Below are positions 1 to 64,000 of a stretch of 64,000 bases of DNA, piece after piece. Made by a program: the position numbers and the translations under genes. How positions within the stretch are numbered: position 1 is the stretch's first letter; the number at the start of each line of letters is the position of its first letter. Source of the stretch: Arenicellales bacterium (GTDB lineage Bacteria; Pseudomonadota; Gammaproteobacteria; Arenicellales; JAJDZL01); contig OZ243952.1 in assembly GCA_965214615.1 (NCBI GenBank), positions 2,445,734 through 2,509,733 on the forward strand. The letters run 5' to 3'. Below the pieces are notes generated by a model. The model was not told where the DNA came from. It saw only the letters and a list, made by a program, of their open reading frames with translations, and made no database searches.

Positions 1-604
1 GCGCCACGGATTCGGCAATAATCGCGTCATAGGCACCCTGGTTGTGGGTGATTGTGTCGCGCAAGCCAAACTCGGTCAAGTGATGCTCGATGACTCTTTC
101 GCAGCCCCATCCGGGAGCACAGCCGGCCAAGTCGGCGGTTCCGTTGCCATCGGCGTCAAAGCGCTTGGCAATTTCCGGGTCCTTAAGGTCGCCGATATTC
201 TGAACCCCTGCCGCATAGGAGGCAGAGTCAACCAGATAGCCTTGCAATGCGCCTTCGATGAAGCTGCCTACCTTGGACATTTTCGCATCGCCGCCGGACT
301 CTTCAAAGAAAGCCGCATGCAGCGGGTCCCAATGGACTGTAGTAAAGTCGCCATCACCGGTTCCAAGTGCCAGATGGATGGTCTGATATTCCACTTCCTG
401 CGGATCTTTGATCTCATATCCCAGTTCCATCAGCGCCCGGTAGACGATTCCGTTCTGGAATTTCTCTTCCAGTACCGTGCCCTCGATCGGCTGGACGCTG
501 ACGCCTTTTCCAGGCATCATCGAATCTGCAAAACCTGTCGATGTAACACCGAGCAAGCCTAAAGCGATCACAGGGACAGACAATAGCTTATTGAATGATT
601 TCAT
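1..604 (-). CDS. proX: Glycine betaine/proline betaine ABC transporter substrate-binding protein (5' part; gene runs off the left edge)
   Basis: Absent from the ORF track because there is no stop inside the window. Reverse-strand ATG at 604-602 is preceded by AAGGAAAGAG. My translation MKSFNKLLSVPVIALGLLGVTSTGFADSMMPGKGVSVQPIEGTVLEEKFQ...TVHWDPLHAAFFEE...QGYLVD...DLKDPEIAKRFDADGNGTADLAGCAPGWGCERVIEHHL...THNQGAY is colinear by eye with E. coli ProX (signal peptide, NPGWGCE-type motif). The 44..562 + ORF is its antisense shadow. Confidence 0.85.
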   Translation of the reverse strand, partial: MKSFNKLLSVPVIALGLLGVTSTGFADSMMPGKGVSVQPIEGTVLEEKFQNGIVYRALMELGYEIKDPQEVEYQTIHLALGTGDGDFTTVHWDPLHAAFFEESGGDAKMSKVGSFIEGALQGYLVDSASYAAGVQNIGDLKDPEIAKRFDADGNGTADLAGCAPGWGCERVIEHHLTEFGLRDTITHNQGAYDAIIAESVA

Positions 605-1784
605 ATCTCTTTCCTTACAAAATTAAAAAAATTGCGATCGATGCAAATGCGCAACGCATAGCCCGGCTTCGGTTCGAATGCAAGCACTACGCACGCACTG
701 AAACAGCATCAGATGCAGCGCCCACAATAGCGTACCATTGCAGAGCAACCGTATCGCTACGTTTTTTGAGCGCACAACGCATGAAGAACTCTTCAGCATA
801 TTGCGCAATAGTATAAATTGGGATTAGGCTGAATGACTGACAATTTGTGATTTTCGAGTGAGATGCACAGTTTTCGGTCGCTGCGGACTGCAGTTTCGAA
901 CCACGGCAAGCGGCAGTGATAAGGAAAATGAAATGTAGCGACTCGGACGAATCGGGAACTGTCCGCCCCGATGGCGCCAATTGATTCGCTGCTGCCGAGG
1001 GAGTCCGCCGCTTTGCCTTGCAGTGCGATTTGATAGGTTGTCAGAGGGACGCAGAACCGAATTTAACGACCCTTGCAACCTGAAGGCCTTCCGATTGAAT
1101 CAAATAGCGCAGCCACTGTCTGCGGCAGCATTGCCGCCCTCGATCGAATTGGGACGTTATCGCACTCACAGAGATTTTCCGATGATCACTCCATTCATTG
1201 ATTTTCGGCAGCATTGCGGTGTGCTTCTTCGCTTCGCAGTTTCTGTTCAGTGTACGCTGATTACGCGTCCGCACCATGAAAATCCTAACGCGCATGCGCT
1301 GACCTCGCCTGCCTAGGATCTGCGTCCGGTGCAATGGTGATGCGCCGCTTGATCCAACCCGATCCCTTTCAGGCACTTTATCATGGCCGGCCATCGTCGA
1401 ACCTCATACGGATGCCAGCCTCACCGACTCGGCAGAGGCCTGGCACTGCAACTACCCGTCAATCACCGGCGTTCGCGTGCCAGACGACGGTATGGCACGC
1501 CGTGCCTTTGCCAATTTCGGCGACAGCGCGATTCTTAGTCAACGGCAAAAGCCAGGCAAAACGCTCGCACCAGCCAGATCGCATGCGATGCCGGAAGGAC
1601 GGAATGCCTCTCTCCGATACCGGCCGCGGACTTCATGCTTCGGCGACAATCCCGATTCGTCAGGTTCTCCAGGCTCATCTGCCATCAGACAATTCGCAAG
1701 CCGGATTTTCGAGACTCAACACTGCTGCAATGGCTTTGAAGCACTGAAGTAACCCCAAATGCGCGCAACACGCAGAGGCAACGC

Positions 1785-2054
1785 ATGGCCCGGTCGGAAA
1801 AAATTACGTCATTTCAAGACGTCGAACGAGTACAGAATGACAATGACTCGCGGATCGAGGACAGAAAAAGGATCGTCGAGGATAGGGAGAGGATCTCCGA
1901 GGACAGAAAGAAAAGCATCGAGGACATACAAAAGATTGACAGGTTGATTCAAGCAAGCGTCGAAGAGAGAAACAGGATCGTCGAGGACAGAAAGAAAAGC
2001 ATCGAGGACATCAAAAAGATAGACAATCTGATTCAGGCGAGCATCGAGGACTGA
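1785..2054 (+). pseudogene. Severed N-terminal coiled-coil part of a formerly continuous 302-codon ORF (1785..2693)
   Basis: Same frame as 2070..2693. Charged heptad-like repeats (IEDRKRIVEDRERISEDRKKSIEDIQKIDRLIQAS...). It ends at TGA 2052-2054, which aligns with an AGA (Arg) codon in the preceding repeat copy. That is consistent with a single A>T nonsense change. Confidence 0.5.
1902..2051 (+). repeat. 84-nt (28-aa) tandem coding repeat, about 1.8 copies
   Basis: gacagaaagaaaagcatcgaggacat occurs at 1902 and again at 1986 (offset 84 nt). It encodes DRKKSIEDI(Q/K)KID(R/N)LIQAS(V/I)E... Confidence 0.8.
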
Positions 2055-2069
2055 AAGGCGATCGCAGAG

Positions 2070-2693
2070 ATGCGAAAAGAGAATGCTGAACGCAACAAGG
2101 TGATCGACGAGCGCAGCAAGGCGGTCGACGACAAATTGGACAAGGTGTCAAAGGGTCTCGGCGACATCGGCCACAGTCGCGGCAGGTTCATGGAGCACCT
2201 GGCGCTTCCTACGATCAAGCAGATCGTCAAGGACGAATTAAGTGCTGAATTTCGCGGAAAGCTGGGGGCAAAGCAAAATCTGAAGGCAAGAGGTTTCGAG
2301 TTCGACGCCTTTGCGGTGCGCAGAGAAGATACTGAAGAGATTTTCGTATTCGAGATCAAGCTTACGTTCGGCGGGGAAACCGTGAAGCAGATCGCCAAAT
2401 CGATAAGCGCATTTCGCCAGCATTATCCGGAGCATGAGCACACCCCGGTGTATCCGTTTCTGGTCGCCGCGGTGGTGGATCCCGAATATGAGCACGAGAT
2501 TTGGGAAGCGGGCATCACGCTGATCGGATTCAGCGAAGGGGTGCTGTGCCGCACCGAGCCGCCCAAGGGATTCTCGCCGAAGTATGATTACGGCATGGAC
2601 CACGGCAAGGGGCAGGCGCGAGGCCGGATGGTTCAGCCGCAGTATTACCTGGAGCAATCGCGGCGTGTTGCGCTGCGCATCGATTCTCACTGA
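2070..2693 (+). CDS. PD-(D/E)XK nuclease-fold protein with coiled-coil leader, function unknown (DUF3782-like layout)
   Basis: 207-aa ORF. ...LGDIGHSRGRFMEHLALP... is followed by GFEFDAFAV...IFVFEIK, a D...ExK core typical of PD-(D/E)XK nucleases. A coiled coil plus a small nuclease-fold C-domain recalls widespread uncharacterised proteins. The family name is from memory, not searched. Confidence 0.6.
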   Translation: MRKENAERNKVIDERSKAVDDKLDKVSKGLGDIGHSRGRFMEHLALPTIKQIVKDELSAEFRGKLGAKQNLKARGFEFDAFAVRREDTEEIFVFEIKLTFGGETVKQIAKSISAFRQHYPEHEHTPVYPFLVAAVVDPEYEHEIWEAGITLIGFSEGVLCRTEPPKGFSPKYDYGMDHGKGQARGRMVQPQYYLEQSRRVALRIDSH

Positions 2694-2992
2694 TTCAGCG
2701 CCTGGGCGATGCGCCTGAATTCACCAGCCGCCATCCTACCACTAATGGCGCCATTGTCACATGGCGCCATTTGGCGCAAAGTTTATCGCCGCCGGCGGCG
2801 GCAACTCCAGCATGGATCGCAAACGCGGTCTGCAAGATTCATGGCGATTCGCACTGCCGGCTGGCAGTCTGCGATTTGATCAAGACATCTGTGATTTGAA
2901 ATCGCTACCCGCGCGCACCTGAACAGGCGGGCAAGCAAACGCAATGAAATGGGTATTCGGGGAAAGAATCGCGCAATACGCGCATTCGAACG

Positions 2993-3952
2993 CTATTCGA
3001 GCATAGCCTGCTTCGGATTCTTGCCGATTGCCCGCATGAAAAGTCCCACAGGTCCGCCCTGCCACCAATGCCGATGTCCCCTTTGCCTGCCGGATCGTCC
3101 CAATCCCTGAGTAATCCGGTCCAGAACAATTGCGAGTACGACAATGCCGAAGCCACCGACGATGGCCTTTCCGGCATCAAGTCTGCCCATTGCACGCAGG
3201 ACTTCGTTTCCAAGCCCTTTCACAGCGATCAAGGAGGCAATCACCACCACCGACAAAGCCATCATGATCGTCTGATTCAATCCCGCCATGATCGAGGGCG
3301 TAGCGAGCGGAAGCTCGACTTTGAATAGAATCTGCTTGGGCGAGGAGCCGAATGCGCGTGCGGCTTCCACTACGCTTGCATTCACCTGCCGGATTCCAAG
3401 CGAAGTCAGGCGGATGATCGGCGGCAGCGCAAATACCACCGTGACGATGACGCCTGAAACGTTGCCGATGCCGATGAGCATCACCACAGGCACGAGATAG
3501 ACGAATGCCGGGATTGTCTGCATGGTGTCAAGCACAGGTCGGATCGCCAATTCGAACCGGTCGTTCTTTCCTGCCAGCAGTCCGAGCGGCAGTCCCAACA
3601 TAACGCAAATCACGACGGACGTCGCCACCACTGCAAGGGTCGTCATCGCCAGACTCCATGCGTTCGGGTCGCTTAGACCCAGGCACAGGAGGCATATGGC
3701 CACGAATCCCGCAACTTTCGCTCCGGACGACTGCCAGGCAAGCAAGCCGAGAATGGCAAGCATGACCATGGGCGGAATGCCCTGCATCACGCTTTCGACG
3801 CCGACAATGACGTCGTTGACGAACCACTTGATCGGCTGCACGACGTCGCGATTCTCCGCCGCCCACGCCTTAATTCCATCGGCCCAGTCGGCGATGCCGA
3901 GATCAACGGCCTTGAACGGATTCAGAATACTTATGCTTTTTTCGTCTGCCAT
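2993..3952 (-). CDS. proW: Glycine betaine/proline ABC transporter permease
   Basis: 319-aa polytopic membrane ORF with a BPD-transport-type core (..MQTIPAFVYLVPVVMLIGIGNVSGVIVTVVFALPPIIRLT..). It starts 33 nt downstream of proV on the same strand. Confidence 0.9.
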   Translation of the reverse strand: MADEKSISILNPFKAVDLGIADWADGIKAWAAENRDVVQPIKWFVNDVIVGVESVMQGIPPMVMLAILGLLAWQSSGAKVAGFVAICLLCLGLSDPNAWSLAMTTLAVVATSVVICVMLGLPLGLLAGKNDRFELAIRPVLDTMQTIPAFVYLVPVVMLIGIGNVSGVIVTVVFALPPIIRLTSLGIRQVNASVVEAARAFGSSPKQILFKVELPLATPSIMAGLNQTIMMALSVVVIASLIAVKGLGNEVLRAMGRLDAGKAIVGGFGIVVLAIVLDRITQGLGRSGRQRGHRHWWQGGPVGLFMRAIGKNPKQAMLE

Positions 3953-3987
3953 GAATTTGTAGCCTGCCGTAATGTGTACCGATCTGC

Positions 3988-5070
3988 CTAGTCTTCCGTC
4001 TTGCCCTGAATTCCTCGTAGCAGGGCGCGCTTGGTCACGACGCCGACGAATTCGTCATTATTGACAACGATGATCGGGTGTTCGGTTTCGATGGACATGT
4101 CGACAAGGTTGTCCAGACTGTCCTGCGGACTGGCTTGCGGCCAGCCGTCGTTCTTCAGTTCGCCGTGTTTGTCTTCATATTCGGAAATCGGCTGCATGAC
4201 TTTGTGCGCTGTGACGAGCTGAAGCTTTGAGATTCCTGCTACAAAGTCGGCAACGTAGTCATCCACCGGCTCGGTTACGATCTCCTCGGGAGTGCCGACC
4301 TGAACCAGTGCGCCATCTTTCATGATCGCAATGCGGTCGCCGATACGGATTGCCTCGTCAAGGTCGTGGGTGATGAACAGGGTCGTCTTGCCCATTTCCT
4401 CGGCGAGCATGAGAAACTGGTCTTGCAATTGACGGCGGATCAGCGGATCAAGCGCGGAAAACGGCTCGTCCATTAAAAGAATTTTCGGATCGGCGGCAAT
4501 TGCGCGCGCCAGTCCGACCCGCTGCTGCATCCCGCCGGACAGCTCATCCGGATATCGATCTTCCCATCCGTCAAGGTCGACAGTCCTGATCGCCTCGTCG
4601 GCCGTCTCGTAGCGCTGATCACGGTCTATGCCGCGCACTTCCAAGGCAAAAGCCACATTGTCGCGAACTGTTCGATGCGGCATGAGCGCCATGTTCTGAA
4701 ACACCATGCCGATTTTTGTGGATCTGAGTTCCCTGAGTTCAGTAGAGCCGAGTTGATTGACGTCCTGACCTTCTATAAGCACTTCGCCGGACGTGGGGTC
4801 AATCAGGCGATTGACGTGTCGAATCAATGTGGACTTGCCCGAACCGGACAGTCCCATGATGCAGAACACCTCGCCTTCGCTGACTGAAAAGCTCGCATCC
4901 TGAACACCCACCACGCAGTGGAACCTTTCGAGAATTTCAGTTTTCGACAGCCCTTCGGCCTGGATCGCCTTCATCGCGTCGTCAGCGCGGGTGCCAAAGA
5001 CTTTCCACAGATTGCGGCATTCGATTACAGGTCTTGCATCGCTGGAAGTCGTTGGAGGATCAATTGCCAT
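3988..5070 (-). CDS. proV: Glycine betaine/proline ABC transporter ATP-binding protein with C-terminal CBS pair
   Basis: Walker A GLSGSGKST, signature LSGGMQQRVGLARA, Walker B ILLMDEPFSALD. The C-terminal ~110 aa are CBS-like (..HPIIVVNNDEFVGVVTKRALL..). Confidence 0.92.
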   Translation of the reverse strand: MAIDPPTTSSDARPVIECRNLWKVFGTRADDAMKAIQAEGLSKTEILERFHCVVGVQDASFSVSEGEVFCIMGLSGSGKSTLIRHVNRLIDPTSGEVLIEGQDVNQLGSTELRELRSTKIGMVFQNMALMPHRTVRDNVAFALEVRGIDRDQRYETADEAIRTVDLDGWEDRYPDELSGGMQQRVGLARAIAADPKILLMDEPFSALDPLIRRQLQDQFLMLAEEMGKTTLFITHDLDEAIRIGDRIAIMKDGALVQVGTPEEIVTEPVDDYVADFVAGISKLQLVTAHKVMQPISEYEDKHGELKNDGWPQASPQDSLDNLVDMSIETEHPIIVVNNDEFVGVVTKRALLRGIQGKTED

Positions 5071-5402
5071 CAGAATATGTTTCGAATAGTAATGCCATCT
5101 AAAGTATTGCCACGGGGCAAATCTGCCGCGACCCGGGATTGAATCCAGCGAATCGCGAAATCAAAACGCGTCCGCGGCCACTTGCGCTCAGTATATACAG
5201 AAAATATAGTGTGGAAGAATAAATTTTCCGTATCAGGAAGTCGAATTTCTAGCGCCAGTTGCATATTTTTACCTAATATGACCCCATCGCGCCTCGGTGA
5301 GGCGCTGCGATTGACGCGTGTATTTCGGCACCGGCATCGGGCGCATTCGTCCGGCATGCTGAATTCGCGCGGCGCCTATCTCAATCAAATCGGGCATTGC
5401 GT

Positions 5403-6263
5403 TTACTGGGACTTTGCAGATTCATTTGCGGCGTGCTCCATGTCTCTTGCCAGAGCATCCATCAATTGAGACGAACCGCCGAGCGACCAGCCGCCATCCA
5501 CCGGAATCACCGCACCGGTCAGGTAACTCGCCAGAGGCGAGGCCAGAAAAATTGCCGCATTACCGATATCGGAAGTGGTGCCAAGCCTGCTAAGCGGCAC
5601 CGAATCGGCTACCGCATCCATCAGTTCGGGAGTCGGTGCCAGGCGATTCATTCCCTCGGTATTTTCAATTGGACCGGGCACGATCGAATTGACCCGGATG
5701 CCCTGTTCTCCCCATTCCATTGCCAGCGTGCGTGTGAGCATGTCGACGCCGGCCTTGGCAGCGCATACATGAGACTGCAGCCGCATCGGTACAAAAGCCT
5801 GAGGAGCGGATATATTGATCACGGAAGCGCCCGGTTTCGCCAAATGCGCATAGGCGCTGCGCAATACGTGGTAGGTGCCCAGCAAATCGATGTTAACCAC
5901 TGCGGCAAAGCCGTTCGGCGACATATCTGCGGCACGGGCGGGAAAGTTTCCGGCGGCACCGGAAATAACGACATCGAATGATCCGAAGCGTTGCGCGAAG
6001 TTCGCAAGTGCAGTCTCGATGCGTTCGCAGTCCCGGACATCCGCGCTAAATCCAGCTGCCTGGCAGCCTAGGACTGTCAGACGGTCAACCGCGGCATTTA
6101 CTTTTTCCGGGTCGCGGCTGATTAAGCCGAGATTCGCGCCAGCGGCAGCGAATTGTTCGGCAACACCCAGATTGATACCGCTGGTGCCCCCGGCGACAAT
6201 GACTGTCTTGCCGGAAAAACTCAGACGTTCATCCATGCTGCCAGGAGATAGCCGCTCTTGCAT
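5403..6263 (-). CDS. Short-chain dehydrogenase/reductase, 2,4-dienoyl-CoA-reductase-like subgroup
   Basis: GKTVIVAGGTSGINLG Rossmann motif. The active-site region HVCAAKAGVDMLTRTLAMEWG resembles DECR-type SDRs, where the usual YxxxK Tyr is replaced. An alternative start is the Met at 6236. Confidence 0.85.
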   Translation of the reverse strand: MQERLSPGSMDERLSFSGKTVIVAGGTSGINLGVAEQFAAAGANLGLISRDPEKVNAAVDRLTVLGCQAAGFSADVRDCERIETALANFAQRFGSFDVVISGAAGNFPARAADMSPNGFAAVVNIDLLGTYHVLRSAYAHLAKPGASVINISAPQAFVPMRLQSHVCAAKAGVDMLTRTLAMEWGEQGIRVNSIVPGPIENTEGMNRLAPTPELMDAVADSVPLSRLGTTSDIGNAAIFLASPLASYLTGAVIPVDGGWSLGGSSQLMDALARDMEHAANESAKSQ

Positions 6264-6354
6264 GGGAACGCGGGTAACAATTCAGACGACACAGGTACGG
6301 GACGCTTGGCGCCACTGGCACCTGAACAAGGCGGGAGAATAATCGATGCAGCCG

Positions 6355-6516
6355 CTAGTCGGAGGGTTCTGGCGTCATGGCCACCAGCGCCATGTAGATC
6401 ACGGACATCGCAACACCCCAAATCGCGGCATTGAGCAGGATTTCGTTCCGAAACGTGTCAAAGCTCGATAGGATCAGGCATGCGATTATTGAAACAATGC
6501 CGAGTAGGTATTTCAT
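6355..6516 (-). CDS. Small two-helix membrane protein (53 aa), hypothetical
   Basis: Internal Met of the 6355..6558 ORF, preceded by GGAGACGAGAAA-ATG. MKYLLGIVSIIACLILSSF...AAIWGVAMSVIYMALVAM gives two hydrophobic spans. No family recognised. Confidence 0.4.
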   Translation of the reverse strand: MKYLLGIVSIIACLILSSFDTFRNEILLNAAIWGVAMSVIYMALVAMTPEPSD

Positions 6517-7044
6517 TTTCTCGTCTCCGAACAATGCGTTGTGTGCGCAAAGAGGCATTCAGGACGCTCAATTGCCGTCCTCGCCGACTAAACCGCGGCA
6601 TGATGCTGAACGCAAGCGCAATAATACTTCAATCAGTGCGGCACATTGTCGGTTTTGTCTTGACTGACCGGCGCAAAATCAAATAGGGGAAGACATTCAA
6701 ATTAAGAAGTGCTGGAATCTGAACACCACAGCTGCAAGCTGTTCAGATTGGTTGAAGAATCCAGTCTGGTTTCTTTCTTAGCTGGAGATACCCGCCAATT
6801 GATTTATGCAGTCTCGGGCACGTTCGGCAGCGTTAATTTTTTCGTTGCAGCCATGAAGCCTTGTCGGAATCGACGCTATGGGGTATCGCCGGCAACAGGC
6901 GCCGATGAGGCGAATCAGGAACCAAAGCACAGGCACGTTTCAGCGACACTTCGATTCGGGTGAGACGGCAAATTGGCCCATCACCGTAACCGTTACTACC
7001 ACCCTTGTGCTGCGCCTACGCCGTCAGCCGGTCTGCAGGCCGTT

Positions 7045-8196
7045 TTACCAACGGCCGCCAATCGTCAGCATGATGCCGCTTTCAGGTCGTTCGCCCTCAT
7101 TTTCGGCATAGTCTGCCACGATCTCCAGCGACAACTCATCATTCCTCCGGCGCACCGGGATGAATTGCCAGCCTAGCTGATACTCGCGTGATGATTCACC
7201 GAGCACATAGCTGAAATTGGGCTTGGCGATAACCGGACGACCGTTCATTGCGTATCCGTATGCCGCGGTAAAGCGCCATTGACTCTCAATTGCGTCATCG
7301 GTTTCGCCAGTCGGCACCCCGTTATCGAGTAACGCTTCAACGCCAACAGTTGCGCCATTATCCAATTCGTAGCCGATCGTCGATGAGAATCCGCGTTGCG
7401 TTGAAGGCTTCGAATCGTAGACAAGTTGCGCCGAGTAGCTCCAGGTTTCAAAATCTTCGTCTTCGTGCGTTATGAGACTGCGGCCCTCGACTGCGAACTC
7501 AAGACCATCACCGGGCATCGACCATGCAAGCCCGCCTCCGAATTCAATTCCGAATCCAGTTTCGGCATCGCCGCCGTCATAGCGGCCGCCCAGTTCAAAT
7601 GTCGGATTGAGCGTCACACCGCTATCGATTTGCAATCTCCACCCGCCTTCTATTCCCGCACGCAGTCGAGTTACCTCGGCTTCCTCGGCAGCAATGCCTT
7701 GCGCACTGTCACTGGCGGTGCGATTCCAGAATGCATCAGAAGCGAAATCAAGACTGAAACCGTTGCCTTTTTCTGCTTCAATCAATTTGCCGCGGACACC
7801 TGCGGCCACCATGGACCAGTCCATATCGGTGGTTAGCGCATCGTCGTCTTTGGCCCCGATAGACAAATCCCCCTCGCCGTAGCCGACAGCACCCCATATT
7901 GTGATTCGCTCGGATATTGCTTCCGAGGCCCACGGCACCAGGGCTGTAATGCTTGATGACACTGTTCCGGCAGTACCGTTGTCATATTCGATGTCCCCAT
8001 CGCCTTCGGAATGGGAGAGAATCACGCCAATGCGCGAATCTTCGGACGACCAATCTGCGCCGATCATTCCGGTAATGACTTCACCGCTCAGTGAGACGGT
8101 CCCTTCCTTGCTATCAAATCCAGATTTAACTCCCCTCGCCCACATCGACGTATATTCGCCATCGCCGTGCTCCTCGGTTAAAGAGAATGAAGAACT
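7045..8196 (-). other. Autotransporter-type translocator (beta-barrel) domain of the giant protein, approximate bounds
   Basis: Last ~380 aa: ..GEYTSMWARGVKSGFDSK..ITGMIGADW..RIGVILSHSEG..ITIWGAVGYGEG..FSLDFASDAFWNR..GFGIEFGGGLAW..WSYSAQLVYDS..WRFTAAYGYAM..YQLGWQF..SGIMLTIGGRW. These are amphipathic strands rich in Gly and aromatics, with a terminal Trp. A helix-like linker (EWMARFGRTITEQVIDGIGSRI) lies upstream at ~8.4 kb. Confidence 0.65.
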
Positions 8197-11100
8197 GGTC
8201 AGTACGTCTATCCAGCTCATAGACTTTGATTCCCTGCCGGTATCGGCACAGTGGCCGTTCAATACTCTTTCGTGCCTATGCCGCGCTTGCGACCACGTGC
8301 CATTGCCGCACGTATCGCTCGCATGACCGAGAATCCCGCCATGATCTGCAGCGCTGTCTGAAAAAGCAATCCCGGCAAACGTCCCTTCAATTCCCTGTGT
8401 GCCGTCATGCTGAATTCGCGAGCCAATGCCGTCGATCACCTGCTCGGTAATTGTACGGCCGAACCGAGCCATCCACTCTTTGGTCGCTGTCTGAACATCT
8501 AAAATCGTTCCTGTCGCAGAACCACGATCCAGTCTTGTGTTTCTTGGGCTTGACAACTCCACACTGAACATTTCGGGAGGTTCACTGACAGCATCGTTCA
8601 TTGCGAAAACTTGAACCATTTTCCTGTCCTCGCCTTCACTGAACTCAATCGTCCCCGATACTTCTTCATAGTCGAGATTCGGCGTAGCTGTTTGCGGAAG
8701 GGTGTTCCACGTGATCGCCACATTCCCTGTAGAGGGTGCAGACAGCTCAACTGTAAATTCAAGAAATTCACCTTCGTCCGCTTCTGCATCCAAGATAGTC
8801 ATGGCGGGACCAGAGTCTTGCACAGATACTTGTACCGAATCTGCAGTCACCGAGGCATAGGAACCTGTACCTGCTACCGAGTGAGTTATCACAGCCTCTG
8901 CATCAGCGATATCATCATCCAGCTGCGGGACAACAGTCACCGTCTGCTCGCGGCTCCAGTTCTGCTCGGTAAAGGTTAAGGTGGCGGCGGGACCCGGTGT
9001 GCCGCCCGATGCATTGACCGCAACTGCAGACGGCAAATTGCTGGTCGCCGTAATCGTCACACTGGTGCCTGGGTCAGGCGCCTTTGTCAGCACCAAGGTA
9101 TATTCGCCGGCTGCCCCGCCTTCGACAAGCGCCATCGAAGTCTTAGAGACATCTACGCCAGCCACCGGACGGGCGCCGTCTATCAAAGCCAATACTCCTA
9201 ATTGCACGCCTAATGAATTGGTCGAATCGTCAAGAATCAGGACGATGGATTCATCGATCTCCGCTACATCGTCTGCCAGTGCCTTGACCTTGAATTTGAT
9301 CCTGCCATTGACCGGGGTTAGCGAATGATTTACGGCCAGTTCAGCATCATTGCCACTTAGCAATTTGAAGTCTGAACCCAGCGAAGCACTAGACGCCTGA
9401 CCAATCCTGAGTTTTAAACTGCTGTAGGCCGACTCGATACCGGACACCGTGTAAGCTAAAGTCTCGTCTTCGTAGATCGTGTCAAGTTCGGGCGTAATGG
9501 TAAAGTCATCATCAATAATATTTCCCGTAGCAACTGTTGCACCCTGCACCGATGACAAATTCGCATTCGACGGCTGAATTAAAGTTACGACGATTGTCTC
9601 TAGTCCTTCGTCAATCGTATCACCCTTTATTGGAATCGCGATGGTTGCGGTCTTCGTCCCTGGCGCGATTGACACCATCAATTGTGCCGGCTCCACATAG
9701 TCCGACGCCGCGCTTGCTGTACCGCTGAGCTGGTAATTCACAACGACCTCATTGACACTGACTGCATCCACCGAAACTTCAAATGTCATCTCCGTCGTTG
9801 TCTGAGGATCATCGCCTTCGCGCACTGACACTACATCGCCAACAGAAACCGACGGCGCCTCATCGTTGTCTGTGATCGTCCCGGTACCGTCAATAGTTGA
9901 CGCTGCGCCGAGGAACCCGGCATTGGCAGGGTTCGATAGCCGAAGGACTATTGTTTCATCTGATTCGTCGTTGCTGTCGGGTTTGACGGTGACTGTAATT
10001 TTCTTGGATTCTTCTCCGGGAGCGAATGTCAATTGACCTGAAGCGAACTGCTCGTAATCGGTACCCGCCGATGCAGTTCCCGTGCCGGTGTCGGCGAAAT
10101 CAACAGTGACCGTGCTGCTGCTTTGCGGAGCAAGTGTCACTGTAAATTCCAATGACTTGGCATCTTCGCCGTCACCCTCTTCCACTTGCGGATTGTCAAT
10201 AGAGATCATTGGCGACCCGTCATCGTCATCCACAGTGATATCCACGTTGTCAGCGCTCACATCTTCGTAGTCGGTATTCGCAGCACTGACTGTATGGGTG
10301 ATCGTAGTCACTCGCTTGTCCTCGGCGTTATCGACACTGTCTTGCACCGCCGTCACGATCACGGTCTGCGGTAAAAGCCAGTTGCTGGCAGTGAACTGAA
10401 CACTGTTTTTGTCCACTGTCGCTACATTCGTATTGCTGCTCGCGATATTCACCGCTACGGTGCCCGTGGGCTGGCTTTCGAGCTCAATGGTATATTGAGC
10501 CTGATTTTCCTTAGTGTTTTGAGTCCCGGCGTCATCGGCTTCGGACAGCTTAATGGCCGACTTTGAAATACTCACGCCTCGAACATCGTCGTCTTCGATC
10601 GTCAATGTCTTCGGAGACGGGCTATTGAGGCCGTTTCCGCCGCTGGCTACGGCCGAGACGGTGATTGTCTTGTCATCCGAGTCCACCTTGTTGTCAATCG
10701 AGGCAATCGTTACCGTGCCGGTGCTCGCTCGGCTGCCGGCTGCTATCGTCAGCGTGCTGCCTGCCAATTGGAAGTCGCTGCTCGTTGCCGGTGAATTCGC
10801 AGCTGCGCTCACCGTCAGGCTCACTTGCTGGCTCGATGCTCCGCTCATTGTCGCAGTCACGGTCGATACGCCGCTGGTCAAGCCTCCGTTTTCCTTGACT
10901 TTCAGGGGTGTCAATACCAGTGAGACAACCGGCGCACCATCGTCGTCGTTGACAGTCACCGCTATGCTTGGAACTGAAGTAATTGTCGAATAGTCAGTAC
11001 CGGTCGCACTCATGGTGTGCGTGATCTGCGTTGTTCGAGAATTGCCGGTATTGTCAATTTGATCTGCGACTGCCTGTACTGTTATCGTTCGCGCCCGATT

Positions 11101-14100
11101 CCAATTGCTTGCAGTGAACGTGACGCTGTTTTCGTCAATCGTTGCCACATTCGTATCAACAACCTTCAAGTTAATTGTGACAGAGCCGCCGGACGGTTCG
11201 CTGTCGAGTACGATTGTGTACGTGCTCTGATGTTCCAAGGCGCCGGAAGTTCCGGCGTTATCGGCCTCATCGATAACTATCGGATCTGCGGCAACGCTGA
11301 CTCCGCGCTCGTCGTCATCTTCAATGGTCAGTGTCAGACCGGCAGGGTTCAACACGCCGCCGCCGTTCGCCGCGCCAGACACCGCCACAGTCGCGTTCGG
11401 CGCATCCACGTCATTGTCGGCAGCGGTGATTGTCACTGTACCCGTACTGGTCGTAGTGCCGGCTGCAAATGTCAAAGTGGTTCCGCTTTGCGTCACAGGT
11501 GCGCCATCGGGAACAGAAACGACCACCTCCACTGCCGCACTGGCCTTGCCGGACAATGTTGCAGTGACCGTACTGGCGTTGTCACTTCCGCTCTCGTCGA
11601 TTGAATTTGCACTCAAATTCAAGGTGACCGTCGGAACGCCCTCGTCATCCGCGATGGTCAGCATCCGATCCGACGGGTCCGACACACCGCCTCCGGTCGC
11701 GGTGCCGGATACCGTCACAGACTTGTTCGGCGCATCCACATCATTGTCAACCGCCGCAATCGTCACCGCACCCGTACTGGCCGTGAAGCCAGCTGCAATC
11801 GTCAATGTTTTGTTCGTGCTCAACGTGAAATCCGACGACGAAGTATCGGTCCCGGCTGCCGCTGCCACCTCGACTGTAACAGCCTCGTGCGACTCGCCCG
11901 AAAGGGTCGCAGTCACCGTGCTCGAATTACTGCTGCCGGATTCGTTTATGGTTGTTGGATCGAGGATCAGCGCAACAGTCGGCGTTGTCTCATCATCTGT
12001 AATTGTCAGTGTCTGATCCGACGGATCGGATACCCCGCCTCCGGTCGCCGTAGCGGACACCGTCACAGACTTGTCCGGCGCATCCACATCATTGTCAACC
12101 GCTGCAATCGTCACCACACCCGTACTGGCCGTGGTGTCGGCTGCAATCGTCAATGTCTTGTTCGCGCTCAACGTGAAATCCGACGACGATGTATTGGTCC
12201 CTGCTGCCGCTGCCACAGTCACTGTCACTGCAGCGCTCGATTTACCCGAAAGGGTCGCGGTCACCGTACTTGTGCCACTGGTCGCGCCGCCGTTCTCGTC
12301 AATTGACGCGGGCGTCAGTTTCAGCGTTACCGCGGGCGTACCGTCGTCATCGTTGACAGTGACATCGACATTGCCGACCGTCTCAGCCGAATAGTCGGTG
12401 CCGCCGGCGCTGACCGTGTGCGTGATTTGCGTAGTCCTTTTGTTATTCGCGTTGTCGATGTCATCGTCAATCGCCGTAACCGTCACTGTCCGCTCCGATT
12501 CCCAGTTGCTCGCAGTGAATGCCAGGCTTGCCGGACTGACCGTGGCGATCGTGTTGGCGTCGCTTGACAGATTAATCGTCACCGTGCCGCCTGTCGGCTC
12601 GCTGTCGAGCACCACCGTATAAGTGTCCTGATGCTCGGAAGAACCCCCGTCGGCCTCTTCGACCGTGACTGCGCTCTTTGACACCGTCACACCGCGCTGA
12701 TCATCGTCGGTGATCGTCAGCGTCTCACTGTCCGGTGCAGCAATGCCGTTGCCGCCGGTCGCCGTTGCCGATACCGTAAAGGTCTTGTTTGCGGCATCGA
12801 TGTCGTTGTCCACCGCAGCAATCGTCACCGTCCCTGTACTGTCTCTGGAACCCGCCGCTATCGTCAGCGTCGTGCCGCTTTGCGTAATGTCGGCAGCCGC
12901 CGCCGAGCCAACCGGCGCAGCTGAAACCGTCAAAGTCACCGCCTCGCTCGACTCCCCGCCCATGGTCGCCGTTACCGTGGTCGTGCCAGTGCTTGATCCG
13001 CCATCCTCTTCAATCGACGCTGGTGTGAGCACCAGGCTGACCGTCGGCGTGCCGTCGTCATCGTTGACAGTGACATCGACGCTGTCGACTGTCTCATCCG
13101 AATAGTCGGTGCCACTGGCGCTAACCATGTGCGTGATTTGCGTAGTCCTTTCGTTGTCGGTGTTGTCGACGTCGTCGTCAACCGCCGTCACCGTCACTGT
13201 CTGCTCATCATCCCAGTTGCTCGCAGTGAATGCCAGGCTTGCCGGACTGACCGTGGCGATCGTGTTGGCGTCGCTTGACAGATTAATCGTCACCGTGCCG
13301 CCTGTCGGCTCGCTGTCGAGCACCACCGTATAGGTGTCCTGATGCTCTGAAGCGTCCCCGTCGGCCTCTTCGACCGTGACTGCGCTCTTTGACACCGTCA
13401 CACCGCGCTCATCATCGTCGGTAATCGTCAGCGTCTGATTGGCCGGGTCGGCAATGTCGTTGCCTCCGGTCGCCGTAGCCGACACCGTGAAGGTCTTGTT
13501 TGCGGCATCGATATCGTTGTCCACCGCCGCAATCGTCACCGTCCCTGTACTGGCTCTGTAACCCGCTGCTATCGTCAACGTCGTACCGCTTTGCGTAAGG
13601 TCAGAAGCCGACGCAGAGCCATCCGGCGCAGTTGAAACCGTCAAAGTCACCGCCTCGCTCGACTCCCCGCCCATGGTCGCCGTTACCGTGGTCGTGCCAG
13701 TGCTTGATCCGCCATCCTCTTCAATCGACGCTGGTGTGAGCACCAGCCTGACCACCGGCGTGCCGTCGTCATCGTTGACAGTGACATCGACGCTATCGAC
13801 TGTCTCAGACGAATAGTCGGTGCCACCGGCGCTAACTGTGTGCGTGATTTGCGTAGTCCTTTCGTTGTCGGTGTTGTCGACGTTGTCGTCAACCGCCGTC
13901 ACCGTCACTGTCTGCTCATCATCCCAGTTGCTCGCAGTGAATGCCAGGCTTGCCGGACTGACCGTGGCGATCGTGTTGGCGCCGCTTGCCGGATTGATGG
14001 TTACCGTGCCGCCTGTCGGCTCGCTGTCGAGCACCACCGTATAGGTGTCCTGATGCTCGGACGCGCCCCCGTCGGCCTCTTCGACCGTGACTGCGCTCTT

Positions 14101-17100
14101 TGACACCGTCACCCCGCGCTCATCATCGTCGATGATTGTCAGCGTCTGATTGGCCGGGTCGGCGATATCGTTGCCTCCGGTCGCCGTAGCCGACACCGTG
14201 AAGGTCTTGTTTGCGGCATCGATATCGTTGTCCACCGCCGCAATCGTCACCGTCTCGGTACTGCTTGTCGAACCAGCAGCGATCGTCAATGTCGTCCCGG
14301 TCTGCGTAAAGTCTGCGGCCACCGCAGGTGACACTGCTGTCGTGCTCACAGTCAATGTGACATCCTGGCTGGAAACACCGTCGAGACTTGCGGTGATCGA
14401 CGTCGATCCGCCATCCTCGCTGATTGAATCGTCTGAATCCGTTATGGCCAGACTCAGCGTAGGCTTATCGTTGTTATCGGTTATCGTAATCGTTGCAGCG
14501 GCAACGGTATCTATCGACGACAGGCTTCCTTCAACAGTGACCGTTTCGTCCGGCTCATCCACGCTGTCGACGGTAGGCGTCAGCGTGAAAGTCCCGCTAA
14601 CGCTTGCCTTGCCTGCAGGCAGCGTCAAAGTGACATCGGTAGCGCTATAGTCAGTGCCCTCGGTCGCAGAATCGTCCGTCGAGTTGCCGATGGTTATAGA
14701 GACTGTCTTGTCGTCAGCGAAACGGGTGTCACCGTCAATTTCCGCAGTCACTGTGACCGTGGTCGCCCCGGCATTTTCGGCAAGTTCAGTTTGCTCTCCG
14801 TCAGTGGCAGAGTCCGTGTCAACGGATAGTGTCAGGGCATCCGGCGCAGCATCATCGTCAGTGACCGTCACAGTCACACCTAAAGCTGTCTCGCCGTTGT
14901 AGTCGGTATTGGTCGCGGCGACCGAATGCGCGATGCTTGCAGTGCGCTCGCCGCCGGTATTGTCGATGTTGTCATCGACCGCAGTCACTTTCACCGACTT
15001 TGCGGTTTTCCAGTCGCTTGGGCCGAAAGAAAGACTTGCGGCACTGACGGTGGCAACCGAATTGTGCTCATTGTTGATGTTGACGGTCACTGCACCTGTC
15101 GGCTGACTGTTCAGTTTGACTTCGTAGCTTTTCTCATTCTCAGAAACGGCGGCCGTGTCCGGATTGTCGACTTCGTCCACTGTCAGCGCAACCGGAGTCA
15201 CGATGATCCCTCGTTCATCATCGTCAGTAATTGTCAACGTCTGATCATCGGGATCGTCGATGTCGTTGCCGCCGCTTGCCGTCGCTGAAATCGTAAATTC
15301 CTTGTTCGCGGTATCGATGTCGTTGTTCACTGATTCGATAGTCACCGGATCGCTCTGTATAGTGCCGGCCGCGATGGTCAGCGAATTGCCGCTTAGAGTC
15401 AGGTCGCCTGCCGCCGCGCCTGCACTTGGCGAAACCGACAAGGAAAGCGTTATGTCTTCGCTTGATTTTCCTGTAAGACTGGCCGTAATGGTGGTTGAAC
15501 CGCCACTTTCGCTGATGCTGGCGTCGGCCAGGCTCATACTGACTGTCGGCAGGACCTCGTCGTCATTCACTGTCACCGCGACGCTGCCTGCTGTTTCATG
15601 TTCGTAGTCTGTGTCGTCGGCATCGACCGTGTGCGTGATTGTGGTGGCACGTGAACCGCCGGTGTTGTCGATGTTGTCGTCGATGCCGGTCACAGTTACT
15701 GTTTGCGCTACATTCCAGGTGGTATCGGTGAAATTGAGGCTTACCGGGCTGACCGTTGCAATCGTTGTCGCCTCACTTTCTACCTCGATGGTTACCGCGC
15801 CGCCGGATGGCTCACTTGTAAGCATTACCGTGTAGGTCGCTTCATTCTCCTTAGCCGACGAGGTCAGCGCGTCATCCACTTCCGCCACCGAAACCCCAGC
15901 ACTCGCTGCCGAAACGACTACGCCACGCGCATCTTCATCGGCAATCGTCAGCGTCTGGCTGTTCGGGTCCGACACGCCGCCCCCGGTCGTCGTGCCCGAT
16001 ACCGTCACCTCCTTATCCGCTGCATCCACCTCGTTGTTCACAGCAGCGACTGTGACTGTTCCGGTGCTGGCGGTCTGGCCGGCAGCAATGGTCAGCGTTG
16101 TGTTGGCACTAAGCGTGAAATCCGAACTCACCGCACCCTCGCCGGCAGCCGCAGCGACCTCAATTGTGATAGCCTGGCTTGACTTGGACGACAATGCAGC
16201 CGTCACGGTACTTGTAGTGCCCTGACCGCTTTCGTTGATCGTGGTCGGGCTTAGCGATAGCGTCGCTGTCGGCGTGGCGTCATTGTCCTCGATGGTGATG
16301 GAGGTGCCCGTAATTTCAACACCGGCCAACTGGCCCTCGACACTCAGTTGCTCGTTTGGCTCATCAAGGTCGTCGTCGCTTACTGTAAAGGCAAATGTCG
16401 TGCTGGCACTGCCCATCTCCGCCGGAATCGTAATATTGAAGTTCGAAACCGAGTAGTCGGCGGGGTTCGTTGCGCCGTCGCCTTCCTTGCCGAACGTAAT
16501 TGCGACTGTCTGCGAAGTAGCAAAGCGAATGTCTCCGACAATGGCAACCGTAGCCCTCATGGTTGGACTTCCGGCACCTTCTCCGACTGTTCCCTGAACA
16601 CCGTCGTCACGGATGCTGGTATCAACCGTCACCGTCATCTCAGTCGGCGTTTCATCAACATCGGCAACCTCGATATCGACACTGGCAGCCGTCACCTTCA
16701 CGTAGTCCGGCTCAGTGGAGCGCACTGTGTGGGAGATAATCGCCGTTCGCTCATCGTCGGTGTTGTCGATGTCATCATCCACCGCAGTTACTGTGATCTC
16801 CTGCGCCGTGTCCCAATCGTCCTTATCGAACGTGATGCGCGCCGGCAGCACAGTTGCGACCGTTGTGTCATCGCTTCCAATGTCTATGGTCACTGTGCCG
16901 ATCGGTTCAGAATCCAATTCAATTTCATAGATCTTCTTGTTTTCCGTAGCCGCCGTATCGCCGTCATCGGCTTCATCAATTTCGATCTTGGTTGCCGATA
17001 TCGAAACCCCGCTCACATCATCGTCGGTAATCTCCAATTTCTCTGCAACCGGATCTTCAACGTGGAGTCTCATGTCTAAGCTTGCGGTTGTGGCTGTCGC

Positions 17101-20100
17101 TGAAACAGTCAATTCCTTATTCGGAGTGTCAATATCGTTATCCACCGCGGTGATGGATACTGTTTCGGTGCTCGCAAGCGAACCCGCTGCAATCGTCAGC
17201 GTGGTATTGGAGCTCAATGTGAAATCGCCTGCTACGGCCGGATCAACAGGCGTAACCGCGACCACCAGCGATATGTTTGCGCCTGAAGCTCTGTCCAGGC
17301 TTGCGGTCACCGTCGTCGACCCTGCGTTCTCACCGATTGCCGATGCGCCTAGAACCAAAGAAACGGTTGGCGTTCCTTCGTCGTCGATGATCGTGATCGT
17401 ATCCTCTACGATATTGAGTGACGGCGTGTCCAGACCGGTTCCGTCAACAGTGATCCTCTCGTTAGTTTCATCGACAGTGTCGTTGATCGGTGTCAGATTG
17501 AATCGCTTGGAGGCACTTTCGGCACCGGCAGGAATTGTGATGACAACGCCGGAAATCGTGTTGTAGTCAGTTCCTTCTGAAGCGGTGTCACCTGATTTGC
17601 CGACTGAGACGTCAATTCTCTGTGCGTCAGCAAAACGAGAACTACCGACAACTTTTGCGGTGACTTCGACTTCGGTCTGGCCGGCCGGTTCCCTGATCCT
17701 GCGTTGCTTGCCCGAACTGGTGACATTGGTGTCGACCTCGAGCTTTATCCTTCTTGGCGTTGCATCGTCATCGTTGACAGTGACACTGACGTCGTCAATT
17801 GTCTCACCCGCATAGTCTGTGCCGTCGGCACTTACTGCATGGGAAATCTTGGTCGTTTTTCGATCGTCGGTATTGTCAATGTTGTCATTCTTGCTGGTCA
17901 CAGTGAACGCCTGGGGTTGGTTCCAGTTGCCACTTGTAAACGTATGCATAACCGGTGTAACCACTGCCGCGGTCTCGTCTTCATTCGTCAAGCTCACTTT
18001 CACGGCGCCGGTAGGCTCGGAATCGAGGACGATGACGTAGATTCTCTCGTGTTCGTCAATAGTCGTCGAAGGGTTGTCGACTTCGTCCAAAACCAGCGTT
18101 GTTGAAGAGATAGTGATGCCCCGCGTGTCCTCATCCTGTACGGTCAATGTCAACGACTCAGGGCTGCCGACCCCGTGACCGCCGGTTGCCGATGCAGACA
18201 CCGTAAACTCCTTGTCGTCTGTATCGATATCATTGTCAACTGCCGAAATCGTGATCGAATTTGAATTTGTCGAGTTTGCGGGGATATTCAACATCGTGCC
18301 GGACAGGGTCAAATCGTTCTTCGATGCCCCACTTGAAGCCCTTACCGTCACCGACAGGGTTAGAGCCTCGCTCGACACGCCGCTAAGGCTCGCTGCCAGT
18401 TGCGATGAACCACCGTTCTCGCTGATGCTGCCATTCGTCAGGCTTAGCGTCACTGTCGGCGTGTCTTCATTATCAAGAATTTTGACCGATGCATCGGTTA
18501 CCGTGACCCCGGCAAGCGTTCCTTTGACACTGAGAACTTCGTCGACCTCGTCAATCGCATCGTCAGTCGGCGTCAAAGTGAATGACTCGGTAGCGCTCGC
18601 GGCACCTGCCGGGATAACAATTTCAAAATCCGCCACGTTTGCATAGTCTGTCGTCTCAGCAGCAGTATCGCCGCTATTGCCGACCTTGACCGCGACTGTC
18701 TCGCTTGTTGCAAAGCGTGTTGAACTGGTAATCGTCGCAGTGACATCTACCGTGGTTGCGGTTGCGCCCTCATTGATGCTGATCTGGCTGGCGTCGGCGC
18801 CCGAATTTGCGGATACGGTGATTTTCACCGCAGTTGGCTCCACGTCGTCGTCATTGACTGTGACGTTGACAGGGTCGGCTGATTCGTCCTTGTAGTCGGT
18901 GTCGGCGGCACTCACCGAGTTCGTGATGGTCGTGGTGCGACTGTTACCGGCGTTGTCGATGATGTCATCAACCGCGGTTACGACTACCGACTTTTCCGTA
19001 CTCCAATCTGAAGTGTCGAATGTGAGGCTGCTCGGAAGAACTGTTGCCACCTCGGAGTCTGCGCTCTGCGTATTGATGGTGACGGTGCCGCCTGACGGCT
19101 CGGAATTCAGACGGATCTTGTATGTTTTTTGGTGTTCGGCGGTGTTCTTCGTGCCTGCATTGTCCTTTTCCTCCATCGTAACGGTCGTTGGCGTCACGGT
19201 AATGCCCCGGGTGTCATCATCAGTGATGGTCAGTGGCAGCGACCCAGGATTTGCGACCCCGTGGCCGCCTTGCGCTGTTGCAGAAATCGTCAACTGCTTA
19301 TTCGCGGCATCGACGTTATTGTTAACGGCGGTCACCGAGACCTGGCCGGAACTTGATATTCCACCTGCCGCTATGGTCAGCGTCGTTGTTTCGCTCAAGG
19401 TAAAATCTCCGACAACCGCAGGAGATACCGGTGTTGCAGCCACTGTCAGGGTCACATCCTCACTTGACGTGCCGCTCAAATTAGCCATCACTCGGGAAGA
19501 CCCGCCGTTTTCGGCGATGGAGTTCGTCGAAAGGCTCAGCGTTACCGTCGGAGTGGCGTCGTTGTCTGTGATGGTGACAGCTGCCGGCGTAACAGAAACC
19601 CGTGACAGCGTTCCTTCTATGCTGATCGTCTCATCGATTTCATCGGTCGTGTCATTGGTCGGAGTCAGATTAAAAGACTCGGTCTTACTGGCGGCGCCCG
19701 CCGGAATTTTAATGATGAACCTGTCCACATTGGCGTAGTCGGTGCCTTCGGTCGCACTGTCACTGGATTTTCCCACGTCGACTGAAACATCCGTTTCGGT
19801 CGCAAAACGGGTTCGGCTCGTAATGGTTGCCGTGACCGCAATCGCCGTCTGTCCCGCAGCCTCACCAACCGAACTGACATCGACCGTCAATTTCATTGCG
19901 GTCGGTGGCACATCGTCGTCGTCAACGGTTACAGCAATACTATCAGCTTTTACATTCTCATAGTCGGTGCTTACTGCAATCACCTCGTGGGTAATCGTTG
20001 TTGTTCGTTCTTCATCCGTATTGTCGATATCGTCGTTGACCGAGGTAATCGTCACATCGCGTTCGACATTCCAAGTCGAATTGCTGAAAAACAGAGAATC

Positions 20101-23100
20101 CGGAGAGACCGTAGCGACTGTTTTGTCATTACTAGCGATGTTGATCCTAACGGACCCGCCGGTCGGCTCACTTGTCAGCACTACGTTGTATATTTTCTCG
20201 TTTTCCTTGCTGTCAGTCTGTGAAGCGTCCTCTTCTTTCAGGTCGCCAGCCGCGTCAATCGAAATATCCACGCCGCGCTCGTCGTCGTCGGTGATTGTCA
20301 ATATTTTCGACGAAGGCGCACTGACGCCGTTGCCGCCGCTTGCCGCGGCGGAAACTGTGACTTGCTTGTTCGCAGCATCAATATCATTGTCGATCGACGT
20401 AATCTGTACTGTTTCTGTGCTATCGGTTCCGCCTGCTGCAATGGTCAATATTTTGTTGTCAGTCAATGAGAAATCGCTGACCGATGCTCCAGTTCCAGTT
20501 TCAGGTACCGCCGCAACTGTAAGTTCCACGTCTTCGCTGGACTTGCCGCTCAGCGTCGCCGTGACCGTGGTTGTTTGGCCGTTCTCAGTTATAGTCGCAG
20601 CCGATAAATCCAGCGTCAATGTCGGCTTGCTTTCGTCGTCGTTAATCGTCACGGACGTCCCGGTAACGGTTACATCGGCCAAAGTTCCTTCAACACTGAA
20701 TTGCTCGCTCAGTTCGTGAAGATCATTGTCCTCAATCGTCAAGACAGTTTGACCGCTTGCGCTCGGCAAGCCCACTGGGATTGTGATATCCATGTCGACA
20801 ATTGTGTAATCCGAACCCTCTGTCGCACTATCTGCCGCCTTGCCGAACGAAACCGCGACCGTCTTGGGAACCGCAAATCGGGTATCGCCGGTGATCTTGG
20901 CAGTCACTCTGATGGTCGGCGTGACCCCGGGGCCTTCTGTCACGGCAGTCTGATTCCCGCCAGCGGATAAATTGGTATCCACCTCGATGGTCATCGCTGT
21001 CGGCGGATCGTCATCGTCTTCAACCGTGACTTCTACACGAGGCACTACCAGACCTTCATAGTCCGTGCCGGCACTCAGGGTATGGGTAATGTTGGCGATT
21101 CGCTTGTTATCGATGTTGTCAATATTGTCTGCTTTTGAGGTCACCGTGACGGTGCGCGCATTATTCCAGTTGCTGTTTGGAGCAATTGTGATACTGGTCG
21201 GACTGACTGTCGCTACTGACTCGTCACTGCTTTTCAGATTGACCGTCACCGTGCCCGTCGGTCGGCTGGTCAGATTGATTGTGTAGGTGCCCTCGTTCTC
21301 GGTTGTCGAGCTTGTCAAGCCGTCATCTTCTTCATCCAAATCAAATTCTGTTTTGGACACCATTACGCCGCGCACATCGTCGTTGACGATTTTCAGTTCC
21401 GCACTCGCCGGGGCTGCCACGCCGTTACCGCCGCTTGCCGTTGCCGAGACCGTAATTTTCTTGTCCGCGTCATGAATCTCATTGTCGACAGCGGTAATAG
21501 TGACCGTCCCTGTGCTATTCAGCGAATGCGCTGCAATCGTCAGAGTCTTGTTCGCGGTTATATTGAAAGCACCGGAATCCCCGTCATGCTCAGGTGACGC
21601 TGAAATTGCCAGCGTCACCGCCTGAGATGAAGTTCCGTTCATGCTCGCCGTGACGGTTGAACTTCCGCTGGTCGCACCTCCGTTTTCGTCGATGCTGGTC
21701 TCAGATAGTGTCAGCGATACAACCGGAGTGCCTTCATCATCATTCACAGTCACGGCAATATCGCTCGCCGGTACCGCCGAATAGTCGGTGCCTGTAGCGT
21801 TGACCGTATGGGTAATGGTGGTTTCTCTCTTATCTCCGTCGTTGTCGTCAGGGTCATCAACTGCGGTGATTGTTACAGTTTGCGGATCATCCCAGTCATC
21901 CGCATCGAACGTAAGGCTCGTCGCAGAGACTGTGGCAATGGTTGTATCGTCACTCGCCACATTGATTGTGACTTCTCCGGTCGGTTCGCTGAGCAGTACT
22001 ACCTCGTAGGTTTTTTGGTGTTCCTTGTCGGTGTTATCCTGAGTATCCGGGATATCCGCTTCATTCACAGTGACGCTTGATTCGGAGATGCGAATACCGC
22101 GCTCATCGTCATCTTCAATGGTCAAATCTACGTTTGCAGGATTGTCAACGTCATTGCCGCCCTCGGCGTTCGCAGAAACTGTGACGGTCTTGTTGTCCGT
22201 ATCGATATCGTTGTCTACCGTGGCAATTGTTACCGTTCCGGTACTGTCCGTCGTGCCTGCGGCAATGGTGAGCGTCACATTCTCACTGAGCGTGAAATCA
22301 TCATTGGATGCGCGTGTACCGGCCGCAGCAGCAACAGTCAGTGTCACATCCTCGCTGGACTTGCCGGTCAAATCGGCAGTTACGGTTACAGATTCGTCGG
22401 CTTCGGTGACATTGGATTTCGACAATTTCAATCGAACTGTCGGTTTCGTTTCATTGTCTTGAATCGTAATGGTTGTGCCGGCAACCGTGATCCCGTCCAG
22501 GCTGCCTTCAATACTGAACGTCTCGGAGTCCGGTTCGTCCAGGTCGTCGTCCACCACAGTCAAGGTGAAGTTTTCACTGGCACTTGCATCCCCTCTAGGG
22601 AGCTTGATGTTAAAATCTGCCGCGGTATAGTCTGCGGTCGCGGTCGCACTATCGCCATCGGCACCGAACGTAACCGCTACTGTCTTGTCATCGTCGAACC
22701 GAGTTTCGCCGTCAATGGCAACCGTCAGCCTTACGCTTGCGCTGCCGACATTTTCAGCCACTGTGTTCTGAATTCCGGATGAGTTCGTATTGGTGTCGAC
22801 CGTGATCGTCATCGCTGTCGGTTCGTCGTCGTCGTCTTCAACCGTGACTTTGATTTTTTCAGCAGTAACGCCGACATAGTCGTTGTCCTCTCCTTGTGCG
22901 CTCAGGGTGTGGGTAATGTTCGTTGTTCGCTTGTCTTCGTCGTTATCAATGTCGTCGTCCACCGCTGAGATGGTTACCGTCTGCGGCTCATCCCAGGTTG
23001 AAGTAGAAAATGTGAGAGTCTTTTCGTCCACTGTTGCTACAGATTCGCTTTCGCTTGCAACCGTAATTGATACACTCCCTATCGCCGGTTGACTGTTCAG

Positions 23101-26100
23101 CCGGACTGTGTAGCTTTTCTCATTGTCGGTGATGCCGTCATTTTCATCGGCATCGGTTTCTCTCAGTGGCACTTCGGATTCGGAGATAGTCACGCCGCGC
23201 TCGTCGTCATCTTCAACGGTGAGCGTCTTGTCGTCAGGACTCACCACATCAATGCCGCCGCTCGCCGCGGCCGATACCTTGAATGTCTTATCTAGCGCAT
23301 CGATTTGATTTGCCTGCGCGGTAATCGTCACCTCTTCCGTACTGGCTTTTGCGCCTGCAGCAATCGTCAATGTCGTGTTGCTGCTTAAAGCGATATCAGA
23401 TGCAGCCGCCGGCGATACATGCGTGGCACTTACTTCCAACGTTACGGCCTCACTGGCAGTGCCACTCATGCTAGCGGTCACAGTCGAAAGACCGGAGTCT
23501 GCACCGCCGTCTTCAGTAATTTTTTCGGGCGATAGAATTAGAGTGACTTCCGGGGTGTCCTCGTTGTCATCAATCGTGAAAGTGGCCGGAGATATCGTTA
23601 TTGCTGAAAGACCGTCAATCGTGCCGTTCACGCTGAGTGTTTCGTCACGCTCGTATATTTCGTCATCCTTAAGCGTGAGTTCGAATTCCCCTTCTATCGA
23701 ATCAGTGCCCGCAAGAAGTACGATGTCGAATTCCGCTACTGCGGCATAATCATCAGTTACGGTTGCAGGGTAGGTTTTCCCAGGCCCGACGTCGATTGTT
23801 ATGGCTTGATTTTCAGCAAATCGAGTTGCTCCGGAAATTGTCGCTGTGACTGTAACTTCAACTTCACCTGAATCTTCCACAGCCGAGGTCTGCGCACCTG
23901 CAGCCGCGGAAACATCTATAGCCAGATTGATGACGCTCGGAGCGGCGTCTTCGTCGTTGACTGTCACCTCGATGTTATCAATCGTAAGGTCTGCGTAATC
24001 GGTACCTGAACCGTCGATTGTGTGGGATATTTCTGTCGTTCGCTTGTCTTCGGGGTTGTCGATATTGTCGTCCACCGCGGAGACTGTGATCGTCCTCGAC
24101 TGATTCCAGTTCGATGGCGTGAACGTAATGCTGGTCGGGGTAACCGTCGCAACCGACGCAACCGACGTTTCTGAACTTTTTAGATTGACAGTTACATCAC
24201 CCGTCGGTTCGCTGTCGAGTACGATTGTGTATTCATTCTGGGTGCTTTCCACCGAGTTAGTATCAGGGTCGTCCGATTCCCATATCTCAATCTTGGATCC
24301 AGCGGACAGGGTTACACCACGAGTATCGTCATCTTCAATTATGAGTGTTACGGATTCTTCTGGGTCTTCAACATCGTGGCCGCCGCTCGCTGTTGCCGAA
24401 ACAGAAACTTTCTTGTTCTCTGCATCGATTTCATTGTTCACGGCAGTAATCGTAACTGTCTCTGTACTGGCCGTTGCACCCGCTGCTATCGTCAGTGTCT
24501 TTGCATCACTCAGTGTGAAATCAGAATTCACTGCCGGCGCAAGCGCGGCTGCTTTGACCGTAAGTTCAACCGTCTCGCTTGCTTCGCCGCTCAATGTGGC
24601 TTCCACGTTGGTTGATCCGCCGTTCTCACCGATACTTGCATCCGTCAAGCTCAGGGTAACTGTCGGTTTTGGCTCATCGTCGCCTATCGTTATCGTTGCA
24701 GGCGTAAAGGTCACGCCATCAAGCTTTCCCGTTACACTGATTGTCTCGTCCAATTCGTAAATATCGTCGTCGGACAACTTCAGAGTAAACGGTTCGGTAA
24801 AACTTTTTTCCCCTGCCGGTATTTTGAGATCGAAATCTGGCACGGAAGTGTAGTCTTCGCCCTCAGTCGAGGAGTCGCTTGGGATGTCGCCGACAGAAAT
24901 TACGACAGTCTTGTCGGTAGAAAACCGTGTCGGGCTAGTGATTTCGGCGGTGACATTGACCGATAAATCTCCATCGCCTTCATCAACTTCGTCCTGATCG
25001 CCTTGCGTGTCGGTATCGGTGTCTACCGTAATCGTGATTGCGTTCGGCGCAGGGTCATCATCGTTGATTGTGCCGGTTGCCTGGCTCGTTTCAATCGCAG
25101 GTGCCGGAAGCCCGTCTAATGCTCTCGGGGCGGCCAGCGTCACCAGAAAAGTTTCGTTTTCTTCGTCAAGAATGTCTTGCGAAGAGGCGACGGAAAAATT
25201 CTGGTCTGTCACCCCTTCACCAAACGTAAGAGTCGCACTATTTGCGGTGTAATCTTTATCTGCGATGGCGTGATTTGCACCTGTGTCGTCCTTAGTCTGT
25301 GCTCGAACTGAAATCCTATTGCCTGTTGCGCCTGTTCTTTTGACCTTGAAAGCAAGATTGGTCCCTTCTGTTGCCGTAGCAGCTTCGATCGAAAATTTTG
25401 GTTGCGTCTCATCATCCTTGATAGTGAATTGAAGTGGTTTATGACCGTCTGGGCCGTCTGCTGCTTTTAATCCATCGTTAAACGTACTTGTGCCGAAATT
25501 TAAATCAATTTTGAATGTTTCGTCGCGTTCCCACAAATCATCGTCTTCTGGGGAGATCGTTACTGTGCAGACATACTTTGCTGGGCTGCCTTCTTCTGCG
25601 CATTCAGACCCGTCAACTTTATCTGGTGCAAAAAAATCATCTGGTTTTCCTCCCTTTGCTGGATTGACAGGCGTATATTTCAGTGCAAAGCTCGGCTGTC
25701 CCTCGTCCAGATCAACCGTAAACGGCGCATTTTCGGAACTTGTAACCGGACCATTCGGCGGTCTCGCCAATTCAATTTCGAATGTAAGCTTCGCATCCGA
25801 ATCCTCGTCAATCTCGCTACTGCTAAGGTTCCGCAATTTCACCGGAGTTTTGTTGACATCAATCATGACGACTTCGAATCGGTTGCGGTCCCCTCTTTCG
25901 TAGTTGGAATCCAATTTTGATTCATCGATTTCGATTGCGAGTAGTTCGTAGTGGCGCTCGTCTATGCCATCACTTTTTATCTTTAGGGTGGCTGTTCCGG
26001 ATGTCTGTCCCGCACTTATGGTGATAGCAGCGGGCAGATCAAAGTCAGCCGAGTCTACTGTCGTCGATGGAAACCCAATTGGTTTCAGTGGAATCGTCAA

Positions 26101-27282
26101 GTCCTGGGCAGGTGCGGTACCTCTGAGTGTCGCGGTGATGGTTGTGCTTCCGCCTTCGGTTATTTTAGTTCGAGTCGAAGGAAATACACTGCCGGTGAGA
26201 GGAAAATATTGAATGGGAGCTATTCCATGAAGGTACACAATTGCGGCTTTATCGGTTGGCTTCCCATCGTCATCCTGAATCGTAAACGACCTCGTAGCTG
26301 TAGTAGATTCGAGACCGGAACCGCTCTCAACATTAAATAATATGGGTTTGTTCTTACCAACATGAGCACGGAACGTCAGTGCAAACTGTTCATCAGGCTC
26401 AGGAGTATCGTCGTCGATAATTCCCTTTAGGGACCCCGTTGCGGAACTTGTATTCGCCGGAAATGCAAGTCTTTCCGATTCATCAGTGAGTTCAAGCTCG
26501 TCCTTGTCGATATCGATCTTTGATGATGTACCACCGCGGCCAGATGCCACTGTAGCCGTCCTATGATCCGAATCATACAAAGTCCATCCAATCGTAAAAT
26601 CATGTGGGACAGTATTGTCCAAATCAAAGGTAACCTGCTTATTGTTGTTCCCTTTCGTTTCTGGAATTCCGATGGGGGATGAAGGGGTGATGGTTATAGT
26701 GCGTTGCTGCTTTTCATAAATCTCGAGATCTTTTATCTCGTGTCTTTCGTTGACAGTTATCTTCAACCCTAAATACTCGGTCGCTTCATAGGTACTGTCT
26801 CCACGTATCATAATTTCGATTGACTGAGAATCAGTGTCGTTCGCGGCAAAACTCAAAGTGCCACTTACAGGCATGTAATCATCACCCGACGTCGCCTGCG
26901 GTGAAGTCGTAGAATTTATTGTTTCGTACTTTATATCCAGAGGTTCGGAAAGTTCGGAAGGACTTCCTTTACGCTTGAATGTAAATTTCGCCGGATAGCC
27001 TTCGCCGAAACGAAAGCCGGAACTAGGTGTTTCTTGCGAGGCACCTTGATCAATAAGCCCGAGGCATCGAACCTCCAAAATGTCACCAAATAAATCCCCA
27101 AAACCAGGGCAAGGGACACCATCATTGGCTTTTGCCGGCACAAATATTCCAATCAAGACCAGAACTAGGCCTAGTACGGCCTGAGCTTTCCAGTACTCGA
27201 ATAATGAAAGCGGAAAATTGGGGTGGAGGACGTAGCTTGGCGGTTGAACTGGCAGCGAGAACCCTGAATTCTTGCCACTCAT
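7045..27282 (-). CDS. Giant (6,745 aa) acidic repeat protein: extended signal sequence, dozens of Calx-beta-like modules, C-terminal autotransporter-type beta-barrel (adhesin candidate)
   Basis: One uninterrupted 20,238-nt ORF. Modules of ~100-125 aa each end in DDD/DDE. Many carry Calx-beta-like signatures (..DSATEGTDY..F.L.P..D..DE.DE...V.G.L; ..AEADEGEFLEFTVELSAPS...DYEEVSGTIEFSEGEDRKMVQV..). The C-terminus has an alternating hydrophobic pattern and ends GIMLTIGGRW. Confidence 0.9.
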   Translation of the reverse strand: MSGKNSGFSLPVQPPSYVLHPNFPLSLFEYWKAQAVLGLVLVLIGIFVPAKANDGVPCPGFGDLFGDILEVRCLGLIDQGASQETPSSGFRFGEGYPAKFTFKRKGSPSELSEPLDIKYETINSTTSPQATSGDDYMPVSGTLSFAANDTDSQSIEIMIRGDSTYEATEYLGLKITVNERHEIKDLEIYEKQQRTITITPSSPIGIPETKGNNNKQVTFDLDNTVPHDFTIGWTLYDSDHRTATVASGRGGTSSKIDIDKDELELTDESERLAFPANTSSATGSLKGIIDDDTPEPDEQFALTFRAHVGKNKPILFNVESGSGLESTTATRSFTIQDDDGKPTDKAAIVYLHGIAPIQYFPLTGSVFPSTRTKITEGGSTTITATLRGTAPAQDLTIPLKPIGFPSTTVDSADFDLPAAITISAGQTSGTATLKIKSDGIDERHYELLAIEIDESKLDSNYERGDRNRFEVVMIDVNKTPVKLRNLSSSEIDEDSDAKLTFEIELARPPNGPVTSSENAPFTVDLDEGQPSFALKYTPVNPAKGGKPDDFFAPDKVDGSECAEEGSPAKYVCTVTISPEDDDLWERDETFKIDLNFGTSTFNDGLKAADGPDGHKPLQFTIKDDETQPKFSIEAATATEGTNLAFKVKRTGATGNRISVRAQTKDDTGANHAIADKDYTANSATLTFGEGVTDQNFSVASSQDILDEENETFLVTLAAPRALDGLPAPAIETSQATGTINDDDPAPNAITITVDTDTDTQGDQDEVDEGDGDLSVNVTAEITSPTRFSTDKTVVISVGDIPSDSSTEGEDYTSVPDFDLKIPAGEKSFTEPFTLKLSDDDIYELDETISVTGKLDGVTFTPATITIGDDEPKPTVTLSLTDASIGENGGSTNVEATLSGEASETVELTVKAAALAPAVNSDFTLSDAKTLTIAAGATASTETVTITAVNNEIDAENKKVSVSATASGGHDVEDPEESVTLIIEDDDTRGVTLSAGSKIEIWESDDPDTNSVESTQNEYTIVLDSEPTGDVTVNLKSSETSVASVATVTPTSITFTPSNWNQSRTITVSAVDDNIDNPEDKRTTEISHTIDGSGTDYADLTIDNIEVTVNDEDAAPSVINLAIDVSAAAGAQTSAVEDSGEVEVTVTATISGATRFAENQAITIDVGPGKTYPATVTDDYAAVAEFDIVLLAGTDSIEGEFELTLKDDEIYERDETLSVNGTIDGLSAITISPATFTIDDNEDTPEVTLILSPEKITEDGGADSGLSTVTASMSGTASEAVTLEVSATHVSPAAASDIALSSNTTLTIAAGAKASTEEVTITAQANQIDALDKTFKVSAAASGGIDVVSPDDKTLTVEDDDERGVTISESEVPLRETDADENDGITDNEKSYTVRLNSQPAIGSVSITVASESESVATVDEKTLTFSTSTWDEPQTVTISAVDDDIDNDEDKRTTNITHTLSAQGEDNDYVGVTAEKIKVTVEDDDDEPTAMTITVDTNTNSSGIQNTVAENVGSASVRLTVAIDGETRFDDDKTVAVTFGADGDSATATADYTAADFNIKLPRGDASASENFTLTVVDDDLDEPDSETFSIEGSLDGITVAGTTITIQDNETKPTVRLKLSKSNVTEADESVTVTADLTGKSSEDVTLTVAAAAGTRASNDDFTLSENVTLTIAAGTTDSTGTVTIATVDNDIDTDNKTVTVSANAEGGNDVDNPANVDLTIEDDDERGIRISESSVTVNEADIPDTQDNTDKEHQKTYEVVLLSEPTGEVTINVASDDTTIATVSATSLTFDADDWDDPQTVTITAVDDPDDNDGDKRETTITHTVNATGTDYSAVPASDIAVTVNDDEGTPVVSLTLSETSIDENGGATSGSSTVTASMNGTSSQAVTLAISASPEHDGDSGAFNITANKTLTIAAHSLNSTGTVTITAVDNEIHDADKKITVSATASGGNGVAAPASAELKIVNDDVRGVMVSKTEFDLDEEDDGLTSSTTENEGTYTINLTSRPTGTVTVNLKSSDESVATVSPTSITIAPNSNWNNARTVTVTSKADNIDNIDNKRIANITHTLSAGTDYEGLVVPRVEVTVEDDDDPPTAMTIEVDTNLSAGGNQTAVTEGPGVTPTIRVTAKITGDTRFAVPKTVAVSFGKAADSATEGSDYTIVDMDITIPVGLPSASGQTVLTIEDNDLHELSEQFSVEGTLADVTVTGTSVTINDDESKPTLTLDLSAATITENGQTTTVTATLSGKSSEDVELTVAAVPETGTGASVSDFSLTDNKILTIAAGGTDSTETVQITSIDNDIDAANKQVTVSAAASGGNGVSAPSSKILTITDDDERGVDISIDAAGDLKEEDASQTDSKENEKIYNVVLTSEPTGGSVRINIASNDKTVATVSPDSLFFSNSTWNVERDVTITSVNDDIDNTDEERTTTITHEVIAVSTDYENVKADSIAVTVDDDDVPPTAMKLTVDVSSVGEAAGQTAIAVTATITSRTRFATETDVSVDVGKSSDSATEGTDYANVDRFIIKIPAGAASKTESFNLTPTNDTTDEIDETISIEGTLSRVSVTPAAVTITDNDATPTVTLSLSTNSIAENGGSSRVMANLSGTSSEDVTLTVAATPVSPAVVGDFTLSETTTLTIAAGGISSSGQVSVTAVNNNVDAANKQLTISATAQGGHGVANPGSLPLTITDDDTRGITVTPTTVTMEEKDNAGTKNTAEHQKTYKIRLNSEPSGGTVTINTQSADSEVATVLPSSLTFDTSDWSTEKSVVVTAVDDIIDNAGNSRTTTITNSVSAADTDYKDESADPVNVTVNDDDVEPTAVKITVSANSGADASQISINEGATATTVDVTATITSSTRFATSETVAVKVGNSGDTAAETTDYANVADFEIVIPAGAASATESFTLTPTDDAIDEVDEVLSVKGTLAGVTVTDASVKILDNEDTPTVTLSLTNGSISENGGSSQLAASLSGVSSEALTLSVTVRASSGASKNDLTLSGTMLNIPANSTNSNSITISAVDNDIDTDDKEFTVSASATGGHGVGSPESLTLTVQDEDTRGITISSTTLVLDEVDNPSTTIDEHERIYVIVLDSEPTGAVKVSLTNEDETAAVVTPVMHTFTSGNWNQPQAFTVTSKNDNIDNTDDRKTTKISHAVSADGTDYAGETIDDVSVTVNDDDATPRRIKLEVDTNVTSSGKQRRIREPAGQTEVEVTAKVVGSSRFADAQRIDVSVGKSGDTASEGTDYNTISGVVITIPAGAESASKRFNLTPINDTVDETNERITVDGTGLDTPSLNIVEDTITIIDDEGTPTVSLVLGASAIGENAGSTTVTASLDRASGANISLVVAVTPVDPAVAGDFTLSSNTTLTIAAGSLASTETVSITAVDNDIDTPNKELTVSATATTASLDMRLHVEDPVAEKLEITDDDVSGVSISATKIEIDEADDGDTAATENKKIYEIELDSEPIGTVTIDIGSDDTTVATVLPARITFDKDDWDTAQEITVTAVDDDIDNTDDERTAIISHTVRSTEPDYVKVTAASVDIEVADVDETPTEMTVTVDTSIRDDGVQGTVGEGAGSPTMRATVAIVGDIRFATSQTVAITFGKEGDGATNPADYSVSNFNITIPAEMGSASTTFAFTVSDDDLDEPNEQLSVEGQLAGVEITGTSITIEDNDATPTATLSLSPTTINESGQGTTSTVTAALSSKSSQAITIEVAAAAGEGAVSSDFTLSANTTLTIAAGQTASTGTVTVAAVNNEVDAADKEVTVSGTTTGGGVSDPNSQTLTIADEDARGVVVSAASAGVSVAEVDDALTSSAKENEATYTVMLTSEPSGGAVTIEVESEATTIATVSPVSLNFTDTTWNVAQTVTVTGIDDNIDNTGGSRATTITHTVDADDTDYEHETAGSVAVTVNDDEVLPTVSMSLADASISESGGSTTITASLTGKSSEDITLSLSVSPSAGAAAGDLTLSGNSLTIAAGTIQSDPVTIESVNNDIDTANKEFTISATASGGNDIDDPDDQTLTITDDDERGIIVTPVALTVDEVDNPDTAAVSENEKSYEVKLNSQPTGAVTVNINNEHNSVATVSAASLSFGPSDWKTAKSVKVTAVDDNIDNTGGERTASIAHSVAATNTDYNGETALGVTVTVTDDDAAPDALTLSVDTDSATDGEQTELAENAGATTVTVTAEIDGDTRFADDKTVSITIGNSTDDSATEGTDYSATDVTLTLPAGKASVSGTFTLTPTVDSVDEPDETVTVEGSLSSIDTVAAATITITDNNDKPTLSLAITDSDDSISEDGGSTSITASLDGVSSQDVTLTVSTTAVSPAVAADFTQTGTTLTIAAGSTSSTETVTIAAVDNDIDAANKTFTVSATATGGNDIADPANQTLTIIDDDERGVTVSKSAVTVEEADGGASEHQDTYTVVLDSEPTGGTVTINPASGANTIATVSPASLAFTASNWDDEQTVTVTAVDDNVDNTDNERTTQITHTVSAGGTDYSSETVDSVDVTVNDDDGTPVVRLVLTPASIEEDGGSSTGTTTVTATMGGESSEAVTLTVSTAPDGSASASDLTQSGTTLTIAAGYRASTGTVTIAAVDNDIDAANKTFTVSATATGGNDIADPANQTLTITDDDERGVTVSKSAVTVEEADGDASEHQDTYTVVLDSEPTGGTVTINLSSDANTIATVSPASLAFTASNWDDEQTVTVTAVDDDVDNTDNERTTQITHMVSASGTDYSDETVDSVDVTVNDDDGTPTVSLVLTPASIEEDGGSSTGTTTVTATMGGESSEAVTLTVSAAPVGSAAAADITQSGTTLTIAAGSRDSTGTVTIAAVDNDIDAANKTFTVSATATGGNGIAAPDSETLTITDDDQRGVTVSKSAVTVEEADGGSSEHQDTYTVVLDSEPTGGTVTINLSSDANTIATVSPASLAFTASNWESERTVTVTAIDDDIDNANNKRTTQITHTVSAGGTDYSAETVGNVDVTVNDDDGTPAVTLKLTPASIDENGGATSGTSTVTATLSGKSSAAVTVTVAAAAGTNTSSSDFTLSANKTLTIAADTTASTGVVTIAAVDNDVDAPDKSVTVSATATGGGVSDPSDQTLTITDDETTPTVALILDPTTINESGSSNSSTVTATLSGESHEAVTVEVAAAAGTDTSSSDFTLSTNKTLTIAAGFTASTGAVTIAAVDNDVDAPNKSVTVSGTATGGGVSDPSDRMLTIADDEGVPTVTLNLSANSIDESGSDNASTVTATLSGKASAAVEVVVSVPDGAPVTQSGTTLTFAAGTTTSTGTVTITAADNDVDAPNATVAVSGAANGGGVLNPAGLTLTIEDDDERGVSVAADPIVIDEADNAGTSGALEHQSTYTIVLDSEPSGGSVTINLKVVDTNVATIDENSVTFTASNWNRARTITVQAVADQIDNTGNSRTTQITHTMSATGTDYSTITSVPSIAVTVNDDDGAPVVSLVLTPLKVKENGGLTSGVSTVTATMSGASSQQVSLTVSAAANSPATSSDFQLAGSTLTIAAGSRASTGTVTIASIDNKVDSDDKTITVSAVASGGNGLNSPSPKTLTIEDDDVRGVSISKSAIKLSEADDAGTQNTKENQAQYTIELESQPTGTVAVNIASSNTNVATVDKNSVQFTASNWLLPQTVIVTAVQDSVDNAEDKRVTTITHTVSAANTDYEDVSADNVDITVDDDDGSPMISIDNPQVEEGDGEDAKSLEFTVTLAPQSSSTVTVDFADTGTGTASAGTDYEQFASGQLTFAPGEESKKITVTVKPDSNDESDETIVLRLSNPANAGFLGAASTIDGTGTITDNDEAPSVSVGDVVSVREGDDPQTTTEMTFEVSVDAVSVNEVVVNYQLSGTASAASDYVEPAQLMVSIAPGTKTATIAIPIKGDTIDEGLETIVVTLIQPSNANLSSVQGATVATGNIIDDDFTITPELDTIYEDETLAYTVSGIESAYSSLKLRIGQASSASLGSDFKLLSGNDAELAVNHSLTPVNGRIKFKVKALADDVAEIDESIVLILDDSTNSLGVQLGVLALIDGARPVAGVDVSKTSMALVEGGAAGEYTLVLTKAPDPGTSVTITATSNLPSAVAVNASGGTPGPAATLTFTEQNWSREQTVTVVPQLDDDIADAEAVITHSVAGTGSYASVTADSVQVSVQDSGPAMTILDAEADEGEFLEFTVELSAPSTGNVAITWNTLPQTATPNLDYEEVSGTIEFSEGEDRKMVQVFAMNDAVSEPPEMFSVELSSPRNTRLDRGSATGTILDVQTATKEWMARFGRTITEQVIDGIGSRIQHDGTQGIEGTFAGIAFSDSAADHGGILGHASDTCGNGTWSQARHRHERVLNGHCADTGRESKSMSWIDVLTSSSFSLTEEHGDGEYTSMWARGVKSGFDSKEGTVSLSGEVITGMIGADWSSEDSRIGVILSHSEGDGDIEYDNGTAGTVSSSITALVPWASEAISERITIWGAVGYGEGDLSIGAKDDDALTTDMDWSMVAAGVRGKLIEAEKGNGFSLDFASDAFWNRTASDSAQGIAAEEAEVTRLRAGIEGGWRLQIDSGVTLNPTFELGGRYDGGDAETGFGIEFGGGLAWSMPGDGLEFAVEGRSLITHEDEDFETWSYSAQLVYDSKPSTQRGFSSTIGYELDNGATVGVEALLDNGVPTGETDDAIESQWRFTAAYGYAMNGRPVIAKPNFSYVLGESSREYQLGWQFIPVRRRNDELSLEIVADYAENEGERPESGIMLTIGGRW
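12330..14270 (-). repeat. Near-identical 711-bp (237-aa, two-module) tandem repeat, about 2.7 copies, inside the giant gene
   Basis: Antisense shadow ORFs recur at 12398, 13109 and 13820 (also 12972/13683) with a 711-nt period. 12501-12621 is identical to 13212-13332 (121 nt). The protein units ..ERGVTVSKSAVTVEEADG..EHQDTYTVVLDSEPTGGTVTIN.. differ at only a few residues. Confidence 0.85.
27127..27282 (-). other. Extended N-terminal signal-peptide-like region of the giant protein
   Basis: MSGKNSGFSLPVQPPSYVLHPNFPLSLFEYWKAQ is a ~34-aa n-region. It is followed by the hydrophobic core AVLGLVLVLIGIFV and PAKA|NDG (AxA-type site). Cleavage is not verified. Confidence 0.5.
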
Positions 27283-27314
27283 TCCACCCCCCCCCTCATA
27301 TCAAGGTGGGAATG
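27279..27314 (-). promoter_or_regulatory. Translation-initiation region of the giant gene: SD-like G tract, start-codon-occluding hairpin, 6-codon uORF
   Basis: mRNA: CAUUCCCACC-uugauaugaGGGGGG-GGGUGGAAUG. CAUUCC pairs with GGAAUG (includes the AUG) and ACC pairs with GGU, leaving one bulged C. The uORF is AUG AGG GGG GGG GUG GAA UGA (27299..27279); its UGA overlaps the main AUG (AAUGA). Function is inferred only. Confidence 0.35.
27287..27295 (-). repeat. Homopolymeric G9 tract (C9 on + strand) 4 nt upstream of the giant gene's ATG
   Basis: + strand reads attcca-ccccccccc-tcatatc. On the mRNA strand this is ..gatatgaGGGGGGGGGtggaATGagtggc. Confidence 0.95.
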
Positions 27315-29778
27315 AATCCGTAGTGCGTATCCTTGAATATCAAAGCGACGGGAATTGCGATGGCAGTTCCGTCTTAACCAATCAAACACCAGAATATTTC
27401 CTAAATATAATAAATATATGATAGATATCTTATATTGCACAATAGATTGCGCCTATTTTAACAAATTTGCAATCAGAATCCATCCAATTCATTCAGTCTA
27501 GAAAATTAGACTTGAATGAATGGCAAAGGCCGAGTTGGGCAACTCTCAATGAGTCATCCTGGACGTTGAATCGCAAACTGAATTGTTAGGTAGTATTGCA
27601 GCTATTCTCGTCCAGCAAATGAAGCGCTAAAGTGAGGGGTGCCGATAAATAGAGAACACCACCAAGCGCTTAGAGAAGGTTGAGTTGGAGATAGGATTGG
27701 TTCGCGTGCAGTTTTTGCAAATACCATGGTCATATAATTGTTCTACATCTACGAAATTGTCAAAATACGTTTCGGTTACTTGGTAATGTCAGCACAATGA
27801 CTGCTTCGACAAGAATCGAAAGCTGAAAAACGGATGCGGACACCTCAAGAGCAATACGCGTCAGACGTTATGAGCAGTTCTCAGACGAGTGTGTATGGTG
27901 CGCATATGCCGAACCAGCGAAACTGAGCATTTCATTGAAAAAACTTCCATCGTTGTGGGAAGTTTGCACCTTGGACCAAGGCATGAGGATCCGCGAATAT
28001 CTGCTGCGAGTCAGTTTCATCCTGACTCTTCCTATCACATCTGCAAATTGTTCCATGGTTTCTCAAACCCCGCCGCACCTTGCAAAGATCGACGTCAGTC
28101 GCACTAGAATCCGTGTCATGATGTTCAACCGCTGCACCACCTAGACGATGCAATTATGATCAATCACCTTGTCCAAATCCAACCGGAACCGGTGAAAGGA
28201 ATAAATTTATATTTCAGTCGTAATTATAACATCATGAGATTTTTTTTCGAATGTCCATTTTTCGACGAGGTGCCTCAGATTTCGGCGTCAACCCAATGAA
28301 CGCATCGGGTTGCTACTCATTTTCTTGCTATCCTTCGATAGTGTCGGATACTTTCAAAATGCCCCTATATTGCGACACAGCCTATGGATGCCGAATTAAT
28401 CTGAACTTCATTGACCAAATGTAATTCCGGTTGCACCCTATATCGTTAAATGAAACATTTACCGTCGATTTGTCGAGTTAAAACTGTGATTGCACTGAAT
28501 ATACGTGTGTTCGGATCCACGCCGAGCAAAACCATAGCCTTGGCTTGCACTGGCGTCATTTGCACCACCACCGGCACCGTCGCGTCAATCCTTCCAGGCA
28601 GCAAATCCTCATTGAACGTCAAGGTCGACAATTCGTCGAGCACCATAGCAAAGTTGTGCACCGGATAGTCGTCTTTTGGTCTTTTTTGTCACCGCCCTTT
28701 CCATTGCCCGGTCCGATACCTGCACCTTGGCCACCGCTGAGACTCGGCACGCAAGCACCGAGTCGTGTTCGTCTTCGAATAACACCGGCGCAAACCTTGC
28801 GCGCATGTGCCGTTCGAGTGTTGCCGCCGGTCGGACGTATTTCCGCAGCGATTGTTAAGCGCAATCTAATTCAGGTGACCCAGAGTCAACGCCGCGAGGC
28901 CGGCTGCGTTTGCAAGTGGAGCGTTTGCGAGGGTATCAAGAACCTGAGCGATATCGCCACAGTCGAATTCGGTTTAGCGACCGTCCGCTTGCTGTCGATA
29001 CGCGGCGTTCAAAAAAGTCGGCAAATGCCAATTGCTGCCTAACCCTACTCCTACGCTAATCTACCCAGGTCTGGAATTGGGAGAAAGTTCGCAGAATTCG
29101 GTTCATAGACACACACGTACCGAGATGGCGCAGCCGACTGCCCGAAGACTTGGCGAACCAATGTGGTTCTGCCAATTTGGAGCGGACAGGTTGCGATCGT
29201 CAACCACCGATGAATCTCCCGCAGGCGGTCGACTGGCGTGGATATCTGACCTCGTGCATAGGATGCCATAGCAGCAATCCAATGTATTGAGCGAATTTAC
29301 TCGAAACATTTCATCACTCGACGAAATCGATGGCCGCAGAGATTCGAGGCGCAACCTGGCTGGTTCTTGCTGCGCCGGGAGGTTTCCTTACAGGCAGGCG
29401 TACGTACGGCGAACGTAATTCGAGTAATCATTCGACTCTGACGCGGCGCGCTCACAGATGACCTGATCCCAACCTCCGTTGACACGGAATGGAAGCATGG
29501 GATCGAGGATGCTCGTCGGTCTGCAAAATACAATCCGGATGGTATTCACCGCGATACCTGCGAACAATTGAATGAAGCGCGAATTTGAACTGCTTCGGCC
29601 ATTTCGGTTATTATTTTTTCATTCTGGTCAGGAAATTAGCGACTCATTCCCAGTATCGCAACTGAACGCGAGCAGCGCTCCGCGATCCGAACAGAGCAAC
29701 CGGTTGCTCAGAAACACCTAAACCCACAGAATCAGAGACATCACGTTCACATTCAATTGAAATTCGTAAATCACCGCA

Positions 29779-30798
29779 ATGAATTTTGACGCCGCCAATG
29801 GACGGATCCTGGATCTGTCTCACGAGCAAAGCACTGCCCGCTTGGACCGGCAAGTGACCGATGCCCGCGCGTGGCTCGGCAGCGACATTGCCCCATCCGA
29901 ATGCCTGATCAGCATCAGCGACGCGGTACGCACCGAAATACTCGCCATGGCAGACGCAATGCGCGCCAATCCGCTTCCGACCGTGCTGAGGCGCGCGTCA
30001 CAGTTTGAAATGCCGAATATTCTCGAGCTTATGCGCGATGTTCGAAACCGTCTCAACAAGCCGCCGCACATCGCCGTGATCGACGCTATGCCGCTGGATG
30101 ACCTGGAAACCGACCAGGCGATTGACGCCTACTGGGTTCTGGGCCAGGCCATCGGACGCAATGTCGCGCAAAAGTGGGACGGAACAATGGTCTACCACGT
30201 ACGCGACACCGGCACTCCGTGGCAATACGGGGTACGCGGCTCCTACACCGCGGTCGAACTGCTGTTTCACAATGACAACGCTTTCGGAATCGCCTTGCCG
30301 CACTACGTCGGCCTGCTGTGCCTGCAGCCGGCAAAGCAAGGCGGGATGAGTCGATTCTGCAGCCTCCACACGATCCACAACCGAATGCTTCGGCAATATC
30401 CGGCCGAACTGGGTCGATTGTACGAACCGGTTCTGTGGGACAGGCAGGCCGAACATCCCCAAAACGATCCGGTGGCAGCCAGTGCCCCGGTGTTCTCCTA
30501 CACCGGCAGCCGACTCAGAACCCGGGCCAATCCGAGCCTGATCTTCAACGGTTACAAGGTCGCGGGCATTGAAATGGATCCGGCAACGTCGGATGCCGTC
30601 GACGCGCTGAAAGAAGTTTCTGAAGACCCGGAACTGTGGTTTGAAATGCCGATCGAGCGCGGCCACATGCAGTACATCAACAATATCGACATCGCCCACT
30701 ACCGAAGCGAATTTGTCGATTTTCCAGATCCTGGAAAAAAGCGGCATCTGGTACGAACCTGGCACCGCGATACGGGACAAGTCACCTACAACGGATAG
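29779..30798 (+). CDS. TauD/TfdA-family Fe(II)/2-oxoglutarate dioxygenase, substrate unknown
   Basis: 339 aa. HxD iron motif in ..VELLFHNDNAF.., distal His/Arg region ..NNIDIAHYRSEF...KRHLVRTW. The overall layout is typical of the clavaminate-synthase-like TauD family. The 260-aa ORF on the opposite strand is rejected. Confidence 0.8.
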   Translation: MNFDAANGRILDLSHEQSTARLDRQVTDARAWLGSDIAPSECLISISDAVRTEILAMADAMRANPLPTVLRRASQFEMPNILELMRDVRNRLNKPPHIAVIDAMPLDDLETDQAIDAYWVLGQAIGRNVAQKWDGTMVYHVRDTGTPWQYGVRGSYTAVELLFHNDNAFGIALPHYVGLLCLQPAKQGGMSRFCSLHTIHNRMLRQYPAELGRLYEPVLWDRQAEHPQNDPVAASAPVFSYTGSRLRTRANPSLIFNGYKVAGIEMDPATSDAVDALKEVSEDPELWFEMPIERGHMQYINNIDIAHYRSEFVDFPDPGKKRHLVRTWHRDTGQVTYNG

Positions 30799-30802
30799 GA
30801 TT

Positions 30803-30848
30803 CAATCCTTACATCAAACCACAGCTAACTCGGGGGCTTGATTTTGTA
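30803..30848 (+). repeat. Left terminal inverted repeat of the IS4-like element
   Basis: caatccttacatcaaaccacagctaactcgggggcttgattttgtat matches the reverse complement of 32412-32458 (caatcctttcatcaaaccacagttaactcggggcttgatgtttatac) with 4 mismatches and a 1-nt indel. Confidence 0.85.
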
Positions 30849-31707
30849 TCAGTTTGAGATTTTCTGTGCATTCATTCCTCGGAACATGATTAACGCCGGG
30901 GTGAACAAGGCAAGCGCCTCCCACAATTTTCGAGTTCCCGGCAAAGGCTGACTTTTTTTCGACCCGAGCCCGGCGACACTCGCAAGGTCGATGACAAAGG
31001 TGCGGATCGTCGGATCCGGCTTCGGCGGCCCCCGGGAACCGCGAATGCCGCGATAGTGTAAATACCGATACTGTTCTTCGACCTGATCGGCTCCCACCAC
31101 ATCCCTTGCCAAGACGCCCGGATTGCTGTGGGCCATGTAATTCAGATCATGGATGTGACAAGCGGTGACCGCATCGAACACCAGGTATTTGTGTAAATAA
31201 TCGGCATGGTCGAATTGGCGCGAACCGACGCTCGTGCCGTTTTTCAATACGCTGAACAGGTCTCAATGTGCCATCGCAACTCATACCAGCGCACCACCTT
31301 GAGCGCCTGGACGGCATCGGCCCCGCCATCGGTTGTCAGCAACAGCCAGTGCAGTGGCTCGGCATCCCTGGGCGGTTCGATCTCGTCTAAACGCTCACCG
31401 CAAGCATGCGCACCGGCGATTTGTCCTTTTCATTAACCGGAGCCTGCAATCCGGCAGGCGGGGAAAACTCACTGACACGCCCGGCAACGCCGGCGCGGGC
31501 CGTCGGCAGCGAAAACCCTGCCTTGTCTGCAAGCCCTGCCAGCGCCTTTCGCGCCGAACTTATCGCAGGACGCCCCTTGCGGTTATGCTGTTCGTCTAGC
31601 TCGCACAGCAGACGGGCAAGATCGCCGCGCGTTGTCGACGGCTTCGATAACTCCTCCATCACCTGCGTGACAGTCTCGGCACTGAAATGGCGCATTCCAA
31701 TTTGCAT
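30849..31707 (-). pseudogene. IS4-family (Tn5-like) DDE transposase, 5'-truncated and frameshifted
   Basis: Three frames join as ..RKGRPAISSARKA..SPVRMLAV / GERLDEIEPPRDAEPLHWLLLTTDGGADAVQALKVVRWYELRWHIETC / FSVLKNGTSVGSRQFDHADYLHKYL...LASVAGLGSKKSQPLPGTRKLWEAL. By eye this is colinear with Tn5 Tnp ..PLKWLLLTS...YTHRWRIEEFHKAWKTG...IARLGGFMDSKRTGIASWGALWEGW. At least 2 frameshifts, and the N-terminal ~190 codons are missing. Confidence 0.7.
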
Positions 31708-31783
31708 GCCGATATGATGGCATAATCATTTTCCGAAGTGAACTATGGCCATATGAACGGTTTGTAAGCGTCTTTGAAGATGT

Positions 31784-32062
31784 CTATGCCGTAACTGATA
31801 AGCGTACACCCAACGCATGCATCAACCGGTGGATGGTGTGCCATTTGGGTTGTACCTGACCATTAATCACTTTGTAGAGACTCTCGCGGTTCAGCCTAGC
31901 TGCTTGAGCCACCTGAGCGACACCCTTACGCTTGACGGCATGACCTAAGGCCACGACAAAGACAGCAGGGTCATCGTCCTCGTAGGCATCAGTCAGATAT
32001 TGAGATAGATCATCGTCGACTAGTAAATGATCAAAGGGATTATAGTCCGTCAGCTTAGTCAT
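31784..32062 (-). CDS. higA: HigA-family addiction-module antidote protein (HTH antitoxin)
   Basis: MTKLTDYNPFDHLLVDDDLSQYLTDAYEDDDPAVFVVALGHAVKRKGVAQVAQAARLNRESLYKVINGQVQPKWHTIHRLMHALGVRLSVTA matches the antidote-protein pattern (..PFD..YL.D.E....YL........DP.....ALG.IA...G....A...G..RE.LY..L......P.....V.KV..ALG..L). It starts 4 nt downstream of the toxin gene. Confidence 0.85.
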   Translation of the reverse strand: MTKLTDYNPFDHLLVDDDLSQYLTDAYEDDDPAVFVVALGHAVKRKGVAQVAQAARLNRESLYKVINGQVQPKWHTIHRLMHALGVRLSVTA

Positions 32063-32066
32063 GGTC

Positions 32067-32366
32067 TCAAACCTCCAATTCGCTCAATATTCGATGCGCG
32101 CGGGCAATATCGCGTGATTGACTGGACTTATCACCAGCGCACAACAAAATGAGAAGGTCGCTATCACGTATCGAAAAGTATATCCGGTAACCTGGCCCTG
32201 CGAATACTCTCATTTCACTCACGCCCTGCCCCACTGGCTTGGTGTCGCCAAGATTTCCGGCAACTGCTCGGTCCAATCGTTGAGCGATAGCCCTCGCAGC
32301 CTGGCGGTCGCGGACCCGAGATAGCCAGCGATTGAAGTCATCGGTGGTAACTACGTGATAGCGCAT
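32067..32366 (-). CDS. higB: HigB/RelE-superfamily addiction-module killer protein (toxin)
   Basis: MRYHVVTTDDFNRWLSRVRDRQAARAIAQRLDRAVAGNLGDTKPVGQGVSEMRVFAGPGYRIYFSIRDSDLLILLCAGDKSSQSRDIARAHRI matches the killer-protein pattern (F..WL..L.D..A...I..R..R...GN.GD.KPVG.GVSE.RI..GPGYR.YF......L..LL.GGDKS.Q..DI..A). The ORF-track start at 32384 is an alternative. Confidence 0.85.
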   Translation of the reverse strand: MRYHVVTTDDFNRWLSRVRDRQAARAIAQRLDRAVAGNLGDTKPVGQGVSEMRVFAGPGYRIYFSIRDSDLLILLCAGDKSSQSRDIARAHRILSELEV

Positions 32367-32411
32367 ACGCGCATTGTAGCTCATGAGCTACACGGAGACA
32401 AGGCAACTTAC

Positions 32412-32458
32412 GTATAAACATCAAGCCCCGAGTTAACTGTGGTTTGATGAAAGGATTG
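32412..32458 (-). repeat. Right terminal inverted repeat of the IS4-like element
   Basis: See the left repeat. The similarity also shows up as matching C-terminal tails of two shadow ORFs (..DRIQSLHQTTANSG vs ..DRLQSFHQTTVNSG). Confidence 0.85.
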
Positions 32459-32944
32459 CAACCTGTCCGGGCATTGATCCGGTGGTTGGATGCCGCCAGC
32501 CTGATGTGCATATCCTCGGCTTCGCCGTTGACCTCGGCGATTGCCGCGACAAATTCGCAGGACATTCCGGTGATTGCAGTTTCCGCAATCGATCTTTGCA
32601 CGGGCCTGCGTATCACATGCCGACAATATTTCGCGTCTGACTGAAGGGAACGTAAATAAATTACCCTTCCAATGGAATTGATGGTGTTATAAATGGCGAG
32701 ACAGAAAAGTTACACAAAGAAATCTTTTACGCAAATAGCAAGCAACACTAAATAAGGATGTTGCTGTCTTTACGAAAGGACCGGAAAGGGAAGTTCGCTC
32801 ATTGAATCGGTATTTCAAAAATAGGCAGATGATTTAGTTTATTTATTTTATTCATAGACTTAAATTAATTATTTAATTTATTACCTGATATTAAGTGTCA
32901 AATCTTGGAACAGGAGGGCGGATATTGTAACGCTCAGCGTAAAG

Positions 32945-33423
32945 TTGGAATATGTGGAACCCGAAGTAAGCAGAACCCTGCTGGTGCCATATGATTTGAC
33001 ACTAGACGACTTGCACGACACTTTGCAACGTGCCTTCGGTTGGGACAATAGTCACCCATGGCTGTTCGAACTTGCAAGACAATCTAGAAGACAGGTTGTT
33101 CCCGAATGGCTATTCGAAGATGACGAAGTATGCGAAACTACCGTCCGTGACACCATGTCCGCACTTTGATGTATTTGTACGACTTCGGAGACAAATAGGA
33201 GCACCGCAAACGTATCGGAAGAAAGGCAAAGGCCAAGCGAGGTCAGCTGTATCCTCAGTTGGTCGAAAGGAAGGGAAGGACGCCGCCGGAGGACGTCGGC
33301 GGACCTCCGGGCTACGCACATTTTTTGAAATCACTCGGCAGGGACCACTATCCAAAACGCGGGGTTTATGTGCAGTGGTATCAAGCAAAGTTTGACCGTT
33401 TCGATACGAAAGAGGAAAACTAA
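32945..33423 (+). pseudogene. Plasmid pRiA4b ORF-3-like family protein, inactivated (frameshift plus TAG nonsense)
   Basis: ..LSVKLEYVEPEVSRTLLVPYDLTLDDLHDTLQRAFGWDNSHPWLFEL.. (frame 1, stop at 33167-69) continues after a frame slip as LMYLYDFGDK*EHR...YPQLVERKGRTPPEDVGGPPGYAHFL... The family hallmark YDFGDxWEH has its TGG replaced by TAG. No clean ATG start. Confidence 0.7.
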
Positions 33424-33658
33424 AACAGAACGTTTTGTCGTGGGCTGATTTCTTGTCCGGAAGTTTTGAAGACGAATGACATTTCCGCAACCGGATATCA
33501 GCACGGACAGGACGACGGATGCCGCAACAGATGCAAAAAGAGTTTCAAAGATTTCAGTCAAGGGCAGTCATTTGCAGCATGCATGTTGCAATGCAAATTC
33601 ATTGTAACAGGGCAGTACTAGGTTTCGCGACGTTCATCAATTTCCATTCGCAGCCGCT

Positions 33659-34894
33659 ATGCAAGCCACAATGAATTCCACGAATCCGCACCACCGCATG
33701 GACGCGGGGCCTGAATCGCTATTGGCCCGGCTGAATCAACTCTCAACCCGCGACGATTCGCGATTCGGCACCTTCGATGAAGACGGAATTGTCCACTTCG
33801 CAGGCGAATTCTGGACTGCGCAGCAACGCCAAGGCAACCGCATCCATGAAATCAGCTACCGTGCGTGCTTCAAGCCGCAACTGCCTGAATTTTTCATCAA
33901 TCGCCTCACCGAACCGGGAGACATCGTCTATGACCCGTTCATGGGCAGGGGAACAACTCCCGTCGAGGCTGCGCTTCAAGGGCGTGTCCCTTATGGCAGC
34001 GACATCAACCCGCTCAGCAAGGCACTCGCAGAACCGCGAATCAACCCTCCTTCGCTCAAGGCCGCGATGAAACGGCTCGAGCAAATTCCGTGGAGCAGTT
34101 TTCGCCGATACGAGCATCGGGATCTCCTAGCCTTCTACCACCCGACAACACTGGCTCAAATCGAGGGACTGCGCAACTGGCTCGCCGAACGCGAATCGTC
34201 AGACCGAATGGATCAGGCGGACCGGTGGATTCGGATGGTCGCGATCAATCGGCTGACGGGACACTCTCCCGGCTTTTTCTCGGTCTACACAATGCCGCCA
34301 AATCAGGCAGTCACCGTAGAGCGCCAACGGCTGATCAACCAGCGCCGCGGGCAGACGCCGAGTCTTCGGGATGTGCCTGCCATTATTGCAAAAAAGTCCA
34401 AAGCCCTGCTCAAAGACGAAGCACCGCAGACACGCGACTGCCTGCTGCTCACCTGCGAGTCCGACAAGACATTCCAAATTCCGCCGGATTCGGTCACCCT
34501 GACAGTGACGTCGCCTCCATTTTTGAAAGTCGTCAATTATGAGACGGACAACTGGCTGCGATGCTGGTTCCTGGGCGTCGACTCCAGACAGGTCGCGATT
34601 GCAAGCTACTCCAGTCTCAATTCGTGGCAAGCATTCATCGCGCGCACGCTCAATGAGCTATACCGGATTACCCGCCCAGGCGGGCACGTCGCATTCGAAG
34701 TCGGCGAAGTTCAAAAGGGCACGGTCAAATTGGAAAAAAATGTGGTCGCAGCAGCAGCCGATACAGGATTCAAGATCGAGTGCATCATCATCAATCAGCA
34801 AAATTTCACCAAGACATCCAACTGCTGGGGCATTGCCAACAACACCTCGGGCACCAACAGCAACCGGATCGTCGTGCTGCGCAAAGAGCCATGA
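33659..34894 (+). CDS. Orphan alpha-class N4-cytosine/N6-adenine DNA methyltransferase (N4/N6 MTase family)
   Basis: 411 aa. AdoMet motif I DPFMGRGTT (aa 92-100) precedes catalytic motif IV TSPPF (aa 284-288), which is the alpha-type order. SPPF/SPPY is most typical of N4-cytosine enzymes. No endonuclease-like neighbour. Its stop overlaps the pdxJ start (ATGA). Confidence 0.85.
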   Translation: MQATMNSTNPHHRMDAGPESLLARLNQLSTRDDSRFGTFDEDGIVHFAGEFWTAQQRQGNRIHEISYRACFKPQLPEFFINRLTEPGDIVYDPFMGRGTTPVEAALQGRVPYGSDINPLSKALAEPRINPPSLKAAMKRLEQIPWSSFRRYEHRDLLAFYHPTTLAQIEGLRNWLAERESSDRMDQADRWIRMVAINRLTGHSPGFFSVYTMPPNQAVTVERQRLINQRRGQTPSLRDVPAIIAKKSKALLKDEAPQTRDCLLLTCESDKTFQIPPDSVTLTVTSPPFLKVVNYETDNWLRCWFLGVDSRQVAIASYSSLNSWQAFIARTLNELYRITRPGGHVAFEVGEVQKGTVKLEKNVVAAAADTGFKIECIIINQQNFTKTSNCWGIANNTSGTNSNRIVVLRKEP

Positions 34895-35622
34895 CAAAAC
34901 TGAGCGTCAATCTAAATAAAATTGCACTGCTGCGCAATTCGCGAGGTGCGAATTATCCGAAAGTTCTTGATTTTGCCGAACTGTGCGCACGCTGCGGCGC
35001 CCACGGCGTTACGGTACATCCTCGTCCCGACCAGCGCCACGCCACATATCAGGACGTCCGCGATCTTGCACAATTCAGGGACAGGCACCCTGAAATCGAA
35101 CTCAATGTGGAAGGCTACCCCGCTGCGGATTTCATTGCCGCAGTAATCGCGGCAAAACCCGATCAATGCACCCTGGTGCCCGATGATCCTGATCAGGTGA
35201 CATCGGATCACGGATGGGATACGAGGACGCGCAGCGACTATCTGGCCAAAATCATTGAAGACCTGCGGGCAAGCGGAATTCGAAGCAGTATCTTTCTGGA
35301 CCCTGATCCGGAACTGATCGAATCAGCCGCAGGCACCGGCGCGGACCGGATCGAACTGTATACCGAAGCCTACGCCAAGGCATACGGAACCGAAGATGAA
35401 GAGCGCACGTTCGAACTCTACCGCAAAACAGCGGAAAAAGCCCTTGAACACGGACTCGGACTCAACGCCGGACATGATCTGAATCAGTTGAATCTCGCCA
35501 AATTCCTGACTATTCCGGGCATACTCGAAGTATCGATCGGACACGCATTGACTGTCGAGGCCCTGCTCGACGGCTATGAGTCAACGATTCGGGCCTATGT
35601 CCGAATTGTAAATTGTGCCTGA
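34891..35622 (+). CDS. pdxJ: Pyridoxine 5'-phosphate synthase
   Basis: Internal Met of the 34780..35622 ORF. MTKLSVNLNKIALLRNSRGANYP...GAHGVTVHPRPDQRHATYQDV...ELNVEGYP...DQVTSDHGWD...ELYTEAYA...GLNAGHDLN...EVSIGHAL fits the PdxJ pattern of the HPRPDxRH type. Confidence 0.85.
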   Translation: MTKLSVNLNKIALLRNSRGANYPKVLDFAELCARCGAHGVTVHPRPDQRHATYQDVRDLAQFRDRHPEIELNVEGYPAADFIAAVIAAKPDQCTLVPDDPDQVTSDHGWDTRTRSDYLAKIIEDLRASGIRSSIFLDPDPELIESAAGTGADRIELYTEAYAKAYGTEDEERTFELYRKTAEKALEHGLGLNAGHDLNQLNLAKFLTIPGILEVSIGHALTVEALLDGYESTIRAYVRIVNCA

Positions 35623-35630
35623 CAGCGACT

Positions 35631-36485
35631 TCAGGCACCTAAGGCGATTACTTTCTGATATTGCTCGCCGAGACCTTCGATGCCAAGGCGCATTTCATCG
35701 CCGGGCTTGAGAAACATTTGCGGCTTCAAGCCCATGCCGACCCCCGAAGGCGTTCCGGTAATCACCAGGTCGCCGGGTTCCAGAGTCATGTGGCAACTGA
35801 CGTAGCTGACTAGGTGCGCCACCGAAAAAATCATGTCATCGGTGCGGCCTTCCTGCAGCCGCCGACCGTTGACTTCAAGCCACACAGACAGATTCTGAGG
35901 ATCGGCCACCTCGTCGGCGGTCACCAGATACGGTCCAAACGGACAAAACGTATCGGCGCTCTTGCCTTTCGTCCACTGTCCCGTGCCTTCAATCTGAAAG
36001 GCGCGTTCTGACACATCATTGACCACGCAGTAGCCCGCCACATAGTCAAGCGCGTCTGATTCGTCCACGTACTGCGCCCTGGTGCCGATCACCACGCCAA
36101 GCTCTACCTCCCAGTCCAACTTGGTGCTGCCGCGCGGCTGAACCACATCGTCATCAGGCCCGCAAATCGACGTGGTAGCCTTCATGAATATGATCGGCTC
36201 CGCCGGTATGGCAAGGCCGGCCTCCTTGGCATGATCCCTGTAGTTCAGTCCGATGCCGACAACCTTGCCAACACCGGATACGGGCGGTCCGATGCGCTGA
36301 ATATTCGCCTGCGCGACAAGCGGCAGCGAATCGACATCTACCCTGGCCAGCGAGGCCAATGCGTCCGGCGACATCGTTGCCGCGCCGATGTCGGCAACAT
36401 AGGCCGACAGGTCGCGAACTTGGGAATTCGAATCAAGTACTCCGGGCTTTTCGTTACCCGCACTACCGTAGCGAAGCAGTTTCAT
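35631..36485 (-). CDS. Fumarylacetoacetate hydrolase (FAH) family protein
   Basis: MKLLRYGSAGNEKPGVLD... N-domain, then ..KVVGIGLNYRDHAKE...PIIFMK...LDWEVELGVVIG...VAGYCVVNDVSER..Q...GQWTKGKS.DTFCPFGP..., the canonical FAHD/YcgM-type core. Confidence 0.85.
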   Translation of the reverse strand: MKLLRYGSAGNEKPGVLDSNSQVRDLSAYVADIGAATMSPDALASLARVDVDSLPLVAQANIQRIGPPVSGVGKVVGIGLNYRDHAKEAGLAIPAEPIIFMKATTSICGPDDDVVQPRGSTKLDWEVELGVVIGTRAQYVDESDALDYVAGYCVVNDVSERAFQIEGTGQWTKGKSADTFCPFGPYLVTADEVADPQNLSVWLEVNGRRLQEGRTDDMIFSVAHLVSYVSCHMTLEPGDLVITGTPSGVGMGLKPQMFLKPGDEMRLGIEGLGEQYQKVIALGA

Positions 36486-36599
36486 ATTGCAGAATCCTTA
36501 GTTGACTGATTGATACGCCTGGCGCATTCTCGACGCCTGAAAGAGGACGGCATTATAGACGCTGCGACACGCCTCGGCTATGCTGCGTTGCAGGTTTTT

Positions 36600-37361
36600 T
36601 CAAATGGCCTGAAAAAACTGAATGACGAGTATCACCCCGACCACAAAGAGCGCTCCCTTTATGATTCTGCGATATCGTTCCGACTCGATACGATCGCGGA
36701 ATCGCTTGCCCGCCAAAAGCGCCAGGCCGGATACCGCAGCCAGCGGCACAGTCGCTGCCGCTATGTGCCAGTCATAGATGCCCGCGGTGCTGAACACCCC
36801 GACCTGGGTGGCTTTTCCAGTCAGAAAGAACAAGTTGAACACCGGCACCATGGTGGCTCTCGACCATCCCATTTCGAGTGCATAGATGATCATAATGGGC
36901 ACCATGGTGTTGGTTGCTCCTGCCGATATTCCTGCGACAAGACCGAACCCGGCACCTGAGCTGCGCCTGAAGCGGTGGAGAAAGCCGAACACCGCTCTTT
37001 GCGAACGGTCAACCGCAAGATACAGGAACACGAGCACCGCGAGCAGCAATTTGAACGGACCGGGATCGTTGACGGCGATCAGATAGGATCCGGCAATTCC
37101 GCCGATTGCGACCCAGACCGCAACAGACCAGAACTTGCCGATGCTGCTTCTCCAGTCGCTGCCGCTGAAAATGCTGATCACATTGACCACGATGGTCGGA
37201 AGCAGCGTGATCAGAATTGCTGTTCTGACATCGACAAATATCGAAAGCAGTGGCGTTGAAATGAGCGGAAAGCCCAATCCCAGTGCGCCGTGGACGACAG
37301 CAGCAGCAATCAGAATGGATGCGAAAAGAGCTAGATCAAGTGCCGTTGCCGCATCTAGCAT
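36600..37361 (-). CDS. TSUP (TauE/SafE) family anion exporter
   Basis: 253-aa polytopic protein. The N-terminal ..AAAVVHGALGLGFPLISTPLL.. and second-half ..GLVAGISAGATNTMVPIMIIY.. repeats are typical of TauE/SafE. Its start overlaps the ugd stop (TGATG). Confidence 0.8.
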   Translation of the reverse strand: MLDAATALDLALFASILIAAAVVHGALGLGFPLISTPLLSIFVDVRTAILITLLPTIVVNVISIFSGSDWRSSIGKFWSVAVWVAIGGIAGSYLIAVNDPGPFKLLLAVLVFLYLAVDRSQRAVFGFLHRFRRSSGAGFGLVAGISAGATNTMVPIMIIYALEMGWSRATMVPVFNLFFLTGKATQVGVFSTAGIYDWHIAAATVPLAAVSGLALLAGKRFRDRIESERYRRIIKGALFVVGVILVIQFFQAI

Positions 37362-38797
37362 CAGTGCAGAATACTTTCATCCTTAAGGTCTGGAACGTCT
37401 TGAGAGTCGGCAGCCCTTTGCCGCTTGAAAGCGGTAAATTTCCGACTCAGCGGTTCCAGGGATTCATCGGCATCGGAGGGCTGGCGCATCACCTGCCCCT
37501 GGCCGACGCCCTGGTAGTCGAATCCGGCTTCCAGCATGTCTTGCGCCTCATACATGTTGTGCAAATCTACAAGGACCGGACTTGCGAGCATGCGCATCAG
37601 ATCCGGCAGTGACAGCTGCCCGTATTCAGGCCAAGCAGTGGCAATCACCGCTGCGGCGCATCCGTCCGCCGCCGCATACGGACTGTCGTGGTAGTCGACA
37701 TCGCTAAGCTGCAGGCGCGCAGCGGGAACTCCTTTCGGATCGTGCGCGTGAATTTTCGCTCCGTGACGCTGAAGCTCCCGGATAATCGCCACGCTCGAAC
37801 TGTCGCGCAAGTCATCGGTATTCGGCTTGAATGTCAAGCCGAATACGGCTATTTTCCTGCCCTCGACAGAACCGCCGCAGGCACGAATGACACGATGCGC
37901 CATGCGGATCTTGCGCTGGGAGTTGATGTCAGTGACCGTTTCAATGATCCGAAGCGGCGAACCGGCGCTCTTGGCCGTGTGAATCAGCGCCAGCGTATCT
38001 TTCGGGAAGCAAAGCCCGCCGTAGCCGGGTCCGGGGCGCAAATACAAATTCCCGATTCGCTCGTCCAGGCCGATGCCATGGGCGAGTGCGCGAATGTCGA
38101 CCCCGGTCTGCTCGCAAAGATCCGCCACTTCATTGATAAAGGTGATTTTCGTCGCAAGATACGCGTTTGCAGCGTATTTGATGAGCTCGGCTGTCTCCAG
38201 ATTGGTGTAAAGCACCGGTACGCCGCTTAGCGAAAGCGGGAGATAAAGCTCGGCGAGAATTTCCTGCGCGCGCTCCGACTCTACCCCCACAACGACGCGG
38301 CTGGGATTCATAAAGTCCTTGACCGCCGTGCCCTCGGCAAGAAACTCGGGATTGGAAACGACGTCAAATTTTTTCTGCGGCAAAAGCGAACGCATCAGGT
38401 CCGCCACTTTTGCCCCAGTACCGACCGGCACGGTGGACTTGGTTACCACAACCGCATAATCGTCAATCTGGGCCGATACCTGGCGCACTACTTCAAAAAC
38501 ATCTGAAAGATCGGCGGCGCCGGTCTTTTCATCCGCCGGAGTATTGACGCAGATGAATATCACCTTGGACTGCCTGACCGCAAAACCGATGTCCGAAGTA
38601 AAGTGCAGCCGTCCGGTTTCGATATTGCGCGTCAGAAGATCAGAAAGGTTTTCTTCGAATATCGGAGATTCTCCGCGCCTGAGCACTTCAAGGCGCCGTT
38701 CATCCTTGTCGACGCAAATCGTTTCCACGCCCAATTCGGCGAAGCACGCGCCTGTGACAAGGCCGACATAGCCGCTGCCGATTATTGCAATTTTCAT
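37361..38797 (-). CDS. ugd: UDP-glucose 6-dehydrogenase
   Basis: Start moved to MKIAIIGSGYVGLVTGACFAELG (38797). Also ..NPEFLAEGTAV.DF..P.RVVVG.., and the catalytic GGLCFPKD. The C-terminal ~40-aa tail is unusual. The ORF-track N-extension (to 38881) is rejected. Confidence 0.88.
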   Translation of the reverse strand: MKIAIIGSGYVGLVTGACFAELGVETICVDKDERRLEVLRRGESPIFEENLSDLLTRNIETGRLHFTSDIGFAVRQSKVIFICVNTPADEKTGAADLSDVFEVVRQVSAQIDDYAVVVTKSTVPVGTGAKVADLMRSLLPQKKFDVVSNPEFLAEGTAVKDFMNPSRVVVGVESERAQEILAELYLPLSLSGVPVLYTNLETAELIKYAANAYLATKITFINEVADLCEQTGVDIRALAHGIGLDERIGNLYLRPGPGYGGLCFPKDTLALIHTAKSAGSPLRIIETVTDINSQRKIRMAHRVIRACGGSVEGRKIAVFGLTFKPNTDDLRDSSSVAIIRELQRHGAKIHAHDPKGVPAARLQLSDVDYHDSPYAAADGCAAAVIATAWPEYGQLSLPDLMRMLASPVLVDLHNMYEAQDMLEAGFDYQGVGQGQVMRQPSDADESLEPLSRKFTAFKRQRAADSQDVPDLKDESILH

Positions 38798-39025
38798 GGA
38801 TTCAAGTTCAATGGCAAAGGTGTTGCGATTAAGAACATTATAGGCGCGCATTGAGCACTTACGCCTGCGAACAAGCGGCATTGACTTTCGACGGAGCCTC
38901 TATCATCGGTCAATGCGTCAAATTTCGCGCTGGCCGGTCGAATTGAATCCCATGCGGTGCCGATTTGCATGGTTCGAGGTTAGAATAGGAACATTTGATG
39001 AAACGACCGCCTGGACGGACTTGCC

Positions 39026-40366
39026 ATGAACGAACAATCCCGAATCTACTCGGTTAACGAATTAAATCAGGAAGCTAGAGACAATCTTGAATCCAAGTTC
39101 AGCAATATTTCCGTCGAGGGCGAAGTATCTAGATCAATTCTCGCCAACTCCGGTCACATCTACTTCAACCTCAAAGACGAACACGCCCAAATCGCATGCG
39201 CATTTTTTCGCAGCAGCGCATACCGTTCCAAGCACAAGCCTAAAGACGGCGAAAAGATCATCGCAACAGGAAACCTTTCGATCTATCCCCAGCGAGGGAA
39301 CTACCAGCTCATTGTCAGAATGGTTGAACTTGCCGGTACAGGAAACCTATGGATGAAATTCGGCGAGCTGCAGGAACGGCTCAGAAAGCTTGGATATTTT
39401 GACGAGGCGAGGAAAACGCCGGTTCCTCAGTGCCCGAAGCGAGTGGGCATCATCACCTCGCCGGACGGAGCTGCTGTTCAAGACATCATTCGAGCGTTTT
39501 CAAGACGCTTTCCATCCATTGAGCTTATTGTATATCCGACCCTAGTTCAAGGCGATCTCGCGGCAAAGCAAATCGCTAAAATGGTACACATTGCGAACGA
39601 GCGCAAGGAAGTCGACGCAATTATTATGAGCCGCGGGGGCGGCTCGATTGAAGATCTATGGCCATTCAATGAGGAAGTTGTCGCCGAGGCGATCAAAAAC
39701 AGCAAACTTCCAGTCGTGACCGGCGTCGGACATCAGACCGATACCACCATTGCGGATCTTGTCGCTGACGCGCGTGCGGCGACTCCGACCGCGGCGGCCG
39801 AGCTTCTCAGCACCCCTGCGATGGGCGACGTGATTCGTCAATTGCAAACTGCCGAACACAGGCTGGACAGTGCCGTATCGAACAGACTGGGCAATCTTGG
39901 ACAAAGGGTCGACTACGCCGAAAAGGGGCTGGTGCACCCGAAGCAGAAAATTGCCAATCTCGATGCGAGATTCGAACACGCCGCCCAAAGCCTCACGTCG
40001 CGGATACTCGAACAGCTTCGCACCAATGCCGACCAATGTCGGGCATTGCATCAGGCGCTTGGCGCCGCATCGCCGGTCAAACCCATCGATTCTCGGCGCA
40101 TGGTGACGGAGAATTTTCAGAACGTTATTCAGCTGCAAGCCGCAAATCGATTGAAGGAGTTTCGCGCTGGCTTGTCATCGCTGCAGTCCAGGATCGAGTC
40201 TACAAATCCCGATGCAACTCTTAAGCGCGGATACGCGATTGTCCGAAGCAAATCTGATGACAGAATTCTGCGCAATACCGAATCGGTTGCCAAAGGACAT
40301 AAGATCACCGCTCAGTTGCATTCCGGAGTTCTGCACTGCGACGTTGAAAAAGTTGCAGACCGCTAA
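39026..40366 (+). CDS. xseA: Exodeoxyribonuclease VII large subunit
   Basis: 446 aa. N-terminal OB fold (..YSVNELNQEARDNLESKFSNISVEGEVS....SGHIYFNLKDE.AQI.CAFF), ..VGIITSPDGAAVQDI.., ..RGGGSIEDLWPFNEE.VA.AI..S..PVVTGVGHQTD.TIAD.VAD.RA.TPTAAAE. Confidence 0.9.
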   Translation: MNEQSRIYSVNELNQEARDNLESKFSNISVEGEVSRSILANSGHIYFNLKDEHAQIACAFFRSSAYRSKHKPKDGEKIIATGNLSIYPQRGNYQLIVRMVELAGTGNLWMKFGELQERLRKLGYFDEARKTPVPQCPKRVGIITSPDGAAVQDIIRAFSRRFPSIELIVYPTLVQGDLAAKQIAKMVHIANERKEVDAIIMSRGGGSIEDLWPFNEEVVAEAIKNSKLPVVTGVGHQTDTTIADLVADARAATPTAAAELLSTPAMGDVIRQLQTAEHRLDSAVSNRLGNLGQRVDYAEKGLVHPKQKIANLDARFEHAAQSLTSRILEQLRTNADQCRALHQALGAASPVKPIDSRRMVTENFQNVIQLQAANRLKEFRAGLSSLQSRIESTNPDATLKRGYAIVRSKSDDRILRNTESVAKGHKITAQLHSGVLHCDVEKVADR

Positions 40367-40415
40367 AATTCGAACTACCTTTTGGAAACCCTATCGGCAA
40401 GTCAAACCCCCTCGG

Positions 40416-41720
40416 CTATAGAATGCCGGTTCTATGGGTTTGCCGTATTTGCCTGATCAAATGTTCATCGACACCGGCTTCATCGGCAAATGACTCCCAT
40501 TGCGCTACTGCGCTTTGAACCTGATCGATAATTTGCTCGGCGCGACCGCGCTTCATGGAAGCGTGCTTCGCACAAGCTTTGAAATCATCCAGCTGAAAGT
40601 TGTCGCGTTTACCGTTCAGAGTCATTTGATGTGCATTCGTCCAAGCGCCTTCAGAATTGAAACTGTAGGTCAGATCGTAAGCCGGCGCAAGTCTCCAATT
40701 TCCCCCGCGATCCATAAGGAAGGCAATATTCTTGACGTGATCATCCTGATTTCGGGCGATGACGTTGAAAGACATTCTTCGAAACTGCTCTTCAACCGAA
40801 TCCATCGATTTTTCCAAGTCTCGGATTGTCGCGAGACACTGCTCGTAGGAATAGACGCCAGGCATTCTGTAATCGTAATGGCTTATCGCGCCCAACGTCT
40901 GCATGTGAAGTTTTCGTCCGCTCCCAGTCCGATCGAATCGCCTCGTCATAAAATGGCTTCGTCCGTTTTCCTTGAGCAACCGACTTTCCATCATGTCAAT
41001 ACCGGCGGCTTGCGCCATTTTGTAATAGCCAAATTCAATCAGCCCGTAGCCGGTCGAAGCGCTGAAATGCACATCGTTGAAACCACCTGAGACGCCATCG
41101 AATTTCAAAAGCCAATAGGAAAATCCATCTTCAGCGTCCGCCTGCCCCGACCTCACTTCATTGGTTTCCGGATTCCACGCGATGACCGCTTTCGCTCTGG
41201 CGCCGCCCGCTGATGTTCCAACTCGCAGAATTTCCTCCATGACGCGATTCTCCCTGCCTGACGATAGTGACATGCAAAAATTGTGCCGGTCTGACAATAT
41301 TTTTTCCGCCAGAGCTACGAGTTCGCCGACTTCGACAATTTGCGACCACGTTGCACTGGGACCGATAACTGGAAGATATTCGATTGCCCCCATCCCTCGA
41401 GCGCCAACATAGCAAAGCCGTTCGACCGGATTGAAAGACTCTGCGCTTCGCCCCTGCATCGCTAGCCACGCATCAATCAGCGCATTTCCGAAATCATCCG
41501 GCAAGGAATCCGCCACCAGGCCAGGTAATCCGTGAAATGTGTCTCTGGGCAATGCAGGAAACGAGTAAATCCGCCGGGCAAGAGGCATGGTTAGCGGAGC
41601 CACCTCGATCGAGCTGTCAGCGAATCCCGGATCGTATTCGAACGACGCAACATTTGCCGCTGCATTCCAACTCACAGCGCCTACCGTTTTCCTCCACAGG
41701 CGCACTTCGGCGACAGTCAT
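40416..41720 (-). CDS. hipA: HipA-family serine/threonine kinase toxin
   Basis: 434 aa. HipA N-domain (..VGAVSW......FEYDP.F......VAPL.MP..), ..LAGAQ-like region, and a catalytic loop ..ARNQDDHVKNIAFLMDRGGNWRLAPAYDLTYS.. that appears intact. Its start overlaps the hipB stop by 1 nt. Confidence 0.85.
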   Translation of the reverse strand: MTVAEVRLWRKTVGAVSWNAAANVASFEYDPGFADSSIEVAPLTMPLARRIYSFPALPRDTFHGLPGLVADSLPDDFGNALIDAWLAMQGRSAESFNPVERLCYVGARGMGAIEYLPVIGPSATWSQIVEVGELVALAEKILSDRHNFCMSLSSGRENRVMEEILRVGTSAGGARAKAVIAWNPETNEVRSGQADAEDGFSYWLLKFDGVSGGFNDVHFSASTGYGLIEFGYYKMAQAAGIDMMESRLLKENGRSHFMTRRFDRTGSGRKLHMQTLGAISHYDYRMPGVYSYEQCLATIRDLEKSMDSVEEQFRRMSFNVIARNQDDHVKNIAFLMDRGGNWRLAPAYDLTYSFNSEGAWTNAHQMTLNGKRDNFQLDDFKACAKHASMKRGRAEQIIDQVQSAVAQWESFADEAGVDEHLIRQIRQTHRTGIL

Positions 41721-42067
41721 CAGTCATCTCCCCATGACCAGGGTTTCGGAACTGCGCGCTTCCTTATCCCGGATGACGCTCTGCGGCGGGTCCTGCCCTG
41801 CATTTTGAGCTGTTGCATCGGGCTTATCTCCGATTCAGGCAGCAATGCTCCGAAGTTTTCCGCCAAGCCGAGTGTGCGAAAGACTCGAATCAGGCTTACC
41901 AATTGAACCGACCCGCCGGATTCAATGCGCGCCAAAGTGCGCAATGAAATTCCAGACTCTTTCGCAACTTCGGCCTGAGTTCTATTTTGATTGAGTCGGG
42001 ACCGCGCAATTCTGCGCGCCAATTCATTCATGATTGAATCGTCTGATGAGTTTTGGGTTATATTCAT
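41720..42067 (-). CDS. hipB: HipB-like XRE-family HTH antitoxin with basic C-terminal tail
   Basis: ..LARRIARSRLNQNRTQAEVAKESGISLRTLARIESGGSVQLVSLIRVFRTLGL.. is a Cro/C1 HTH. It sits directly upstream of, and coupled to, hipA. The tail ..RTRRRASSGIRKRAVPKPWSWGDD contains Trp near the C-terminus, as in E. coli HipB. Confidence 0.75.
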   Translation of the reverse strand: MNITQNSSDDSIMNELARRIARSRLNQNRTQAEVAKESGISLRTLARIESGGSVQLVSLIRVFRTLGLAENFGALLPESEISPMQQLKMQGRTRRRASSGIRKRAVPKPWSWGDD

Positions 42068-42307
42068 AATATGTCATTTATTAATTTTTACTATGATTTA
42101 ATCTTCTTATAATGCCATATATTGCGTTTAAAACAATTCACGAAAAAGATTTTTTCTGTTCGACGTAGGTCCGATCTGTCTCATCGACTAATTCTGCAAG
42201 CGGTCAGTCACTAACAAAATGGATGCCCTTCAGAGGGTTTAAACGGCATCACAATGTGCCGGATCGAATTGAACCGGTCGAGAAAGTAAATCATAAGGAG
42301 TATCCAG

Positions 42308-42670
42308 ATGAATCATATTCAAGAAATCCACAAGGCAGGTGTGGACTTGGCGAAGAACGTGATTCAGGTATTTACGGTTGACGATAAAGGCAAGGCGGTA
42401 TGAATCGTCGTTTGTCGAGAACCAAGGCGCAAGGGGTTTTCTCAAAGAGTTTGAACAGGTAAATTCGAGGTTGCCTTGAAAGGTGTATCCATAGATATCT
42501 CAAGGGCACTGAAGGCGGACAGCATGAACGTGCTGCTGAACTGTGCCGAACGCAACCTGCGGCTGACCTGAAACGTTTGAGAAACAGTCGTGCGCGAATA
42601 TTATGTCGCTCAGTATTTCGCTGGACCATTCACCAAAACGGGGGCTCTCAGGTGCCATTTACGGTTTTAG
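42308..42670 (+). pseudogene. IS110-family (DEDD) recombinase, N-terminal fragment with several frameshifts
   Basis: MNHIQEIHKAGVDLAKNVIQVFTVDDKGKAV* matches the family start (IGIDLAKNVFQVHGVD.KGK.V). Shifted frames then give ..RGFLKEFEQV.., ..EVALKGVSIDISRALKA..NVLL.., ..VAQYFAGPFTKTGA (compare ..PQFVKPFVK..). Only ~120 of ~340 codons remain. Confidence 0.6.
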
Positions 42671-42833
42671 CGCGTTGCCCGTTGCGTAAGGCCGTCTGAG
42701 CTTCCGACAGCTTGACATTCATCAGTTCGAAAATCGACAGATTATCGTTTTATTCAGAGGCGACTAGACTGGTATCGCCTTTGCTACTTGTCCTGGTGTG
42801 GCGTTTTCGTAATTGGACTCAAGGAATTTCTTT

Positions 42834-43271
42834 CTAAGTCCAAGGATTGACTACCTTGGCACCGGTATTTACAAACTCGCTTTCGTTGCGTGTAACTATC
42901 ACACAACCACATCGAATAGCTGTTCCAGCGAGCATTGCGTCCGGAAGATGGCCATCGAACGGTTCACCCCGTCGACGTTTTTCCTCCATGATGCGGGCGC
43001 AAATTTCAGCATCGGCAACAGTCCAGTCAAAAATCCGATCTTCAAAGACATCAGCGACTAATCTCTGAAAGCGTTCAGCAATATCGTTACGGCGCTTTCC
43101 AGAATCCAATTGGCCGATGCCATTGAGGATTTCCCAGACAGTTATTACGGCAAGACCAATCCCTGCCGGAGTAATTTCATCAAGAAAATTGGCAACCCGA
43201 GGTTCCGGGTTCGGGCGCATCATCTCGGAGAGAATATTTGTGTCGAGTAGCCAGGACGTAGGCGCTGTCAT
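42834..43271 (-). CDS. vapC: PIN-domain ribonuclease toxin (VapC/FitB-like)
   Basis: ..WLLDTNILSEMMRPNPEPRV..FL......L.VITVWEI..G.........R....F..L......I..W....A...A........G.P....DAMLAGTAI..GCVIVTRNESEF. The conserved acidic residues of PIN toxins are present. ATGA overlap with the upstream antitoxin. Confidence 0.85.
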   Translation of the reverse strand: MTAPTSWLLDTNILSEMMRPNPEPRVANFLDEITPAGIGLAVITVWEILNGIGQLDSGKRRNDIAERFQRLVADVFEDRIFDWTVADAEICARIMEEKRRRGEPFDGHLPDAMLAGTAIRCGCVIVTRNESEFVNTGAKVVNPWT

Positions 43272-43525
43272 GTTCCACCCTTGTCGGAAAGCGAAACAGG
43301 TTTATAGCCATAGCGTCCAGAAAGTGGCAATTCAACTCCATGTTCCTGCCCGAAATATCGTCGGAAGGCTTCTGACGGCTTTGTATGTGCCTCCGAACGC
43401 TTACGCGTATCGTGGATCAAACGGCGAACAAACTCTTCCATTGAGAGACCTCTATGCGCCGCTTCCTGCTTGATCCATGATTTATCGCTCGGATTGATGT
43501 TTCGAACAAGTATGGCAGAACTCAT
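43268..43525 (-). CDS. vapB: RHH (Arc/FitA-like) antitoxin of VapBC module
   Basis: MSSAILVRNINPSDKSWIKQEAAHRGLSMEEFVRRLI... is a typical ribbon-helix-helix N-terminus (L.VRN......L...AA..G.SME...R.IL). 85 aa, 4-nt overlap with vapC. Confidence 0.75.
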   Translation of the reverse strand: MSSAILVRNINPSDKSWIKQEAAHRGLSMEEFVRRLIHDTRKRSEAHTKPSEAFRRYFGQEHGVELPLSGRYGYKPVSLSDKGGT

Positions 43526-43889
43526 TGGAATACTCCTTGTTCAGTTGACTGTGGAATTCAGAATGATCTACAGAATGACATAGTGATAGCAAAATCAATA
43601 GATACAATTATTGACCTTGCTCCAAGAACCTGTACAGGGAATATTACGACCGAAAATGCCCGTGTCGGGGGCAAGTCGGCGCGATTCGGGGCAATTTCGC
43701 CAGGAATTAGGGCAAGTTCACTGAACCTAAGACATTCGCATCCGCTCAACAACAGTCAATTGCGACACAGTTTTTTGTCATTGAGCAATTTTTGATGACT
43801 TTCACTGAAATGTGAAGTTTTAAAAGTCGAGTAGATTTTTCCCCGAGGCTTCGTGATCAAATCAGGAAATTGAAAATCAGCATGAAGTT

Positions 43890-43940
43890 CAATATCAAGA
43901 TTAGAGTCACCGCTTCGCGCCGACATTAATCTTGATATTG
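43890..43940. repeat. Perfect 14-bp inverted repeat with 23-nt spacer in the vapB-der intergenic region
   Basis: caatatcaagatta (43890-43903) ...23 nt... taatcttgatattg (43927-43940). No adjacent U-tract, so it is not a classical terminator. Confidence 0.9.
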
Positions 43941-44227
43941 GTGAAATAGCGCTTATCTGCTGTAGACAGGGCTCACCAATCGCGGGCGGTAAAATGCATT
44001 TAATGTTTCGCTCAAATTGGAAAACTTCAACTCAAATTCGAGACGGCTGAGCAGTTTGGGCGATTAATCATTAAGGCAATATTACGCGCTTCAATTTGGC
44101 GACCAAATTGCATGAACAACGCGCCAGCCATCGGGGACATCGAAATCGCTGGTCGTAGGCGTATCGCGACAAAGGCGTCTAATCGACCCAATTCCATTGA
44201 TTCGTCAATCTGGAACCAAACCGTCGC

Positions 44228-45550
44228 CTAGCGTTTCTTCTCGTACGGGTTGCTGGAGCTTCGGAACACGACTCTCACTGAAACATAGGACAAGCCATAG
44301 TGGGACTCGATAAATCCCTCCAAATACCGCTTGTAGTGTTTCGGCACGCTGCCGACATTGTTGCCATGAATCACAACGACCGGCGGGCTGCGCCCCCCTT
44401 GATGCGCATACTTGAGCTTGACCGGACGGTTTCTCGACCTCGGCGGCGGGTGCTCTGAAATCGCACGCCGCAGCACTTCGTTCAATTTACCTGTCGTCAT
44501 TTCGACGATTGCCGACTCGTAGGCACTGACTACCGCCTTGACGAGCCGCGTCAGGCCAGTCCGCTTCAAGCCGGACGCATAGATCCAGCCATCCCGTACA
44601 AACGACAGGCGCTTGCCCAGCGACCGGTCCAATGTGTCGCGCTGATACTGACCCTTGACCAGATCGCGCTTGTTCACCACCACCAGCAGAGGTCGGCCGG
44701 CGCGCTGAATCAGTCCGGCAAGTGTCGCATCCTGATCCGTAGCGCCTTCGGATGCATCAAGCACCAGAATTGCCACATGAGCCGCATCAATTGAACGCAT
44801 AGACTTGATCACCGACAGCACCTCGAGAGATTCTTCGACTTTCGAACGCCGCCGCACGCCTGCGGTATCGATGAATCTGAATCGCTTCCCGCTATGCGCC
44901 AAAGGCACCATCACACTGTCACGGGTCGTTCCCGGAGTATCGCTGACAATCAGCCTCTCGTCCTCGGCAATTGCATTGATCAATGTGGACTTGCCGACAT
45001 TCGGCCGGCCGAGAACAGCCACTTTCGGGCCAGGGTCCTGCCACAGCGGATCCGTGTCGTCCGGCAAAGTCTCCGCGATCGACTTGAACATGGCGTGCAC
45101 ACCGTTGCCGCGACGCGCGGAAATCGCTACCGCTTCACCGAATCTCAAGGACTGAAAATCAGCAGACGCGATCGCAAGATCAAGCCCCTCGGTCTTGTTG
45201 ATGGCAACAGTGACTGGAAGATTGGCCTTGCCAAGCAGATCGGCAATGTCCTGGTCCGCAACCGTCAGACCCTCTATCGCATCGACAATCAGAACCACAT
45301 GATCGGTTTCGTCCAATACGGTTTCGACCTGGCGCCTGACCAGGCCTGAAATCCAATCCCTGTCTTCGCCGATGCCTCCCGTATCGACAATCAGAATTTC
45401 CCGGCCGTCGATTCGAGCTATGCCGTAAAGGCGATCGCGCGTCACACCGGGCGTGTCGTCGACGAGCGCATCGCGCGAATCAGTGAGGCGATTGAACAGC
45501 GTGGACTTGCCGACATTGGGACGGCCGATGATGCTGACGACGGGCAACAT
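44228..45550 (-). CDS. der: Ribosome-associated tandem GTPase Der (EngA)
   Basis: Two G domains (GRPNVGKSTLFNRL..DTGG..NKTE and GRPNVGKSTLINA..DTAG..NKRD) plus a KH-like C-terminus. Confidence 0.93.
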   Translation of the reverse strand: MLPVVSIIGRPNVGKSTLFNRLTDSRDALVDDTPGVTRDRLYGIARIDGREILIVDTGGIGEDRDWISGLVRRQVETVLDETDHVVLIVDAIEGLTVADQDIADLLGKANLPVTVAINKTEGLDLAIASADFQSLRFGEAVAISARRGNGVHAMFKSIAETLPDDTDPLWQDPGPKVAVLGRPNVGKSTLINAIAEDERLIVSDTPGTTRDSVMVPLAHSGKRFRFIDTAGVRRRSKVEESLEVLSVIKSMRSIDAAHVAILVLDASEGATDQDATLAGLIQRAGRPLLVVVNKRDLVKGQYQRDTLDRSLGKRLSFVRDGWIYASGLKRTGLTRLVKAVVSAYESAIVEMTTGKLNEVLRRAISEHPPPRSRNRPVKLKYAHQGGRSPPVVVIHGNNVGSVPKHYKRYLEGFIESHYGLSYVSVRVVFRSSSNPYEKKR

Positions 45551-45630
45551 TGAAATTCTCGCTGGCAGGTTCGCAGCGCTTGGACGCTGAATTACCGCAA
45601 AGGGTTCCGCCCGGATGAGCGGGAAGCGTC

Positions 45631-46800
45631 CTATTTGGCCACGGCTATGGAATAGGCGCGCAATTCGCCAGAGCGGAAGGCGGCATGCAAAACTTCGCCC
45701 TGGGAATAGAGCCCTTCGGAAATGACCCTTTTTCTGGTGTTCAAACGACCGACAAACTCGCCCGAGTCCACGGAAATGACGTGCATCACGCCTAGATTGT
45801 CGGCCGCGACAAGGTAATTGCCAACCTGCGCCATGGCTGCAATGCCCCTATGAAGCAGCGCCGGCTGACTCCAAATCTGTTCGCCGCTGAGCCGGTCGAC
45901 AGCAAATATTTCACTGTTGCCGCCTACTGCGAAAATGTGCAGGGAACCTCCGGCAATGCGATTGCCAATCGGCTTGGTTGCCGACCAAAGCCGCTGCAAG
46001 TTACGCAAGTCATAGGCAACCAGACTGTCCGGCAAGGCGGCGGCGTACAAGGTATGGCCAATGATGATCGAACTGGTGTTCGCATTTTCCAATCGCTCGA
46101 CATCGCCAAGGCGCCGGGCGCCTGTCGAAATTTTCCAGTTTGTGATTCCCACATCGGCATCAAAACCGACGACTTGCCCGCTTGCGTTGCCGACCACGAT
46201 GCTATCGCCGTAGGTATGCAAAGGGGCGGTAGAGCGAAGGGTGAAGTTCGGCTGATCAAATTCTCCCGCCCAGAGCTGTTCGCCGGTGGCAGCATCCAAT
46301 CCGACAAGGCTACCGTCAATCGAGCGAATGAATACGCCCCCGCGAAACACGACAGGCGTGCCGATTACCACACGGCCGAGAGGATGTCTCCACAGCTCGG
46401 CTCCGCTGTCAGGAGAACGGCCGACGACATCGCCGGACTCTGTCACGACTGCGAGCAGATTTTCCGACGCGCCGACAGCTGCCGACAGGGCTTCACCGGT
46501 TTCGACCGACCAGATGCGGCTTCCGCTGCCCGAATCGAGCGCCGATAGCCGTCCGTTCAAAGTCGCCGCATAAATGCGGCCATCAGCAAAGGCAGGCTGC
46601 AGAGTGCTGAGATTGTTTTCGAAACTGTGCCCGCTGTCAAGCTCCCACTGCTCGCTCAATACGACGCTTTGCTCAAACTTTTCCAGCTTGGCCGGCTCCG
46701 GCGGCTTGTACTTGCCCCCGCCGCAGGCTGAGACTGCAATGCACGCGACGGCGGCAAGGCAGAGCCTACGAATTGTTCGAATCTTGTACACGTGTGTCAT
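45631..46800 (-). CDS. bamB: Outer-membrane protein assembly factor BamB (PQQ-like beta-propeller lipoprotein)
   Basis: Lipobox ..CIAVSAC|GG, repeated ..G..lWs/..a.D..tG..lW.. propeller blades, and a conserved position between yfgM and der. The start overlaps the yfgM 3' end by 35 nt, so the start is uncertain. Confidence 0.85.
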   Translation of the reverse strand: MTHVYKIRTIRRLCLAAVACIAVSACGGGKYKPPEPAKLEKFEQSVVLSEQWELDSGHSFENNLSTLQPAFADGRIYAATLNGRLSALDSGSGSRIWSVETGEALSAAVGASENLLAVVTESGDVVGRSPDSGAELWRHPLGRVVIGTPVVFRGGVFIRSIDGSLVGLDAATGEQLWAGEFDQPNFTLRSTAPLHTYGDSIVVGNASGQVVGFDADVGITNWKISTGARRLGDVERLENANTSSIIIGHTLYAAALPDSLVAYDLRNLQRLWSATKPIGNRIAGGSLHIFAVGGNSEIFAVDRLSGEQIWSQPALLHRGIAAMAQVGNYLVAADNLGVMHVISVDSGEFVGRLNTRKRVISEGLYSQGEVLHAAFRSGELRAYSIAVAK

Positions 46801-47398
46801 TCATTTTCAATGTAAGCAGACTTCTGTACGGCGAGCCCGGCTCAATCGTTTCAAGACTGCGCTCATATTCGGAATGCGCCTCGGAAAAACGCTGCAGCCC
46901 GCGCAATGCGTCGCCACGCAATTCGCGATAGTGAGATTCAAAGCCGCTCATGTCGCCAATGTCCAGCACTTTCAGCGCTCCTTCATAGTCGTTTTCGGCG
47001 TTCATCAGCCGGGCAAGACGAATCCGCGCGGCATGCACGCTTGAATCCTCCGAGGCATTGTCGATCACCCACCGAAGAGCCTCGTACGCCTGATCGATTT
47101 CGCCCATTTCGTAATGAATCCGTGCGCGCAGCAAAACCGTCTGGCCCGCGTACGCAGTATCGGGGAACTCATCAACCAGCTGCTGAGCCAGCTCGTTGGC
47201 AGCCAGAAAGTTCTCATCGACCATCTCAAGCGTAATCTGCTCGTACAAATCGGATGCCGCCTCGGCCTTGCCGGTCTGATACGAGTTCCATCCGTTAAAA
47301 CCGATGACTGCGGTCAGGCCAAGTGAAACTCCGCCGATCAATGTCCAGCGGTACTCCTTCCACCAATCTTTAATTTGATCTAGTCGTTCGTCTTCCAA
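46766..47398 (-). CDS. yfgM: YfgM-family TPR membrane protein (ancillary SecYEG/chaperone-associated)
   Basis: MEDERLDQIKDWWKEYRWTLIGGVSLGLTAVIGFNGW is an N-terminal anchor. It is followed by TPR-like helices. The position between hisS and bamB is as in E. coli. Confidence 0.75.
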   Translation of the reverse strand: MEDERLDQIKDWWKEYRWTLIGGVSLGLTAVIGFNGWNSYQTGKAEAASDLYEQITLEMVDENFLAANELAQQLVDEFPDTAYAGQTVLLRARIHYEMGEIDQAYEALRWVIDNASEDSSVHAARIRLARLMNAENDYEGALKVLDIGDMSGFESHYRELRGDALRGLQRFSEAHSEYERSLETIEPGSPYRSLLTLKMNDTRVQDSNNS

Positions 47399-47439
47399 AA
47401 CTAGTCCGACTCTCTGTTGTGTTCAAATAATGTCAGGCC

Positions 47440-48717
47440 TCAGGCCTGATCTCGCTGCAATTCACCGGAAACCGATGCGACTATTGCGTCCAGGCTGACA
47501 CTGATCTGCTCGTAGGTTGACAGGTTTTTCAGCAAAGCCGAGTGCGCCTTGACTTCCGAATCGCCGATTATAATGGCAATGCGCGCTCCAGAGCGGTCGG
47601 CCTGCTTGAGCTGGCTTGCGAGCTTGCCGCCGCCGCAGTTCAGGGTCACGCCGATCCCGGCCCGGCGCAGGCGCTCTGCCGCTTGCATCCCGACTTTTTC
47701 AGCCTCGTCGCCCAGCATGGCGAGATACGCCCGCCTGGAACGCTCCGACTCGTCGCGGCTCTGCGAGCAAACCTCGACCAGCCTTTCGATGCCGCATGCG
47801 AATCCGGCGCCAGGCACCGCACCGCCGCCGAGATGCCGAACCAGTCCGTCGTATCTGCCGCCCGCGCAAACCGCGTTCTGCGCACCGAGCCCCTGGCCGG
47901 CAATCCACTCGAAAACCGTACCCGAATAGTAGTCCAGGCCCCGCACCAGACGCGGATTGACGCTGTAGGCAATACCCAGATCGTCAAGCATGGCCTGCAG
48001 TTTTTCGAAGTGACTTCGCGATTGCTCGCCCAGATACTCCGCCAAGGTCGGCGCGCCTGCGATCAGATCCTGCAAATCCGGATTCTTGCTGTCTAGAATT
48101 CTCAGCGGATTCCTTGTCAGCCTGCGAAGACTGTCGGAATCGAGGCTGTCGCGGTAGCGCTCAAAATAGTCCACCAGCGCAGTTCGATACTGCGCCCGCG
48201 ATTCGGCTTCGCCGAGCGAATTGATCTGAAGCTCTACGGAACCGGCAATGTTCAGCTGCCGCCACAGCGCCTGGCCGACCAGCATGAGCTCGGCATCGAT
48301 GTCCGGCCCGGTCCAGCCGAACGCTTCGATGCCATATTGATGGAACTGGCGGAATCGGCCCTTTTGCGGGCGTTCATAGCGAAACATGGGACCCATATAC
48401 CAAAGACGCGCTTTCGAATTGTGGAACAGGCCATGCTGGATGCCCGCGCGCACGCAGCTCGCTGTCGCTTCCGGTCGCAGCGTGATTGACTCGCCGCTGT
48501 TGTCGGCGAAGGTGTACATCTCCTTTTCGACAATGTCCGTCGCTTCGCCGATCGAGCGCTTGAACAATTCTGTGCGTTCCAAAAGCGGCAGACGAATTTC
48601 AAGGTAGCCGTACAGATCTGAAACACGTCGTATCGCACGCTCGACATCCTGCCAAAGCGCCACGGCGTCGGGCAGAAGATCAGGCATCCCGCGCACCGAC
48701 TGAATGTGGCCTCCCAC
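47440..48717 (-). CDS. hisS: Histidine--tRNA ligase
   Basis: ..VRGMPDLLP......W......I.......YGY.EIR.P..E...LF.RS.GE.TDIV.KEMY.F......SITLRPE.TA..VRA... and ..GGGRYDGL class II motifs. GTG start shares one nt with the rlmN stop (TAGTG). Confidence 0.93.
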   Translation of the reverse strand: MGGHIQSVRGMPDLLPDAVALWQDVERAIRRVSDLYGYLEIRLPLLERTELFKRSIGEATDIVEKEMYTFADNSGESITLRPEATASCVRAGIQHGLFHNSKARLWYMGPMFRYERPQKGRFRQFHQYGIEAFGWTGPDIDAELMLVGQALWRQLNIAGSVELQINSLGEAESRAQYRTALVDYFERYRDSLDSDSLRRLTRNPLRILDSKNPDLQDLIAGAPTLAEYLGEQSRSHFEKLQAMLDDLGIAYSVNPRLVRGLDYYSGTVFEWIAGQGLGAQNAVCAGGRYDGLVRHLGGGAVPGAGFACGIERLVEVCSQSRDESERSRRAYLAMLGDEAEKVGMQAAERLRRAGIGVTLNCGGGKLASQLKQADRSGARIAIIIGDSEVKAHSALLKNLSTYEQISVSLDAIVASVSGELQRDQA

Positions 48718-49853
48718 TAGCCCTGCCCCGCCAAAGATGCGGCCTGCGCAGTCTGCGCCGTGCGCTGCTGGCGAAGAAGCTTTTCATTGAACCTGATCGA
48801 ACGCCTGGTCCTGTCCTCGAACTTGCCCGCCAGCTGTCCGCATGCTGCGTCGACATCATCGCCTCGGGTTTTTCGCGTAATAGTCATCACTCCGGCATTC
48901 AGCAGCACGGTTCTGAAACGGTCGATCACATCCCGGCTGCTGCGGCGATAAGCCAATCCCCTTACCGGGTTATAGGGAATCAGATTCACCTTCGCCGGAA
49001 CATCCTCCAGCTGCCGCACCAGCTGCCGCGCATGATCCAGGCTGTCATTGACGCCGGCGAGCATGATGTATTCGAAAGTCACGCGGGCACGGTGATTGTC
49101 CATCACATAGCGGCGGCAGGCGTCAAGCAGTTCGCGGATCGGGTACTTCCTATTCAAAGGCACAAGCCGGTCTCGCAGTTCGTCGTTCGGTGCATGCAGC
49201 GACACCGCCAGACTCACCGGACAATCGGTGCGCAAACGGTCGATTGCCGGAACCACGCCCGCAGTACTCAGGGTAACGCGGCGTTTCGAGAATCCGTAGC
49301 TGCAGTCATCAAGCATCAGATTGAGCGCCGGCACCACCTGGTCGTAGTTCATCAGCGGCTCGCCCATGCCCATCAGGACAATGTTGGTGATCGCCTGATC
49401 GGACGAAGTATCGGCGGCAAGCAAATTTCGCGCCAGAAATACCTGCCCGATAATCTCCGCCGCGTCTAGATTCCGATTAAAGCCGTGGTGTCCGGTCGCG
49501 CAGAACGAGCACGTCAGCGAGCATCCGACCTGCGAAGAGACGCACAGCGTTCCCCGAGGGGGCTCAGGAATGAAAACGGTTTCAATGCAATTTCCGTCAT
49601 GCAGCGAAAAAAGCCATTTTCTCGTTCCGTCGAATGACTTGGATTCGCTTGCGACTGCGGGCAGGTCGCACACTGCCGATTCGCTTAGATGCGCACGCAG
49701 CACCTTGCTCAAATCCGTCATCGCATCAAAGCGCATGACGCTTCGCTGATGAATCCACTTCATCAGCTGATCGGCACGGAATGACGGTTCGCCCAGGTCG
49801 GCGAAGTACGCCTTCAGTCCTTCGCGGTCGAGATTGAACAGGTTTTGCTTCAA
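48717..49853 (-). CDS. rlmN: 23S rRNA/tRNA adenine-C2 methyltransferase RlmN (radical SAM)
   Basis: ..[32 protein letters not shown].., the radical-SAM Cys cluster [16 protein letters not shown], ..MGMGEPL.N.. and ..EYIML.GVNDS. Start set at TTG 49853, 28 nt after the ndk stop. The ORF-track N-extension overlaps ndk and is rejected. The start is uncertain. Confidence 0.88.
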
Positions 49854-49881
49854 TTGTGATCCGTGCGCTGCAACGCGAATT

Positions 49882-50310
49882 CTAGTTCCGGCTGTGTATC
49901 TGATCGGCGGAAAAGAAAAATGCAATTTCAGATTTCGCAGTCTCCGGGGCGTCGGATCCGTGAACACTGTTTCGTTCGACGTTTTCGGCAAAATCGGCCC
50001 TGATCGTGCCGTCTGCGGCATCGGCCGGATTGGTGGCGCCCATGATTTCACGGTTTTTCGCGATGGCCCCCTCGCCTTCGAGCACCTGAACCACGATCGG
50101 CCCCGACTGCATGTAGGACACGAGGCTGGCGAAAAACGGACGATCCTTGTGGACCGCATAGAAACCCTGCGCCTGCTCAAGGCTCAGATGCAGCATCCGG
50201 CACGCGACAATGGACAGCCCGCCGGCTTCAAAGCGTCGATTGATATCGCCGATAAGATCGCGGCCTACGGCATCAGGTTTGATAATGGACAAGGTCTGTT
50301 CTATAGCCAT
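49882..50310 (-). CDS. ndk: Nucleoside diphosphate kinase
   Basis: [15 protein letters not shown]......I..RFE..GL.IVA.......L....A..FY..H..RPFF..LV.YM.SGP.VV.VLEGE.AI...[16 protein letters not shown].....N.VHGSD. Start moved to the Met at 50310. Confidence 0.93.
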
Positions 50311-50447
50311 TGGGCATTCCCTAAACAATGAATTGGTGAATATTGCGGGCTGCGGCAGCAAATTGCCGCAGCCATGAATAACTTCGACGCCTCAGCGGGC
50401 ATTTTACGGAACTTGCCGGACAATGTTGTAATTGAGCGCAAGCGCCT

Positions 50448-51749
50448 TTAGGACACCGTCTCGCCGCAAAGACCGTCCTGCTCAAATCCGGTAACGCGCA
50501 CACGGCACCATGCGGCGCCTGCGTCCAATCGGTCCGCAGGAACATAAACCGGCAGGTAATTCGCCATTCTAGTGCGCACAAGCGCTGATTCGCGGGCACA
50601 GCGGCTCTCGACCAAGGCGTCGCAGGTGCGCCCGACGTAGCGCGTCAGCACGTCTTTTCGCACTTGCTCTCCTACCCGTCTCAATCGTGCCGCGCGCGAT
50701 TTTCGCACCGCCGCAGGCACCTGATTCGGAATCCGCGCCGCCGGCGTTCCCGACCGCTGCGAATAGGCGAAAACGTGCGGATAGGCGATTTGGAGTTCTC
50801 GCACAGCTGTCACCGTCTGTTCAAAGTCCGATTCCGTTTCCGTCGGGAATCCGGTCATGATGTCCGCCGACAGAACCAGATCCGGCAGCGATTCGCGCAA
50901 GATCGCAACCGCCCGATATGCGTCTTCCTTCGTATATCGCCGCTTCATCCGCTTCAGGATGATCGGCGCGGCGCTTTGCAGCGACAGATGGATATGCGGG
51001 CAGATGTTGCCGTTTTCGCGGAACACCTCGATCAGGTCTTCGCCGATATGCGCCGGGTCAATCGAACTGAGGCGGATGCGAAGATCGCGGTGCCGCTGCG
51101 CAATGTGCCCCGCAAGGGCCGCCAGTGAGATTTGACTGGTGCCGCCGGCATTCAAATCCATGCCGTATGCCCCGAGATCGATTCCGCAAAGGACGATCTC
51201 CCTAAAACCCCGGTTCGCGAACGATTCAATCTGGCGATTGATCGCGGTCGGCAGAATGGACCGGCTCGGGCCGCGCGCCTTGTGAATGATGCAAAACGTA
51301 CAGCCATTGTCGCAGCCCTGCTGAATTTGCACGAACGCCCGGCTTCTCGACTCAAACCCGACGGGAATCTCGCCAGGCAATGCGCCATCGGGACTGGGCG
51401 CCATCACATCGGGACCATCCGCCGCCTTTTTCCGGCCTGCGATCAGATCCGGTATTTCAAGCTTTCTCGATCCGGGAACGACAAGATCGACTCCGGGCAG
51501 CTGCGCGCACTCGTCGGGCTGCATTTCGGCGTAGCAGCCGGTCACTACGATCAGCGAACCCGGATGATTGCGAACCGCCTTGCGGATCGTCTGGCGCGAC
51601 TGGCGGTCCGCTTCGCGCGTTACAGTGCAGGTGTTGATGACGCAAACGCCATCAGCGCCTTCAGGCGATTTGCCTCGCATGCGGTAGGCGATTTGCTCGG
51701 ATTCGTACAGATTGACTTTGCAGCCAAGCGTTTCTACTGCGACGTTCAT
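50448..51749 (-). CDS. mtaB: tRNA t6A37 methylthiotransferase MtaB (MiaB-family radical SAM)
   Basis: MNVAVETLGCKVNLYESEQIA...VCVINTCTVTREADRQSRQTIRKAVRNHPGSLIVVTGCYAEMQP... and QQGCDNGCTFCIIHKARGPSRS are colinear by eye with B. subtilis MtaB (YqeV). C-terminal TRAM-like segment. Confidence 0.85.
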   Translation of the reverse strand: MNVAVETLGCKVNLYESEQIAYRMRGKSPEGADGVCVINTCTVTREADRQSRQTIRKAVRNHPGSLIVVTGCYAEMQPDECAQLPGVDLVVPGSRKLEIPDLIAGRKKAADGPDVMAPSPDGALPGEIPVGFESRSRAFVQIQQGCDNGCTFCIIHKARGPSRSILPTAINRQIESFANRGFREIVLCGIDLGAYGMDLNAGGTSQISLAALAGHIAQRHRDLRIRLSSIDPAHIGEDLIEVFRENGNICPHIHLSLQSAAPIILKRMKRRYTKEDAYRAVAILRESLPDLVLSADIMTGFPTETESDFEQTVTAVRELQIAYPHVFAYSQRSGTPAARIPNQVPAAVRKSRAARLRRVGEQVRKDVLTRYVGRTCDALVESRCARESALVRTRMANYLPVYVPADRLDAGAAWCRVRVTGFEQDGLCGETVS

Positions 51750-51852
51750 GGCTTATTGGCAAACAGGCAATCGGAAAAAACGAAGACAAGACCGGCCGGC
51801 GTGGCGGTACGGACAGGAGAACCCGTTCGCACCCCGGCCGGCACCAATTCTG

Positions 51853-52176
51853 CTAGTGTACGGTGAAGCTCTCGCCGCAGCCGCACTCTGCGCTGGCATT
51901 GGGGTTGACGAAAATGAACGCTTCGCCGAGTTCGTCCGTCTTCAGATCGATGGTGGTTCCATCGACCAGGCTCAGGCTGTCCTCATCAACGACAATCCGG
52001 ATGCCGCGACTTTGGAACACGTGGTCGCCCGGTTCAGCCTGGTCGACGAAATCAAGTACATAGGCAAAGCCGGAGCAACCGGTCTTGCGTACGCCGAAGC
52101 GAATATCCCTGTCCTGTCCCTCGTGCAGGCGCCTTCGAATTCGCGCCGCAGCAGGCTTTGTGAGTGTTACAGACAT
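51853..52176 (-). CDS. iscA: IscA/HesB-family iron-sulfur cluster carrier
   Basis: ..RFGVRKTGCSGFAYVLDFVD......D.VF...G...VVD..SL..L.GT..D........F.F.NPNA..ECGCGESF. Three conserved Cys; very close by eye to E. coli IscA. Not located in an isc operon. Confidence 0.85.
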   Translation of the reverse strand: MSVTLTKPAAARIRRRLHEGQDRDIRFGVRKTGCSGFAYVLDFVDQAEPGDHVFQSRGIRIVVDEDSLSLVDGTTIDLKTDELGEAFIFVNPNASAECGCGESFTVH

Positions 52177-52298
52177 TGGCAGTATTTCAATATTGCAGGT
52201 TAAAGGGCATCCATTACCCTATATGTATGTTCCCAATTATAAGCATTCAAGCGGCCAGGTCGAACTTTCGTTCATGCCAGGGTCAAAATCCGCCCCGG

Positions 52299-52841
52299 TC
52301 ACACCGGTTCGCATTGCCAGATAATTTGCTCGACCAGCTTCCGGTCCGAATAGTCCAGCTCGAATCTGCCCGCCGCAGAAGTATTTTCAATCGCATATTC
52401 GAACCTGCCGACCCCATGAGTCGCAAGCACGCCTGCAAGCCGCAGCATCCAGGCATAGGCATCTGCATCCGACTCGCCTCGAATCAGATGAAGCGCGCTG
52501 CGGGACGGAGCCACTGCAAGCCATGTCGCAGTGAACTCGCCGTGATCTGCCGTCAGGGTCATCTTGCGAACGAAAGAGCCATCCTGCACGCGCCGGTGCG
52601 AAATCAGCATAAATACGGTGGCGCCGCAACTGAATATGAAATACGGCTCGTGTTCTGACTCCGGGCGCGGCGCGCCTGCCGTACACATCACCGAATGCCC
52701 GTAGGTTAGAGCGATGCATCGTTCCGAACGAAGCGGGTCAGGACCGAATTGATCGGTCGCCTCGCCGCCCGCCCCTTCGCCGGACATCTGCAAGGCAACC
52801 GCAGCGACCGCTATAGAATAGGCGAAACGCCGTCGATTCAT
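52299..52841 (-). CDS. Hypothetical exported protein
   Basis: Start moved to the Met at 52841 (MNRRRFAYSIAVAAVALQ, signal-like), 10 nt after the upstream gene's stop. No family recognised. Confidence 0.5.
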   Translation of the reverse strand: MNRRRFAYSIAVAAVALQMSGEGAGGEATDQFGPDPLRSERCIALTYGHSVMCTAGAPRPESEHEPYFIFSCGATVFMLISHRRVQDGSFVRKMTLTADHGEFTATWLAVAPSRSALHLIRGESDADAYAWMLRLAGVLATHGVGRFEYAIENTSAAGRFELDYSDRKLVEQIIWQCEPV

Positions 52842-52851
52842 GAAAATACCG

Positions 52852-53598
52852 TCAATTGCGCAATCCGATGATTCCCCACCCCGGAAGCCTGATCGCCAAA
52901 TCAAGGGGATCGATTCCGAAATGGGCGCCGCCAAGGTTGAATTCAATGCCTTCGGCGACTGCGACCGTCACCCCGATAACGCCCAGCACCGATATCTGAT
53001 AGCCGGTGCCGCTCGGAGCGCGTGCAAAAAACTGCGTCGCCCCCAGCCAGTCCTTGCCGATGGATGTCGGGGGCAGATCAGCCCGCAGCTCGGGCACTTT
53101 GCGAGCAATCCAGGCAACGAACGTATTGCTGTTCGGCCCCGGCCATACGCGATACTGCTCCGCATACGGGTAGTCAAGAGCCGCCCGATGAATCCTCCCT
53201 ATCAGCGCTTCAGCCTCGGGTCCCCGCAAATCCGACAGCACTGCCGGGCGATTGCCGTACCAATGCCTGTCGGGAGTGTCTTTTTCGATCGACAATACGG
53301 GGCGGCCGTAGTACGCACGCCAGCCGATGACCTGGTAGACCGTATATTCATTGGCATTTGCAGGCTTGACCGAGACCCATGAATGCACGGCGAAAGCCCC
53401 TCGCCAACCCCAGGCGCGCGCCGCATAGACCTGCGCCACAGCACCCGGGTGGTGCTCCGGGTGCGGGGCGATTCCGGCGGACCCGGTGGCCGCTTCGTAC
53501 CAGCGCTTGCCCAAGGCACCCTCAGTAAACGACAGAACTGCCGGACCGGACAGCAGGATCAATAATGCGATGCCAATCCATAGGGACAGACGCTTCAA
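52852..53598 (-). CDS. Membrane-anchored conserved protein (DUF3750-like)
   Basis: TTG start overlapping the trmJ stop. MKRLSLWIGIALLILLSGPAVL is an anchor. ..VYAARAWGWRGAFAVHSWVSVK......Y.VYQV.GW......L......PD..WYG..P......RG..AE.LI..I..A...YPY...Y..WPGPNSNTFVAWI. The family name is from memory. Confidence 0.6.
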   Translation of the reverse strand: MKRLSLWIGIALLILLSGPAVLSFTEGALGKRWYEAATGSAGIAPHPEHHPGAVAQVYAARAWGWRGAFAVHSWVSVKPANANEYTVYQVIGWRAYYGRPVLSIEKDTPDRHWYGNRPAVLSDLRGPEAEALIGRIHRAALDYPYAEQYRVWPGPNSNTFVAWIARKVPELRADLPPTSIGKDWLGATQFFARAPSGTGYQISVLGVIGVTVAVAEGIEFNLGGAHFGIDPLDLAIRLPGWGIIGLRN

Positions 53599-54368
53599 CT
53601 TCGTTCACCGTCATCTGACAGGCGCTTGCGCGACGAAGCCGGACGCGGGGTCAAAATAGCCGTGAACACTCCGCGCATGATGTTGACCTCCTCGTCAGTC
53701 ATATTCGAACGGACGAAAATTCGGCGAATCTTGCGCAGCAGCGACTCTCGCGGGCCCTCGGCGATAAATCCGGTTTGCCGCGCAACCTGCTCGAGATGGT
53801 CGAAAAAGCCCGCCATTTCGGCACTGGTCGCCGGCCGCGCCGCTTCGGGCGCCGATGCCTCAGGCGCCAGCGGGGACCGGCCTGAGTCCAGCGCCGCCTT
53901 TCGCAGTTCATAAAGCATGATCAGCGCAGCACCTGCAAGATTGATCGACGGCGACCGCGGGTCGACCGGAATCCGCACTAGAACCGTGCATCGGTCGACA
54001 TCCTGATTGGAAAGGCCGGTGCGCTCCGGGCCGAACAGCAACGCTGCGTTGCGGCCCGCCGCATCGGCCGCGGCAACCGCCTGCATCGACGCTTCCGGGG
54101 TCTGGGAAGGCCAGCGCACGGTGCGGGTTCTTGCACTCGTTCCAACGACAATCTCGCAATCGCCGATTGCTTGTTCCAGCGTGTCGCATACCCGGGCATC
54201 GCGCAGAATCTGCTCGTTGCCGGCAGACCGGGCAAATGCCTCCTCGTTCAAGAACTCGACGGGCCGCACGAGTTCGAGATGATGCAGCCCCATGTTGCCC
54301 ATCGCGCGCGCAACGGCGCCGATATTCCCCGGATGAGAGGTATCGATGAGGACGACACGTACCGCCAC
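53595..54368 (-). CDS. trmJ: tRNA (cytidine/uridine-2'-O)-methyltransferase TrmJ (SpoU class)
   Basis: ..RVVLIDTSHPGNIGAVARAMGNMGLHHLELVRP... and ..ALLFGPERTGLSNQD...C...V.IP.....PSINLAGAALIMLYE are SpoU motifs. Start set at GTG 54368, which has no clear SD. The ORF-track start at 54476 overlaps the aldehyde dehydrogenase gene. Confidence 0.8.
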   Translation of the reverse strand: MAVRVVLIDTSHPGNIGAVARAMGNMGLHHLELVRPVEFLNEEAFARSAGNEQILRDARVCDTLEQAIGDCEIVVGTSARTRTVRWPSQTPEASMQAVAAADAAGRNAALLFGPERTGLSNQDVDRCTVLVRIPVDPRSPSINLAGAALIMLYELRKAALDSGRSPLAPEASAPEAARPATSAEMAGFFDHLEQVARQTGFIAEGPRESLLRKIRRIFVRSNMTDEEVNIMRGVFTAILTPRPASSRKRLSDDGERS

Positions 54369-54390
54369 GGCAGAATAATCGCTACACGGC

Positions 54391-55866
54391 CTATTGAAGT
54401 ATGAACGGATTCGGCAGTTCCTTCGCCGTCGACAGCCACACGCTCTTGACCTGCAGGTAGTCGCGTATTGCGGCAATTCCGCTTTCGCGGCCGAGTCCGC
54501 TGCGCTTCATGCCGCCGAACGGCATCATGTAGCTGAACGCCCTGTAGGTATTGACCCATACGGTTCCGGCCTTGAGCGCCTTGGTAAAGCGCATGGCTCT
54601 TCGAATGTCCTGAGTCCATACGCCGGCGGCAAGCCCGTACACCACATCGTTGGCGATGCGGACCGCTTCGTCCTCGTCTTCAAAGGCGATCACTGACAGC
54701 ACCGGACCGAACACCTCCTCCTGGGCGATGCGCATGTCGTTGGTTACGCCGGTAAATATGGTCGGCTCGACGAACTGGTCTCCGCCGCCATCGACCACGC
54801 ACGGATTGCCGCCGAAGACGCACTGCGCCCCTTCGCTCTTTGCGATATCGATATACGACATCACCTTGTCATACTGCTGGCGCGTAGTGATGGGCCCGAC
54901 ATGGGTATTCGCGTCCATGGGATCGCCGACTCTGGCGTTTTTTGCAAGATCAAGCAGGCGCTCGAGAAATTCATCATGCACGCTTCGCTGCAGCAGCAGC
55001 CGCGAACCCGCGACACAGGTCTGCCCGGCCGCGGCAAAGATGCCTGAAACAACACCTTTGGCGGCCATGTCCATGTCGGCATCCTCAAAAACGATATTCG
55101 GCGATTTCCCGCCCAGTTCAAGCGACACGTGCTTAATGTCCCTGGCAGCGCTTTCGTAAATTTTTGCACCGGATGCGTCCGAGCCGGTAAATGTGATCTT
55201 CGCCACGTCCTTGTGCGCAACAAGCGCAGCACCGGTATCGGCACCGAATCCTGTAACGACATTGAACACGCCGTCGGGAAATCCGGCATCCTTGACCAGC
55301 TGCGCGTATTCCAGCGTGCTGGCTGACGCGAATTCCGACGGCTTGACCACCACTGTGTTGCCTGCCGCAAGCGCCGGAGCGCACTTCCAGGCGACAAACA
55401 GCAAAGGCGAATTCCAGGCCGTAATCGCGGCGACCACGCCGAGCGGCTCATAGGTGGTATAGGAAAACGCGTCTTTCTTATCGACCGGCATGATAGAGCC
55501 TTCAATCTTGTCTGCCAGACCGCCGAAATAGTACCACCATTCCGGGTGGTACTTCATTTGCGCGCTCATCTCCGAAAGCAGCTTGCCATTGTCGCGAACC
55601 TCCAGTTCGGCAAGCCGGTCGGCGTTCTGCGCAACCAGGTCGCCGAGCCGCCGCATGAGCTTGCCTCTGGCGCTTGCAGTCATTTCGGACCAGGCCGGAT
55701 CATTCAGCGCCCTAGAAGCGGCTTCGACCGCCCGGTCGACATCGACGGGCGAGCCCTTGGGGATGCGCGCCCACGGCCTTGAGGAATACGGATCGGCCGA
55801 TTCGAACCATTCGCCGCTTTCCGGGTCGACGTACTGTCCGTCAATAAACAATTGATATGTCTTCAT
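54391..55866 (-). CDS. NAD(P)+-dependent aldehyde dehydrogenase
   Basis: 491 aa. ..FTGS...G..I....A...K.VSLELGGKSPNIVF.DAD.. and ..AGQTCVAGSRLL.. (catalytic Cys) are typical ALDH layout. Substrate not assignable. Confidence 0.9.
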   Translation of the reverse strand: MKTYQLFIDGQYVDPESGEWFESADPYSSRPWARIPKGSPVDVDRAVEAASRALNDPAWSEMTASARGKLMRRLGDLVAQNADRLAELEVRDNGKLLSEMSAQMKYHPEWWYYFGGLADKIEGSIMPVDKKDAFSYTTYEPLGVVAAITAWNSPLLFVAWKCAPALAAGNTVVVKPSEFASASTLEYAQLVKDAGFPDGVFNVVTGFGADTGAALVAHKDVAKITFTGSDASGAKIYESAARDIKHVSLELGGKSPNIVFEDADMDMAAKGVVSGIFAAAGQTCVAGSRLLLQRSVHDEFLERLLDLAKNARVGDPMDANTHVGPITTRQQYDKVMSYIDIAKSEGAQCVFGGNPCVVDGGGDQFVEPTIFTGVTNDMRIAQEEVFGPVLSVIAFEDEDEAVRIANDVVYGLAAGVWTQDIRRAMRFTKALKAGTVWVNTYRAFSYMMPFGGMKRSGLGRESGIAAIRDYLQVKSVWLSTAKELPNPFILQ

Positions 55867-56204
55867 GTTTGGATACTATTGAATTGATTTAAATGACTTT
55901 TAGGGCTCACAGCGAACCGTCAGCCGGAGTGAAACGCAAAACCGCCTTGCGTCGCTTCGTGTTAGAATGCCCTACCGCAAATGCACAAGACACCTGCCTA
56001 TGCGCCACCTGCGGCAAACCCGCGGCAGTGCCGCTGCTTCGAACACCGACGCTGTAAGCCGCTTGGACGTCAGAGCGTGTCGCAATTTCGCCCAATTTCG
56101 TCGCATATTAAGAATTTGGCGCAAGGTGCAGACATTATAAGAGTCAGGAATCACGTGCATGCGCCTATTTCGACACTGACAGCCTCAAACCGGACCACAA
56201 GCCA

Positions 56205-57011
56205 TTGCATCCACTACTGAACATAGCCGTGAAGGCGGCCCGCCAAGCCGGCAAGACCATCATTCAGAACTCCTACCGGGTGGAACGCGTGGGTTTCTAC
56301 GAAAAGGGCAAGCACGACTACGTCTCGGACATTGACCGATACGCCGAAAGCGAAATCGTAGATGCGGTGCGCAAGGCGTATCCGGAGCACTCAATACTTG
56401 CCGAAGAAGGCACCCGGTACCAGGGCAACGATTACGAGTGGATCATCGATCCGCTCGACGGAACGACCAACTACCTACACGGGGTGCCGCAATTTGCGGT
56501 CTCCATCGCGATCCGCTACGCCGGCAAGCTTCAGCACGCAGTCGTACTCGACCCTGTGCTCGGAGAGCTTTTCACCGCATCTCGAGGCGACGGGGCCTAC
56601 CTGAACGAAAAGCGCATTCGCGCCAGCAAGGCAAAGAATCTAAGCGACTGCCTGATCGGAACCGGGTTTCCTTTTCGAGAGAACGACAACATAGACGAAT
56701 GGATCGCAGTGTTCCGCGAGCTGGCGCCCAGGACTTCGGGCATCCGGCGTCCGGGTTCGGCGGCGATCGATCTGGCCTATGTCGCCGCAGGCCGCTACGA
56801 CGGCTTCTGGGAATCGGGCCTGAAAATCTGGGACATGGCCGCCGGCGCCCTGCTGGTTGAAGAGGCAGGCGGGATGGTGACCGATTTCAATCGCGACGCC
56901 GGCTATCTCGATTCGGGGCGGATCATCGCTGCAAATCCCGAAATCTACAACGATCTGTACCAGATCATACACAACAGCGCCGGCAAGACCGGAAAGTCCC
57001 CAGACAGATAG
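56205..57011 (+). CDS. suhB: Inositol monophosphatase family protein SuhB
   Basis: (TTG)[19 protein letters not shown].. is nearly identical in pattern to the E. coli SuhB N-terminus. ..ILAEE.. , [12 protein letters not shown], and ..[20 protein letters not shown]. Confidence 0.9.
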
Positions 57012-57012
57012 A

Positions 57013-59583
57013 ATGGCACGCGGCCCGAAAGGCAGGCAAACGCCGATGATGCAGCAGTACTGGAGCATCAAGGCTGACTATCCCGATACGCTCCTGTTCT
57101 ATCGCATGGGCGACTTCTACGAACTGTTCTACGAAGACGCCGAAAAGGCTTCGAAATTGCTCGACATCACCCTGACCAGCCGCAACAAGTCCGATGCGAA
57201 CCAGATTCTGATGGCCGGCGTCCCGGCCCACAGCGTCAACCACTACATTGCAAAGCTGGTCAACCAGTCAATCCCTGTAGCCATTTGCGATCAGGTCGGC
57301 GACCCGAAAACGTCCAAGGGCCCTGTCGAGCGCAAAGTGACCCGTGTTCTGACACCGGGCACCCTCACCGATGACAGTCTGCTTGATGCGCGATCGGAAA
57401 ACCTGCTCGCGGCCGTGCAGACCCGGCGCGATGCGCGCGCCATTGCCCAATTGGAGCTTTCGAGCGGAAGATTCTCGGCGCGCGTTCTCAGCGACAGCGA
57501 ATCCGTCGAGTCTGAATTGGCGCGCATCGGCGCAGCGGAGATTCTTGTCGCCGACAACGATGATATCGATATCGGAGGCGCCCGGATACAGCAGGTGCCG
57601 GATTGGTACTTCAGCTACGAGCGCGCGGCACAGATTCTCAAGTCCCAGTTCCGGGTTCCGGACGTATCTGTTTTCGATGGCGACCGCTACCCGGCTGCGA
57701 CCTCTGTTGCCGGCGCCTTGCTGCAATACGCCAAGGATGTCTACGCATCGGATTTTCCGCACATACGAAGCTTGCGGATCGAGAAGCCGGAATACTATCT
57801 GATTCTTGACCACCACAGCTGGCGCAACCTTGAAATCGAATCGACGCTTGGCGGCGAATCCAAGGGCGCCCTGCTGTCGCTGTTTGATCAATGCGCAACT
57901 GCGATGGGGGCGAGGCAGCTTCGAAGATGGTTTCGCAATCCCGTACGCAACCGCGACGAGATTGAGCGGCGGCATCAGATTATCGGACATTTCTGCGACA
58001 GCGCCCTGCATCAGCGTGCCAAGGCAGGTCTTCGGGAAATCTCCGATCTGGAACGCATCGTTTCGCGCATCGCCACCAAGTCGGCAACTCCGATTGATCT
58101 GGCAGCGCTTCGAAACTCTTTGGAAGCCCTGCCTGAACTGATGTCCGCCATAGTGCCGGACAACTGCGGCGCACTTGCCGAACTATGCGCCATGATCGAT
58201 CCGCTGCCGGACACATCGGATCTGATCAGGCGCTCAATTCGCGATGAGCCGGCCGCCGGACTGCGCGACGGAGGCGTGATCCGCGAAGGATACGATGCCG
58301 AACTGGATGAACTGATCAGGCTGCGCGACGGATCCGACGCCGCACTTTCGCAGATGGAGGCGCGCGAGCAGGAGCGCACCGGGATCAGGAACCTTCGAAT
58401 CCTGTACAACCGCGTATACGGCTATTCCATCGAAGTATCGCGCCTTGCCGCCGATCAGGTTCCCCAGGACTACATCCGGCGTCAGACGCTGAAGAACAAG
58501 GAACGCTACGCGACTGCCGAGCTTCGCGAGTTTGAAAGCCGCATTCTCAGCGCGCGCGAGCGCGCGGTCGCCAAGGAGCGCGCCCTGTTCGACGAATTGC
58601 TTGAACAGCTTCTGGCGCAAGTTCCAGGCATTCAGCAGACAGCCCAGGCGCTGGCGCAGATCGATGTCCTGAGCAACTTCGCAGAACGCGCATCCAGTCT
58701 GATTCTGAACCGCCCGACACTGACAGAAAAACCCGGCATCTTTATTGAAGACGGACGTCACCCGGTCGTAGAGAGCGTGCCGAATCAGCAATTCGTACCG
58801 AACTCGGCGCGATTGCCGCACGAGCGCAGACTGATGATGATCACGGGACCGAACATGGGCGGCAAGAGCACCTACATGAGACAGACTGCGCTGATCGCAT
58901 ATCTGGCCCATGTCGGGTCCTACGTCCCCGCCAAGGAAGCGACCATCGGCCCGCTGGACCGCATCTTCACCCGCATCGGCGCATCGGACGACCTGGCCAG
59001 CGGCAGATCGACATTCATGGTGGAAATGACGGAGATGGCGACGATCCTGCATGCCGCCACTGATAGCAGCCTGGTTCTGGTCGATGAAATCGGCCGGGGC
59101 ACCAGCACATTTGACGGGCTGGCCCTGGCCTGGGCGTGCGCTGTGAATCTGGCTCGCAAAGTGCAGGCATATACCCTGTTTTCGACCCACTACTTCGAAC
59201 TCACCGCACTGGCCGACATCATTCCGGGCACCCGCAATGTGCATCTGGACGCGGTCGAATACGACGGTGACATCGTGTTTCTCTACGAAGTGAAAGAGGG
59301 CGCTGCCCGGCAAAGCTACGGATTGCAGGTGGCGCGCCTGGCAGGCGTTCCCGAGGACGTCATCCGCGACGCAATGGTCAAGCTTGACGAACTGACACAG
59401 TCGGCCGATGCCCGGCAATCCGTAGCCAAGCCCCGTCCCCTGCAGCTGTCGCTGTTCAGCCAGCCCGACGCAGCCGATTCCCGGGTTGCGGAAAAATTGA
59501 ATAAAGCGCAGCCGGATGAGATGACGCCCCGCGAAGCGCTTGATTTTATCTACGAACTCAAGGCGCTCGGCGATCAAGGCTGA
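57013..59583 (+). CDS. mutS: DNA mismatch repair protein MutS
   Basis: ..[34 protein letters not shown].. , Walker [16 protein letters not shown], ..[22 protein letters not shown]. 856 aa. Confidence 0.95.
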
Positions 59584-59616
59584 AGTCCGCCTGATCTCGG
59601 TTCGTATCAGCTAAAT

Positions 59617-61173
59617 TCAGCCGGCGCGCCGGCGGCACGGATTCAGCCTGATTGGAAACTTGTGCCGAATTGCTTTTTCGACTTCCCGGTCAAGATGGTC
59701 CGGCACCGGCTGATCAAGAATCTCGCGGGTCTTGCGGCGTGCGATTTCAAGTAGATCGGGTGCGCCCTTTTGGTGCCATTCCTGCGGCGTGTTCCGGTCC
59801 GACAGATCGGGATAGTAGTAATCGGTCTGCATGCGGTCGATCGTCTGGCTATGTCCGAGAAAATGACCCGGTCCGTTCAGGCACACATCGCGGATCACAT
59901 CGAACGACAAGGTATCCGAATTGACTTCGATGCCTCTGGTCGCACGAAGAATTCCGCCGATCATATCATTGTCTAGCACGAAGCTCTCAAGCGAGCAGGC
60001 AAGCAACGATCCGTACATGCCTGCAGCTTCGTAAATCAGGTTTGCCCCGGCCAGGGCGCTGAGCAACTCGGTGCAGCCCTTTTCATAGCCCGCCTGAAAG
60101 TCCGGCACCTTAGAATCGGTCATACCTGCCGAAACAGCGCACGGAATCCCGTAGTACTGCGCCATCTGGGCGCAGCCGGCCATAAGCAGCCCTTCCTCGG
60201 CGCTACCTCCCGACATCGCACCGGTTCTGAGATCGGATACGAACGGCAAGGCTCCGAACAAGGCCGGATGCCCGGGGCTGAGCTGATTGACATAGACCAG
60301 GCCCGACACCACTTCGGCAGTCTGCAGCGCAATCGCCCCGGCCAATGGCGCCGGACTCGTCGCCCCGGCCTGTCCGGCGGAAACCAGCTTCAGCGGCGTG
60401 CCGGTTGCGGCAGCGCATTCGATCACGCCGAGCGCTTCGCGGGCGAATGTCAGCGGCGGGACAACAAAGCATGTCGACACGCACATGAAGGGCCGGTCGC
60501 GCCATGCGTCATCGCTTCCGGCAATCATGCGCATCATTTCAACACCTTCTGACATGTGCGCAGCATCGACAAAACTGGTTCCAATGTGCTTGGACGTACC
60601 GGCGATGCAGGCAAACGCCGTATTCAGGTCCATTTCCCGCGGGTCTTGAAGATCGCAAGGCACGCATGTGCGCTGGAACATGTGGATGTTGGACAGTGCG
60701 TTAGCCAGCCTCGCCATATCATACAGGTCTGCCAAAGTCGAAGGACGGACCTCTCGAGTCGCCGAATCGACGATGCTGACCGCTGCGCCGGAGGTGCCCA
60801 GATGAATGCGCGTCTCAGTCGGATCGATGTCGCACTCCGGATCCAGCGCGTAAAGCTGAAACGACTTGCCCGCCCGCTGCAACGACTCCTCGACAAGCCT
60901 TTCGGGCATCAGCAGCCGTCCGGCGCTGTCAAGCCTGCCGCCCGCTTTGACAATCGTATCGATGCAGCGCTGCGACGCGCCTTGCATGCCCACAGTCTCG
61001 AGAATCCGGATCACCGTCTCGTGAATGCGCTCGACATCACTTTGATTGAACGGCCTGTAGTGTCCGCCTGAAACTCCGGGCCAAATCGCAGGCGACGGGC
61101 CGCTGCCGGCTCCGTCCTGGCGCGCCGCCAGTCGGATTGCGCGCGCATTTCCTCTTCGGCGATGGCGGCTCAT
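59617..61173 (-). CDS. MttB-superfamily (trimethylamine methyltransferase-like) protein, non-pyrrolysine type
   Basis: 518 aa from the Met at 61173 (AGGTG 6 nt upstream). MSRHRRRGNARAIRLAARQ.., ..VERIHETVIRILETVGM.., ..GTSGAAV.I.D..T...R..T..DL....RL...L.., ..SAGMTDSK.PD.QAGYEK.., ..FLGH..T. No in-frame TAG, so no pyrrolysine. Confidence 0.85.
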   Translation of the reverse strand: MSRHRRRGNARAIRLAARQDGAGSGPSPAIWPGVSGGHYRPFNQSDVERIHETVIRILETVGMQGASQRCIDTIVKAGGRLDSAGRLLMPERLVEESLQRAGKSFQLYALDPECDIDPTETRIHLGTSGAAVSIVDSATREVRPSTLADLYDMARLANALSNIHMFQRTCVPCDLQDPREMDLNTAFACIAGTSKHIGTSFVDAAHMSEGVEMMRMIAGSDDAWRDRPFMCVSTCFVVPPLTFAREALGVIECAAATGTPLKLVSAGQAGATSPAPLAGAIALQTAEVVSGLVYVNQLSPGHPALFGALPFVSDLRTGAMSGGSAEEGLLMAGCAQMAQYYGIPCAVSAGMTDSKVPDFQAGYEKGCTELLSALAGANLIYEAAGMYGSLLACSLESFVLDNDMIGGILRATRGIEVNSDTLSFDVIRDVCLNGPGHFLGHSQTIDRMQTDYYYPDLSDRNTPQEWHQKGAPDLLEIARRKTREILDQPVPDHLDREVEKAIRHKFPIRLNPCRRRAG

Positions 61174-61211
61174 AGACGCACCTGAGTCTGAAGACCGGGA
61201 CATGAACAAGC

Positions 61212-62402
61212 CTATCCGGGTCGGGCAAAAAATTCCTGGCACAGCGCAAGGAAACGAGCGGCCGGGTCGGAAAGAACGGCATTGGCAAGATGCGCGGCGA
61301 CAATCCGGCTCGGTTCGGCCGATGCGTCAAGAGCACGGGTAACGAGCGCACGCCCGTCGTAGGTCATCGGCGAAGCCGGCTTGGTTGCGAGCAAGGTGAA
61401 GCCAAGACCGTGTCCGACCATGCCGCGCACCATCTCAAAGCTCGACGAGCGGAATGCGATGTTCGGCTCGACTCCGGCATCTTCAAAAATTGCGGTGAAA
61501 TAGCTCCTGCTCGGCGATGCATCCAGCAATACCATGGGATATCCGGCCAGATCACGGGGAGTCAGCGAAGGCTTGCCGGAAAGCGGATGGCCTTCGGCCA
61601 GCAGGACAAACGGCTTTAGCCGGGTCAGCGGGCAAAGGACCAAGTCATTCGGAAGATCGATGTCGTAAACCAGCGCGATTTCAATCTCTCCGGCATGCAG
61701 GGATTCGAGCACCCTGCGATGATCGCCCTCTACGAGATTGATCCGGCCCGGCGAATCGCCGGTCTTGATTTTCCGGATCAGCGACGGTAGAAAATACGGC
61801 CCGAACGTATAAAAGCAGCCGACAGACAGTGTTTCCCCTTCATCTGCTGCATCCGATTCAAGCACGGGTGCGCGATCGATCCGGGTCGTCACTCCGTAGG
61901 CCCGGTTGGCATAGATCAGCGGCGACCCTCCCTGAGCCACAAAAATATCGGTTACTTCGCCCAAAAACACATGGTGCGTCCCCACCAGACTCGACGACAT
62001 GAGCTCACAATCGAAACAGACCAGAGGATCGACGACCCGAGGTGCGCCCGACGGCATCGCGGTCCAATTCGCACATTCGAACCTGTCCTTTGCGGCACCT
62101 TTGAGACGTCCTGCAAACGCATCCGAAATGTAGGTCTGATCGTCACGAAGCACGTTGACGCAAAAGACCTGGTTGTCTATTATTTTCTGCGCAGTCGAAC
62201 TGAGATGATGGACGCAGGCCAGCAGTGTCGGCTTCGGCGTGTCGGCCGATACCGAGGACATCGCAGACACTGTCACTCCCGCACGGCCGGCCACGCCGTC
62301 GGTGGTGACGATGTTTACCGTGCAGGCAGCATGGCTCATGCCTTCCAGAAATCTGCTTCGAAGATCGGAACTCGATTGAGTCGGCATTGTCGACTTTCCC
62401 AT
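61212..62402 (-). CDS. Fusion protein: N-terminal flavin-reductase-like domain + C-terminal LysR-type substrate-binding domain (no HTH)
   Basis: aa ~15-175: ..FLEGMSHAACTVNIVTTDG..GRAGVTVSAMSSVSADTPKPTLLACV.....T...I.....FCVNVL...Q..ISD.FAG.....DRF......., ..THHVFLGEV.DI.V..GGSPLIYANRAYG (HpaC/flavin reductase pattern). aa ~190-390: ..LSVGCFYTFGPYFLPSLIR.......G.I.LVEGDH..VLESL..GEIEIALVYD.., ..GHGLGFTLL (LysR effector domain). No winged-HTH segment anywhere. Confidence 0.8.
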   Translation of the reverse strand: MGKSTMPTQSSSDLRSRFLEGMSHAACTVNIVTTDGVAGRAGVTVSAMSSVSADTPKPTLLACVHHLSSTAQKIIDNQVFCVNVLRDDQTYISDAFAGRLKGAAKDRFECANWTAMPSGAPRVVDPLVCFDCELMSSSLVGTHHVFLGEVTDIFVAQGGSPLIYANRAYGVTTRIDRAPVLESDAADEGETLSVGCFYTFGPYFLPSLIRKIKTGDSPGRINLVEGDHRRVLESLHAGEIEIALVYDIDLPNDLVLCPLTRLKPFVLLAEGHPLSGKPSLTPRDLAGYPMVLLDASPSRSYFTAIFEDAGVEPNIAFRSSSFEMVRGMVGHGLGFTLLATKPASPMTYDGRALVTRALDASAEPSRIVAAHLANAVLSDPAARFLALCQEFFARPG

Positions 62403-62673
62403 GCTATTAGGATTGAACCATGTCGGTCATTGTCTAGTGTGCCATAATTTACCGTCGCATACGCAGGCAATTGACGCGTCGCCGCCCTGAAATTCGGCAA
62501 ACGCGCCTTGAACGGAAGCGATCGCCTTGAATCGGCGCCGTCTGCGTAGCAAGAGGATTGGTCTGCGGTCTCTGAACAACCCGGCACAAACAGAATTTCG
62601 CGCAACATTCATCCTTGAATTACAATAGTCGCTTCACATTTGAACCAACTCAATCCGTTGCCAATCTGAAGAT

Positions 62674-62997
62674 ATGACATTTGTTGTTACAGAATCGTGT
62701 ATCAAGTGCAAGTACACGGACTGCGTGGAGGTGTGTCCGGTGGACTGCTTTCACGAAGGTCCCAATATGCTCGTAATCGACCCCGAAGAGTGCATCGACT
62801 GCAGTCTTTGCGAACCCGAGTGTCCGGTTACCGCAATCTATGCGGACGACGACTTGCCGCAGGAACAGGAAGAGTTCCTTGAACTGAATGCCGAATTGAG
62901 CCTGGAGTGGCCTGTCATATCGGTCATAAAGCCCGGCCCTGCGGATGCGGCGCAGTGGGAGGACGTCAAGGAAAAGCGTCACCTGCTCGAGCGCTGA
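62674..62997 (+). CDS. fdxA: 7Fe ferredoxin (Azotobacter FdxA type, [3Fe-4S][4Fe-4S])
   Basis: [55 protein letters not shown] is the diagnostic Cys spacing and near-invariant N-terminus of FdxA. Confidence 0.9.
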
Positions 62998-63034
62998 CTC
63001 TCAAGCCGACACCAAGCCGAGGGCCCGCCTGACC

Positions 63035-63823
63035 ATGTCTGAATTCCTCCCCCGCCAAGCCGCCGATACGCTATGGGGCCTGTGGCAGGCCGGCGCAACC
63101 ATCGACCAGCTTTCGCCTAGCTGCCGGCCGCAAAGCGCCGATCAGGGCCGCGCCGCGCAGTCTCATTATTCCGAACTCGCGGACAGTCCTGTCAGCGGCT
63201 GGAAGATTGCGGCGACAAGCGAAGGCGGGCAAATGCACATAGGAGTATCAGGACCGCTGGAAGGGCCGTATTTGCAGCAAAAGACCCATGCTTCGGGAGT
63301 GCGCCTTTCAATGCGCGGCAATCATATGGCCGTCGCCGAAGCAGAATTCGCCTTTGTACTTGGCAGCGACATTCCGGTTAGAAACGAGCCGTACCAGTGG
63401 CATGAGCTTGCAGAGGCTGTCGAGCATCTTCGACCCAGTCTTGAATTGCCTGATTCGCGATTCTTTGATTTCAAGGCGGCAGGCGAAGCGAACCTGCTGG
63501 CAGACTGCGCGTGCGCACGCGATTGCGTGCTCGGCGAACCTGCCGGGCAGGACTGGAAGAAATTCGAACTGAACGAGAGCATCGTCAAGCTGCATATCAA
63601 TGGCGAAATTGTCACCGAAGGCACCGGATCGGACGCCTTGGGAGACCCGAGAACCGCCTTTGCCTGGCTGGCAAGCAGATTGTCAGCACGAGGCATCGTG
63701 CTCAAGCGCGGGCAGTTTGTGACCACCGGAGTATGCGGCAAGCCTATGCCTATCGCCCCGGGAGACCATGTCGTTGCAGATCTTGGTCGTTTCGGCCGCT
63801 GCGAGGCCTACCTTTCGGAATAG
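63035..63823 (+). CDS. 2-keto-4-pentenoate hydratase-like (MhpD/HpcG, FAH-fold) hydratase/decarboxylase family protein
   Basis: Start moved to the Met at 63035 (MSEFLPRQAADTLW..). ..GWKIAATSEGGQ.., ..AEAEFAFVLGSD.., ..LELPDSRF.D., ..LADCACA...VLGEP.., ..G..VTTG fits the family pattern. The ORF-track N-extension overlaps fdxA. Confidence 0.75.
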   Translation: MSEFLPRQAADTLWGLWQAGATIDQLSPSCRPQSADQGRAAQSHYSELADSPVSGWKIAATSEGGQMHIGVSGPLEGPYLQQKTHASGVRLSMRGNHMAVAEAEFAFVLGSDIPVRNEPYQWHELAEAVEHLRPSLELPDSRFFDFKAAGEANLLADCACARDCVLGEPAGQDWKKFELNESIVKLHINGEIVTEGTGSDALGDPRTAFAWLASRLSARGIVLKRGQFVTTGVCGKPMPIAPGDHVVADLGRFGRCEAYLSE

Positions 63824-64000
63824 GCTGTCGAACCGGACTCGGCAAGCGTCACATATTTGACACCGCCGCCAGACTTGACTGATTCGACGAGACAGCACCG
63901 GTCCACCCGCCAGACGATCGGATCAATTCGCGCATCGATTCGCTTGCGCACCTTGCGCGCGAGCGTCACATGCGGGGTAAATTCCTGACGGCCCTTGCCC
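63808..64000 (-). CDS. thpR: RNA 2',3'-cyclic phosphodiesterase (ThpR/LigT, 2H family), C-terminal 63 codons only
   Basis: Not in the ORF track (no start in window). Reverse-frame translation GKGRQEFTPHVTLARKVRKRIDARIDPIVWRVDRCCLVESVKSGGGVKYVTLAESG..* contains the second H-x-T-x motif (HVTLAR) and the usual ..W.V....LV.S........Y tail. It converges on, and overlaps, the hydratase 3' end by 16 nt. Confidence 0.5.
   Translation of the reverse strand, partial: GKGRQEFTPHVTLARKVRKRIDARIDPIVWRVDRCCLVESVKSGGGVKYVTLAESGSTAYSER

Follow-up and report, generated by a model that had tools for sequence, protein, structure and literature searches.

The gene at positions 7045..27282 (minus strand) of the 64-kb stretch of DNA analysed here (hereafter the window) encodes, on balance of the evidence, a giant adhesin on the surface of a gammaproteobacterium associated with sponges, which is built like a monomeric type Va autotransporter and whose C-terminal barrel would represent a type V variant of its own rather than a classical member. 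On this reading, the protein is self-anchored and probably self-translocated. It combines a Sec-type signal, a passenger of about 51 acidic beta-sandwich modules, a conserved helix and a predicted outer-membrane barrel.

Integrity of the gene and its start

The first-pass annotation had described a single unbroken ORF of 20,238 nt, and this holds: the reading frame covers 31.6 % of the window, its sole stop is the terminal one (stop codon 7045-7047, minus strand), and the encoded precursor has 6,745 aa (696 kDa, pI 4.05). An assembly artefact or a pseudogene, i.e. repeats falsely expanded or joined in a gene that is in truth shorter or interrupted, might be considered given that the gene is highly repetitive and has a G9 homopolymer at its start, such tracts being error-prone in long reads. 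Nevertheless, this is very improbable, since the frame runs for 20 kb without an internal stop, the contig it comes from spans 3.24 Mb, relatives of 2,000-4,900 aa are common, and the repeats differ at the DNA level, sharing no more than 95 % identity over 131 nt and 73-85 % over 300 nt. In addition, a protein 100 % identical to the MutS encoded in the window was found on the 3.24-Mb contig, which together with the divergence of the DNA repeats makes assembly collapse or chimerism unlikely. Tandem Repeats Finder called nothing in the gene; the repeat period exceeds the 500-nt limit of the program.

The G9 tract (27287..27295, minus strand), the sole G/C run of at least 8 nt in the window, lies within the Shine-Dalgarno-like GAGGGGGGGGGTGGA, 4 nt upstream of the ATG, and may be a ribosome-binding site or a slipped-strand tract. 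This ATG1 is the sole start codon ahead of the hydrophobic core of the signal peptide (aa 1-52; 27127..27282, minus strand). The 52-aa N-terminus, previously described as signal-like, is of the Sec type as judged by inspection of the sequence, i.e. a 32-aa n-region is followed by a hydrophobic core at aa 33-49 and by AKA|ND, consistent with cleavage after residue 52. Classic Sec signals also open most complete relatives. An N-terminal Sec signal as in type Va is present.

A passenger of Calx-beta-type modules

The modules number ~51, in agreement with the 50-60 estimated earlier from module length. In the repeat array (aa 619-6267; 8482..25428, minus strand), 47 modules of 108-134 aa follow one another as E C A B (CAB/AB)n ... 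D D F B D, while the distal, N-terminal passenger (aa 53-618; 25429..27126, minus strand) contains ~4 irregular beta-sandwich modules in aa 90-618, one stretch (aa 124-198) matching Calx-beta. Most modules belong to one of three diverged classes, with 17, 16 and 9 members, in addition to which there are 3-4 canonical Calx-beta modules. The array is youngest at aa 4270-4980 (12343..14475, minus strand), where three A-B pairs are repeated at a period of 711 nt and share up to 88-93 % protein identity.

When compared with Pfam Calx-beta (PF03160), as had been proposed, only ~7 modules individually exceeded the gathering score, the summed score reaching up to 133.6 bits. Among the domains above the threshold are two canonical Calx-beta domains (aa 5687-5921; 9520..10224, minus strand), and a membrane-proximal Calx-beta domain (aa 6150-6267; 8482..8835, minus strand) stands directly before the linker, a position that is conserved in the family. 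Modules of classes A and C match Calx-beta below the threshold (E 8e-6 to 2e-3), and those of class B lack a Calx-beta sequence match, yet show the same kind of sandwich in the fold model. The AF2 model of aa 4154-4506 comprises three tandem beta-sandwiches (pLDDT 94), and its best fold matches include NCX1/CALX CBD12 at 16-20 % identity. Both results bear out the earlier assignment of a Calx-beta-type passenger, here worded as Calx-beta/cadherin-like. The pattern DD[DE] occurs 62 times in the protein. Some modules weakly match the LapA-domain (PF20579).

Linker helix and C-terminal barrel

The passenger is followed by a predicted linker alpha-helix (aa 6271-6291; 8410..8472, minus strand; AF2 pLDDT ~95), which carries the family motif AW[IM]ARFGRTvaeQv; the linker KEWMARFGRTITEQVIDGIGSRI and the C-terminus ...GIMLTIGGRW were both confirmed in the protein. 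According to AF2, a short beta-hairpin (model residues 28-41) and then a variable low-confidence loop (44-84) come next (aa 6292-6364; 8191..8409, minus strand), before the beta-barrel domain (aa 6365-6745; 7048..8190, minus strand), which contains the invariant motif RxDGGDAETGxG and ends in ...GGRW. The AF2 model of the last 476 aa (pLDDT 82.4, pTM 0.78) has a helix spanning model residues 2-22 and, between 96 and 475, 18-19 strands, i.e. near-continuous amphipathic strand over 380 residues with turns of 2-8 residues. The amphipathic beta-moment was above background in 19/19 strands, and the strands reach the last residue, W6745, the family consensus ending in ...ARW/ARF. Hence, the model agrees with type Va in predicting a C-terminal outer-membrane barrel with an aromatic end, and departs from it in the number of strands, 18-19 over 380 residues by AF2 secondary structure instead of 12. 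Of the structure expected for residues ~6270-6745, a barrel preceded by a helix was therefore recovered in the model, but not the 12 strands.

Covariation was analysed by mean-field DCA of 402 pooled barrels (Meff 268). Adjacent strands had a mean of 0.90 versus 0.40±0.14 for non-adjacent pairs, confirming a hairpin meander, and all strands, the last five included, are conserved with hairpin covariation. The end of the helix (residues 21/23) is coupled to barrel-wall residue 182 (S=1.83, >99.99th percentile), and the hairpin shows couplings 33-118 and 33-125. The barrel-closing strand pair was absent from the DCA couplings, in which just a weak W476-104 coupling was found. Odd constant-offset couplings of ~291 residues were also observed. 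Internal duplication of the barrel was not significant when its N-terminal and C-terminal halves were compared by hhalign. Taken together, the barrel appears to be enlarged in the model (~18 strands versus 12), with the helix and the small hairpin as a putative plug; the helix would lie in the lumen of a presumably closed barrel, and the strand number is that of the predicted secondary structure.

Relationship to known barrel families

The query barrel did not match the Autotransporter profile PF03797 even at E≤10, contrary to what had been anticipated, nor NCBIfam (including TIGR01414) at E≤1, nor PDB sequences, and the family profile found nothing relevant among PDB sequences. The relatives matched three barrel families only, namely PF03797, PF13505 and TIGR01414. 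TIGR01414 was matched by 12/40 of them, and PF03797 by 6/40 in one sample and 0/60 in an independent one. In relative P0101, positions 17-215 of 255 of PF03797 align to residues 50-247; the barrel extends ~125 residues beyond the canonical one, which corresponds to ~6 extra strands and agrees with 18. By hhalign, the family showed no significant similarity to four autotransporter barrels of E. coli K-12 (flu, yfaL, ypjA, ycgV), with E 0.024 and a probability of 2 %. Foldseek matched the barrel model to TonB-dependent receptors (E 5e-7) and to BrkA (3qq2, E 7.6e-6), as well as to Hbp, EspP and EstA, with low TM-scores (0.3-0.54).

TonB-dependent receptors possess a Plug domain, a TonB box and a 22-stranded barrel, which is plugged and not a translocator. 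As an identity for the query, such a receptor was rejected, with no Plug/TonB_dep_Rec Pfam match at E≤10, a TM-score of ~0.4 and an rmsd of ~11 Å.

The profile matches of some relatives and the autotransporters among the fold matches, along with the shared layout and the C-terminal aromatic residue, could also be read as signs of a classical type Va protein with a diverged 12-stranded PF03797 barrel, the extra strands being either a modelling error or extensions of the sheet on the extracellular or periplasmic side. We consider this rather improbable: the near-continuous strand runs ~125 residues beyond the Pfam model, the TM-scores against 12-stranded barrels are only ~0.5 with an rmsd of ~8 Å, and the conservation and hairpin covariation apply to every strand, down to the last five. 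Thus, the autotransporter-type barrel originally claimed stands as regards the layout (signal, passenger, helix, barrel), but the query itself matches neither PF03797 nor TIGR01414 and its model does not show 12 strands; the reading we retain is that of a type V variant distinct from the classical members.

A large family and its occurrence in sponge metagenomes

At E≤1e-3, the as yet unnamed barrel family comprises 10,680 cluster representatives, and at E≤1e-30 at least 5,935 clusters of 50 % identity. In 150/150 of the relatives listed, the barrel was located at or near the C-terminus; members reach lengths of 4,903 aa or more, and 1,000-4,900 aa is a common size. In complete relatives, signal peptide, passenger, helix and barrel are arranged likewise; Calx-beta adjoins the helix in nearly all members, and the same module classes are reused in the passengers of most relatives. 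The homologue search with the barrel alone, proposed as a means of finding the passengers that accompany it, returned mostly Calx-beta (55/60 relatives). The architecture had been regarded as exceptional, whereas in this family, with its thousands of clusters, the layout is standard.

The best 80 genome loci were all from MAGs (80/80), including Ca. Poriferihabitaceae, and represent at least 8 phylum-level lineages, i.e. Alpha- and Gammaproteobacteria, Binatia, Nitrospirales, Acidobacteria/Vicinamibacteria, Gemmatimonadota, Spirochaetia and Thermodesulfobacteriota. Often the family is present in several copies per genome. Many metagenome matches came from Sarcotragus foetidus (LXNI01 contigs) and one from Aplysina aerophoba (a JGIcombinedJ30088 contig), and some other matches carry sponge-like names. 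On the basis of MAG names and the two verified metagenome identities, this suggests that the family occurs so far almost only in bacteria of marine sponges. Synteny with an Arenicellales MAG locus (L027) was considered and rejected, as the genes in question are ABC-importer paralogues that are arranged differently.

Secretion route

As reported earlier for the surroundings of the gene, the ORFs scanned across the window include no T1SS, TpsB, usher or other secretion genes; those in the flanks are housekeeping, toxin-antitoxin or unmatched, and the sole ABC genes among them are of the importer type (BPD_transp_1 and ABC_tran, 2993-5070). The absence of RTX nonapeptides was likewise upheld, with a GGxGxD count of 0 in the 6,745-aa protein.

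These findings bear on the possibility of a T1SS adhesin of the RTX/LapA/SiiE class with a cryptic C-terminal signal and a transporter encoded elsewhere. T1SS is the usual export route of giant acidic adhesins with beta-sandwich repeats (PMC12153261), and the weak LapA-domain matches of some modules point the same way. However, besides the missing GGxGxD motif, the protein has a Sec-type signal at its N-terminus, its last 380 aa are modelled as a membrane barrel, and no ABC-C39, MFP or TolC genes lie near the gene in the 64-kb window, so that T1SS export is close to refuted and its probability minimal.

Less easily dismissed, although still unlikely, is that the barrel is a mere anchor and that the passenger crosses the outer membrane via a separate translocator encoded elsewhere or a BAM/TAM route outside the lumen of its own barrel, the likeness to autotransporters being architectural only. 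The tie to autotransporter barrels by sequence is weak, the barrel is seemingly larger than 12 strands, its top fold matches are plugged receptors, not translocators, and the window represents only 64 kb of a ~3.2-Mb genome. Conversely, the window contains no candidate partner gene, and a family that is spread over at least 8 phylum-level lineages, often in multiple copies, fits a self-contained cassette better than a partner-dependent system. Moreover, the helix is strictly conserved beside the barrel and co-varies with a residue of the barrel wall, in line with self-translocation as the preferred reading.

Proposed mechanism and function

For a self-translocating protein, Sec would take the precursor to the periplasm, where chaperones would hold the passenger unfolded, and the barrel would be inserted into the outer membrane by BAM, possibly together with TAM. 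The passenger would then thread out with its C-terminal end first, leaving the helix inside the barrel, and sequential folding of the beta-sandwiches at the surface, beginning with the membrane-proximal Calx-beta domain, may drive secretion as for the Ig-like domains of intimin. Ca2+ from seawater at the DDD/DxNDxD junctions would stiffen the chain, resulting in a barrel-anchored stalk of ~0.2 µm, with Ca2+-dependent adhesion to the sponge extracellular matrix as its putative function. Folding of Ig-like domains is known to drive type Ve secretion in inverse autotransporters (PMC6555100). In consequence, the suggestion that such a passenger would challenge current ideas about Bam/Tam was overstated, because export of an Ig-like array via a small barrel has a precedent there (PMC6555100).

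Sponge symbionts across phyla are enriched in Calx-beta, which has been reported there as a 'eukaryotic-like' domain (PMC9531527, PMC11706023), and the literature that we found on Calx-beta in these symbionts does not state the route to the cell surface. In the literature searched, there was no prior account of Calx-beta combined with an autotransporter, of a sponge-symbiont autotransporter or of an 18-stranded autotransporter. Sponge aggregation factors have 2-15 Calx-beta domains and require Ca2+ (PMC5400394). As these factors are themselves Calx-beta arrays, the protein may bind or mimic an aggregation factor, and this link provides a concrete, testable hypothesis for the mutual recognition of sponges and their symbionts. 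It is tempting to speculate further, though with clearly less confidence than for the adhesin itself, that the family could be an undescribed type V-like subclass, in which a monomeric, self-translocating barrel of ~18 strands, plugged by the helix and a hairpin, exports Calx-beta/cadherin/fn3 chains thousands of residues long; such a subclass might have spread horizontally over at least 8 phylum-level lineages within sponge microbiomes, its arrays engaging or mimicking the aggregation factor so that symbionts are retained and not eaten.

As to how Calx-beta domains reach the cell surface, the locus and its thousands of relatives suggest a common answer, namely a portable cassette of helix and barrel that anchors, and probably exports, long beta-sandwich stalks. 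If ~18 strands is true, this would widen the structural range of autotransporter-type secretion and offer a natural system for the passage of very long, non-beta-helical passengers across the outer membrane.

Comparison with known systems

With type Va autotransporters such as BrkA, EspP, Hbp and Ag43, the protein shares the Sec signal, the passenger, the helical linker and the C-terminal barrel with an aromatic end, all in a single polypeptide without adjacent partner genes; some relatives add weak but specific profile matches, and barrels of this type are among the fold matches. In contrast to type Va, the query barrel matches no autotransporter model and has ~18-19 predicted strands versus 12, the passenger is a chain of beta-sandwiches and not a beta-helix, and no ESPR, autochaperone or pertactin-like junction was matched, Calx-beta here abutting the helix.

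A string of beta-sandwiches kept on a monomeric barrel is also found in type Ve proteins, i.e. intimin, invasin and their long Big-repeat relatives, and export is in both probably powered by the folding of one domain after another (PMC6555100). The barrel, however, is C-terminal here and N-terminal there and belongs to a different family, no LysM or periplasmic domain was found in our protein, and its domains are of the Calx-beta type as opposed to the Big type.

T1SS adhesins such as LapA, SiiE, MpIBP and BapP resemble the protein in their long acidic beta-sandwich arrays, which are probably stiffened by Ca2+ (PMC12153261), in the weak LapA-domain and Calx-beta matches and in the presumed adhesion to surfaces or hosts, while the Sec signal, the C-terminal barrel and the lack of both RTX repeats and neighbouring T1SS genes set it apart from them.

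Finally, tandem Calx-beta domains with acidic loops, putatively Ca2+-binding in our protein, are shared with the sponge aggregation factors MAFp4 and AqAFA-E and with NCX1/CALX CBD12, the likeness being one of fold and of domain family. These proteins differ from the putative adhesin described here in being eukaryotic and in carrying their Calx-beta domains together with Wreath/VWA domains or in the context of an exchanger.

The giant gene and its integrity

The ORF scan of the window returned a single ORF of 20,238 nt on the minus strand (7045..27282), with one stop codon, the terminal one, encoding a protein of 6,745 aa (696 kDa, pI 4.05) in which Thr, Ser, Ala, Asp and Val are abundant and only six cysteines occur. 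A hydrophobic segment spans aa 33-49, and upstream of it the sole start codon is ATG1, which is preceded by a strong purine tract (GAGGGGGGGGGTGGA). The n-region of the signal is unusually long (32 aa), and an AKA|ND motif is compatible with signal-peptidase cleavage after residue 52. No GGxGxD motif is present in the entire 6,745 aa protein. Every checkable detail of the first-pass annotation of this gene, i.e. the ORF, its length, the signal-like N-terminus and the lack of GGxGxD repeats, was borne out.

A 711 nt repeat period occurs three times at 12.2-13.9 kb. An assembly artefact is unlikely, since the DNA repeats differ from one another (identity of no more than 95 % over 131 nt and of 73-85 % over 300 nt) and a protein 100 % identical to the MutS of the window was found on a contig of 3.24 Mb. 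The giant gene is a real finding.

A G9 tract on the minus strand (C9 on the plus strand; 27287-27295) lies 4 nt upstream of the ATG of the giant gene and is the only G/C homopolymer of at least 8 nt in the 64 kb window. Another ATG, at 27299-27297, is out of frame with the gene, one added G bringing it into frame. The tract could serve slipped-strand phase variation of a surface adhesin, simply act as the ribosome-binding site or be a long-read error in homopolymer length. The ~1.2 kb upstream of the gene (27283-28544) are AT-rich (GC ~0.46 vs ~0.55 elsewhere), contain no ORF of at least 100 aa and carry two sigma-70-like promoter matches, both on the minus strand (27763-27734 and 28250-28223), a number not above shuffle expectation. 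Along the gene itself, the GC content rises from ~0.46-0.50 at the 5' end (24000-28000) to 0.57-0.60 around the youngest repeats (10000-16000), and the AT skew is strongly negative over the full length, both probably due to repeat composition and recent duplication, not foreign origin.

Passenger modules

When the protein was searched against itself with iterated profiles, 47 modules of 108-134 aa each were delimited between aa 619 and 6267, with about four irregular modules nearer the N-terminus. By all-against-all comparison, the modules fall into classes A (n=17), B (n=16) and C (n=9), which combine into C-A-B triplets and A-B pairs; three to four canonical Calx-beta modules are located toward the C-terminal end. 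At aa 4270-4980 lie the youngest copies, which share 88-93 % identity. The Calx-beta passenger of the first-pass annotation stood at the profile level for about seven modules only, which passed the Pfam threshold; classes A and C gave sub-threshold matches to Calx-beta or LapA domains and class B matched neither in the Pfam search.

The AF2 model of one C-A-B triplet (34-sequence alignment, pLDDT 94.2) shows three beta-sandwiches in tandem, whose best PDB fold matches are Ig-like arrays, NCX1 and CALX CBD12, integrin leg domains and cadherin ectodomains; the matches to the tandem Calx-beta domains of NCX1/CALX CBD12 have 16-20 % identity and an E of ~1e-9. Therefore, 'Calx-beta-type beads on a string' is a fair label at the fold level, even though most beads have diverged. 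The acidic DDD/DDE ends, together with the DNDID-type loops, would be expected of Ca2+-stiffened junctions, to judge from the known structures of cadherins and Calx-beta domains.

The C-terminal barrel

The PF03797 (Autotransporter) profile did not match the last 476-546 aa of the protein even at E<=10, nor did this region match NCBIfam or PDB sequences. A database search identified 113 relatives at 28-45 % identity, in most of which Calx-beta precedes the barrel. Based on an alignment of 39 relatives, AF2 modelled the last 476 aa (pLDDT 82.4, pTM 0.78) as a linker helix (KEWMARFGRT..., model residues 2-22, pLDDT ~95), a small hairpin (28-41), a variable disordered loop (44-84) and 18-19 beta-strands that start at residue 96, run up to the final Trp and are joined by turns of 2-8 residues, instead of the 12-stranded canonical barrel initially expected. 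Foldseek against the PDB returned plugged, 22-stranded TonB-dependent receptors (E 5e-7, TM ~0.4) and the autotransporter barrels BrkA (E 7.6e-6, TM 0.51-0.54, ~250 columns), Hbp, EspP and EstA, with no good superposition on any of them, as would be the case for a barrel of intermediate size.

Three further lines bear on the strand number. In the related protein P0101, positions 17-215 of the 255 of PF03797 pair one-to-one with residues 50-247, leaving ~125 residues beyond the canonical barrel, i.e. about six strands. When 402 barrels were pooled in one alignment, each adjacent strand pair showed hairpin covariation (mean ladder score 0.90 vs 0.40±0.14 for non-adjacent pairs); the closing pair was not identified by this covariation. 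Finally, the alternating-hydrophobicity moment exceeds background in every one of the 19 modelled strands. These lines agree in suggesting more than 12 strands, with 18-19 as the predicted number. The helix is predicted to lie in the lumen, and its end shows strong coupling to barrel residue 182 (S=1.83, >99.99th percentile), in keeping with packing of the helix against the wall of the barrel.

Some couplings recur at a constant offset of ~291 residues (155-447, 153-443 and 171-463), which is not the pattern expected of antiparallel strands; hhalign gave no significant internal duplication of the barrel.

Among 40 relatives, PF03797 was found in six (best E 2.3e-10) and TIGR01414 (autotrans_barl) in 12 (best E 3.6e-7), the only other outer-membrane family matched being the generic PF13505. 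PF03797 was absent from an independent sample of 60 relatives, the family profile found no autotransporter among PDB sequences, and an hhalign comparison with four autotransporter barrels of E. coli K-12 was not significant. The barrel appears to form a distinct family, at most remotely akin to classical autotransporter barrels and occupying the same architectural position; the type V reading was right in outline, though not in expecting a canonical PF03797 barrel of 12 strands.

A large family

In a full HMMER scan, 10,680 of the 1.84 billion cluster representatives matched at E<=1e-3, and 5,935 did so at E<=1e-30. In all of the best 150, which range from 570 to 4,903 aa (median 1,637), the barrel is at or near the C-terminus. 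At least 441 stretches of species-representative genomes encode a relative; the 80 loci kept are all from MAGs, often with several copies per genome, and belong to Alpha- and Gammaproteobacteria, Binatia, Nitrospirales, Acidobacteria/Vicinamibacteria, Gemmatimonadota, Spirochaetia and Thermodesulfobacteriota. Their barrel-bearing ORFs span 1,000 to >3,800 aa from stop to stop, at least six extending beyond the 10 kb flank. Most complete ORFs start with a textbook Sec signal, and most have passengers built from the same module classes (A, B, C and D); Fn3, cadherin, PKD and Big domains were found as well. The arrangement 'Calx-beta - AWxARFGRT helix - barrel' is conserved family-wide. Rather than the lone oddity first assumed, the giant protein is the longest member seen and not different in kind.

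Two barrel matches lie within ~20 kb of each other at 11 related loci (L025, L044, L049, L064, L066, L074, L080, L091, L103, L109 and L118), and the first part of the related protein P0017 is the end of another barrel, so that a tandem or clustered arrangement of family genes seems to be frequent.

Genomic neighbourhood

All flanking ORFs with a family match are housekeeping or toxin-antitoxin genes, including a binding-protein-type ABC importer, SDR, TauD, PdxJ, FAA hydrolase, TauE, UDP-glucose dehydrogenase, XseA, HipAB, PIN, Der, BamB, HisS, RlmN, MutS and an MttB-family protein. No T1SS, TpsB, usher or T2SS genes were among the flanking ORFs scanned in the window, in line with the initial description of the first three. 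BamB is part of the conserved der-bamB cluster, and we read no functional link to the giant gene into it.

Scattered among the housekeeping genes downstream of the adhesin locus are a HipA/HipB-like toxin-antitoxin pair (40416-42067, minus), a PIN-domain ORF (42834-43271, minus), a Gp49-like (DUF891) ORF (32067-32384, minus) and a DNA methylase-type ORF with only the C-terminal part of the domain (33659-34894, plus). The Rfam element PYLIS_3, the pyrrolysine insertion sequence of mttB, matched at 60024-60123 (minus; 58 bits, gathering score 38) inside an uninterrupted MttB-family ORF (59617-61242, minus) without in-frame stop, which is probably a non-pyrrolysine homologue matched via coding-sequence conservation.

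Sponge association and possible function

The gene order der-bamB-yfgM-like-hisS...rlmN is compatible with Gammaproteobacteria, and the nearest MAG proteins to the MutS of the window have 73 % and 68 % identity, followed by Arenicellales/Gammaproteobacteria MAGs at ~54-55 %. MAG names among the relatives include Candidatus Poriferihabitaceae, a family of Arenicellales, and further bin labels presumably refer to sponge MAG studies. Many metagenome matches are on LXNI01 contigs and one is on a JGIcombinedJ30088 contig, which are assigned in a preprint to the sponge metagenomes of Sarcotragus foetidus and Aplysina aerophoba, respectively.

Calx-beta is a 'eukaryotic-like' domain enriched across phyla in sponge symbionts (PMC9531527, PMC11706023), and the Ca2+-dependent sponge aggregation factor carries 2-15 such domains (PMC5400394). 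It is a reasonable hypothesis that surface Calx-beta stalks would enable symbionts to bind or mimic matrix and recognition molecules of the host. We found no paper in the literature tying Calx-beta domains to an autotransporter-like anchor. The main value of our data lies in a large unannotated, sponge-associated family with an apparently enlarged barrel, more than in the single giant gene.

Proposed export and comparison with known systems

In the proposed route, Sec would take the precursor out of the cytoplasm, BAM or TAM would put the barrel into the outer membrane, and the passenger would thread outward with its C-terminal end first, the helix staying in the lumen. Stepwise beta-sandwich folding outside the cell would power secretion, and Ca2+ would then stiffen the chain into a stalk of ~0.2 µm, by our own estimate of 51 domains of ~4 nm each. 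Keeping the ~6,200 passenger residues unfolded in the periplasm is the real problem posed by this protein and would require periplasmic chaperones. The 32 aa n-region may, speculatively, play the role proposed for the extended signal peptides of large autotransporters; a match to the ESPR motif was not obtained.

Since external ions can enter the periplasm, a folding ratchet based on a Ca2+ gradient, as in T1SS adhesins, is unavailable to the giant protein. The driver proposed for it would be that described for intimin, in which the stepwise folding of Ig-like domains drives export (PMC6555100).

Follow-up and report, generated by a model that had tools for sequence, protein, structure and literature searches.

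The window analysed here, a 64-kb stretch of DNA from an uncultured marine bacterium of the Arenicellales, carries on its minus strand a giant gene with an uninterrupted run of nine G residues just ahead of its start codon. The features of the locus are:

7045..27282, minus strand: giant gene, a 6,745-aa ORF encoding Calx-beta repeats and, at the C-terminus, a ~480-aa module related to autotransporter beta-domains
27280..27282, minus strand: main start codon (ATG) of the giant gene, the first start past the in-frame TGA at 27303..27301
27127..27282, minus strand: long signal peptide of 52 aa, with an extended n-region, a hydrophobic core (AVLGLVLVLIGIFV) and a predicted cleavage site preceded by A-K-A
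27287..27295, minus strand: G9 homopolymer (C9 on the plus strand), resembling a Shine-Dalgarno (SD) element, 4 nt 5' of the main AUG and forming uORF codons 2-5
27279..27299, minus strand: six-codon upstream ORF (uORF) MRGGVE* (ATG AGG GGG GGG GTG GAA TGA), with its upstream ATG at 27299..27297
27276..27325, minus strand: predicted stem-loop covering the G run and part of the AUG, with a 5' arm at 27316..27303 (UUCAUUCCC.CCUU) and a 3' arm at 27296..27283
27356..27374, minus strand: 19-nt leader block AGACGGAACTGCCATCGCA, identical in the window, L001, L002 and L085

The predicted product of the giant gene is a Calx-beta-repeat, autotransporter-type surface protein, in line with the first-pass annotation, which had linked such tracts to adhesins and autotransporters. 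A homology search with the C-terminal module returned 6,173 homologs at E <= 0.001, with the match at or near the C-terminus in 150 of 150 homologs among the matches listed, and PF03797 was matched above its cut-off by two of the eight homologs tested. The last residue of the protein is W. The main ATG is the sole start that gives a complete signal peptide (assigned by reading the translation) and is kept in L001, L002 and L085, so that no start codon other than ATG 27282 is plausible. Databases contained only three alleles of this species, namely the window and two conspecific metagenome alleles, L001 and L002. The signal peptide is 97–99% identical in both, and in L002 the leader and signal peptide (97%) and the flanking genes (98–99%) remain close to the window, whereas identity falls to 77.8% in the passenger region just past the signal peptide. 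Such divergence of the passenger is, on sequence grounds, as expected of a surface antigen undergoing diversification.

Read on the minus strand, the initiation site is ...CAUUCCCACCUUGAUAUGA-G9-UGGA-AUG-AGU. Apart from the G9 run, no G/C homopolymer in the 64-kb window exceeds 6 nt; extrapolation of the observed run-length decay gives ~0.004 expected runs of at least 9 there, and a length of 9 was reached in 13 of 300 simulations under a third-order Markov model that was itself trained on the window including the run. The run is hence a strong statistical outlier in the window, beyond chance. Its predicted duplex with the anti-SD (-11.9 kcal/mol) was the strongest among 26 genes tested, so that the earlier description of the run as an SD-like element is borne out, and we infer that it serves as the SD of the giant gene while also being a slippage-prone simple repeat. 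There was no sign of a dense phasome, with no second long G/C tract in the 64 kb.

The uORF, also proposed from the first reading, was confirmed at 27299..27279, its UGA overlapping the main AUG (AATGA). An upstream ATG within 20 nt has a chance of ~1 in 4 by rough estimate and is hence not rare; this one, with a pairing probability of 0.04, is predicted to be in the apical loop of the stem, and inspection of the sequence 5' of it found no SD. The arithmetic of the first-pass annotation, in which G10 or G7 brings the upstream ATG in frame with the giant ORF, is correct, and G8 or G11 opens an out-of-frame ORF of 58–59 codons reaching 160 nt into the gene. As the run lies 5' of the main AUG and the spacing 3' of it is fixed, no change in length frameshifts the 6,745-aa ORF. 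The 17-nt uORF offset and the stop/start overlap also occur in the distant homolog L085 (there MRGGKE*), where the N-terminal region of the protein is only 51% identical yet the uORF geometry is kept. L085 retains this offset with an interrupted run (GGGGCGGGA), indicating that it is the stop/start overlap, rather than the fused frame, that has been conserved.

Comparison across relatives had been suggested as a check, and the tract reads G9 in the window and L001 and G10 in L002, and is interrupted in L085. The L001 and L002 contigs look like long-read assemblies from their metaMDBG-style names, however, and homopolymer lengths in such contigs are unreliable, hence the lengths read in these two are uncertain and the G10 of L002 may be a homopolymer error. 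Related loci contain three further G/C tracts of at least 9 nt (L004 C11, L009 C9, L085 C9), each within the first ~35 codons of a gene for a protein whose N-terminus resembles a signal peptide. Two other 5' tracts in similar assemblies (L004 C11, L085 T8) are one base out of frame, a shift that OFF states and +1 homopolymer errors would both explain. Conservation of the leader reaches at least 90 nt 5' of the run, and the 19-nt block within it may be a promoter or regulatory element, its GG-N10-GC spacing apparently resembling sigma-54 -24/-12 elements.

We tentatively favour, with a probability of about 0.4, reading the run as a plausible graded contingency locus for heritable and reversible tuning of translation initiation. 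Nearly as probable is the alternative, likewise short of even odds, that G9 is just a strong G-rich SD, derived from an ancestral GGGGCGGGA-type ribosome-binding site (RBS) by a few substitutions, whose length has no regulatory role. G10 would in that case reflect neutral variation or homopolymer miscalling in long reads, and the uORF would have come about only because the RBS region is conserved. The interrupted, non-slippery element of L085, equal in length, fits this account, as do the intact mutS in the window and the independence of main frame, SD-AUG spacing and hairpin energy from run length. The metagenome contigs also carry other indels, with T8 versus T9 at 28240 and several frameshifts within the giant gene; against general indel error, no indel errors were found in flanking coding DNA, either in 5,045 bp of L001 or in w33577-38538 of L002. 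A plain SD also sits poorly with a perfect G9 that exceeds the expectation from window run lengths ~250-fold and coincides exactly with the RBS of a gene for a hypervariable surface protein, and with the fact that all three further tracts lie at the 5' end of a gene for an exported protein. Runs of nine G are slippage-prone by nature, so some heterogeneity is to be expected whether or not it is selected.

Control by RNA structure appears unlikely. Here the stem formed by the G run with UUCAUUCCC and CCUU would hold the RBS closed until a signal arrives, the candidates being temperature, an RNA-binding protein, a small RNA or translation of the uORF. The first-pass annotation had drawn a start-codon hairpin from CAUUCC/GGAAUG and ACC/GGU with one bulged C; its nine canonical pairs are valid, but that fold reaches only -9.1 kcal/mol and the minimum free energy (MFE) fold, at -21.7 kcal/mol, lies in another register. 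In the MFE fold, the pairing probability is 0.88 for the G run and 0.56 for the AUG, and the stem is still present in a fold of 161 nt. Among controls that kept the run, RBS pairing ranks in the top 2.3% when the upstream sequence is shuffled and in the top 0.3% when natural 35-mers take its place, and all three L002 substitutions beside the run are compatible with the fold (C-G to U-G, one in a bulge and one in a loop), such that the stem is retained in that allele. Against the same controls, however, the MFE of the stem is unexceptional. The hairpin exceeds chance only weakly (z = -1.76 for the whole sequence, with 11 of 200 shuffles equally good; z = -1.18 in the longer context), and any C/U-rich stretch pairs with a G9 run. 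The L085 leader is no more structured than its shuffles (z = +1.09), and there was no Rfam match in 27000..29900. Nor does the hairpin act as a thermometer would, as folding predictions from 5 to 45 °C showed no melting, unlike RNA thermometers, with -17.7 kcal/mol remaining at 45 °C. From G7 to G10 the architecture is the same and the energy stays between -20.9 and -21.7 kcal/mol; this independence from run length, together with the absence of the hairpin from L085, speaks against the structural gating originally put forward.

An effect of run length on mRNA level through the leader or promoter, rather than on translation, is improbable. There are precedents in the uspA1 G(n) tract, where mRNA changes ~20-fold between tract lengths (PMC7302503), and in Treponema pallidum tpr promoters, where poly-G tracts control transcription (PMC7864442), but here 4 nt separate the run from the AUG, inspection of both strands showed no -35/-10 pair on either side of the run, and the conserved leader 5' of the run puts the promoter farther away from the gene. 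A classical ON/OFF frameshift switch, with the upstream ATG at 27299 as the true start, an intragenic run, G10 as ON and the G9 of the window as OFF, is very improbable: the gene caller does begin the L002 (G10) gene at that ATG, and related loci have their tracts inside the gene, close to its 5' end, but the upstream ATG is without an SD while the run is a strong one for the downstream ATG, which is in frame at every length and leaves no OFF state, and L085 keeps the out-of-frame offset with a non-slippery sequence.

Under the favoured reading, a graded contingency locus, slippage should be unable to shut the main ORF by frameshift or refolding, owing to the fixed 4-nt distance between run and AUG and the equal stem energy from G7 to G10, and would alter only the phase of the uORF. 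At 3n (G9), the stop/start overlap could let ribosomes reading the uORF reinitiate at the main AUG. At 3n+1 (G10), the upstream AUG would be fused in frame, adding six residues (MRGGGG) to the signal peptide, and at 3n+2 (G8, G11) the 58–59-codon out-of-frame ORF would be expected to compete with the main AUG for initiation. Such modulation would act on top of a strong RBS that is nevertheless predicted to be mostly buried in the stem. The predicted effect may be a small one, since the main AUG should go on being used whatever the length of the run. The phase-variable expression first suggested is thus upheld in part: the G9 and G10 alleles and the surface-protein class are consistent with it, but the main ORF stays in frame at any length.

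The proposed locus plausibly belongs to a known kind of contingency locus. One precedent is the G(n) tract 5' of uspA1, through which expression of an autotransporter adhesin, itself antigenically variable, is graded (PMC7302503). In the espR 5' UTR a poly-G indel alters translation efficiency (PMC11898584), a precedent for an effect of run length on translation via the 5' UTR. If slippage occurs at the G9 run, output of this costly giant protein could be tuned, not simply switched off.

The run of nine guanines lies at the initiation site of the giant gene, where the first-pass annotation had placed it, and the description given there (G9, UGGA, main ATG and a uORF with overlapping TGA) matches the minus-strand text. 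The elements of the site, from reading of the sequence, are:

27295..27287, minus strand: G9 homopolymer, with UGGA directly 3′ and then the main ATG
From 27299, minus strand: six-codon upstream ORF (uORF), ATG AGG GGG GGG GTG GAA TGA, whose TGA overlaps the main ATG at 27282
27282..27280, minus strand: main start codon ATG, opening the 6,745-aa ORF 7045..27282

An in-frame TGA (27303..27301) shuts the main frame directly upstream, hence ATG 27282 is the first possible start, and the hydrophobic core is preceded by no alternative in-frame start. On inspection we read the N-terminus as a 52-aa Sec signal peptide with predicted cleavage at residue 52, from its long n-region, K32, the hydrophobic core AVLGLVLVLIGIFV and A-K-A (residues 50–52); no match to the ESPR family was found there. 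Calx-beta domains are spread along the product, giving a large repetitive passenger, and the protein ends in an aromatic residue (...TIGGRW). The last 484 aa had no direct sequence match in Pfam, NCBIfam or PDB and 6,173 homologs at E ≤ 0.001; in 150 of the 150 listed, the match falls at or close to the C-terminal end of a large protein. Two of eight full-length homologs matched PF03797 (Autotransporter beta-domain; 49 and 39.7 bits, cut-off 26). Owing to the Calx-beta domains, the signal peptide, these C-terminal homologs and the terminal tryptophan, the giant protein is treated here as an autotransporter-type surface protein, by transitive homology. The N-terminal 400 aa gave a single weak Calx-beta match in a protein search and nothing in a GTDB genome scan, and in P0141, a C-terminal homolog, the scaffold gene is interrupted by an N gap which leaves its start unreadable.

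Within the 64-kb window, the G9 run is the sole G/C run longer than 6 nt, and it is long enough to slip (threshold ~8 nt). Next in length are one C6 and then runs of five; from the extrapolated decay of run lengths ~0.004 G/C runs of at least nine would be expected, and a length of at least nine was reached in 13 of 300 third-order Markov simulations, hence the run is more than a chance feature. Several other origins or roles were considered and rejected. The run and its flank occur once only in the window, which dismisses a repeated or mobile element; inspection of both strands found no usable −10/−35 pair around the run for which it could act as a promoter spacer; and a single G9 plus GG cannot supply the four proper G-runs of an intramolecular G-quadruplex (by reasoning only). 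A sigma-70 promoter scan gave sites no more numerous than in shuffled sequence and none near the run.

The run sits in the 5′ leader and ends 4 nt before the start codon of the surface-protein gene, and its 3′ edge stays 4 nt from the AUG at every run length. The 22 nt upstream of the main ATG form a predicted duplex of −11.9 kcal/mol with the canonical anti-Shine-Dalgarno (anti-SD) sequence, the strongest among 26 window genes, many of which have a weak SD or none; the GGGGGUG:CACCUCC pairing includes one G-U pair. The proposal that the run serves as the SD is thereby supported. The main rival to the reading developed below is that the run is a static, strong SD whose length has no regulatory use; we consider this quite possible, at rather less than even odds.

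A change in run length alters the phase of the upstream ATG (uAUG) only, the frame of the main ORF, the SD–AUG spacing and the hairpin energy being constant (G7–G10). With G6, G9 or G12 the short uORF is formed, its stop overlapping the main start; with G7, G10 or G13 the uAUG is fused in frame and adds MRGG..G; and with G8 or G11 it opens a 58–59-codon out-of-frame ORF ending 160 nt within the giant gene. Our preferred reading, to which we assign a probability of roughly 0.4, is that the run serves the giant gene as its SD and is at the same time a repeat prone to slippage within a conserved uORF, such that slippage would reset the phase of the uORF and this phase would grade, rather than switch, initiation at the main AUG, with an expected output in the order G10 ≥ G9 > G8 = G11. 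Position, uniqueness, SD potential, the conserved uORF geometry and a G10 allele in one assembly come from the data; the reading further infers translation of the uORF, a role for reinitiation or interference, and slippage of the run in vivo. As in AUGA coupling and leader-peptide uORFs, the stop overlaps the main start, an SD-like element lies in the upstream frame and the geometry is conserved; unlike typical coupling, the uORF has six codons, is mostly a mutable homopolymer and lacks its own SD, with no SD-like sequence upstream of the uAUG, and coupling here is a prediction. Just 5′ of the uORF is a three-codon frame, TTG ATA TGA (window 27296..27304, minus strand), whose TGA overlaps the uAUG, with a counterpart, ATG GCA TGA, at 5840..5848 of L085, the contig carrying a distant homolog. 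Three-codon frame, uORF and main start thus form a chain of ATGA overlaps, which may be due to chance.

Two conspecific contigs, L001 and L002, both from ENA metagenome assembly ERZ25070917, were reached via members of the TauD protein cluster. No further contigs of the window's species are on record, and searches with five more neighbour proteins returned the same two. Genes flanking the locus are 98–99% identical between the window and these contigs. The three alleles of the run are G9 in the window, G9 in L001 and G10 in L002, the last from an apparent long-read contig (the contig names, of the form ctgN_19x_l, look like metaMDBG output, presumably from long reads). The uORF of L001 is identical to that of the window; in L002 it is fused in frame, the state that the first-pass annotation had predicted for G10, and the giant gene is called from the upstream ATG. 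Gene callers place the start of the giant gene differently depending on run length. Beside the run L002 carries three substitutions (CA to TG, A to G), of which one turns a C-G pair of the predicted fold into U-G and the others fall in bulge and loop, so that the fold is kept. Signal peptide, leader and flanking genes are 97–99% identical across the window, L001 and L002. The leader and signal peptide of L002 are 97% identical to the window, its passenger at 26000..27131 only 77.8%; L001 is a mosaic, 100% identical at 26000..27131 and 91% at 19800..24000. Between co-occurring strains the passenger is hypervariable and has a mosaic structure, as in diversifying surface antigens.

How far the G10 allele can be trusted depends on the accuracy of these assemblies. 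In their favour, L001 shows no indels relative to the window in 5,045 bp of flanking genes, and those of L002 outside the giant gene are confined to 29.5–33.6 kb, in or beside a variable island, with none in window 33577–38538. Three observations speak against them. The second-longest homopolymer of the window, T8 at 28240..28247 (minus strand: A8), has the same length in L002 but reads T9 in L001; A7/T7 runs lie at 625, 25630, 30953 and 34734. The giant gene is intact in the window only; single-base indels, few of them in homopolymers, break it in each of the three metagenome contigs into pieces of 1029+465+1025+4222 aa (L001/L084), 820+128+273+5460 aa (L002) and 1043+202+2776.. aa (L085); either the gene is truly degraded to a pseudogene there, or the consensus of so repetitive a gene is in error. 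Two other 5′ homopolymers from similar assemblies, C11 in the related Arenicellales-type locus L004 and T8 in L085, are each one base above the in-frame length, as either OFF states or systematic +1 errors. Taken together, we put the odds that the G9/G10 difference is real at about even. In L085 the T8 (5995..6002) lies at the end of the signal-peptide coding region and shifts the frame between signal peptide and passenger, hence the gene caller starts at a TTG 3′ of the run; T7 would restore the frame. Homopolymers at 5′ ends in long-read MAGs, as in L004 and L085, yield apparent frameshifts, whether through biology or error.

The homolog in L085, P0301 (51% identity), was found with the L002 N-terminus as query and lies on a 767-kb ENA contig. 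Its leader aligns with that of the window over ~190 nt, of which 19 nt in a block (window 27356..27374) are invariant, and its start region reads ATG AGG GGC GGG AAA GAA TGA GC. The offset between uAUG and main ATG is 17 nt, as in the window, and the uORF likewise has six codons (MRGGKE*, compared with MRGGVE* in the window) and overlapping stop and start, despite differences at 4 of the 13 nt that separate the AUGA of the uORF start from the main ATG. The run itself is interrupted (GGGGCGGGA), the anti-SD duplex is weaker (−8.1 kcal/mol) and the leader folds no better than shuffles (z = +1.09). Since L085 keeps the offset and overlap with a broken run and an unstructured leader, the uORF geometry and a G-rich SD are ancestral, and the perfect G9 and its masking stem are specific to the window's species. 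The closest TauD relatives, on chromosomes of Arenicellales MAGs (63–71% identity), include none with a giant gene beside TauD, hence synteny could not be used in related species. Metagenome DNA scans with the start region gave 0 matches, and with the 19-nt leader block six, all chance and lacking flanking similarity.

The start-codon hairpin proposed in the first-pass annotation is a valid pairing, yet it is worth only −9.1 kcal/mol and is not the minimum-energy register. The minimum-energy fold reaches −21.7 kcal/mol, with UUCAUUCCC and CCUU pairing with the run and CACU.CG/UGAGUG closing over the AUG, and the stem is kept on folding 161 nt. In silico the run is paired with a probability of 0.88 and the main AUG with one of 0.56; the uAUG, in the apical loop, reaches 0.04. 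Significance of the fold is modest (z-score −1.76; 11 of 200 shuffles equally stable). With the run held fixed, the minimum free energy is unexceptional among shuffled upstream sequences and natural 35-mers, but pairing of the ribosome-binding site (RBS) ranks within the highest 2.3% for shuffled upstream sequences and the highest 0.3% for natural 35-mers. No Rfam family matched in the leader.

Folds with G7, G8, G9 and G10 share the same architecture at near-equal energies (−20.9 to −21.7 kcal/mol), which rules out a hairpin tuned by run length. Across temperature the minimum free energy went from −37.5 kcal/mol at 5 °C to −32 at 15 °C and −17.7 at 45 °C with constant pairing probabilities; the earlier thermometer idea fails, as nothing melts between 5 and 45 °C. 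The stem is therefore neither a thermometer nor a run-length-tuned device. ROSE and fourU thermometers likewise pair the SD and part of the AUG with a pyrimidine stretch 5′ of them, but the stem in the window is far too stable and is not conserved in L085. Gating of translation by the stem, for which the high pairing of the RBS speaks, is weakened by this lack of conservation and of melting and we regard it as unlikely.

Among known systems, the nearest precedent is the G(n) tract of M. catarrhalis uspA1, which reportedly lies ~30 nt upstream of the ATG. There the tract is upstream of the ORF, lengths of G8–G12 set low or high mRNA levels, expression being graded and not on/off over G9–G12, and the product is an autotransporter-family adhesin which is also antigenically variable between strains (PMC7302503). 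The window resembles it in having poly-G 5′ of an autotransporter-family adhesin ORF and a strain-variable, surface-exposed passenger. However, the uspA1 tract acts on mRNA level, whereas in the window the run constitutes the SD, stops 4 nt short of the AUG and lies within a uORF, and UspA1 is a trimeric autotransporter whereas the 6,745-aa protein with its Calx-beta passenger looks classical (type Va) and monomeric. An effect on transcription as in uspA1 is improbable. In Treponema pallidum, promoter poly-G tracts of tpr genes and tp0126 modulate expression and are variable within isolates (PMC7864442). These tracts (G7–G11, outer-membrane protein genes) likewise place a G run 5′ of a surface-protein gene, but they shift the spacing of promoter elements, and the window run has no bracketing promoter. 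A poly-G indel in the 5′ UTR of Mycobacterium tuberculosis espR changes translation efficiency and not reading frame, an extra G lengthening a 5′ hairpin and freeing the RBS (PMC11898584). In the window, unlike espR, the fold is independent of run length and the run itself is the RBS.

Campylobacter autotransporter genes reportedly also have intragenic poly-G/C switches close to their 5′ ends. M. catarrhalis mid/hag carries such a switch (PMC7302503). The window shares with the mid/hag type a G/C run of at least eight at the very 5′ end of a gene for a surface protein; unlike it, the run lies outside the main ORF, and there is thus no frameshift OFF state. A classical ON/OFF switch from the upstream ATG, which the in-frame fusion at G10 might suggest, is very improbable: the downstream ATG is in frame and has an SD of its own, and the offset that is conserved is an out-of-frame one. 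The window run has the tract length and location of a contingency locus, and is probably a new member of the known kind ‘upstream homopolymer on an adhesin gene’, but its length alters neither the frame of the main ORF nor a promoter spacing. The first-pass reading of phase variation is therefore partly supported, by the tract, the gene type and a G10 allele in an assembly; the frame of the main ORF is unaffected by length. In the literature searched there was no described case of a phase-variable tract forming the SD itself, nor of one that is the SD and lies in a start-overlapping uORF.

Further features were observed in the leader and upstream region:

27356..27374, minus strand: 19-nt block AGACGGAACTGCCATCGCA, invariant in the window, L001, L002 and L085
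27404..27436: AT-rich near-palindrome, 120–155 nt 5′ of the start codon, a possible protein-binding site
27487..27521: perfect 9-nt inverted repeat (ATTCATTCA, 17 nt, TGAATGAAT), 205–240 nt upstream, a possible protein-binding site
28250..28223, minus strand: promoter-like match (TCGAAA, 16 nt, TATAAT with TG), ~940 nt upstream of the giant gene, with T8 (28240..28247) in its −35 hexamer and spacer

The GG-N10-GC spacing of the 19-nt block resembles sigma-54 −24/−12 elements and would place a transcription start near 27345; the window genes scanned included none for an enhancer-binding protein. Between the giant gene and a divergent TauD-family gene, 27283..29778 is a 2.5-kb stretch of low G+C (~45–51%) with no convincing ORF, well conserved in the conspecific contigs, but L002 lacks 28747..29333. 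A 2.7-kb segment (30819..33496) is missing from L001, and the locus is a small variable island. Within it, a small adjacent ORF pair (31784..32384, minus strand) looks like a HigB/HigA-type toxin–antitoxin, its L002 counterpart matching dnstrm_HI1420 and HTH_31. Elsewhere in the window, a methyltransferase gene of the MttB family (59617..61242; Pfam MTTB E = 9e-108) contains an Rfam PYLIS_3 match (60024..60123, minus strand; 58 bits, gathering score 38).

Roughly 0.5 Mb in total of Arenicellales-type loci was scanned for G/C runs of at least nine, which occurred at four loci: the window, L004, L085 and a further related locus, L009. Besides the window run, these are:

L009, 19992..20000: C9 in codons 5–7, in frame, of a 785-aa SWM-repeat/Ig-like protein with a signal-peptide-like N-terminus
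L004, 14893..14903: C11 after MMKMLKLNS, one base out of frame with a textbook signal peptide; the ATG of this gene is preceded by a GGAG SD
L085, 4428..4436: C9 just past the signal peptide, in frame, of a 468-aa paralog of the giant protein's N-terminal region

All four tracts lie between the RBS and about codon 35 of genes with apparently exported products, signal peptides being judged by inspection. As such positions are estimated at only a few percent of a genome, coincidence is unlikely, with the caveat that the definition was made post hoc and the sample is small. The tracts in L004, L009 and L085 resemble the intragenic poly-G/C switches near the 5′ ends of adhesin and autotransporter genes. 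A more far-reaching version of the preferred reading, which we consider doubtful, is a three-state translational ‘gearbox’ in which the mutable homopolymer is both SD and body of the conserved uORF. One-base slips would cycle the uORF through coupled (stop/start overlap), fused (in-frame extension) and interfering (long out-of-frame overlap) states, giving three heritable expression levels and never breaking the 20-kb ORF. Host-associated or marine Arenicellales would then use 5′ G/C tracts more widely on genes for exported proteins, a use so far undescribed.

Repeat-driven phase variation has, to our knowledge, been described almost exclusively in pathogens. Should the run slip and alter output, phase variation would be extended to Arenicellales, an uncultured marine gammaproteobacterial order, in an unusual layout where the repeat is the ribosome-binding site inside a conserved uORF. 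The protein under such graded control would be a 6,745-residue surface protein, and its exposed part is sharply different from one co-occurring strain to the next.

Follow-up and report, generated by a model that had tools for sequence, protein, structure and literature searches.

A solitary Type II DNA methyltransferase overlapping pdxJ, the probable surviving half of a restriction–modification cassette

Organization of the methylase–pdxJ locus

The window, by which we mean the whole 64-kb stretch of DNA analysed here, contains a solitary gene for a Type II DNA methyltransferase (the methylase) that runs into the housekeeping gene pdxJ on the same strand (Table 1). The last four nucleotides are shared: the ORF coordinates confirm that the methylase stop codon (TGA, 34892–34894) overlaps the pdxJ start codon (ATG, 34891–34893), as the first-pass annotation had stated. 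A TauD/TfdA-family dioxygenase gene lies farther upstream, and a convergent fumarylacetoacetate-hydrolase-family (FAAH) gene closes the conserved syntenic block downstream.

Table 1 Genes and sequence features of the methylase–pdxJ locus in window coordinates
Feature	Position	Strand	Details
TauD/TfdA-family dioxygenase gene	29779–30798	+	PF02668 2e-26; ancestral direct upstream neighbour of pdxJ
Strain-specific 2.7-kb insertion (island)	30819–33496		Two ORFs without assignment, toxin–antitoxin pair, AT-rich stretch, pseudogene
HigB/Gp49-like + HI1420-antidote toxin–antitoxin pair	31784–32384	−	Pfam; inside island
PRiA4_ORF3 pseudogene	32945–33423		Two frames, 32945–33169 and 33259–33423; Pfam; inside island
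Methylase upstream region	33497–33658	+	Common to the island-less strain; holds the palindrome
Methylase ORF	33659–34894	+	411 aa; solitary Type II DNA methyltransferase, alpha motif order
Motif I (SAM binding), DPFMGRGTT	33932–33958	+	aa 92–100
Motif IV (catalytic), TSPPF	34508–34522	+	aa 284–288
Methylase 3′ end, ~37 codons	34788–34894	+	Sole part kept, in frame, in L085–L087 (alignment A2; tblastn 4e-9)
ATGA stop/start overlap, methylase/pdxJ	34891–34894	+	Context ccATGAcaaaa
pdxJ, pyridoxine 5′-phosphate synthase	34891–35622	+	243 aa; PF03740 3e-82; NCBIfam NF003626 336 bits vs cutoff 222
Fumarylacetoacetate-hydrolase-family gene	35631–36485	−	PF01557 4e-73; convergent with pdxJ, closes conserved syntenic block

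The immediate upstream neighbour of the methylase is indeed a pseudogene, as noted earlier, and it belongs to an island that also carries a toxin–antitoxin pair. A 44-nt inverted repeat is present at 30792–30835 and 32426–32469. A co-occurring strain, L126, which is 98.6–98.9% identical, aligns to positions 26610–30818 and 33497–38541 and lacks the island: in this strain the methylase–pdxJ pair is intact. The island is a recent, strain-level insertion. Its absence from L126 contradicts the description of the methylase as an island-border gene, and the idea that the methylase arrived as island cargo is ruled out, the island being the later event.

The region upstream of the methylase contains a palindrome, ATTTGCA (33570–33576)-N15-TGCAAAT (33592–33598), which is real but lies one base from the coordinates first given. 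It is of no statistical note: when the 235-nt upstream region is shuffled, 22% of the shuffled sequences contain a perfect inverted repeat of at least 7 nt with a spacer of at most 20 nt (P = 0.22), and the palindrome is not conserved at the orthologous locus of L004. A promoter and terminator scan of the upstream region yielded nothing on the plus strand, no sigma-70-like promoter included, and its signals did not exceed those in shuffled sequences. Palindromes conserved ahead of the methylase gene were also considered as a clue to the recognition site; across 79 loci, none of the hexamers stood out clearly from background.

Identity and class of the methyltransferase

The protein matches the Pfam family N6_N4_Mtase (PF01555) in two stretches (62.4 bits; cutoff 26.7; 7.8e-17), and the PADLOC model MTase_II (PDLC03325) over its full length (6e-155). 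Motif I precedes motif IV by ~185 residues, and in the PF01555 alignment residues 49–118 of the methylase fall on profile positions 141–213. Together with the ORF itself, the Pfam score and the motif order bear out the earlier reading of a 411-aa SPPF-type enzyme of alpha order. Both motifs are invariant across 36 homologues, including every position from T284 to F288 (alignment A3).

The AlphaFold2 (AF2) model (pLDDT 81) features strands at residues 89–92 and 110–114, a helical insert at ~118–250, and a strand at 279–284 that runs into SPPF. The predicted fold thus has the alpha-class permutation: motif I, target-recognition insert, motif IV. A Foldseek search of the PDB with this model returned only generic class-I methyltransferases (TM ≤ 0.5), among them Dam, an alpha-class enzyme; resemblance of the whole fold to any solved DNA methyltransferase is weak. 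The rule linking the motif IV residue to the target base is not absolute. By sequence, the best PDB matches are the N4-cytosine enzymes 8s9m and 1boo (1e-5 to 1.5e-7, over the motif regions only), and the methylase is probably specific for cytosine N4.

M.PvuII and other N4-cytosine enzymes of the N6_N4_Mtase family (1boo, 8s9m) share the SPPF motif IV and the FxGxG motif I with the window methylase. In contrast to these M.PvuII-type enzymes, which belong to the beta class (motif IV first, then motif I) and are ~250–320 aa long, the window methylase is circularly permuted to the alpha order and has a ~130-aa helical insert.

The family and its partner nuclease

The methylase is a member of a very large Type II family. 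In ~10 of 80 species loci, an ORF of ~215 residues with a PD-ExK-like signature (GYPD...YLEVK) follows the methylase gene at a distance of 0–6 nt on its 3′ side. The neighbour ORF of methylase homologues in other genomes matches PADLOC REase_II at 9e-30; this generic model (PDLC03511) is the sole one to match the partner nuclease, for which no Pfam, NCBIfam or PDB match was found. Across the 80 species, ~10 loci have an intact nuclease, 5 have nuclease fragments and 65 have none. Where a nuclease or a fragment of one is present, the methylase–nuclease joint is ATGA in 7 of 15 loci: ATGAC in L002, L009, L018, L028, L036 and L050, and ATGA followed by TG in L027. Other family loci have a 1-nt overlap between the two genes.

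No partner was found in the window. Six family nucleases used as tblastn queries gave no match at E ≤ 0.01 across the whole 64 kb, in agreement with the first-pass statement that no endonuclease-like ORF is adjacent, and the ORFs neighbouring the methylase matched no defence family. A complete Type II restriction–modification (RM) system is not present in the window. The existence of homologues in intact systems, together with intermediate states of nuclease decay, identifies the methylase as an orphan derived from an RM system. In other lineages, further orphan copies of the family are fixed beside uvrB, a uvrA-like gene or gcvT. In plasmid collections, only four relatives were found (29–42% identity), annotated as "DNA methyltransferase" and with uninformative neighbours; phage collections searched for relatives of the methylase gave no match.

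A single insertion between TauD and pdxJ

We compared the locus across relatives that carry the methylase and relatives that do not. The L004 locus has the TauD–methylase–pdxJ–FAAH block with the same 4-nt overlap as the window, L085–L087 have only a stub of the methylase, and L088–L091 have no methylase. Synteny of the FAAH-side block is present in L004, L085 and L089. In the outgroups L088, L089, L090 and L091, the TauD stop codon lies 17–45 nt before the pdxJ start (ATGAC), and no methylase remnant was found between the two genes. These outgroups support the earlier claim that the methylase was inserted upstream of pdxJ.

The methylases of the window and L004 pair as sisters in 169 of 200 bootstrap replicates, and they have derived motifs in common. 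The host-gene tree groups the window with L004 (87%) and both with L085 (77%), and it leaves L089 and L088/L090 outside. The methylase was inserted between TauD and pdxJ a single time, in the ancestor that the window, L004 and L085 lineages share. The position of L089 depends on the 77% node, and it is possible that L089 underwent a clean loss of the methylase.

In L085–L087, a stub of 45–51 in-frame codons ends in ATGA on pdxJ; synteny in this sister lineage is otherwise identical. The first-pass annotation had expected the coupled methylase to be hard to lose, which this lineage contradicts: almost the whole gene has been deleted here. The three genomes are identical at the stub and therefore represent one observation. 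The full arrangement is carried by only two species-level lineages plus strain variants. As a control, a scan of JGI metagenomes with PdxJ yielded 32 loci, none from members of the clade (≤61% identity over the full protein), and in 0 of 32 was a methylase found beside pdxJ.

Selection on the methylase

The window methylase has no departures at the 121 family columns that are conserved at 95% or more. Its GC3 is 0.67, within the window range of 0.55–0.71. Between the window and L126, nine differences separate the two genes, of which eight are synonymous and one is nonsynonymous. The comparison with L004 gives a dN of 0.30 and a dS of ~2, the latter saturated; the L004 orthologue has a long branch in the tree and differs from the family consensus at four conserved columns. 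The ORF is unbroken in lineages that are by now only 70–80% identical in the flanking proteins. A 219-aa "truncated" methylase call (P0242) was considered as a pseudogene in the sister strain and rejected as a gene-calling artefact, the ORF being intact in L126.

Judging from these substitution patterns, the methylase is under purifying selection. The term "domesticated", applied to it earlier, fits this pattern (121 of 121 columns kept, an 8:1 excess of synonymous changes). With the L004 locus and purifying selection on one side and the loss in L085–L087 on the other, the methylase is a lineage-conserved orphan that one lineage has lost.

Origin of the ATGA overlap

The overlap could in principle stem from a misplaced pdxJ start. 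The PdxJ N-terminus, MTKLS(V/I)NLNKIALLRN, starts at ATGAC and is kept in all relatives with or without the methylase, which rules out an annotation artefact and establishes the start as real. The ATGA is thus intrinsic to the Met-Thr start of pdxJ itself. The same overlap onto pdxJ is found in L004 and in the L085 stub. The arrangement had been called unusual; ATGA is, however, the native methylase–nuclease joint of this RM family. From the overlapping stop and start codons on one strand, the methylase and pdxJ may be translationally coupled, and this coupling was most likely inherited from the methylase-to-nuclease joint. The missing Shine–Dalgarno sequence before pdxJ was rejected as evidence for coupling: most genes in the window lack one, so its absence is uninformative about dependence on coupling.

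Interpretation

We consider the methylase, which is solitary and putatively active, to be the surviving half of a methylase-then-nuclease RM cassette that came to lie beside pdxJ, and we assign this reading, drawn from comparative sequence data, a probability of about 0.72. A single entry of the cassette into the short TauD–pdxJ spacer would have taken place in the ancestor shared by the window, L004 and L085 lineages. The nuclease would then have been removed, leaving the methylase stop to overlap the pdxJ start instead of the nuclease start, with which family members typically share an ATGAC. The simplest route would be a deletion between two ATGAC microhomologies, one at the methylase–nuclease joint and the other at the start of pdxJ. 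Alternatively, a fragment with only the methylase may have integrated directly at ATGAC, with an indistinguishable outcome.

On the same reading, pdxJ would already have had no room for a promoter behind TauD and would now be the distal gene of a methylase–pdxJ transcription unit, with PdxJ translation possibly arising by termination–reinitiation at the ATGA. The methylase would be kept for a useful activity of the protein, not through a coupling that makes its deletion impossible. The most plausible uses are protection from the many cognate restriction systems that circulate in the same communities or an epigenetic role. "Molecular vaccination" of this kind has been proposed for Dcm against EcoRII (PMC2993543). 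Lineage-conserved orphan methylases have been reviewed and often have regulatory roles (PMC12707154).

Such roles raise the possibility that the enzyme is an epigenetic regulator of the Dam/CcrM type, controlling gene expression or the cell cycle, with the link to pdxJ tying methylation capacity to metabolism. Strong purifying selection, retention of the locus in two diverged lineages, the repeated fixation of the family as an orphan beside uvrB, the uvrA-like gene or gcvT, and the frequency of regulatory roles among lineage-conserved orphans (PMC12707154) are all consistent with it. We regard it as unlikely, however: a sister lineage of otherwise identical synteny has lost the gene, the next outgroups lack it, no functional logic links the methylase to vitamin B6 synthesis, and the upstream palindrome is not significant.

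It is somewhat less likely still that pdxJ, an essential gene standing exactly where the nuclease stood at the ATGA joint and now expressed through the methylase ORF, causes the methylase or its 3′ end to persist by hitch-hiking. If true, "addiction" would here take a new form, one that replaces post-segregational killing, and the in-frame, coupled stub of L085 would be its footprint. In a stricter version, which was raised as an "addictive" insertion and which we consider improbable, the essential pdxJ would need both methylase transcription and ribosomes terminating at the ATGA, and deletions would be counter-selected whether or not the DNA is methylated. The methylase does stand between pdxJ and whatever promoter drives it, and the L085 lineage kept the last ~37 codons in frame, within an open upstream frame that ends in ATGA. 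However, a need for translation would keep just the frame open, whereas all 121 catalytic and structural positions of the family are retained and the great majority of changes are synonymous. The L085 lineage shows that ~90% of the gene is deletable, and because one lineage lost the methylase, the methylase is not an addiction device. After a recent deletion, a 45-codon frame can also remain open through chance alone, and L085–L087 are one observation here.

Finally, an inactive, decaying remnant of a dead RM system, awaiting deletion, would account for the lost nuclease, the deletion in one lineage and the long branch of L004 with its four altered columns, but it is very improbable given an ORF that stayed intact while flanking proteins fell to 70–80% identity, a window copy with no departures from consensus, a dN far below dS and an 8:1 ratio of synonymous to nonsynonymous strain differences.

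Relation to known systems and significance

The reading of a surviving cassette half places the locus among known systems. Type II RM operons of the same family (MTase_II PDLC03325 with REase_II PDLC03511) are intact homologous cassettes with the same gene order and an ATGA or 1-nt overlap; in contrast, the window has neither a nuclease nor a nuclease remnant, and pdxJ occupies the position of the nuclease. Escherichia coli Dcm is, like the window methylase, a chromosomal orphan that shares its family or specificity with circulating mobile RM systems and is under selection (PMC2993543). Dcm methylates cytosine at C5 and falls into an unrelated sequence class, and a protective role for the window methylase would be by analogy. 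The Dam and CcrM orphans resemble the window methylase in having no partner nuclease, a position fixed within the lineage and purifying selection. Unlike theirs, its conservation is shallow, covering two species-level lineages plus a third that lost the gene, and its motif IV residue points to cytosine N4 and not adenine N6.

The locus is a well-documented, ordinary orphan methylase kept by selection, and it poses no challenge to present thinking on orphan methyltransferases or overlapping genes. Its value would lie in documenting, cleanly and in a datable way, the conversion of a mobile RM cassette into a resident orphan methylase, with readable steps: entry into a housekeeping unit of two genes, removal of the nuclease at the coupling joint, maintenance of the methylase by purifying selection, and independent loss in a sister lineage. 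The closely related enzyme-bearing genomes (the window, L126 and L004) and the stub-only L085–L087, all in long-read metagenome assemblies, form a natural experiment in which existing data could reveal the methylated motif together with any regulatory effect.

The methylase and its overlap with pdxJ

Our analysis shows that the methylase is a solitary Type II enzyme derived from a restriction-modification system; its gene is fixed between the dioxygenase gene TauD and pdxJ and overlaps the latter by ATGA. The protein matches the Pfam N6_N4_Mtase family (62.4 bits, cutoff 26.7) and, over its full length, the PADLOC Type II methyltransferase model (6e-155). Motif I (DPFMGRGTT, aa 92-100) lies N-terminal to TSPPF (aa 284-288). 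In an AlphaFold model built from an alignment of 36 homologues (pLDDT 81), a helical insert (~aa 118-250) splits the Rossmann core, separating the SAM-binding strands from the strand that runs into SPPF. The motif arrangement is the alpha order. Family score, motif positions and model agree with the alpha-class SPPF methyltransferase proposed in the first-pass annotation. The closest solved relatives by sequence are the N4-cytosine enzymes 8s9m and 1boo, which together with the SPPF motif suggest that the product is N4-methylcytosine.

The stop codon of the methylase overlaps the pdxJ start in the context ccATGAcaaaa; the full joint reads ccATGACAAAACTG. The downstream protein is PdxJ (PF03740, 3e-82; NCBIfam NF003626, 336 bits, cutoff 222), and the proposed overlap holds in its coordinates and in both protein identities. 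Every relative, with or without methylase, has the PdxJ N-terminus MTKLS(V/I)NLNKIALLRN starting from ATGAC, which secures the start against a possible annotation artefact. The two genes are probably co-transcribed; pdxJ would have lacked space for a separate promoter already before the methylase arrived, and its translation may proceed by termination-reinitiation at ATGA. A Shine-Dalgarno sequence is rare among the genes of the window, so the lack of one in front of pdxJ is uninformative. The palindrome noted earlier, ATTTGCA-N15-TGCAAAT, is present, but an equally good inverted repeat occurs in 22% of shuffles of the methylase upstream region, and the palindrome is not conserved at the orthologous locus.

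Features of the window
Feature	Position	Strand	Remarks
Giant ORF	7045-27282	-	6745 aa, between SDR gene and TauD
5' part of giant ORF	23085-28746
Inverted repeat, two arms	30792-30835 / 32426-32469		44 nt, 89% complementary
Island	30819-33496		2.7 kb
Island ORFs	30849-31247 and 31387-31707		no family match
Toxin-antitoxin pair	31784-32062 and 32067-32384	-	within island
PRiA4_ORF3 pseudogene			in island, upstream of methylase; split over two frames
Palindrome	33570-33598
Methylase ORF	33659..34894	+	411 aa
pdxJ ATG	34891-34893
Methylase TGA	34892-34894
xseA	39026-40366
HipA-family kinase toxin gene	40416-41720	-	adjoins xseA

A cassette that often loses its nuclease

A protein search with the methylase returned at least 8000 matches, the best 120 of which are ~405-aa proteins with 61-70% identity. 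Scanning one genome per species gave 437 relatives; the best 80 of these span at least six phyla and include many MAGs of Arenicellales, Paracoccaceae, Verrucomicrobiota, Acidimicrobiia and sponge-associated candidate taxa. Neighbour clustering at these best 80 of 437 loci revealed one recurrent partner, a ~215-aa ORF 0-6 nt downstream that bears a PD-ExK-like signature (GYPD...YLEVK) and matches PADLOC REase_II over its full length (9e-30); no relative of it was found in Pfam, NCBIfam or PDB. Since this nuclease is intact in ~10 of the 80 loci and decayed to fragments in five more, the family is a methylase-then-nuclease Type II cassette that often loses its nuclease. No trace of the nuclease occurs in the window, in line with the earlier view that the methylase lacks an adjacent nuclease. 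An alphaproteobacterial MAG copy (L002/L019, OZ220465.1, ~6001-7540 of L002) has an IS1595-family transposase gene directly 5' (4-nt overlap) and a 104-aa N-terminal nuclease fragment 3', a state that seems to capture both the mobility of the cassette and the decay of its nuclease.

The 4-nt coupling to pdxJ, first thought unusual, turns out to be typical of the family: methylase and nuclease overlap by ATGA at 7 of the 15 loci retaining the nuclease or a fragment. The joint is ATGAC in six loci (L002, L009, L018, L028, L036 and L050) and ATGATG in L027; at most of the remaining joints the overlap is 1 nt (TGATG or TAATG, for example). In methylase-free outgroups, pdxJ begins with the identical ATGAC(A/C)AA. 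The coupling is therefore native to the cassette, and pdxJ occupies the nuclease's former place. A deletion from the nuclease-start ATGAC to the pdxJ-start ATGAC would yield exactly the window joint; possibly, a methylase-only fragment instead integrated directly at the same microhomology.

History of the TauD-pdxJ locus

No pdxJ lies within 4 kb of the methylase at the 80 species loci (best 80 of 437), nor does the methylase occur at any of 32 more distantly related pdxJ loci. Among closer relatives both states exist. In L088-L091 (PdxJ 72-77% identical to the window), TauD and pdxJ are 17-45 nt apart without a methylase remnant, which upholds the proposed insertion upstream of pdxJ. L004 (80%) has TauD, 39 nt, methylase, ATGA, pdxJ and the fumarylacetoacetate-hydrolase-family gene FAAH. 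L085-L087 (75-76%) have a 156-nt spacer that keeps the final ~37 methylase codons in frame (tblastn 4e-9; ...LINEQRFTKT...NRIVVLRKQL*, window IINQQNFTKT...NRIVVLRKEP*). This stub ORF (L085:5849-6004, also in L086 and L087; 45 codons from ATG, 51 from GTG) terminates in ATGA on pdxJ. Read backwards, its frame meets no stop for 72 codons and reaches into the 3' end of TauD.

A TauD+PdxJ+FAAH tree joins the window and L004 (87%), then L085 (77%), with L089 and L088/L090 outside. The full-length methylases of the window and L004 group as sisters in 169 of the 200 bootstrap trees, and the derived motifs GEFWT, GSDINPLSKA and LLLTC occur in these two only. One gain followed by one partial loss is the most economical history. 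The L085 lineage shows that the methylase is dispensable, contrary to the idea that coupling makes it hard to lose.

The same sample also contains a co-occurring strain, L126, whose identity to the window is 98.6-98.9% on either flank of the island; in the island's place it carries a 52-nt perfect hairpin (L126:4211-4262; 19-bp stem, AATGAATAGGATCTTATCG...CGATAAGATCCTATTCATT). The toxin-antitoxin pair and the pseudogene (the latter correctly recognized as the methylase's upstream neighbour) are therefore a recent strain-level insertion beside a resident methylase-pdxJ pair, and the label of island-border methylase falls away. Methylase composition is typical of the window (GC3 0.67, range 0.55-0.71). 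The island toxin is Gp49/HigB-like (PF05973, below threshold) and the antidote an HI1420-type HTH protein (PF21716, 1.7e-20). The inverted repeat flanks the island's left 1.6 kb. Its left arm takes in the 3'-terminal bases of TauD and 20 nt of flank outside the island, so the island contains its insertion junction a second time, in inverted form, which points to an inversion or a composite element.

Farther out, the SDR gene adjoins TauD directly in L004, so the giant ORF was inserted in the lineage of the window; its counterpart in L001 bears Calx-beta domains, and its 5' part is 86.8% identical between strains, against ~98% in the flanks. The HipA-family gene matches HipA_C (1.7e-53) and Couple_hipA (6e-19).

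Selection and probable function

The window methylase keeps all 121 alignment columns with a conservation of at least 95% among 90 homologues. Compared with L004, its dN is 0.30 (0.15-0.23 in flanking housekeeping genes) at a saturated dS of ~2; eight of nine nucleotide differences from L126 are synonymous, the ninth being T280N. These patterns point to selection on the protein, beyond a mere open frame, and the suggestion of a domesticated methylase survives on them. The likeliest benefit is protection from cognate restriction systems widespread in the same kind of community, a "molecular vaccination" as proposed for Dcm against EcoRII (PMC2993543); restriction-modification genes are reported to be enriched in sponge symbionts (PMC5649159). 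An epigenetic role (PMC12707154) is the main alternative. Selection on the protein argues against a pure translational spacer for pdxJ, and likewise against a dead remnant.

Other orphans of the family also adjoin housekeeping genes: uvrB, convergent, at seven Arenicellales loci (L011-L013, L024, L026, L029, L032); a uvrA-like ABC ATPase gene at seven loci (L047, L049, L054, L057, L059, L062, L075), mainly Verrucomicrobiota plus one Arenicellales and one Chitinophaga-labelled MAG; and gcvT, downstream, at six alphaproteobacterial loci (L020, L022, L035, L039, L040, L043). Among these neighbours are two distinct genes of excision repair, from two phyla. An orphan methylase from a restriction-modification system is a known phenomenon, and the surprise here is modest, the evolutionary history neat. 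The family repeatedly turns into lineage-fixed orphans beside housekeeping genes, and the pdxJ-linked methylase is one of several such cases.

Follow-up and report, generated by a model that had tools for sequence, protein, structure and literature searches.

A 64-kb stretch of Arenicellales DNA, hereafter the window, carries on its minus strand a gene that joins an HpaC/RutF/CobR-type flavin reductase to a LysR-type effector-binding domain (61212..62402). Directly downstream on the same strand lies a gene for a non-Pyl MttB-superfamily methyltransferase homologue of 518 aa (59617..61173). What does such a fusion do, and which enzyme does it serve? A preliminary description of this locus took the pair for a two-gene module, in which a ligand-gated flavin reductase, possibly fed by a nearby ferredoxin, provides reducing power to the MttB-type enzyme.

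Fusion of a flavin reductase with a LysR-type effector domain

The fusion gene is a single unbroken frame of 396 codons from its first ATG, with its stop codon at 61214-61212; databases start the protein at Met6 (62387), which gives 391 aa. The Pfam domain search that had been proposed as a check returned both expected families above cutoff: Flavin_Reduct (PF01613, 104 bits against a cutoff of 27, E 1e-29) at residues 22-170 (61893..62339, minus strand) and LysR_substrate (PF03466, 124.7 bits against a cutoff of 28, E 4e-36, profile positions 4-208 of 209) at residues 188-392 (61227..61841, minus strand). Apart from these two domains the protein has just 21 residues at its N-terminus and a linker of 17 residues (residues 171-187, 61842..61892, minus strand), so that a winged HTH has no space in it. 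Pfam found neither HTH_1 nor any other DNA-binding family at E<=0.01, and the earlier reading of a reductase-effector fusion without HTH holds. As the winged HTH (PF00126) is absent, the protein is not an LTTR. The possibility that the gene is in fact two ORFs was rejected, since 120 out of 120 best homologues have both domains, with lengths of 375-477 aa. Full-text literature searches found no paper on this flavin reductase-LysR domain fusion, in agreement with the earlier statement that the architecture has no described function.

The fusion family comprises at least 1508 protein clusters of uniform architecture and length, and 469 fusion loci are found among GTDB species representatives. 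Most carriers are Alphaproteobacteria from sea and soil, joined by Arenicellales. All 58 of the 58 family-invariant residues are present in the window copy. The reductase domain is strongly conserved and is the more conserved half of the fusion, the window copy included.

The N-terminal domain reaches no named equivalog in NCBIfam (RutF, HpaC, HsaB, StyB and others). For example, it scores 133 bits against RutF, below the cutoff of 254.75, and 109 bits against HpaC, below the cutoff of 205.95. Judged by these profile scores, it is a distinct subfamily of short-chain flavin reductases. Its predicted fold resembles CobR, TftC and others, and its best solved relative is CobR (3cb0, 39% identity, E 7e-29). 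The domain shares 58% identity over 165 aa with a stand-alone flavin reductase encoded beside an HpaB-type oxygenase in Rhizobium sp. ACO-34A, and the C1 reductase of A. baumannii matches it at E 4e-7.

Among solved structures, the C-terminal domain is closest to HinK/PA0218 (6m5f, 3fzv; about 40% identity, E 9e-45), the ligand of which is imidazole-4-acetate (PMC8231116). The family-invariant residues of this domain include P202, P297 and Y348-D349-G350, while T199-F200-G201 and S298 are nearly invariant across the whole family. We infer that these conserved residues line the ligand cleft.

How the two domains might communicate is less apparent from the AlphaFold2 model. With pLDDT below 50 at residues 165-188 and a pTM of 0.53, the relative orientation of the domains is not fixed by the model, and no confident inter-domain interface or contact is predicted. 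Many HpaC-type reductases are unregulated. Together with the missing contact, this would suit a constitutive reductase in which the LysR-type domain acts, without allosteric gating, only as an oligomerisation or docking scaffold or as a subunit that delivers substrate to the oxygenase or MttB. We regard such a passive role as unlikely, because the invariant residues of the C-terminal domain are kept family-wide, the domain is closest to an LTTR with a characterised ligand, and the C1 reductase offers a precedent for reductase gating by such domains (PMC11618861).

The adjacent MttB homologue is not a conserved partner

The arrangement of the two genes is as first described: the MttB ATG at 61173 is separated from the fusion stop by 38 nt, an AGGTG ribosome-binding site (61179..61183, minus strand) is located 5 nt before this ATG, and the 518-aa frame has no in-frame stop, TAG included. 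The gene product matches PF06253 (E 9e-108). A stretch of its coding sequence (60024..60123, minus strand) also matches Rfam PYLIS_3 (cmscan 58.1 bits, gathering score 38), with model positions 1-3 (UAG) aligned to AUG at MttB codon 351 (60121-60123). Because this Pyl-equivalent codon is AUG, the gene is non-Pyl, and we read the PYLIS_3 match as coding-sequence homology rather than a functional element. The best solved relative of the protein is D. hafniense MtgB (9yce, 2qne; E 5e-65). A phmmer alignment places S, A, E and L at the four glycine-betaine-binding residues of MtgB, Y97, R312, H348 and F356 (PMC13080624); glycine betaine and other carboxylated betaines are therefore improbable substrates.

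Genes that such a methyltransferase would work with are missing from its surroundings. No corrinoid-binding, RamA-type or pterin-methyltransferase domain is encoded among the larger ORFs of the window, where the lack of a corrinoid protein, a RamA-type activase and a methyl-acceptor methyltransferase had been remarked upon before. There are no MtgD, RamA or corrinoid protein genes near the MttB homologue, and no cob (cobalamin) genes were found in the 64-kb window.

The flanking genes are of a housekeeping kind. Divergent from the fusion, and at the 271 bp from its longest start previously given, is the 7Fe ferredoxin gene fdxA (62674..62997, plus strand; NCBIfam FdxA_Protbact, 161.5 bits against a cutoff of 135). 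The intergenic region between them (62403..62673) is the presumed promoter region. It contains no match to an Rfam family, cobalamin riboswitch included, and a search for consensus promoters and terminators yielded none in this region, nor in the gap from the fusion to MttB. On the other side, mutS (57013..59583, plus strand; Pfam MutS domains I-V) is convergent with MttB, 33 nt apart. The mutS-fdxA adjacency is a housekeeping one in gammaproteobacteria such as Pseudomonas. The sister genome L002 is syntenic, with a matching mutS ... fdxA-hydratase order; mutS forms the opposite boundary of the insertion site. Given that this order recurs in L002, the suggested feeding of the fusion by the ferredoxin is a weak link.

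Co-occurrence of the fusion with MttB genes, the other check proposed at the outset, was analysed in 80 genome loci and 80 metagenome loci, the latter serving as an independent replicate. MttB was found within +-10 kb of the fusion in 0/80 genome loci and within +-6 kb in 0/80 metagenome loci; the positive control worked. Conversely, MttB orthologues in other Arenicellales (78-85% identity) are solitary, in unrelated contexts and without the fusion, and those of Ruegeria-type genomes (69% identity) are paired with an MmgE/PrpD protein and an unrelated LysR regulator. In L002 the fusion is intact whereas MttB is reduced to a 19-codon relic. The pair is ancestral to the window and L002 lineages, two fairly divergent genomes, one of which has since lost MttB. 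The two-gene module is consequently not supported, these observations being of the kind named at the outset as refuting it: phylogenetic linkage is absent (0/160 loci), the orthologues are elsewhere, and MttB has decayed where the fusion was kept.

A more restricted version of the same idea is that, in this lineage, the fusion, as a ligand-gated reductase, feeds or reactivates an MttB corrinoid system, reducing cob(II)/cob(III)alamin via reduced flavin in the manner of CobR; in oxic settings it would stand in for a RamA-type activase or support one. The ancestral pairing on one strand, with a 38-nt gap, a ribosome-binding site and no terminator between the genes, would fit this, as would CobR being the best solved relative of the N-terminal domain. 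The Arenicellales copies of the fusion, moreover, are surrounded by genes for the breakdown of methylated amines or amides (DMFase-like subunits, FrmAB, OpuAC transporter). Nevertheless, the likeness to CobR is that of the general HpaC class, and the HpaB-adjacent stand-alone reductase is closer (58% versus 39%). With no corrinoid protein, riboswitch or cobalamin gene nearby, the nearest MttB orthologues standing without the fusion, and L002 keeping the fusion alone, we consider this reading improbable.

The adjacency of the fusion and MttB is an accident of gene order confined to a single Arenicellales lineage, and would at most be a sign of co-expression for the catabolism of nitrogenous or methylated compounds; in view of the 38-nt gap without terminator and the ancestral pair, the genes may be co-transcribed, with some lineage-specific coupling. 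The MttB homologue would be an independent corrinoid-type methyltransferase, with its corrinoid protein, methyl acceptor and activase encoded elsewhere. For MttB biology, this means that one neighbourhood gives no ground to annotate or pursue the fusion as an MttB partner.

Related loci point to flavin-dependent oxygenases

The neighbourhoods of related loci suggest a different client. Amongst the 80 genome loci, an HpaB-type oxygenase is present in 38, and in 33 it lies within 3 kb of the fusion, mostly on the same strand. Other recurrent neighbours are DUF1028 (36/80), RidA (34/80), M20 (23/80) and Rieske (21/80), and Pfam confirms the identities of the neighbours. The metagenome loci with usable flank (n=67) give a similar picture, with HpaB in 32, Rieske in 17, RidA in 39, DUF1028 in 39 and a HinK-like LTTR in 32. 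Nearest solved relatives of the HpaB-like neighbour are mostly oxygenase components of two-component systems.

Outside the gammaproteobacteria, an oxygenase or oxidoreductase is found within 4 kb in 43/59 loci, and around two-thirds of the loci have an HpaB-type and/or Rieske oxygenase beside the fusion. The usual companions are RidA, DUF1028, a deacylase of the M20 type and a LysR regulator resembling HinK. For the Arenicellales and gammaproteobacterial loci, an oxygenase or oxidoreductase lies within 4 kb in only 3/21. Neither the 64-kb window nor an extra 8.7 kb of L081 contains an HpaB-like gene.

For example, the operon of Paracoccus versutus has the order HpaB-RidA-DUF1028-ArgE-LysR-fusion. 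Rhizobium sp. ACO-34A has a comparable cluster without the fusion, HpaB-FR-RidA-DUF1028-LysR, in which FR is the stand-alone reductase ATN37343.1, and a stand-alone reductase likewise replaces the fusion in the clusters of Bacillus badius (WP_052475209.1) and Halomonas. The stand-alone enzymes ATN37343.1 and WP_052475209.1 share the operon context of the fusion; in contrast to it, they end where its linker starts and have no sensor domain.

Since a full-length HinK-like LTTR is so often nearby (within 4 kb in 25/59 non-gammaproteobacterial genome loci, besides the 32/67 metagenome loci), the fusion could in principle be an HTH-less LysR decoy or co-regulator, forming mixed oligomers with this LTTR to modulate transcription, with the flavin domain as a redox input. 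LTTR effector domains dimerise, and those of the two proteins are paralogous: the LysR of the P. versutus operon, a HinK match at E 4e-60, shares 33% identity with the C-terminal domain of the fusion. We nonetheless give this reading little credence, as the reductase half is better conserved than the sensor half and none of the 21 Arenicellales and gammaproteobacterial loci has a HinK-like LTTR within 4 kb. Moreover, a stand-alone reductase orthologue holds the same operon slot, and therefore the enzymatic role of the fusion is primary.

Proposed function

Overall, we think it fairly probable that the fusion is an effector-gated NAD(P)H:flavin reductase, with HpaB-type and often Rieske oxygenases as clients, and that MttB is independent of it. 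The protein would be a short-chain reductase of the HpaC/RutF/CobR class to which a LysR-type effector domain has been added at the C-terminus. A pathway metabolite would bind the sensor domain and thereby release or stimulate NAD(P)H-dependent flavin reduction, such that reduced flavin is made only when the substrate of the partner oxygenase is present. Gating of this kind would avoid futile NADH oxidation and H2O2 formation. The conserved clients would be reduced-flavin-dependent HpaB-type oxygenases, often together with a Rieske oxygenase, within a catabolic cluster of RidA, DUF1028, an M20 N-acyl-amino-acid deacylase and a HinK-like LysR regulator. Of the original proposal, the ligand-gated flavin reductase is thus retained as the best mechanistic reading, by analogy with C1 (PMC11618861), while MttB as its client is not.

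It is very unlikely that in Arenicellales the fusion has left its HpaB-type client and been recruited to methylated-amine metabolism as a metabolite-gated, CobR-like reductase for the corrinoid partner of a non-betaine MttB under oxic conditions, which, if true, would provide an oxygen-tolerant, ATP-independent alternative to RamA-type reactivation.

If the gating of an oxygenase-serving reductase is confirmed, the fusion would be a clear case of a transcription-factor sensor domain redeployed in post-translational control, and a ligand-switchable flavin reductase ready for biocatalysis. It would also give a handle on the uncharacterised HpaB, RidA, DUF1028 and M20 catabolic cluster, which is common in marine bacteria.

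Comparison with known systems

The MtgB/MttB systems of D. hafniense and R. pomeroyi (MtgBCD, PMC12478193) have in common with the window a full-length PF06253 protein, but the fusion is no recognised component of them. CobR of Brucella melitensis, a co(II)rrin reductase (PDB 3cb0, 4ira), shares the PF01613 fold with the N-terminal domain, a similarity no greater than expected at the level of the class, and unlike the fusion it is a single-domain enzyme.

HinK (PA0218), which controls the catabolism of histamine and imidazole-4-acetate in Pseudomonas aeruginosa as a LysR-type regulator, has the effector domain closest to that of the fusion among solved structures; HinK regulates transcription and, unlike the fusion, has a winged HTH. 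The gene set of the fusion's clusters resembles Pseudomonas hinFLHG/hinK, which converts imidazole-4-acetate to aspartate. For the hin2 genes the annotations are FAD-monooxygenase, enamine deaminase, amidase and formylaspartate deformylase, and RidA, DUF1028 and M20 of the fusion loci fit HinL, HinH and HinG by annotation (PMC6467879). Based on this resemblance, the effector is probably imidazole-acetate-like or a related nitrogen-containing acid.

The closest mechanistic parallel is C1, the reductase of the A. baumannii HPA hydroxylase, for which effector gating through a MarR/NadR-like domain has been shown experimentally (PMC11618861). C1 (PDB 5zc2) and the fusion have the same order of a reductase, a flexible loop and a C-terminal domain derived from a transcription factor (PMC11618861). 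In C1 the sensor binds the substrate of the oxygenase and stimulates NADH-dependent flavin reduction; in the fusion such gating is proposed by analogy. The C1 sensor is a MarR/NadR-like helical domain, whereas that of the fusion has the LysR-type periplasmic-binding-protein fold, and from these fold assignments the two sensors are analogous, not homologous. The partners presumably differ as well, in that C2, the partner of C1, is not an HpaB-fold enzyme while the usual partner of the fusion has the HpaB fold. Two-component flavin monooxygenases lose NADH and form H2O2 when the reductase runs without substrate, and there are just a few known reductases, of the C1 type, that the substrate of the oxygenase turns on. 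Next to C1, the fusion looks like a second, independent solution, reached through a LysR effector domain.

The fusion protein lacks a DNA-binding domain

The fusion gene (61212-62402, minus strand) is one unbroken frame of 396 codons. In Pfam, residues 22-170 match Flavin_Reduct (PF01613) and residues 188-392 match LysR_substrate (PF03466), each well over its cutoff, and no DNA-binding family appears at E ≤ 0.01. Only 21 N-terminal residues and a 17-residue linker lie outside the two domains, so that a winged HTH cannot be accommodated. A degenerate HTH is ruled out by the lack of space and of any Pfam match, and a pair of separate ORFs by the continuous frame and the uniform length of the homologues. 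The architecture given in the preliminary description, a flavin reductase joined to a LysR effector domain with no HTH, is therefore confirmed.

The N-terminal domain is closest to the RutF and HpaC models of NCBIfam, falling under both equivalog cutoffs. Its closest solved structure is the Brucella melitensis corrin reductase CobR (39% identity), and C1, the reductase of the Acinetobacter baumannii HPA hydroxylase, matches too. For the C-terminal sensor domain, the closest solved structure is the Pseudomonas LysR-type regulator HinK/PA0218 (about 40% identity). AlphaFold2 folds both domains confidently (mean pLDDT 82); with a disordered linker (residues 165-188) and a pTM of 0.53, the model is uninformative on inter-domain contacts.

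At least 1508 homologues were retrieved from 5.8 billion protein clusters, and the best 120 of these all carry both domains (375-477 aa). Scanning one genome per GTDB species, we found 469 fusion loci. The closest relatives come from Arenicellales MAGs (60-71% identity), while the other loci are mostly from Rhodobacterales, Hyphomicrobiales and Rhodospirillales. One Arenicellales genome has two paralogues about 1 Mb apart (L003 and L005, both on OY282380.1). An alignment of 116 members has 58 invariant columns, many in the reductase half, and the window's fusion retains all 58. Our literature search found no paper on this fusion.

No linkage of fusion and MttB is seen in 160 related loci

Several features of the neighbourhood agree with the preliminary description. 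The fusion stop codon (61214-61212) is followed by an AGGTG motif (61183-61179) and the ATG of MttB at 61173, leaving a gap of 38 nt in which no terminator was found, compatible with co-transcription. The MttB gene (59617-61173, minus strand) encodes 518 aa (PF06253, E 9e-108) with no internal stop and no in-frame TAG. fdxA (62674-62997) is divergent from the fusion at a distance of 271 bp, and its product scores above the cutoff of the proteobacterial FdxA model. Domain searches found no corrinoid-binding, RamA or pterin-methyltransferase domains among the window's larger ORFs, in line with the reported absence of corrinoid-protein, activase and methyl-acceptor genes. An upstream cobalamin riboswitch or other RNA element is ruled out by the Rfam scan, whose sole match is PYLIS_3 within the MttB coding sequence.

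Elsewhere in the window, a third of the sequence is taken up by one 6745-aa ORF with repeated Calx-beta domains and a strong AT skew (7045-27282, minus strand), which presumably encodes a very large surface protein, either an adhesin or RTX-like. At 40416-41720 (minus strand) there is a toxin kinase gene of the HipA family. Three patches (26000-28000, 32000-34000 and 42000-44000) have a GC content of 0.455-0.489 compared to about 0.57 elsewhere, and may be small acquired islands; a DNA methylase-domain ORF (33659-34894) overlaps the second.

The two genes had been proposed to form a module, to be checked by the co-occurrence of the fusion with MttB genes. Using the window's MttB in tblastn, we found no homologue within 10 kb on either side of the fusion in the best 80 of the 469 genome loci, while the same query did recover MttB from the control loci and from the window. 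An independent metagenome set, collected by an alignment-based scan after a single-protein query had returned none, likewise has MttB near the fusion in 0 of 80 loci. The pair recurs only in L081, a 44-kb contig from the window's own species. Conversely, the MttB orthologues closest to the window's, which come from other Arenicellales at 78-85% identity, lie in unrelated contexts without the fusion; one of them shares a 1.13-Mb contig with a fusion copy about 900 kb away. No linkage is thus seen in either direction beyond the window's species, and the module interpretation is not supported.

In Ruegeria-type genomes, MttB orthologues of 69% identity are found in an MmgE/PrpD-MttB operon with a divergent LysR gene. 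In two such loci (L089, 6472-9554; L090, 6610-9557), MttB overlaps the stop codon of the upstream MmgE/PrpD-family gene. The MmgE/PrpD-family protein is a conserved partner of MttB in Ruegeria-type Alphaproteobacteria, a partnership that to our knowledge has no earlier description. In L090, a second paralogue of MttB adjoins a GCV_T aminomethyltransferase. The MttB-linked LysR of Ruegeria is not similar to the fusion's sensor (E 0.9) and was rejected as its source.

The fusion accompanies oxygenase pathways

Neighbours of the fusion were scored by tblastn in the 80 genome loci and their identities confirmed by Pfam. An HpaB-type oxygenase is present in 38 loci (33 within 3 kb, mostly upstream on the same strand) and a Rieske oxygenase in 21 (20 within 3 kb). 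RidA is found in 34 loci, a DUF1028 protein in 36, an M20 (ArgE-like) deacylase in 23 and a TMADH/StcD-like flavoprotein in 11 (29, 32, 17 and 5 within 3 kb, respectively). An oxygenase or oxidoreductase lies within 4 kb of the fusion in 43 of the 59 loci outside Arenicellales and gammaproteobacteria, and 25 of these 59 have a full-length HinK-like LysR regulator nearby. The 67 metagenome loci with usable flanks show the same neighbours (HpaB 32, Rieske 17, RidA 39, DUF1028 39, HinK-like regulator 32). At the level of the family, the usual clients of the fusion are HpaB-type and Rieske oxygenase pathways. Among solved structures, the HpaB-like neighbour is closest mostly to oxygenase components of two-component systems.

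For example, plasmid pTAV3 of Paracoccus versutus has the gene order HpaB-RidA-DUF1028-ArgE-LysR-fusion, with WP_084197026.1 as the fusion protein. The LysR protein in this order matches HinK (E 4e-60) and shares 33% identity with the C-terminal domain of the fusion. Rhizobium sp. ACO-34A encodes HpaB, a stand-alone flavin reductase, RidA, DUF1028 and LysR. Over 165 aa, this reductase shares 58% identity with the window's N-terminal domain, and it stops where the fusion's linker starts. A stand-alone reductase adjoins the same HpaB-type oxygenase in Bacillus badius and Halomonas. These stand-alone reductases argue that the N-terminal domain is, judging by sequence, the reductase of the same HpaB-type oxygenase system, and the added sensor is a paralogue of the pathway's own LysR regulator.

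Two loci deserve separate mention. The HpaB-like gene of Halomonas sp. PA16-9 (L091, 8001-9451) is read as two overlapping ORFs followed by the stand-alone reductase, owing either to a frameshift or to a mistake in the assembly. The complete HpaB-fusion-RidA-DUF1028-M20 cluster also occurs on a contig assigned to Acidimicrobiia (L032), pointing to horizontal transfer or incorrect binning.

A sister genome has lost MttB and kept the fusion

An oxygenase client is least well supported in the window's own clade: of the 21 loci from Arenicellales or labelled gamma, only 3 show an oxygenase or oxidoreductase near the fusion. The Arenicellales neighbours are instead DMFase-like subunits, a class-III aminotransferase, FrmA/FrmB and an OpuAC-type transporter, or a TRAP transporter and amidase. 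In two islands (L092, 1775-17989; L093, 1-15215), the fusion is found with Peptidase_S58, a class-III aminotransferase and DMF_alpha plus DMFA2_C, which are N,N-dimethylformamidase-like subunits. L092 also has FrmA/FrmB and an OpuAC-type ABC transporter, L093 a TRAP transporter and amidase, and neither island contains an oxygenase. This context has a methylated-amine or amide theme, into which MttB fits loosely. Together with the terminator-free gap, it leads us to keep as a rival a lineage-specific coupling of fusion and MttB, such as CobR-like corrin reduction, which we consider unlikely.

Evidence against dependence on MttB comes from a sister Arenicellales MAG (L002), whose fusion and MutS are 71% and 73% identical to the window's and which is syntenic for ALDH, SuhB, MutS, fusion, FdxA and hydratase. 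Here fusion and mutS are only 172 nt apart, and the spacer encodes a 19-codon MttB relic (11281-11337, plus strand), GTPLKLASAMQSGAASHAP, identical at 14 of 19 positions to residues 258-276 of the window's MttB, GTPLKLVSAGQAGATSPAP (blastx E 7e-6). The nucleotide match of 33.7 bits was reached by none of 200 spacer shuffles. The common ancestor thus carried the fusion-MttB pair, and L002 lost MttB by deletion while keeping the fusion with every family-invariant residue. An intact fusion beside an MttB relic contradicts the proposal that the fusion works with the adjacent MttB, and indicates a function independent of it.

The window's MttB probably acts on a non-carboxylated substrate

The relic also indicates loss in L002 rather than gain in the window, and recent horizontal acquisition of MttB was rejected on composition (GC 0.605 and GC3 0.69, like the neighbouring genes). 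The PYLIS_3 match (60024-60123, minus strand) scores 58 bits, where the gathering score is 38. Its UAG aligns to the AUG of codon 351 (Met351), which shows directly that this MttB is a non-Pyl homologue. Several predicted pairs are non-canonical, and the match seems to reflect homology of the coding sequence, not an RNA element with a function. Non-Pyl MttB genes could accordingly be mislabelled where annotation relies on Rfam.

The closest solved relative is MtgB of D. hafniense (E 5e-65), whose glycine-betaine-binding residues Y97, R312, H348 and F356 have been defined experimentally (PMC13080624). In the phmmer alignment, the window's MttB has S, A, E and L, respectively, at these positions. 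Since R312 is common to all characterised acidic-betaine members (PMC13080624), the abundant proteobacterial clade of the window's MttB probably acts on a different substrate without a carboxylate. MtgB-type proteins of aerobic marine bacteria work with MtgC, MtgD, RamA and DUF1638 proteins, and the solitary orthologues are consistent with this pattern.

A candidate hin-type pathway and gated reductase

Pseudomonas HinK senses imidazole-4-acetate and controls hinFLHG for its conversion to aspartate (PMC8231116). The annotations of these four genes, FAD-monooxygenase, enamine deaminase, amidase and formylaspartate deformylase (PMC6467879), correspond to the fusion's neighbours HpaB, RidA, DUF1028 and M20. 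As a lead, the fusion clusters may encode a hin-type pathway, with HinF of putative HpaB fold. A gammaproteobacterial HpaB-like query for HinF gave no Pseudomonas protein among the 120 matches listed, all closer relatives, and a literature search found nothing on the fold of HinF. The frequent Rieske neighbours are GbcA-like, below cutoff; with the StcD-like neighbours they suggest N-methylated variants of imidazole-acetate-type substrates. Nor is a Rieske client implausible, given that the HpaC-like reductase PrnF reportedly works with PrnD, a Rieske N-oxygenase.

The ligand-gated flavin reductase of the preliminary description is retained as an idea, with its client reassigned from MttB to HpaB-type and Rieske oxygenase pathways. 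The data presented here establish the architecture, the clients of the family and the relatives of the sensor; gating, effector identity and flavin specificity are what we infer. Functionally, the nearest precedent is A. baumannii C1, in which a C-terminal MarR/NadR-like domain keeps the reductase slow until the oxygenase substrate binds (PMC11618861). By the same logic, the sensor of the fusion, which is of LysR type whereas that of C1 is MarR/NadR-like, would restrain the reductase until an effector binds. Effector-controlled reductase components are already known, and the fusion would be a new, uncharacterised form of them.
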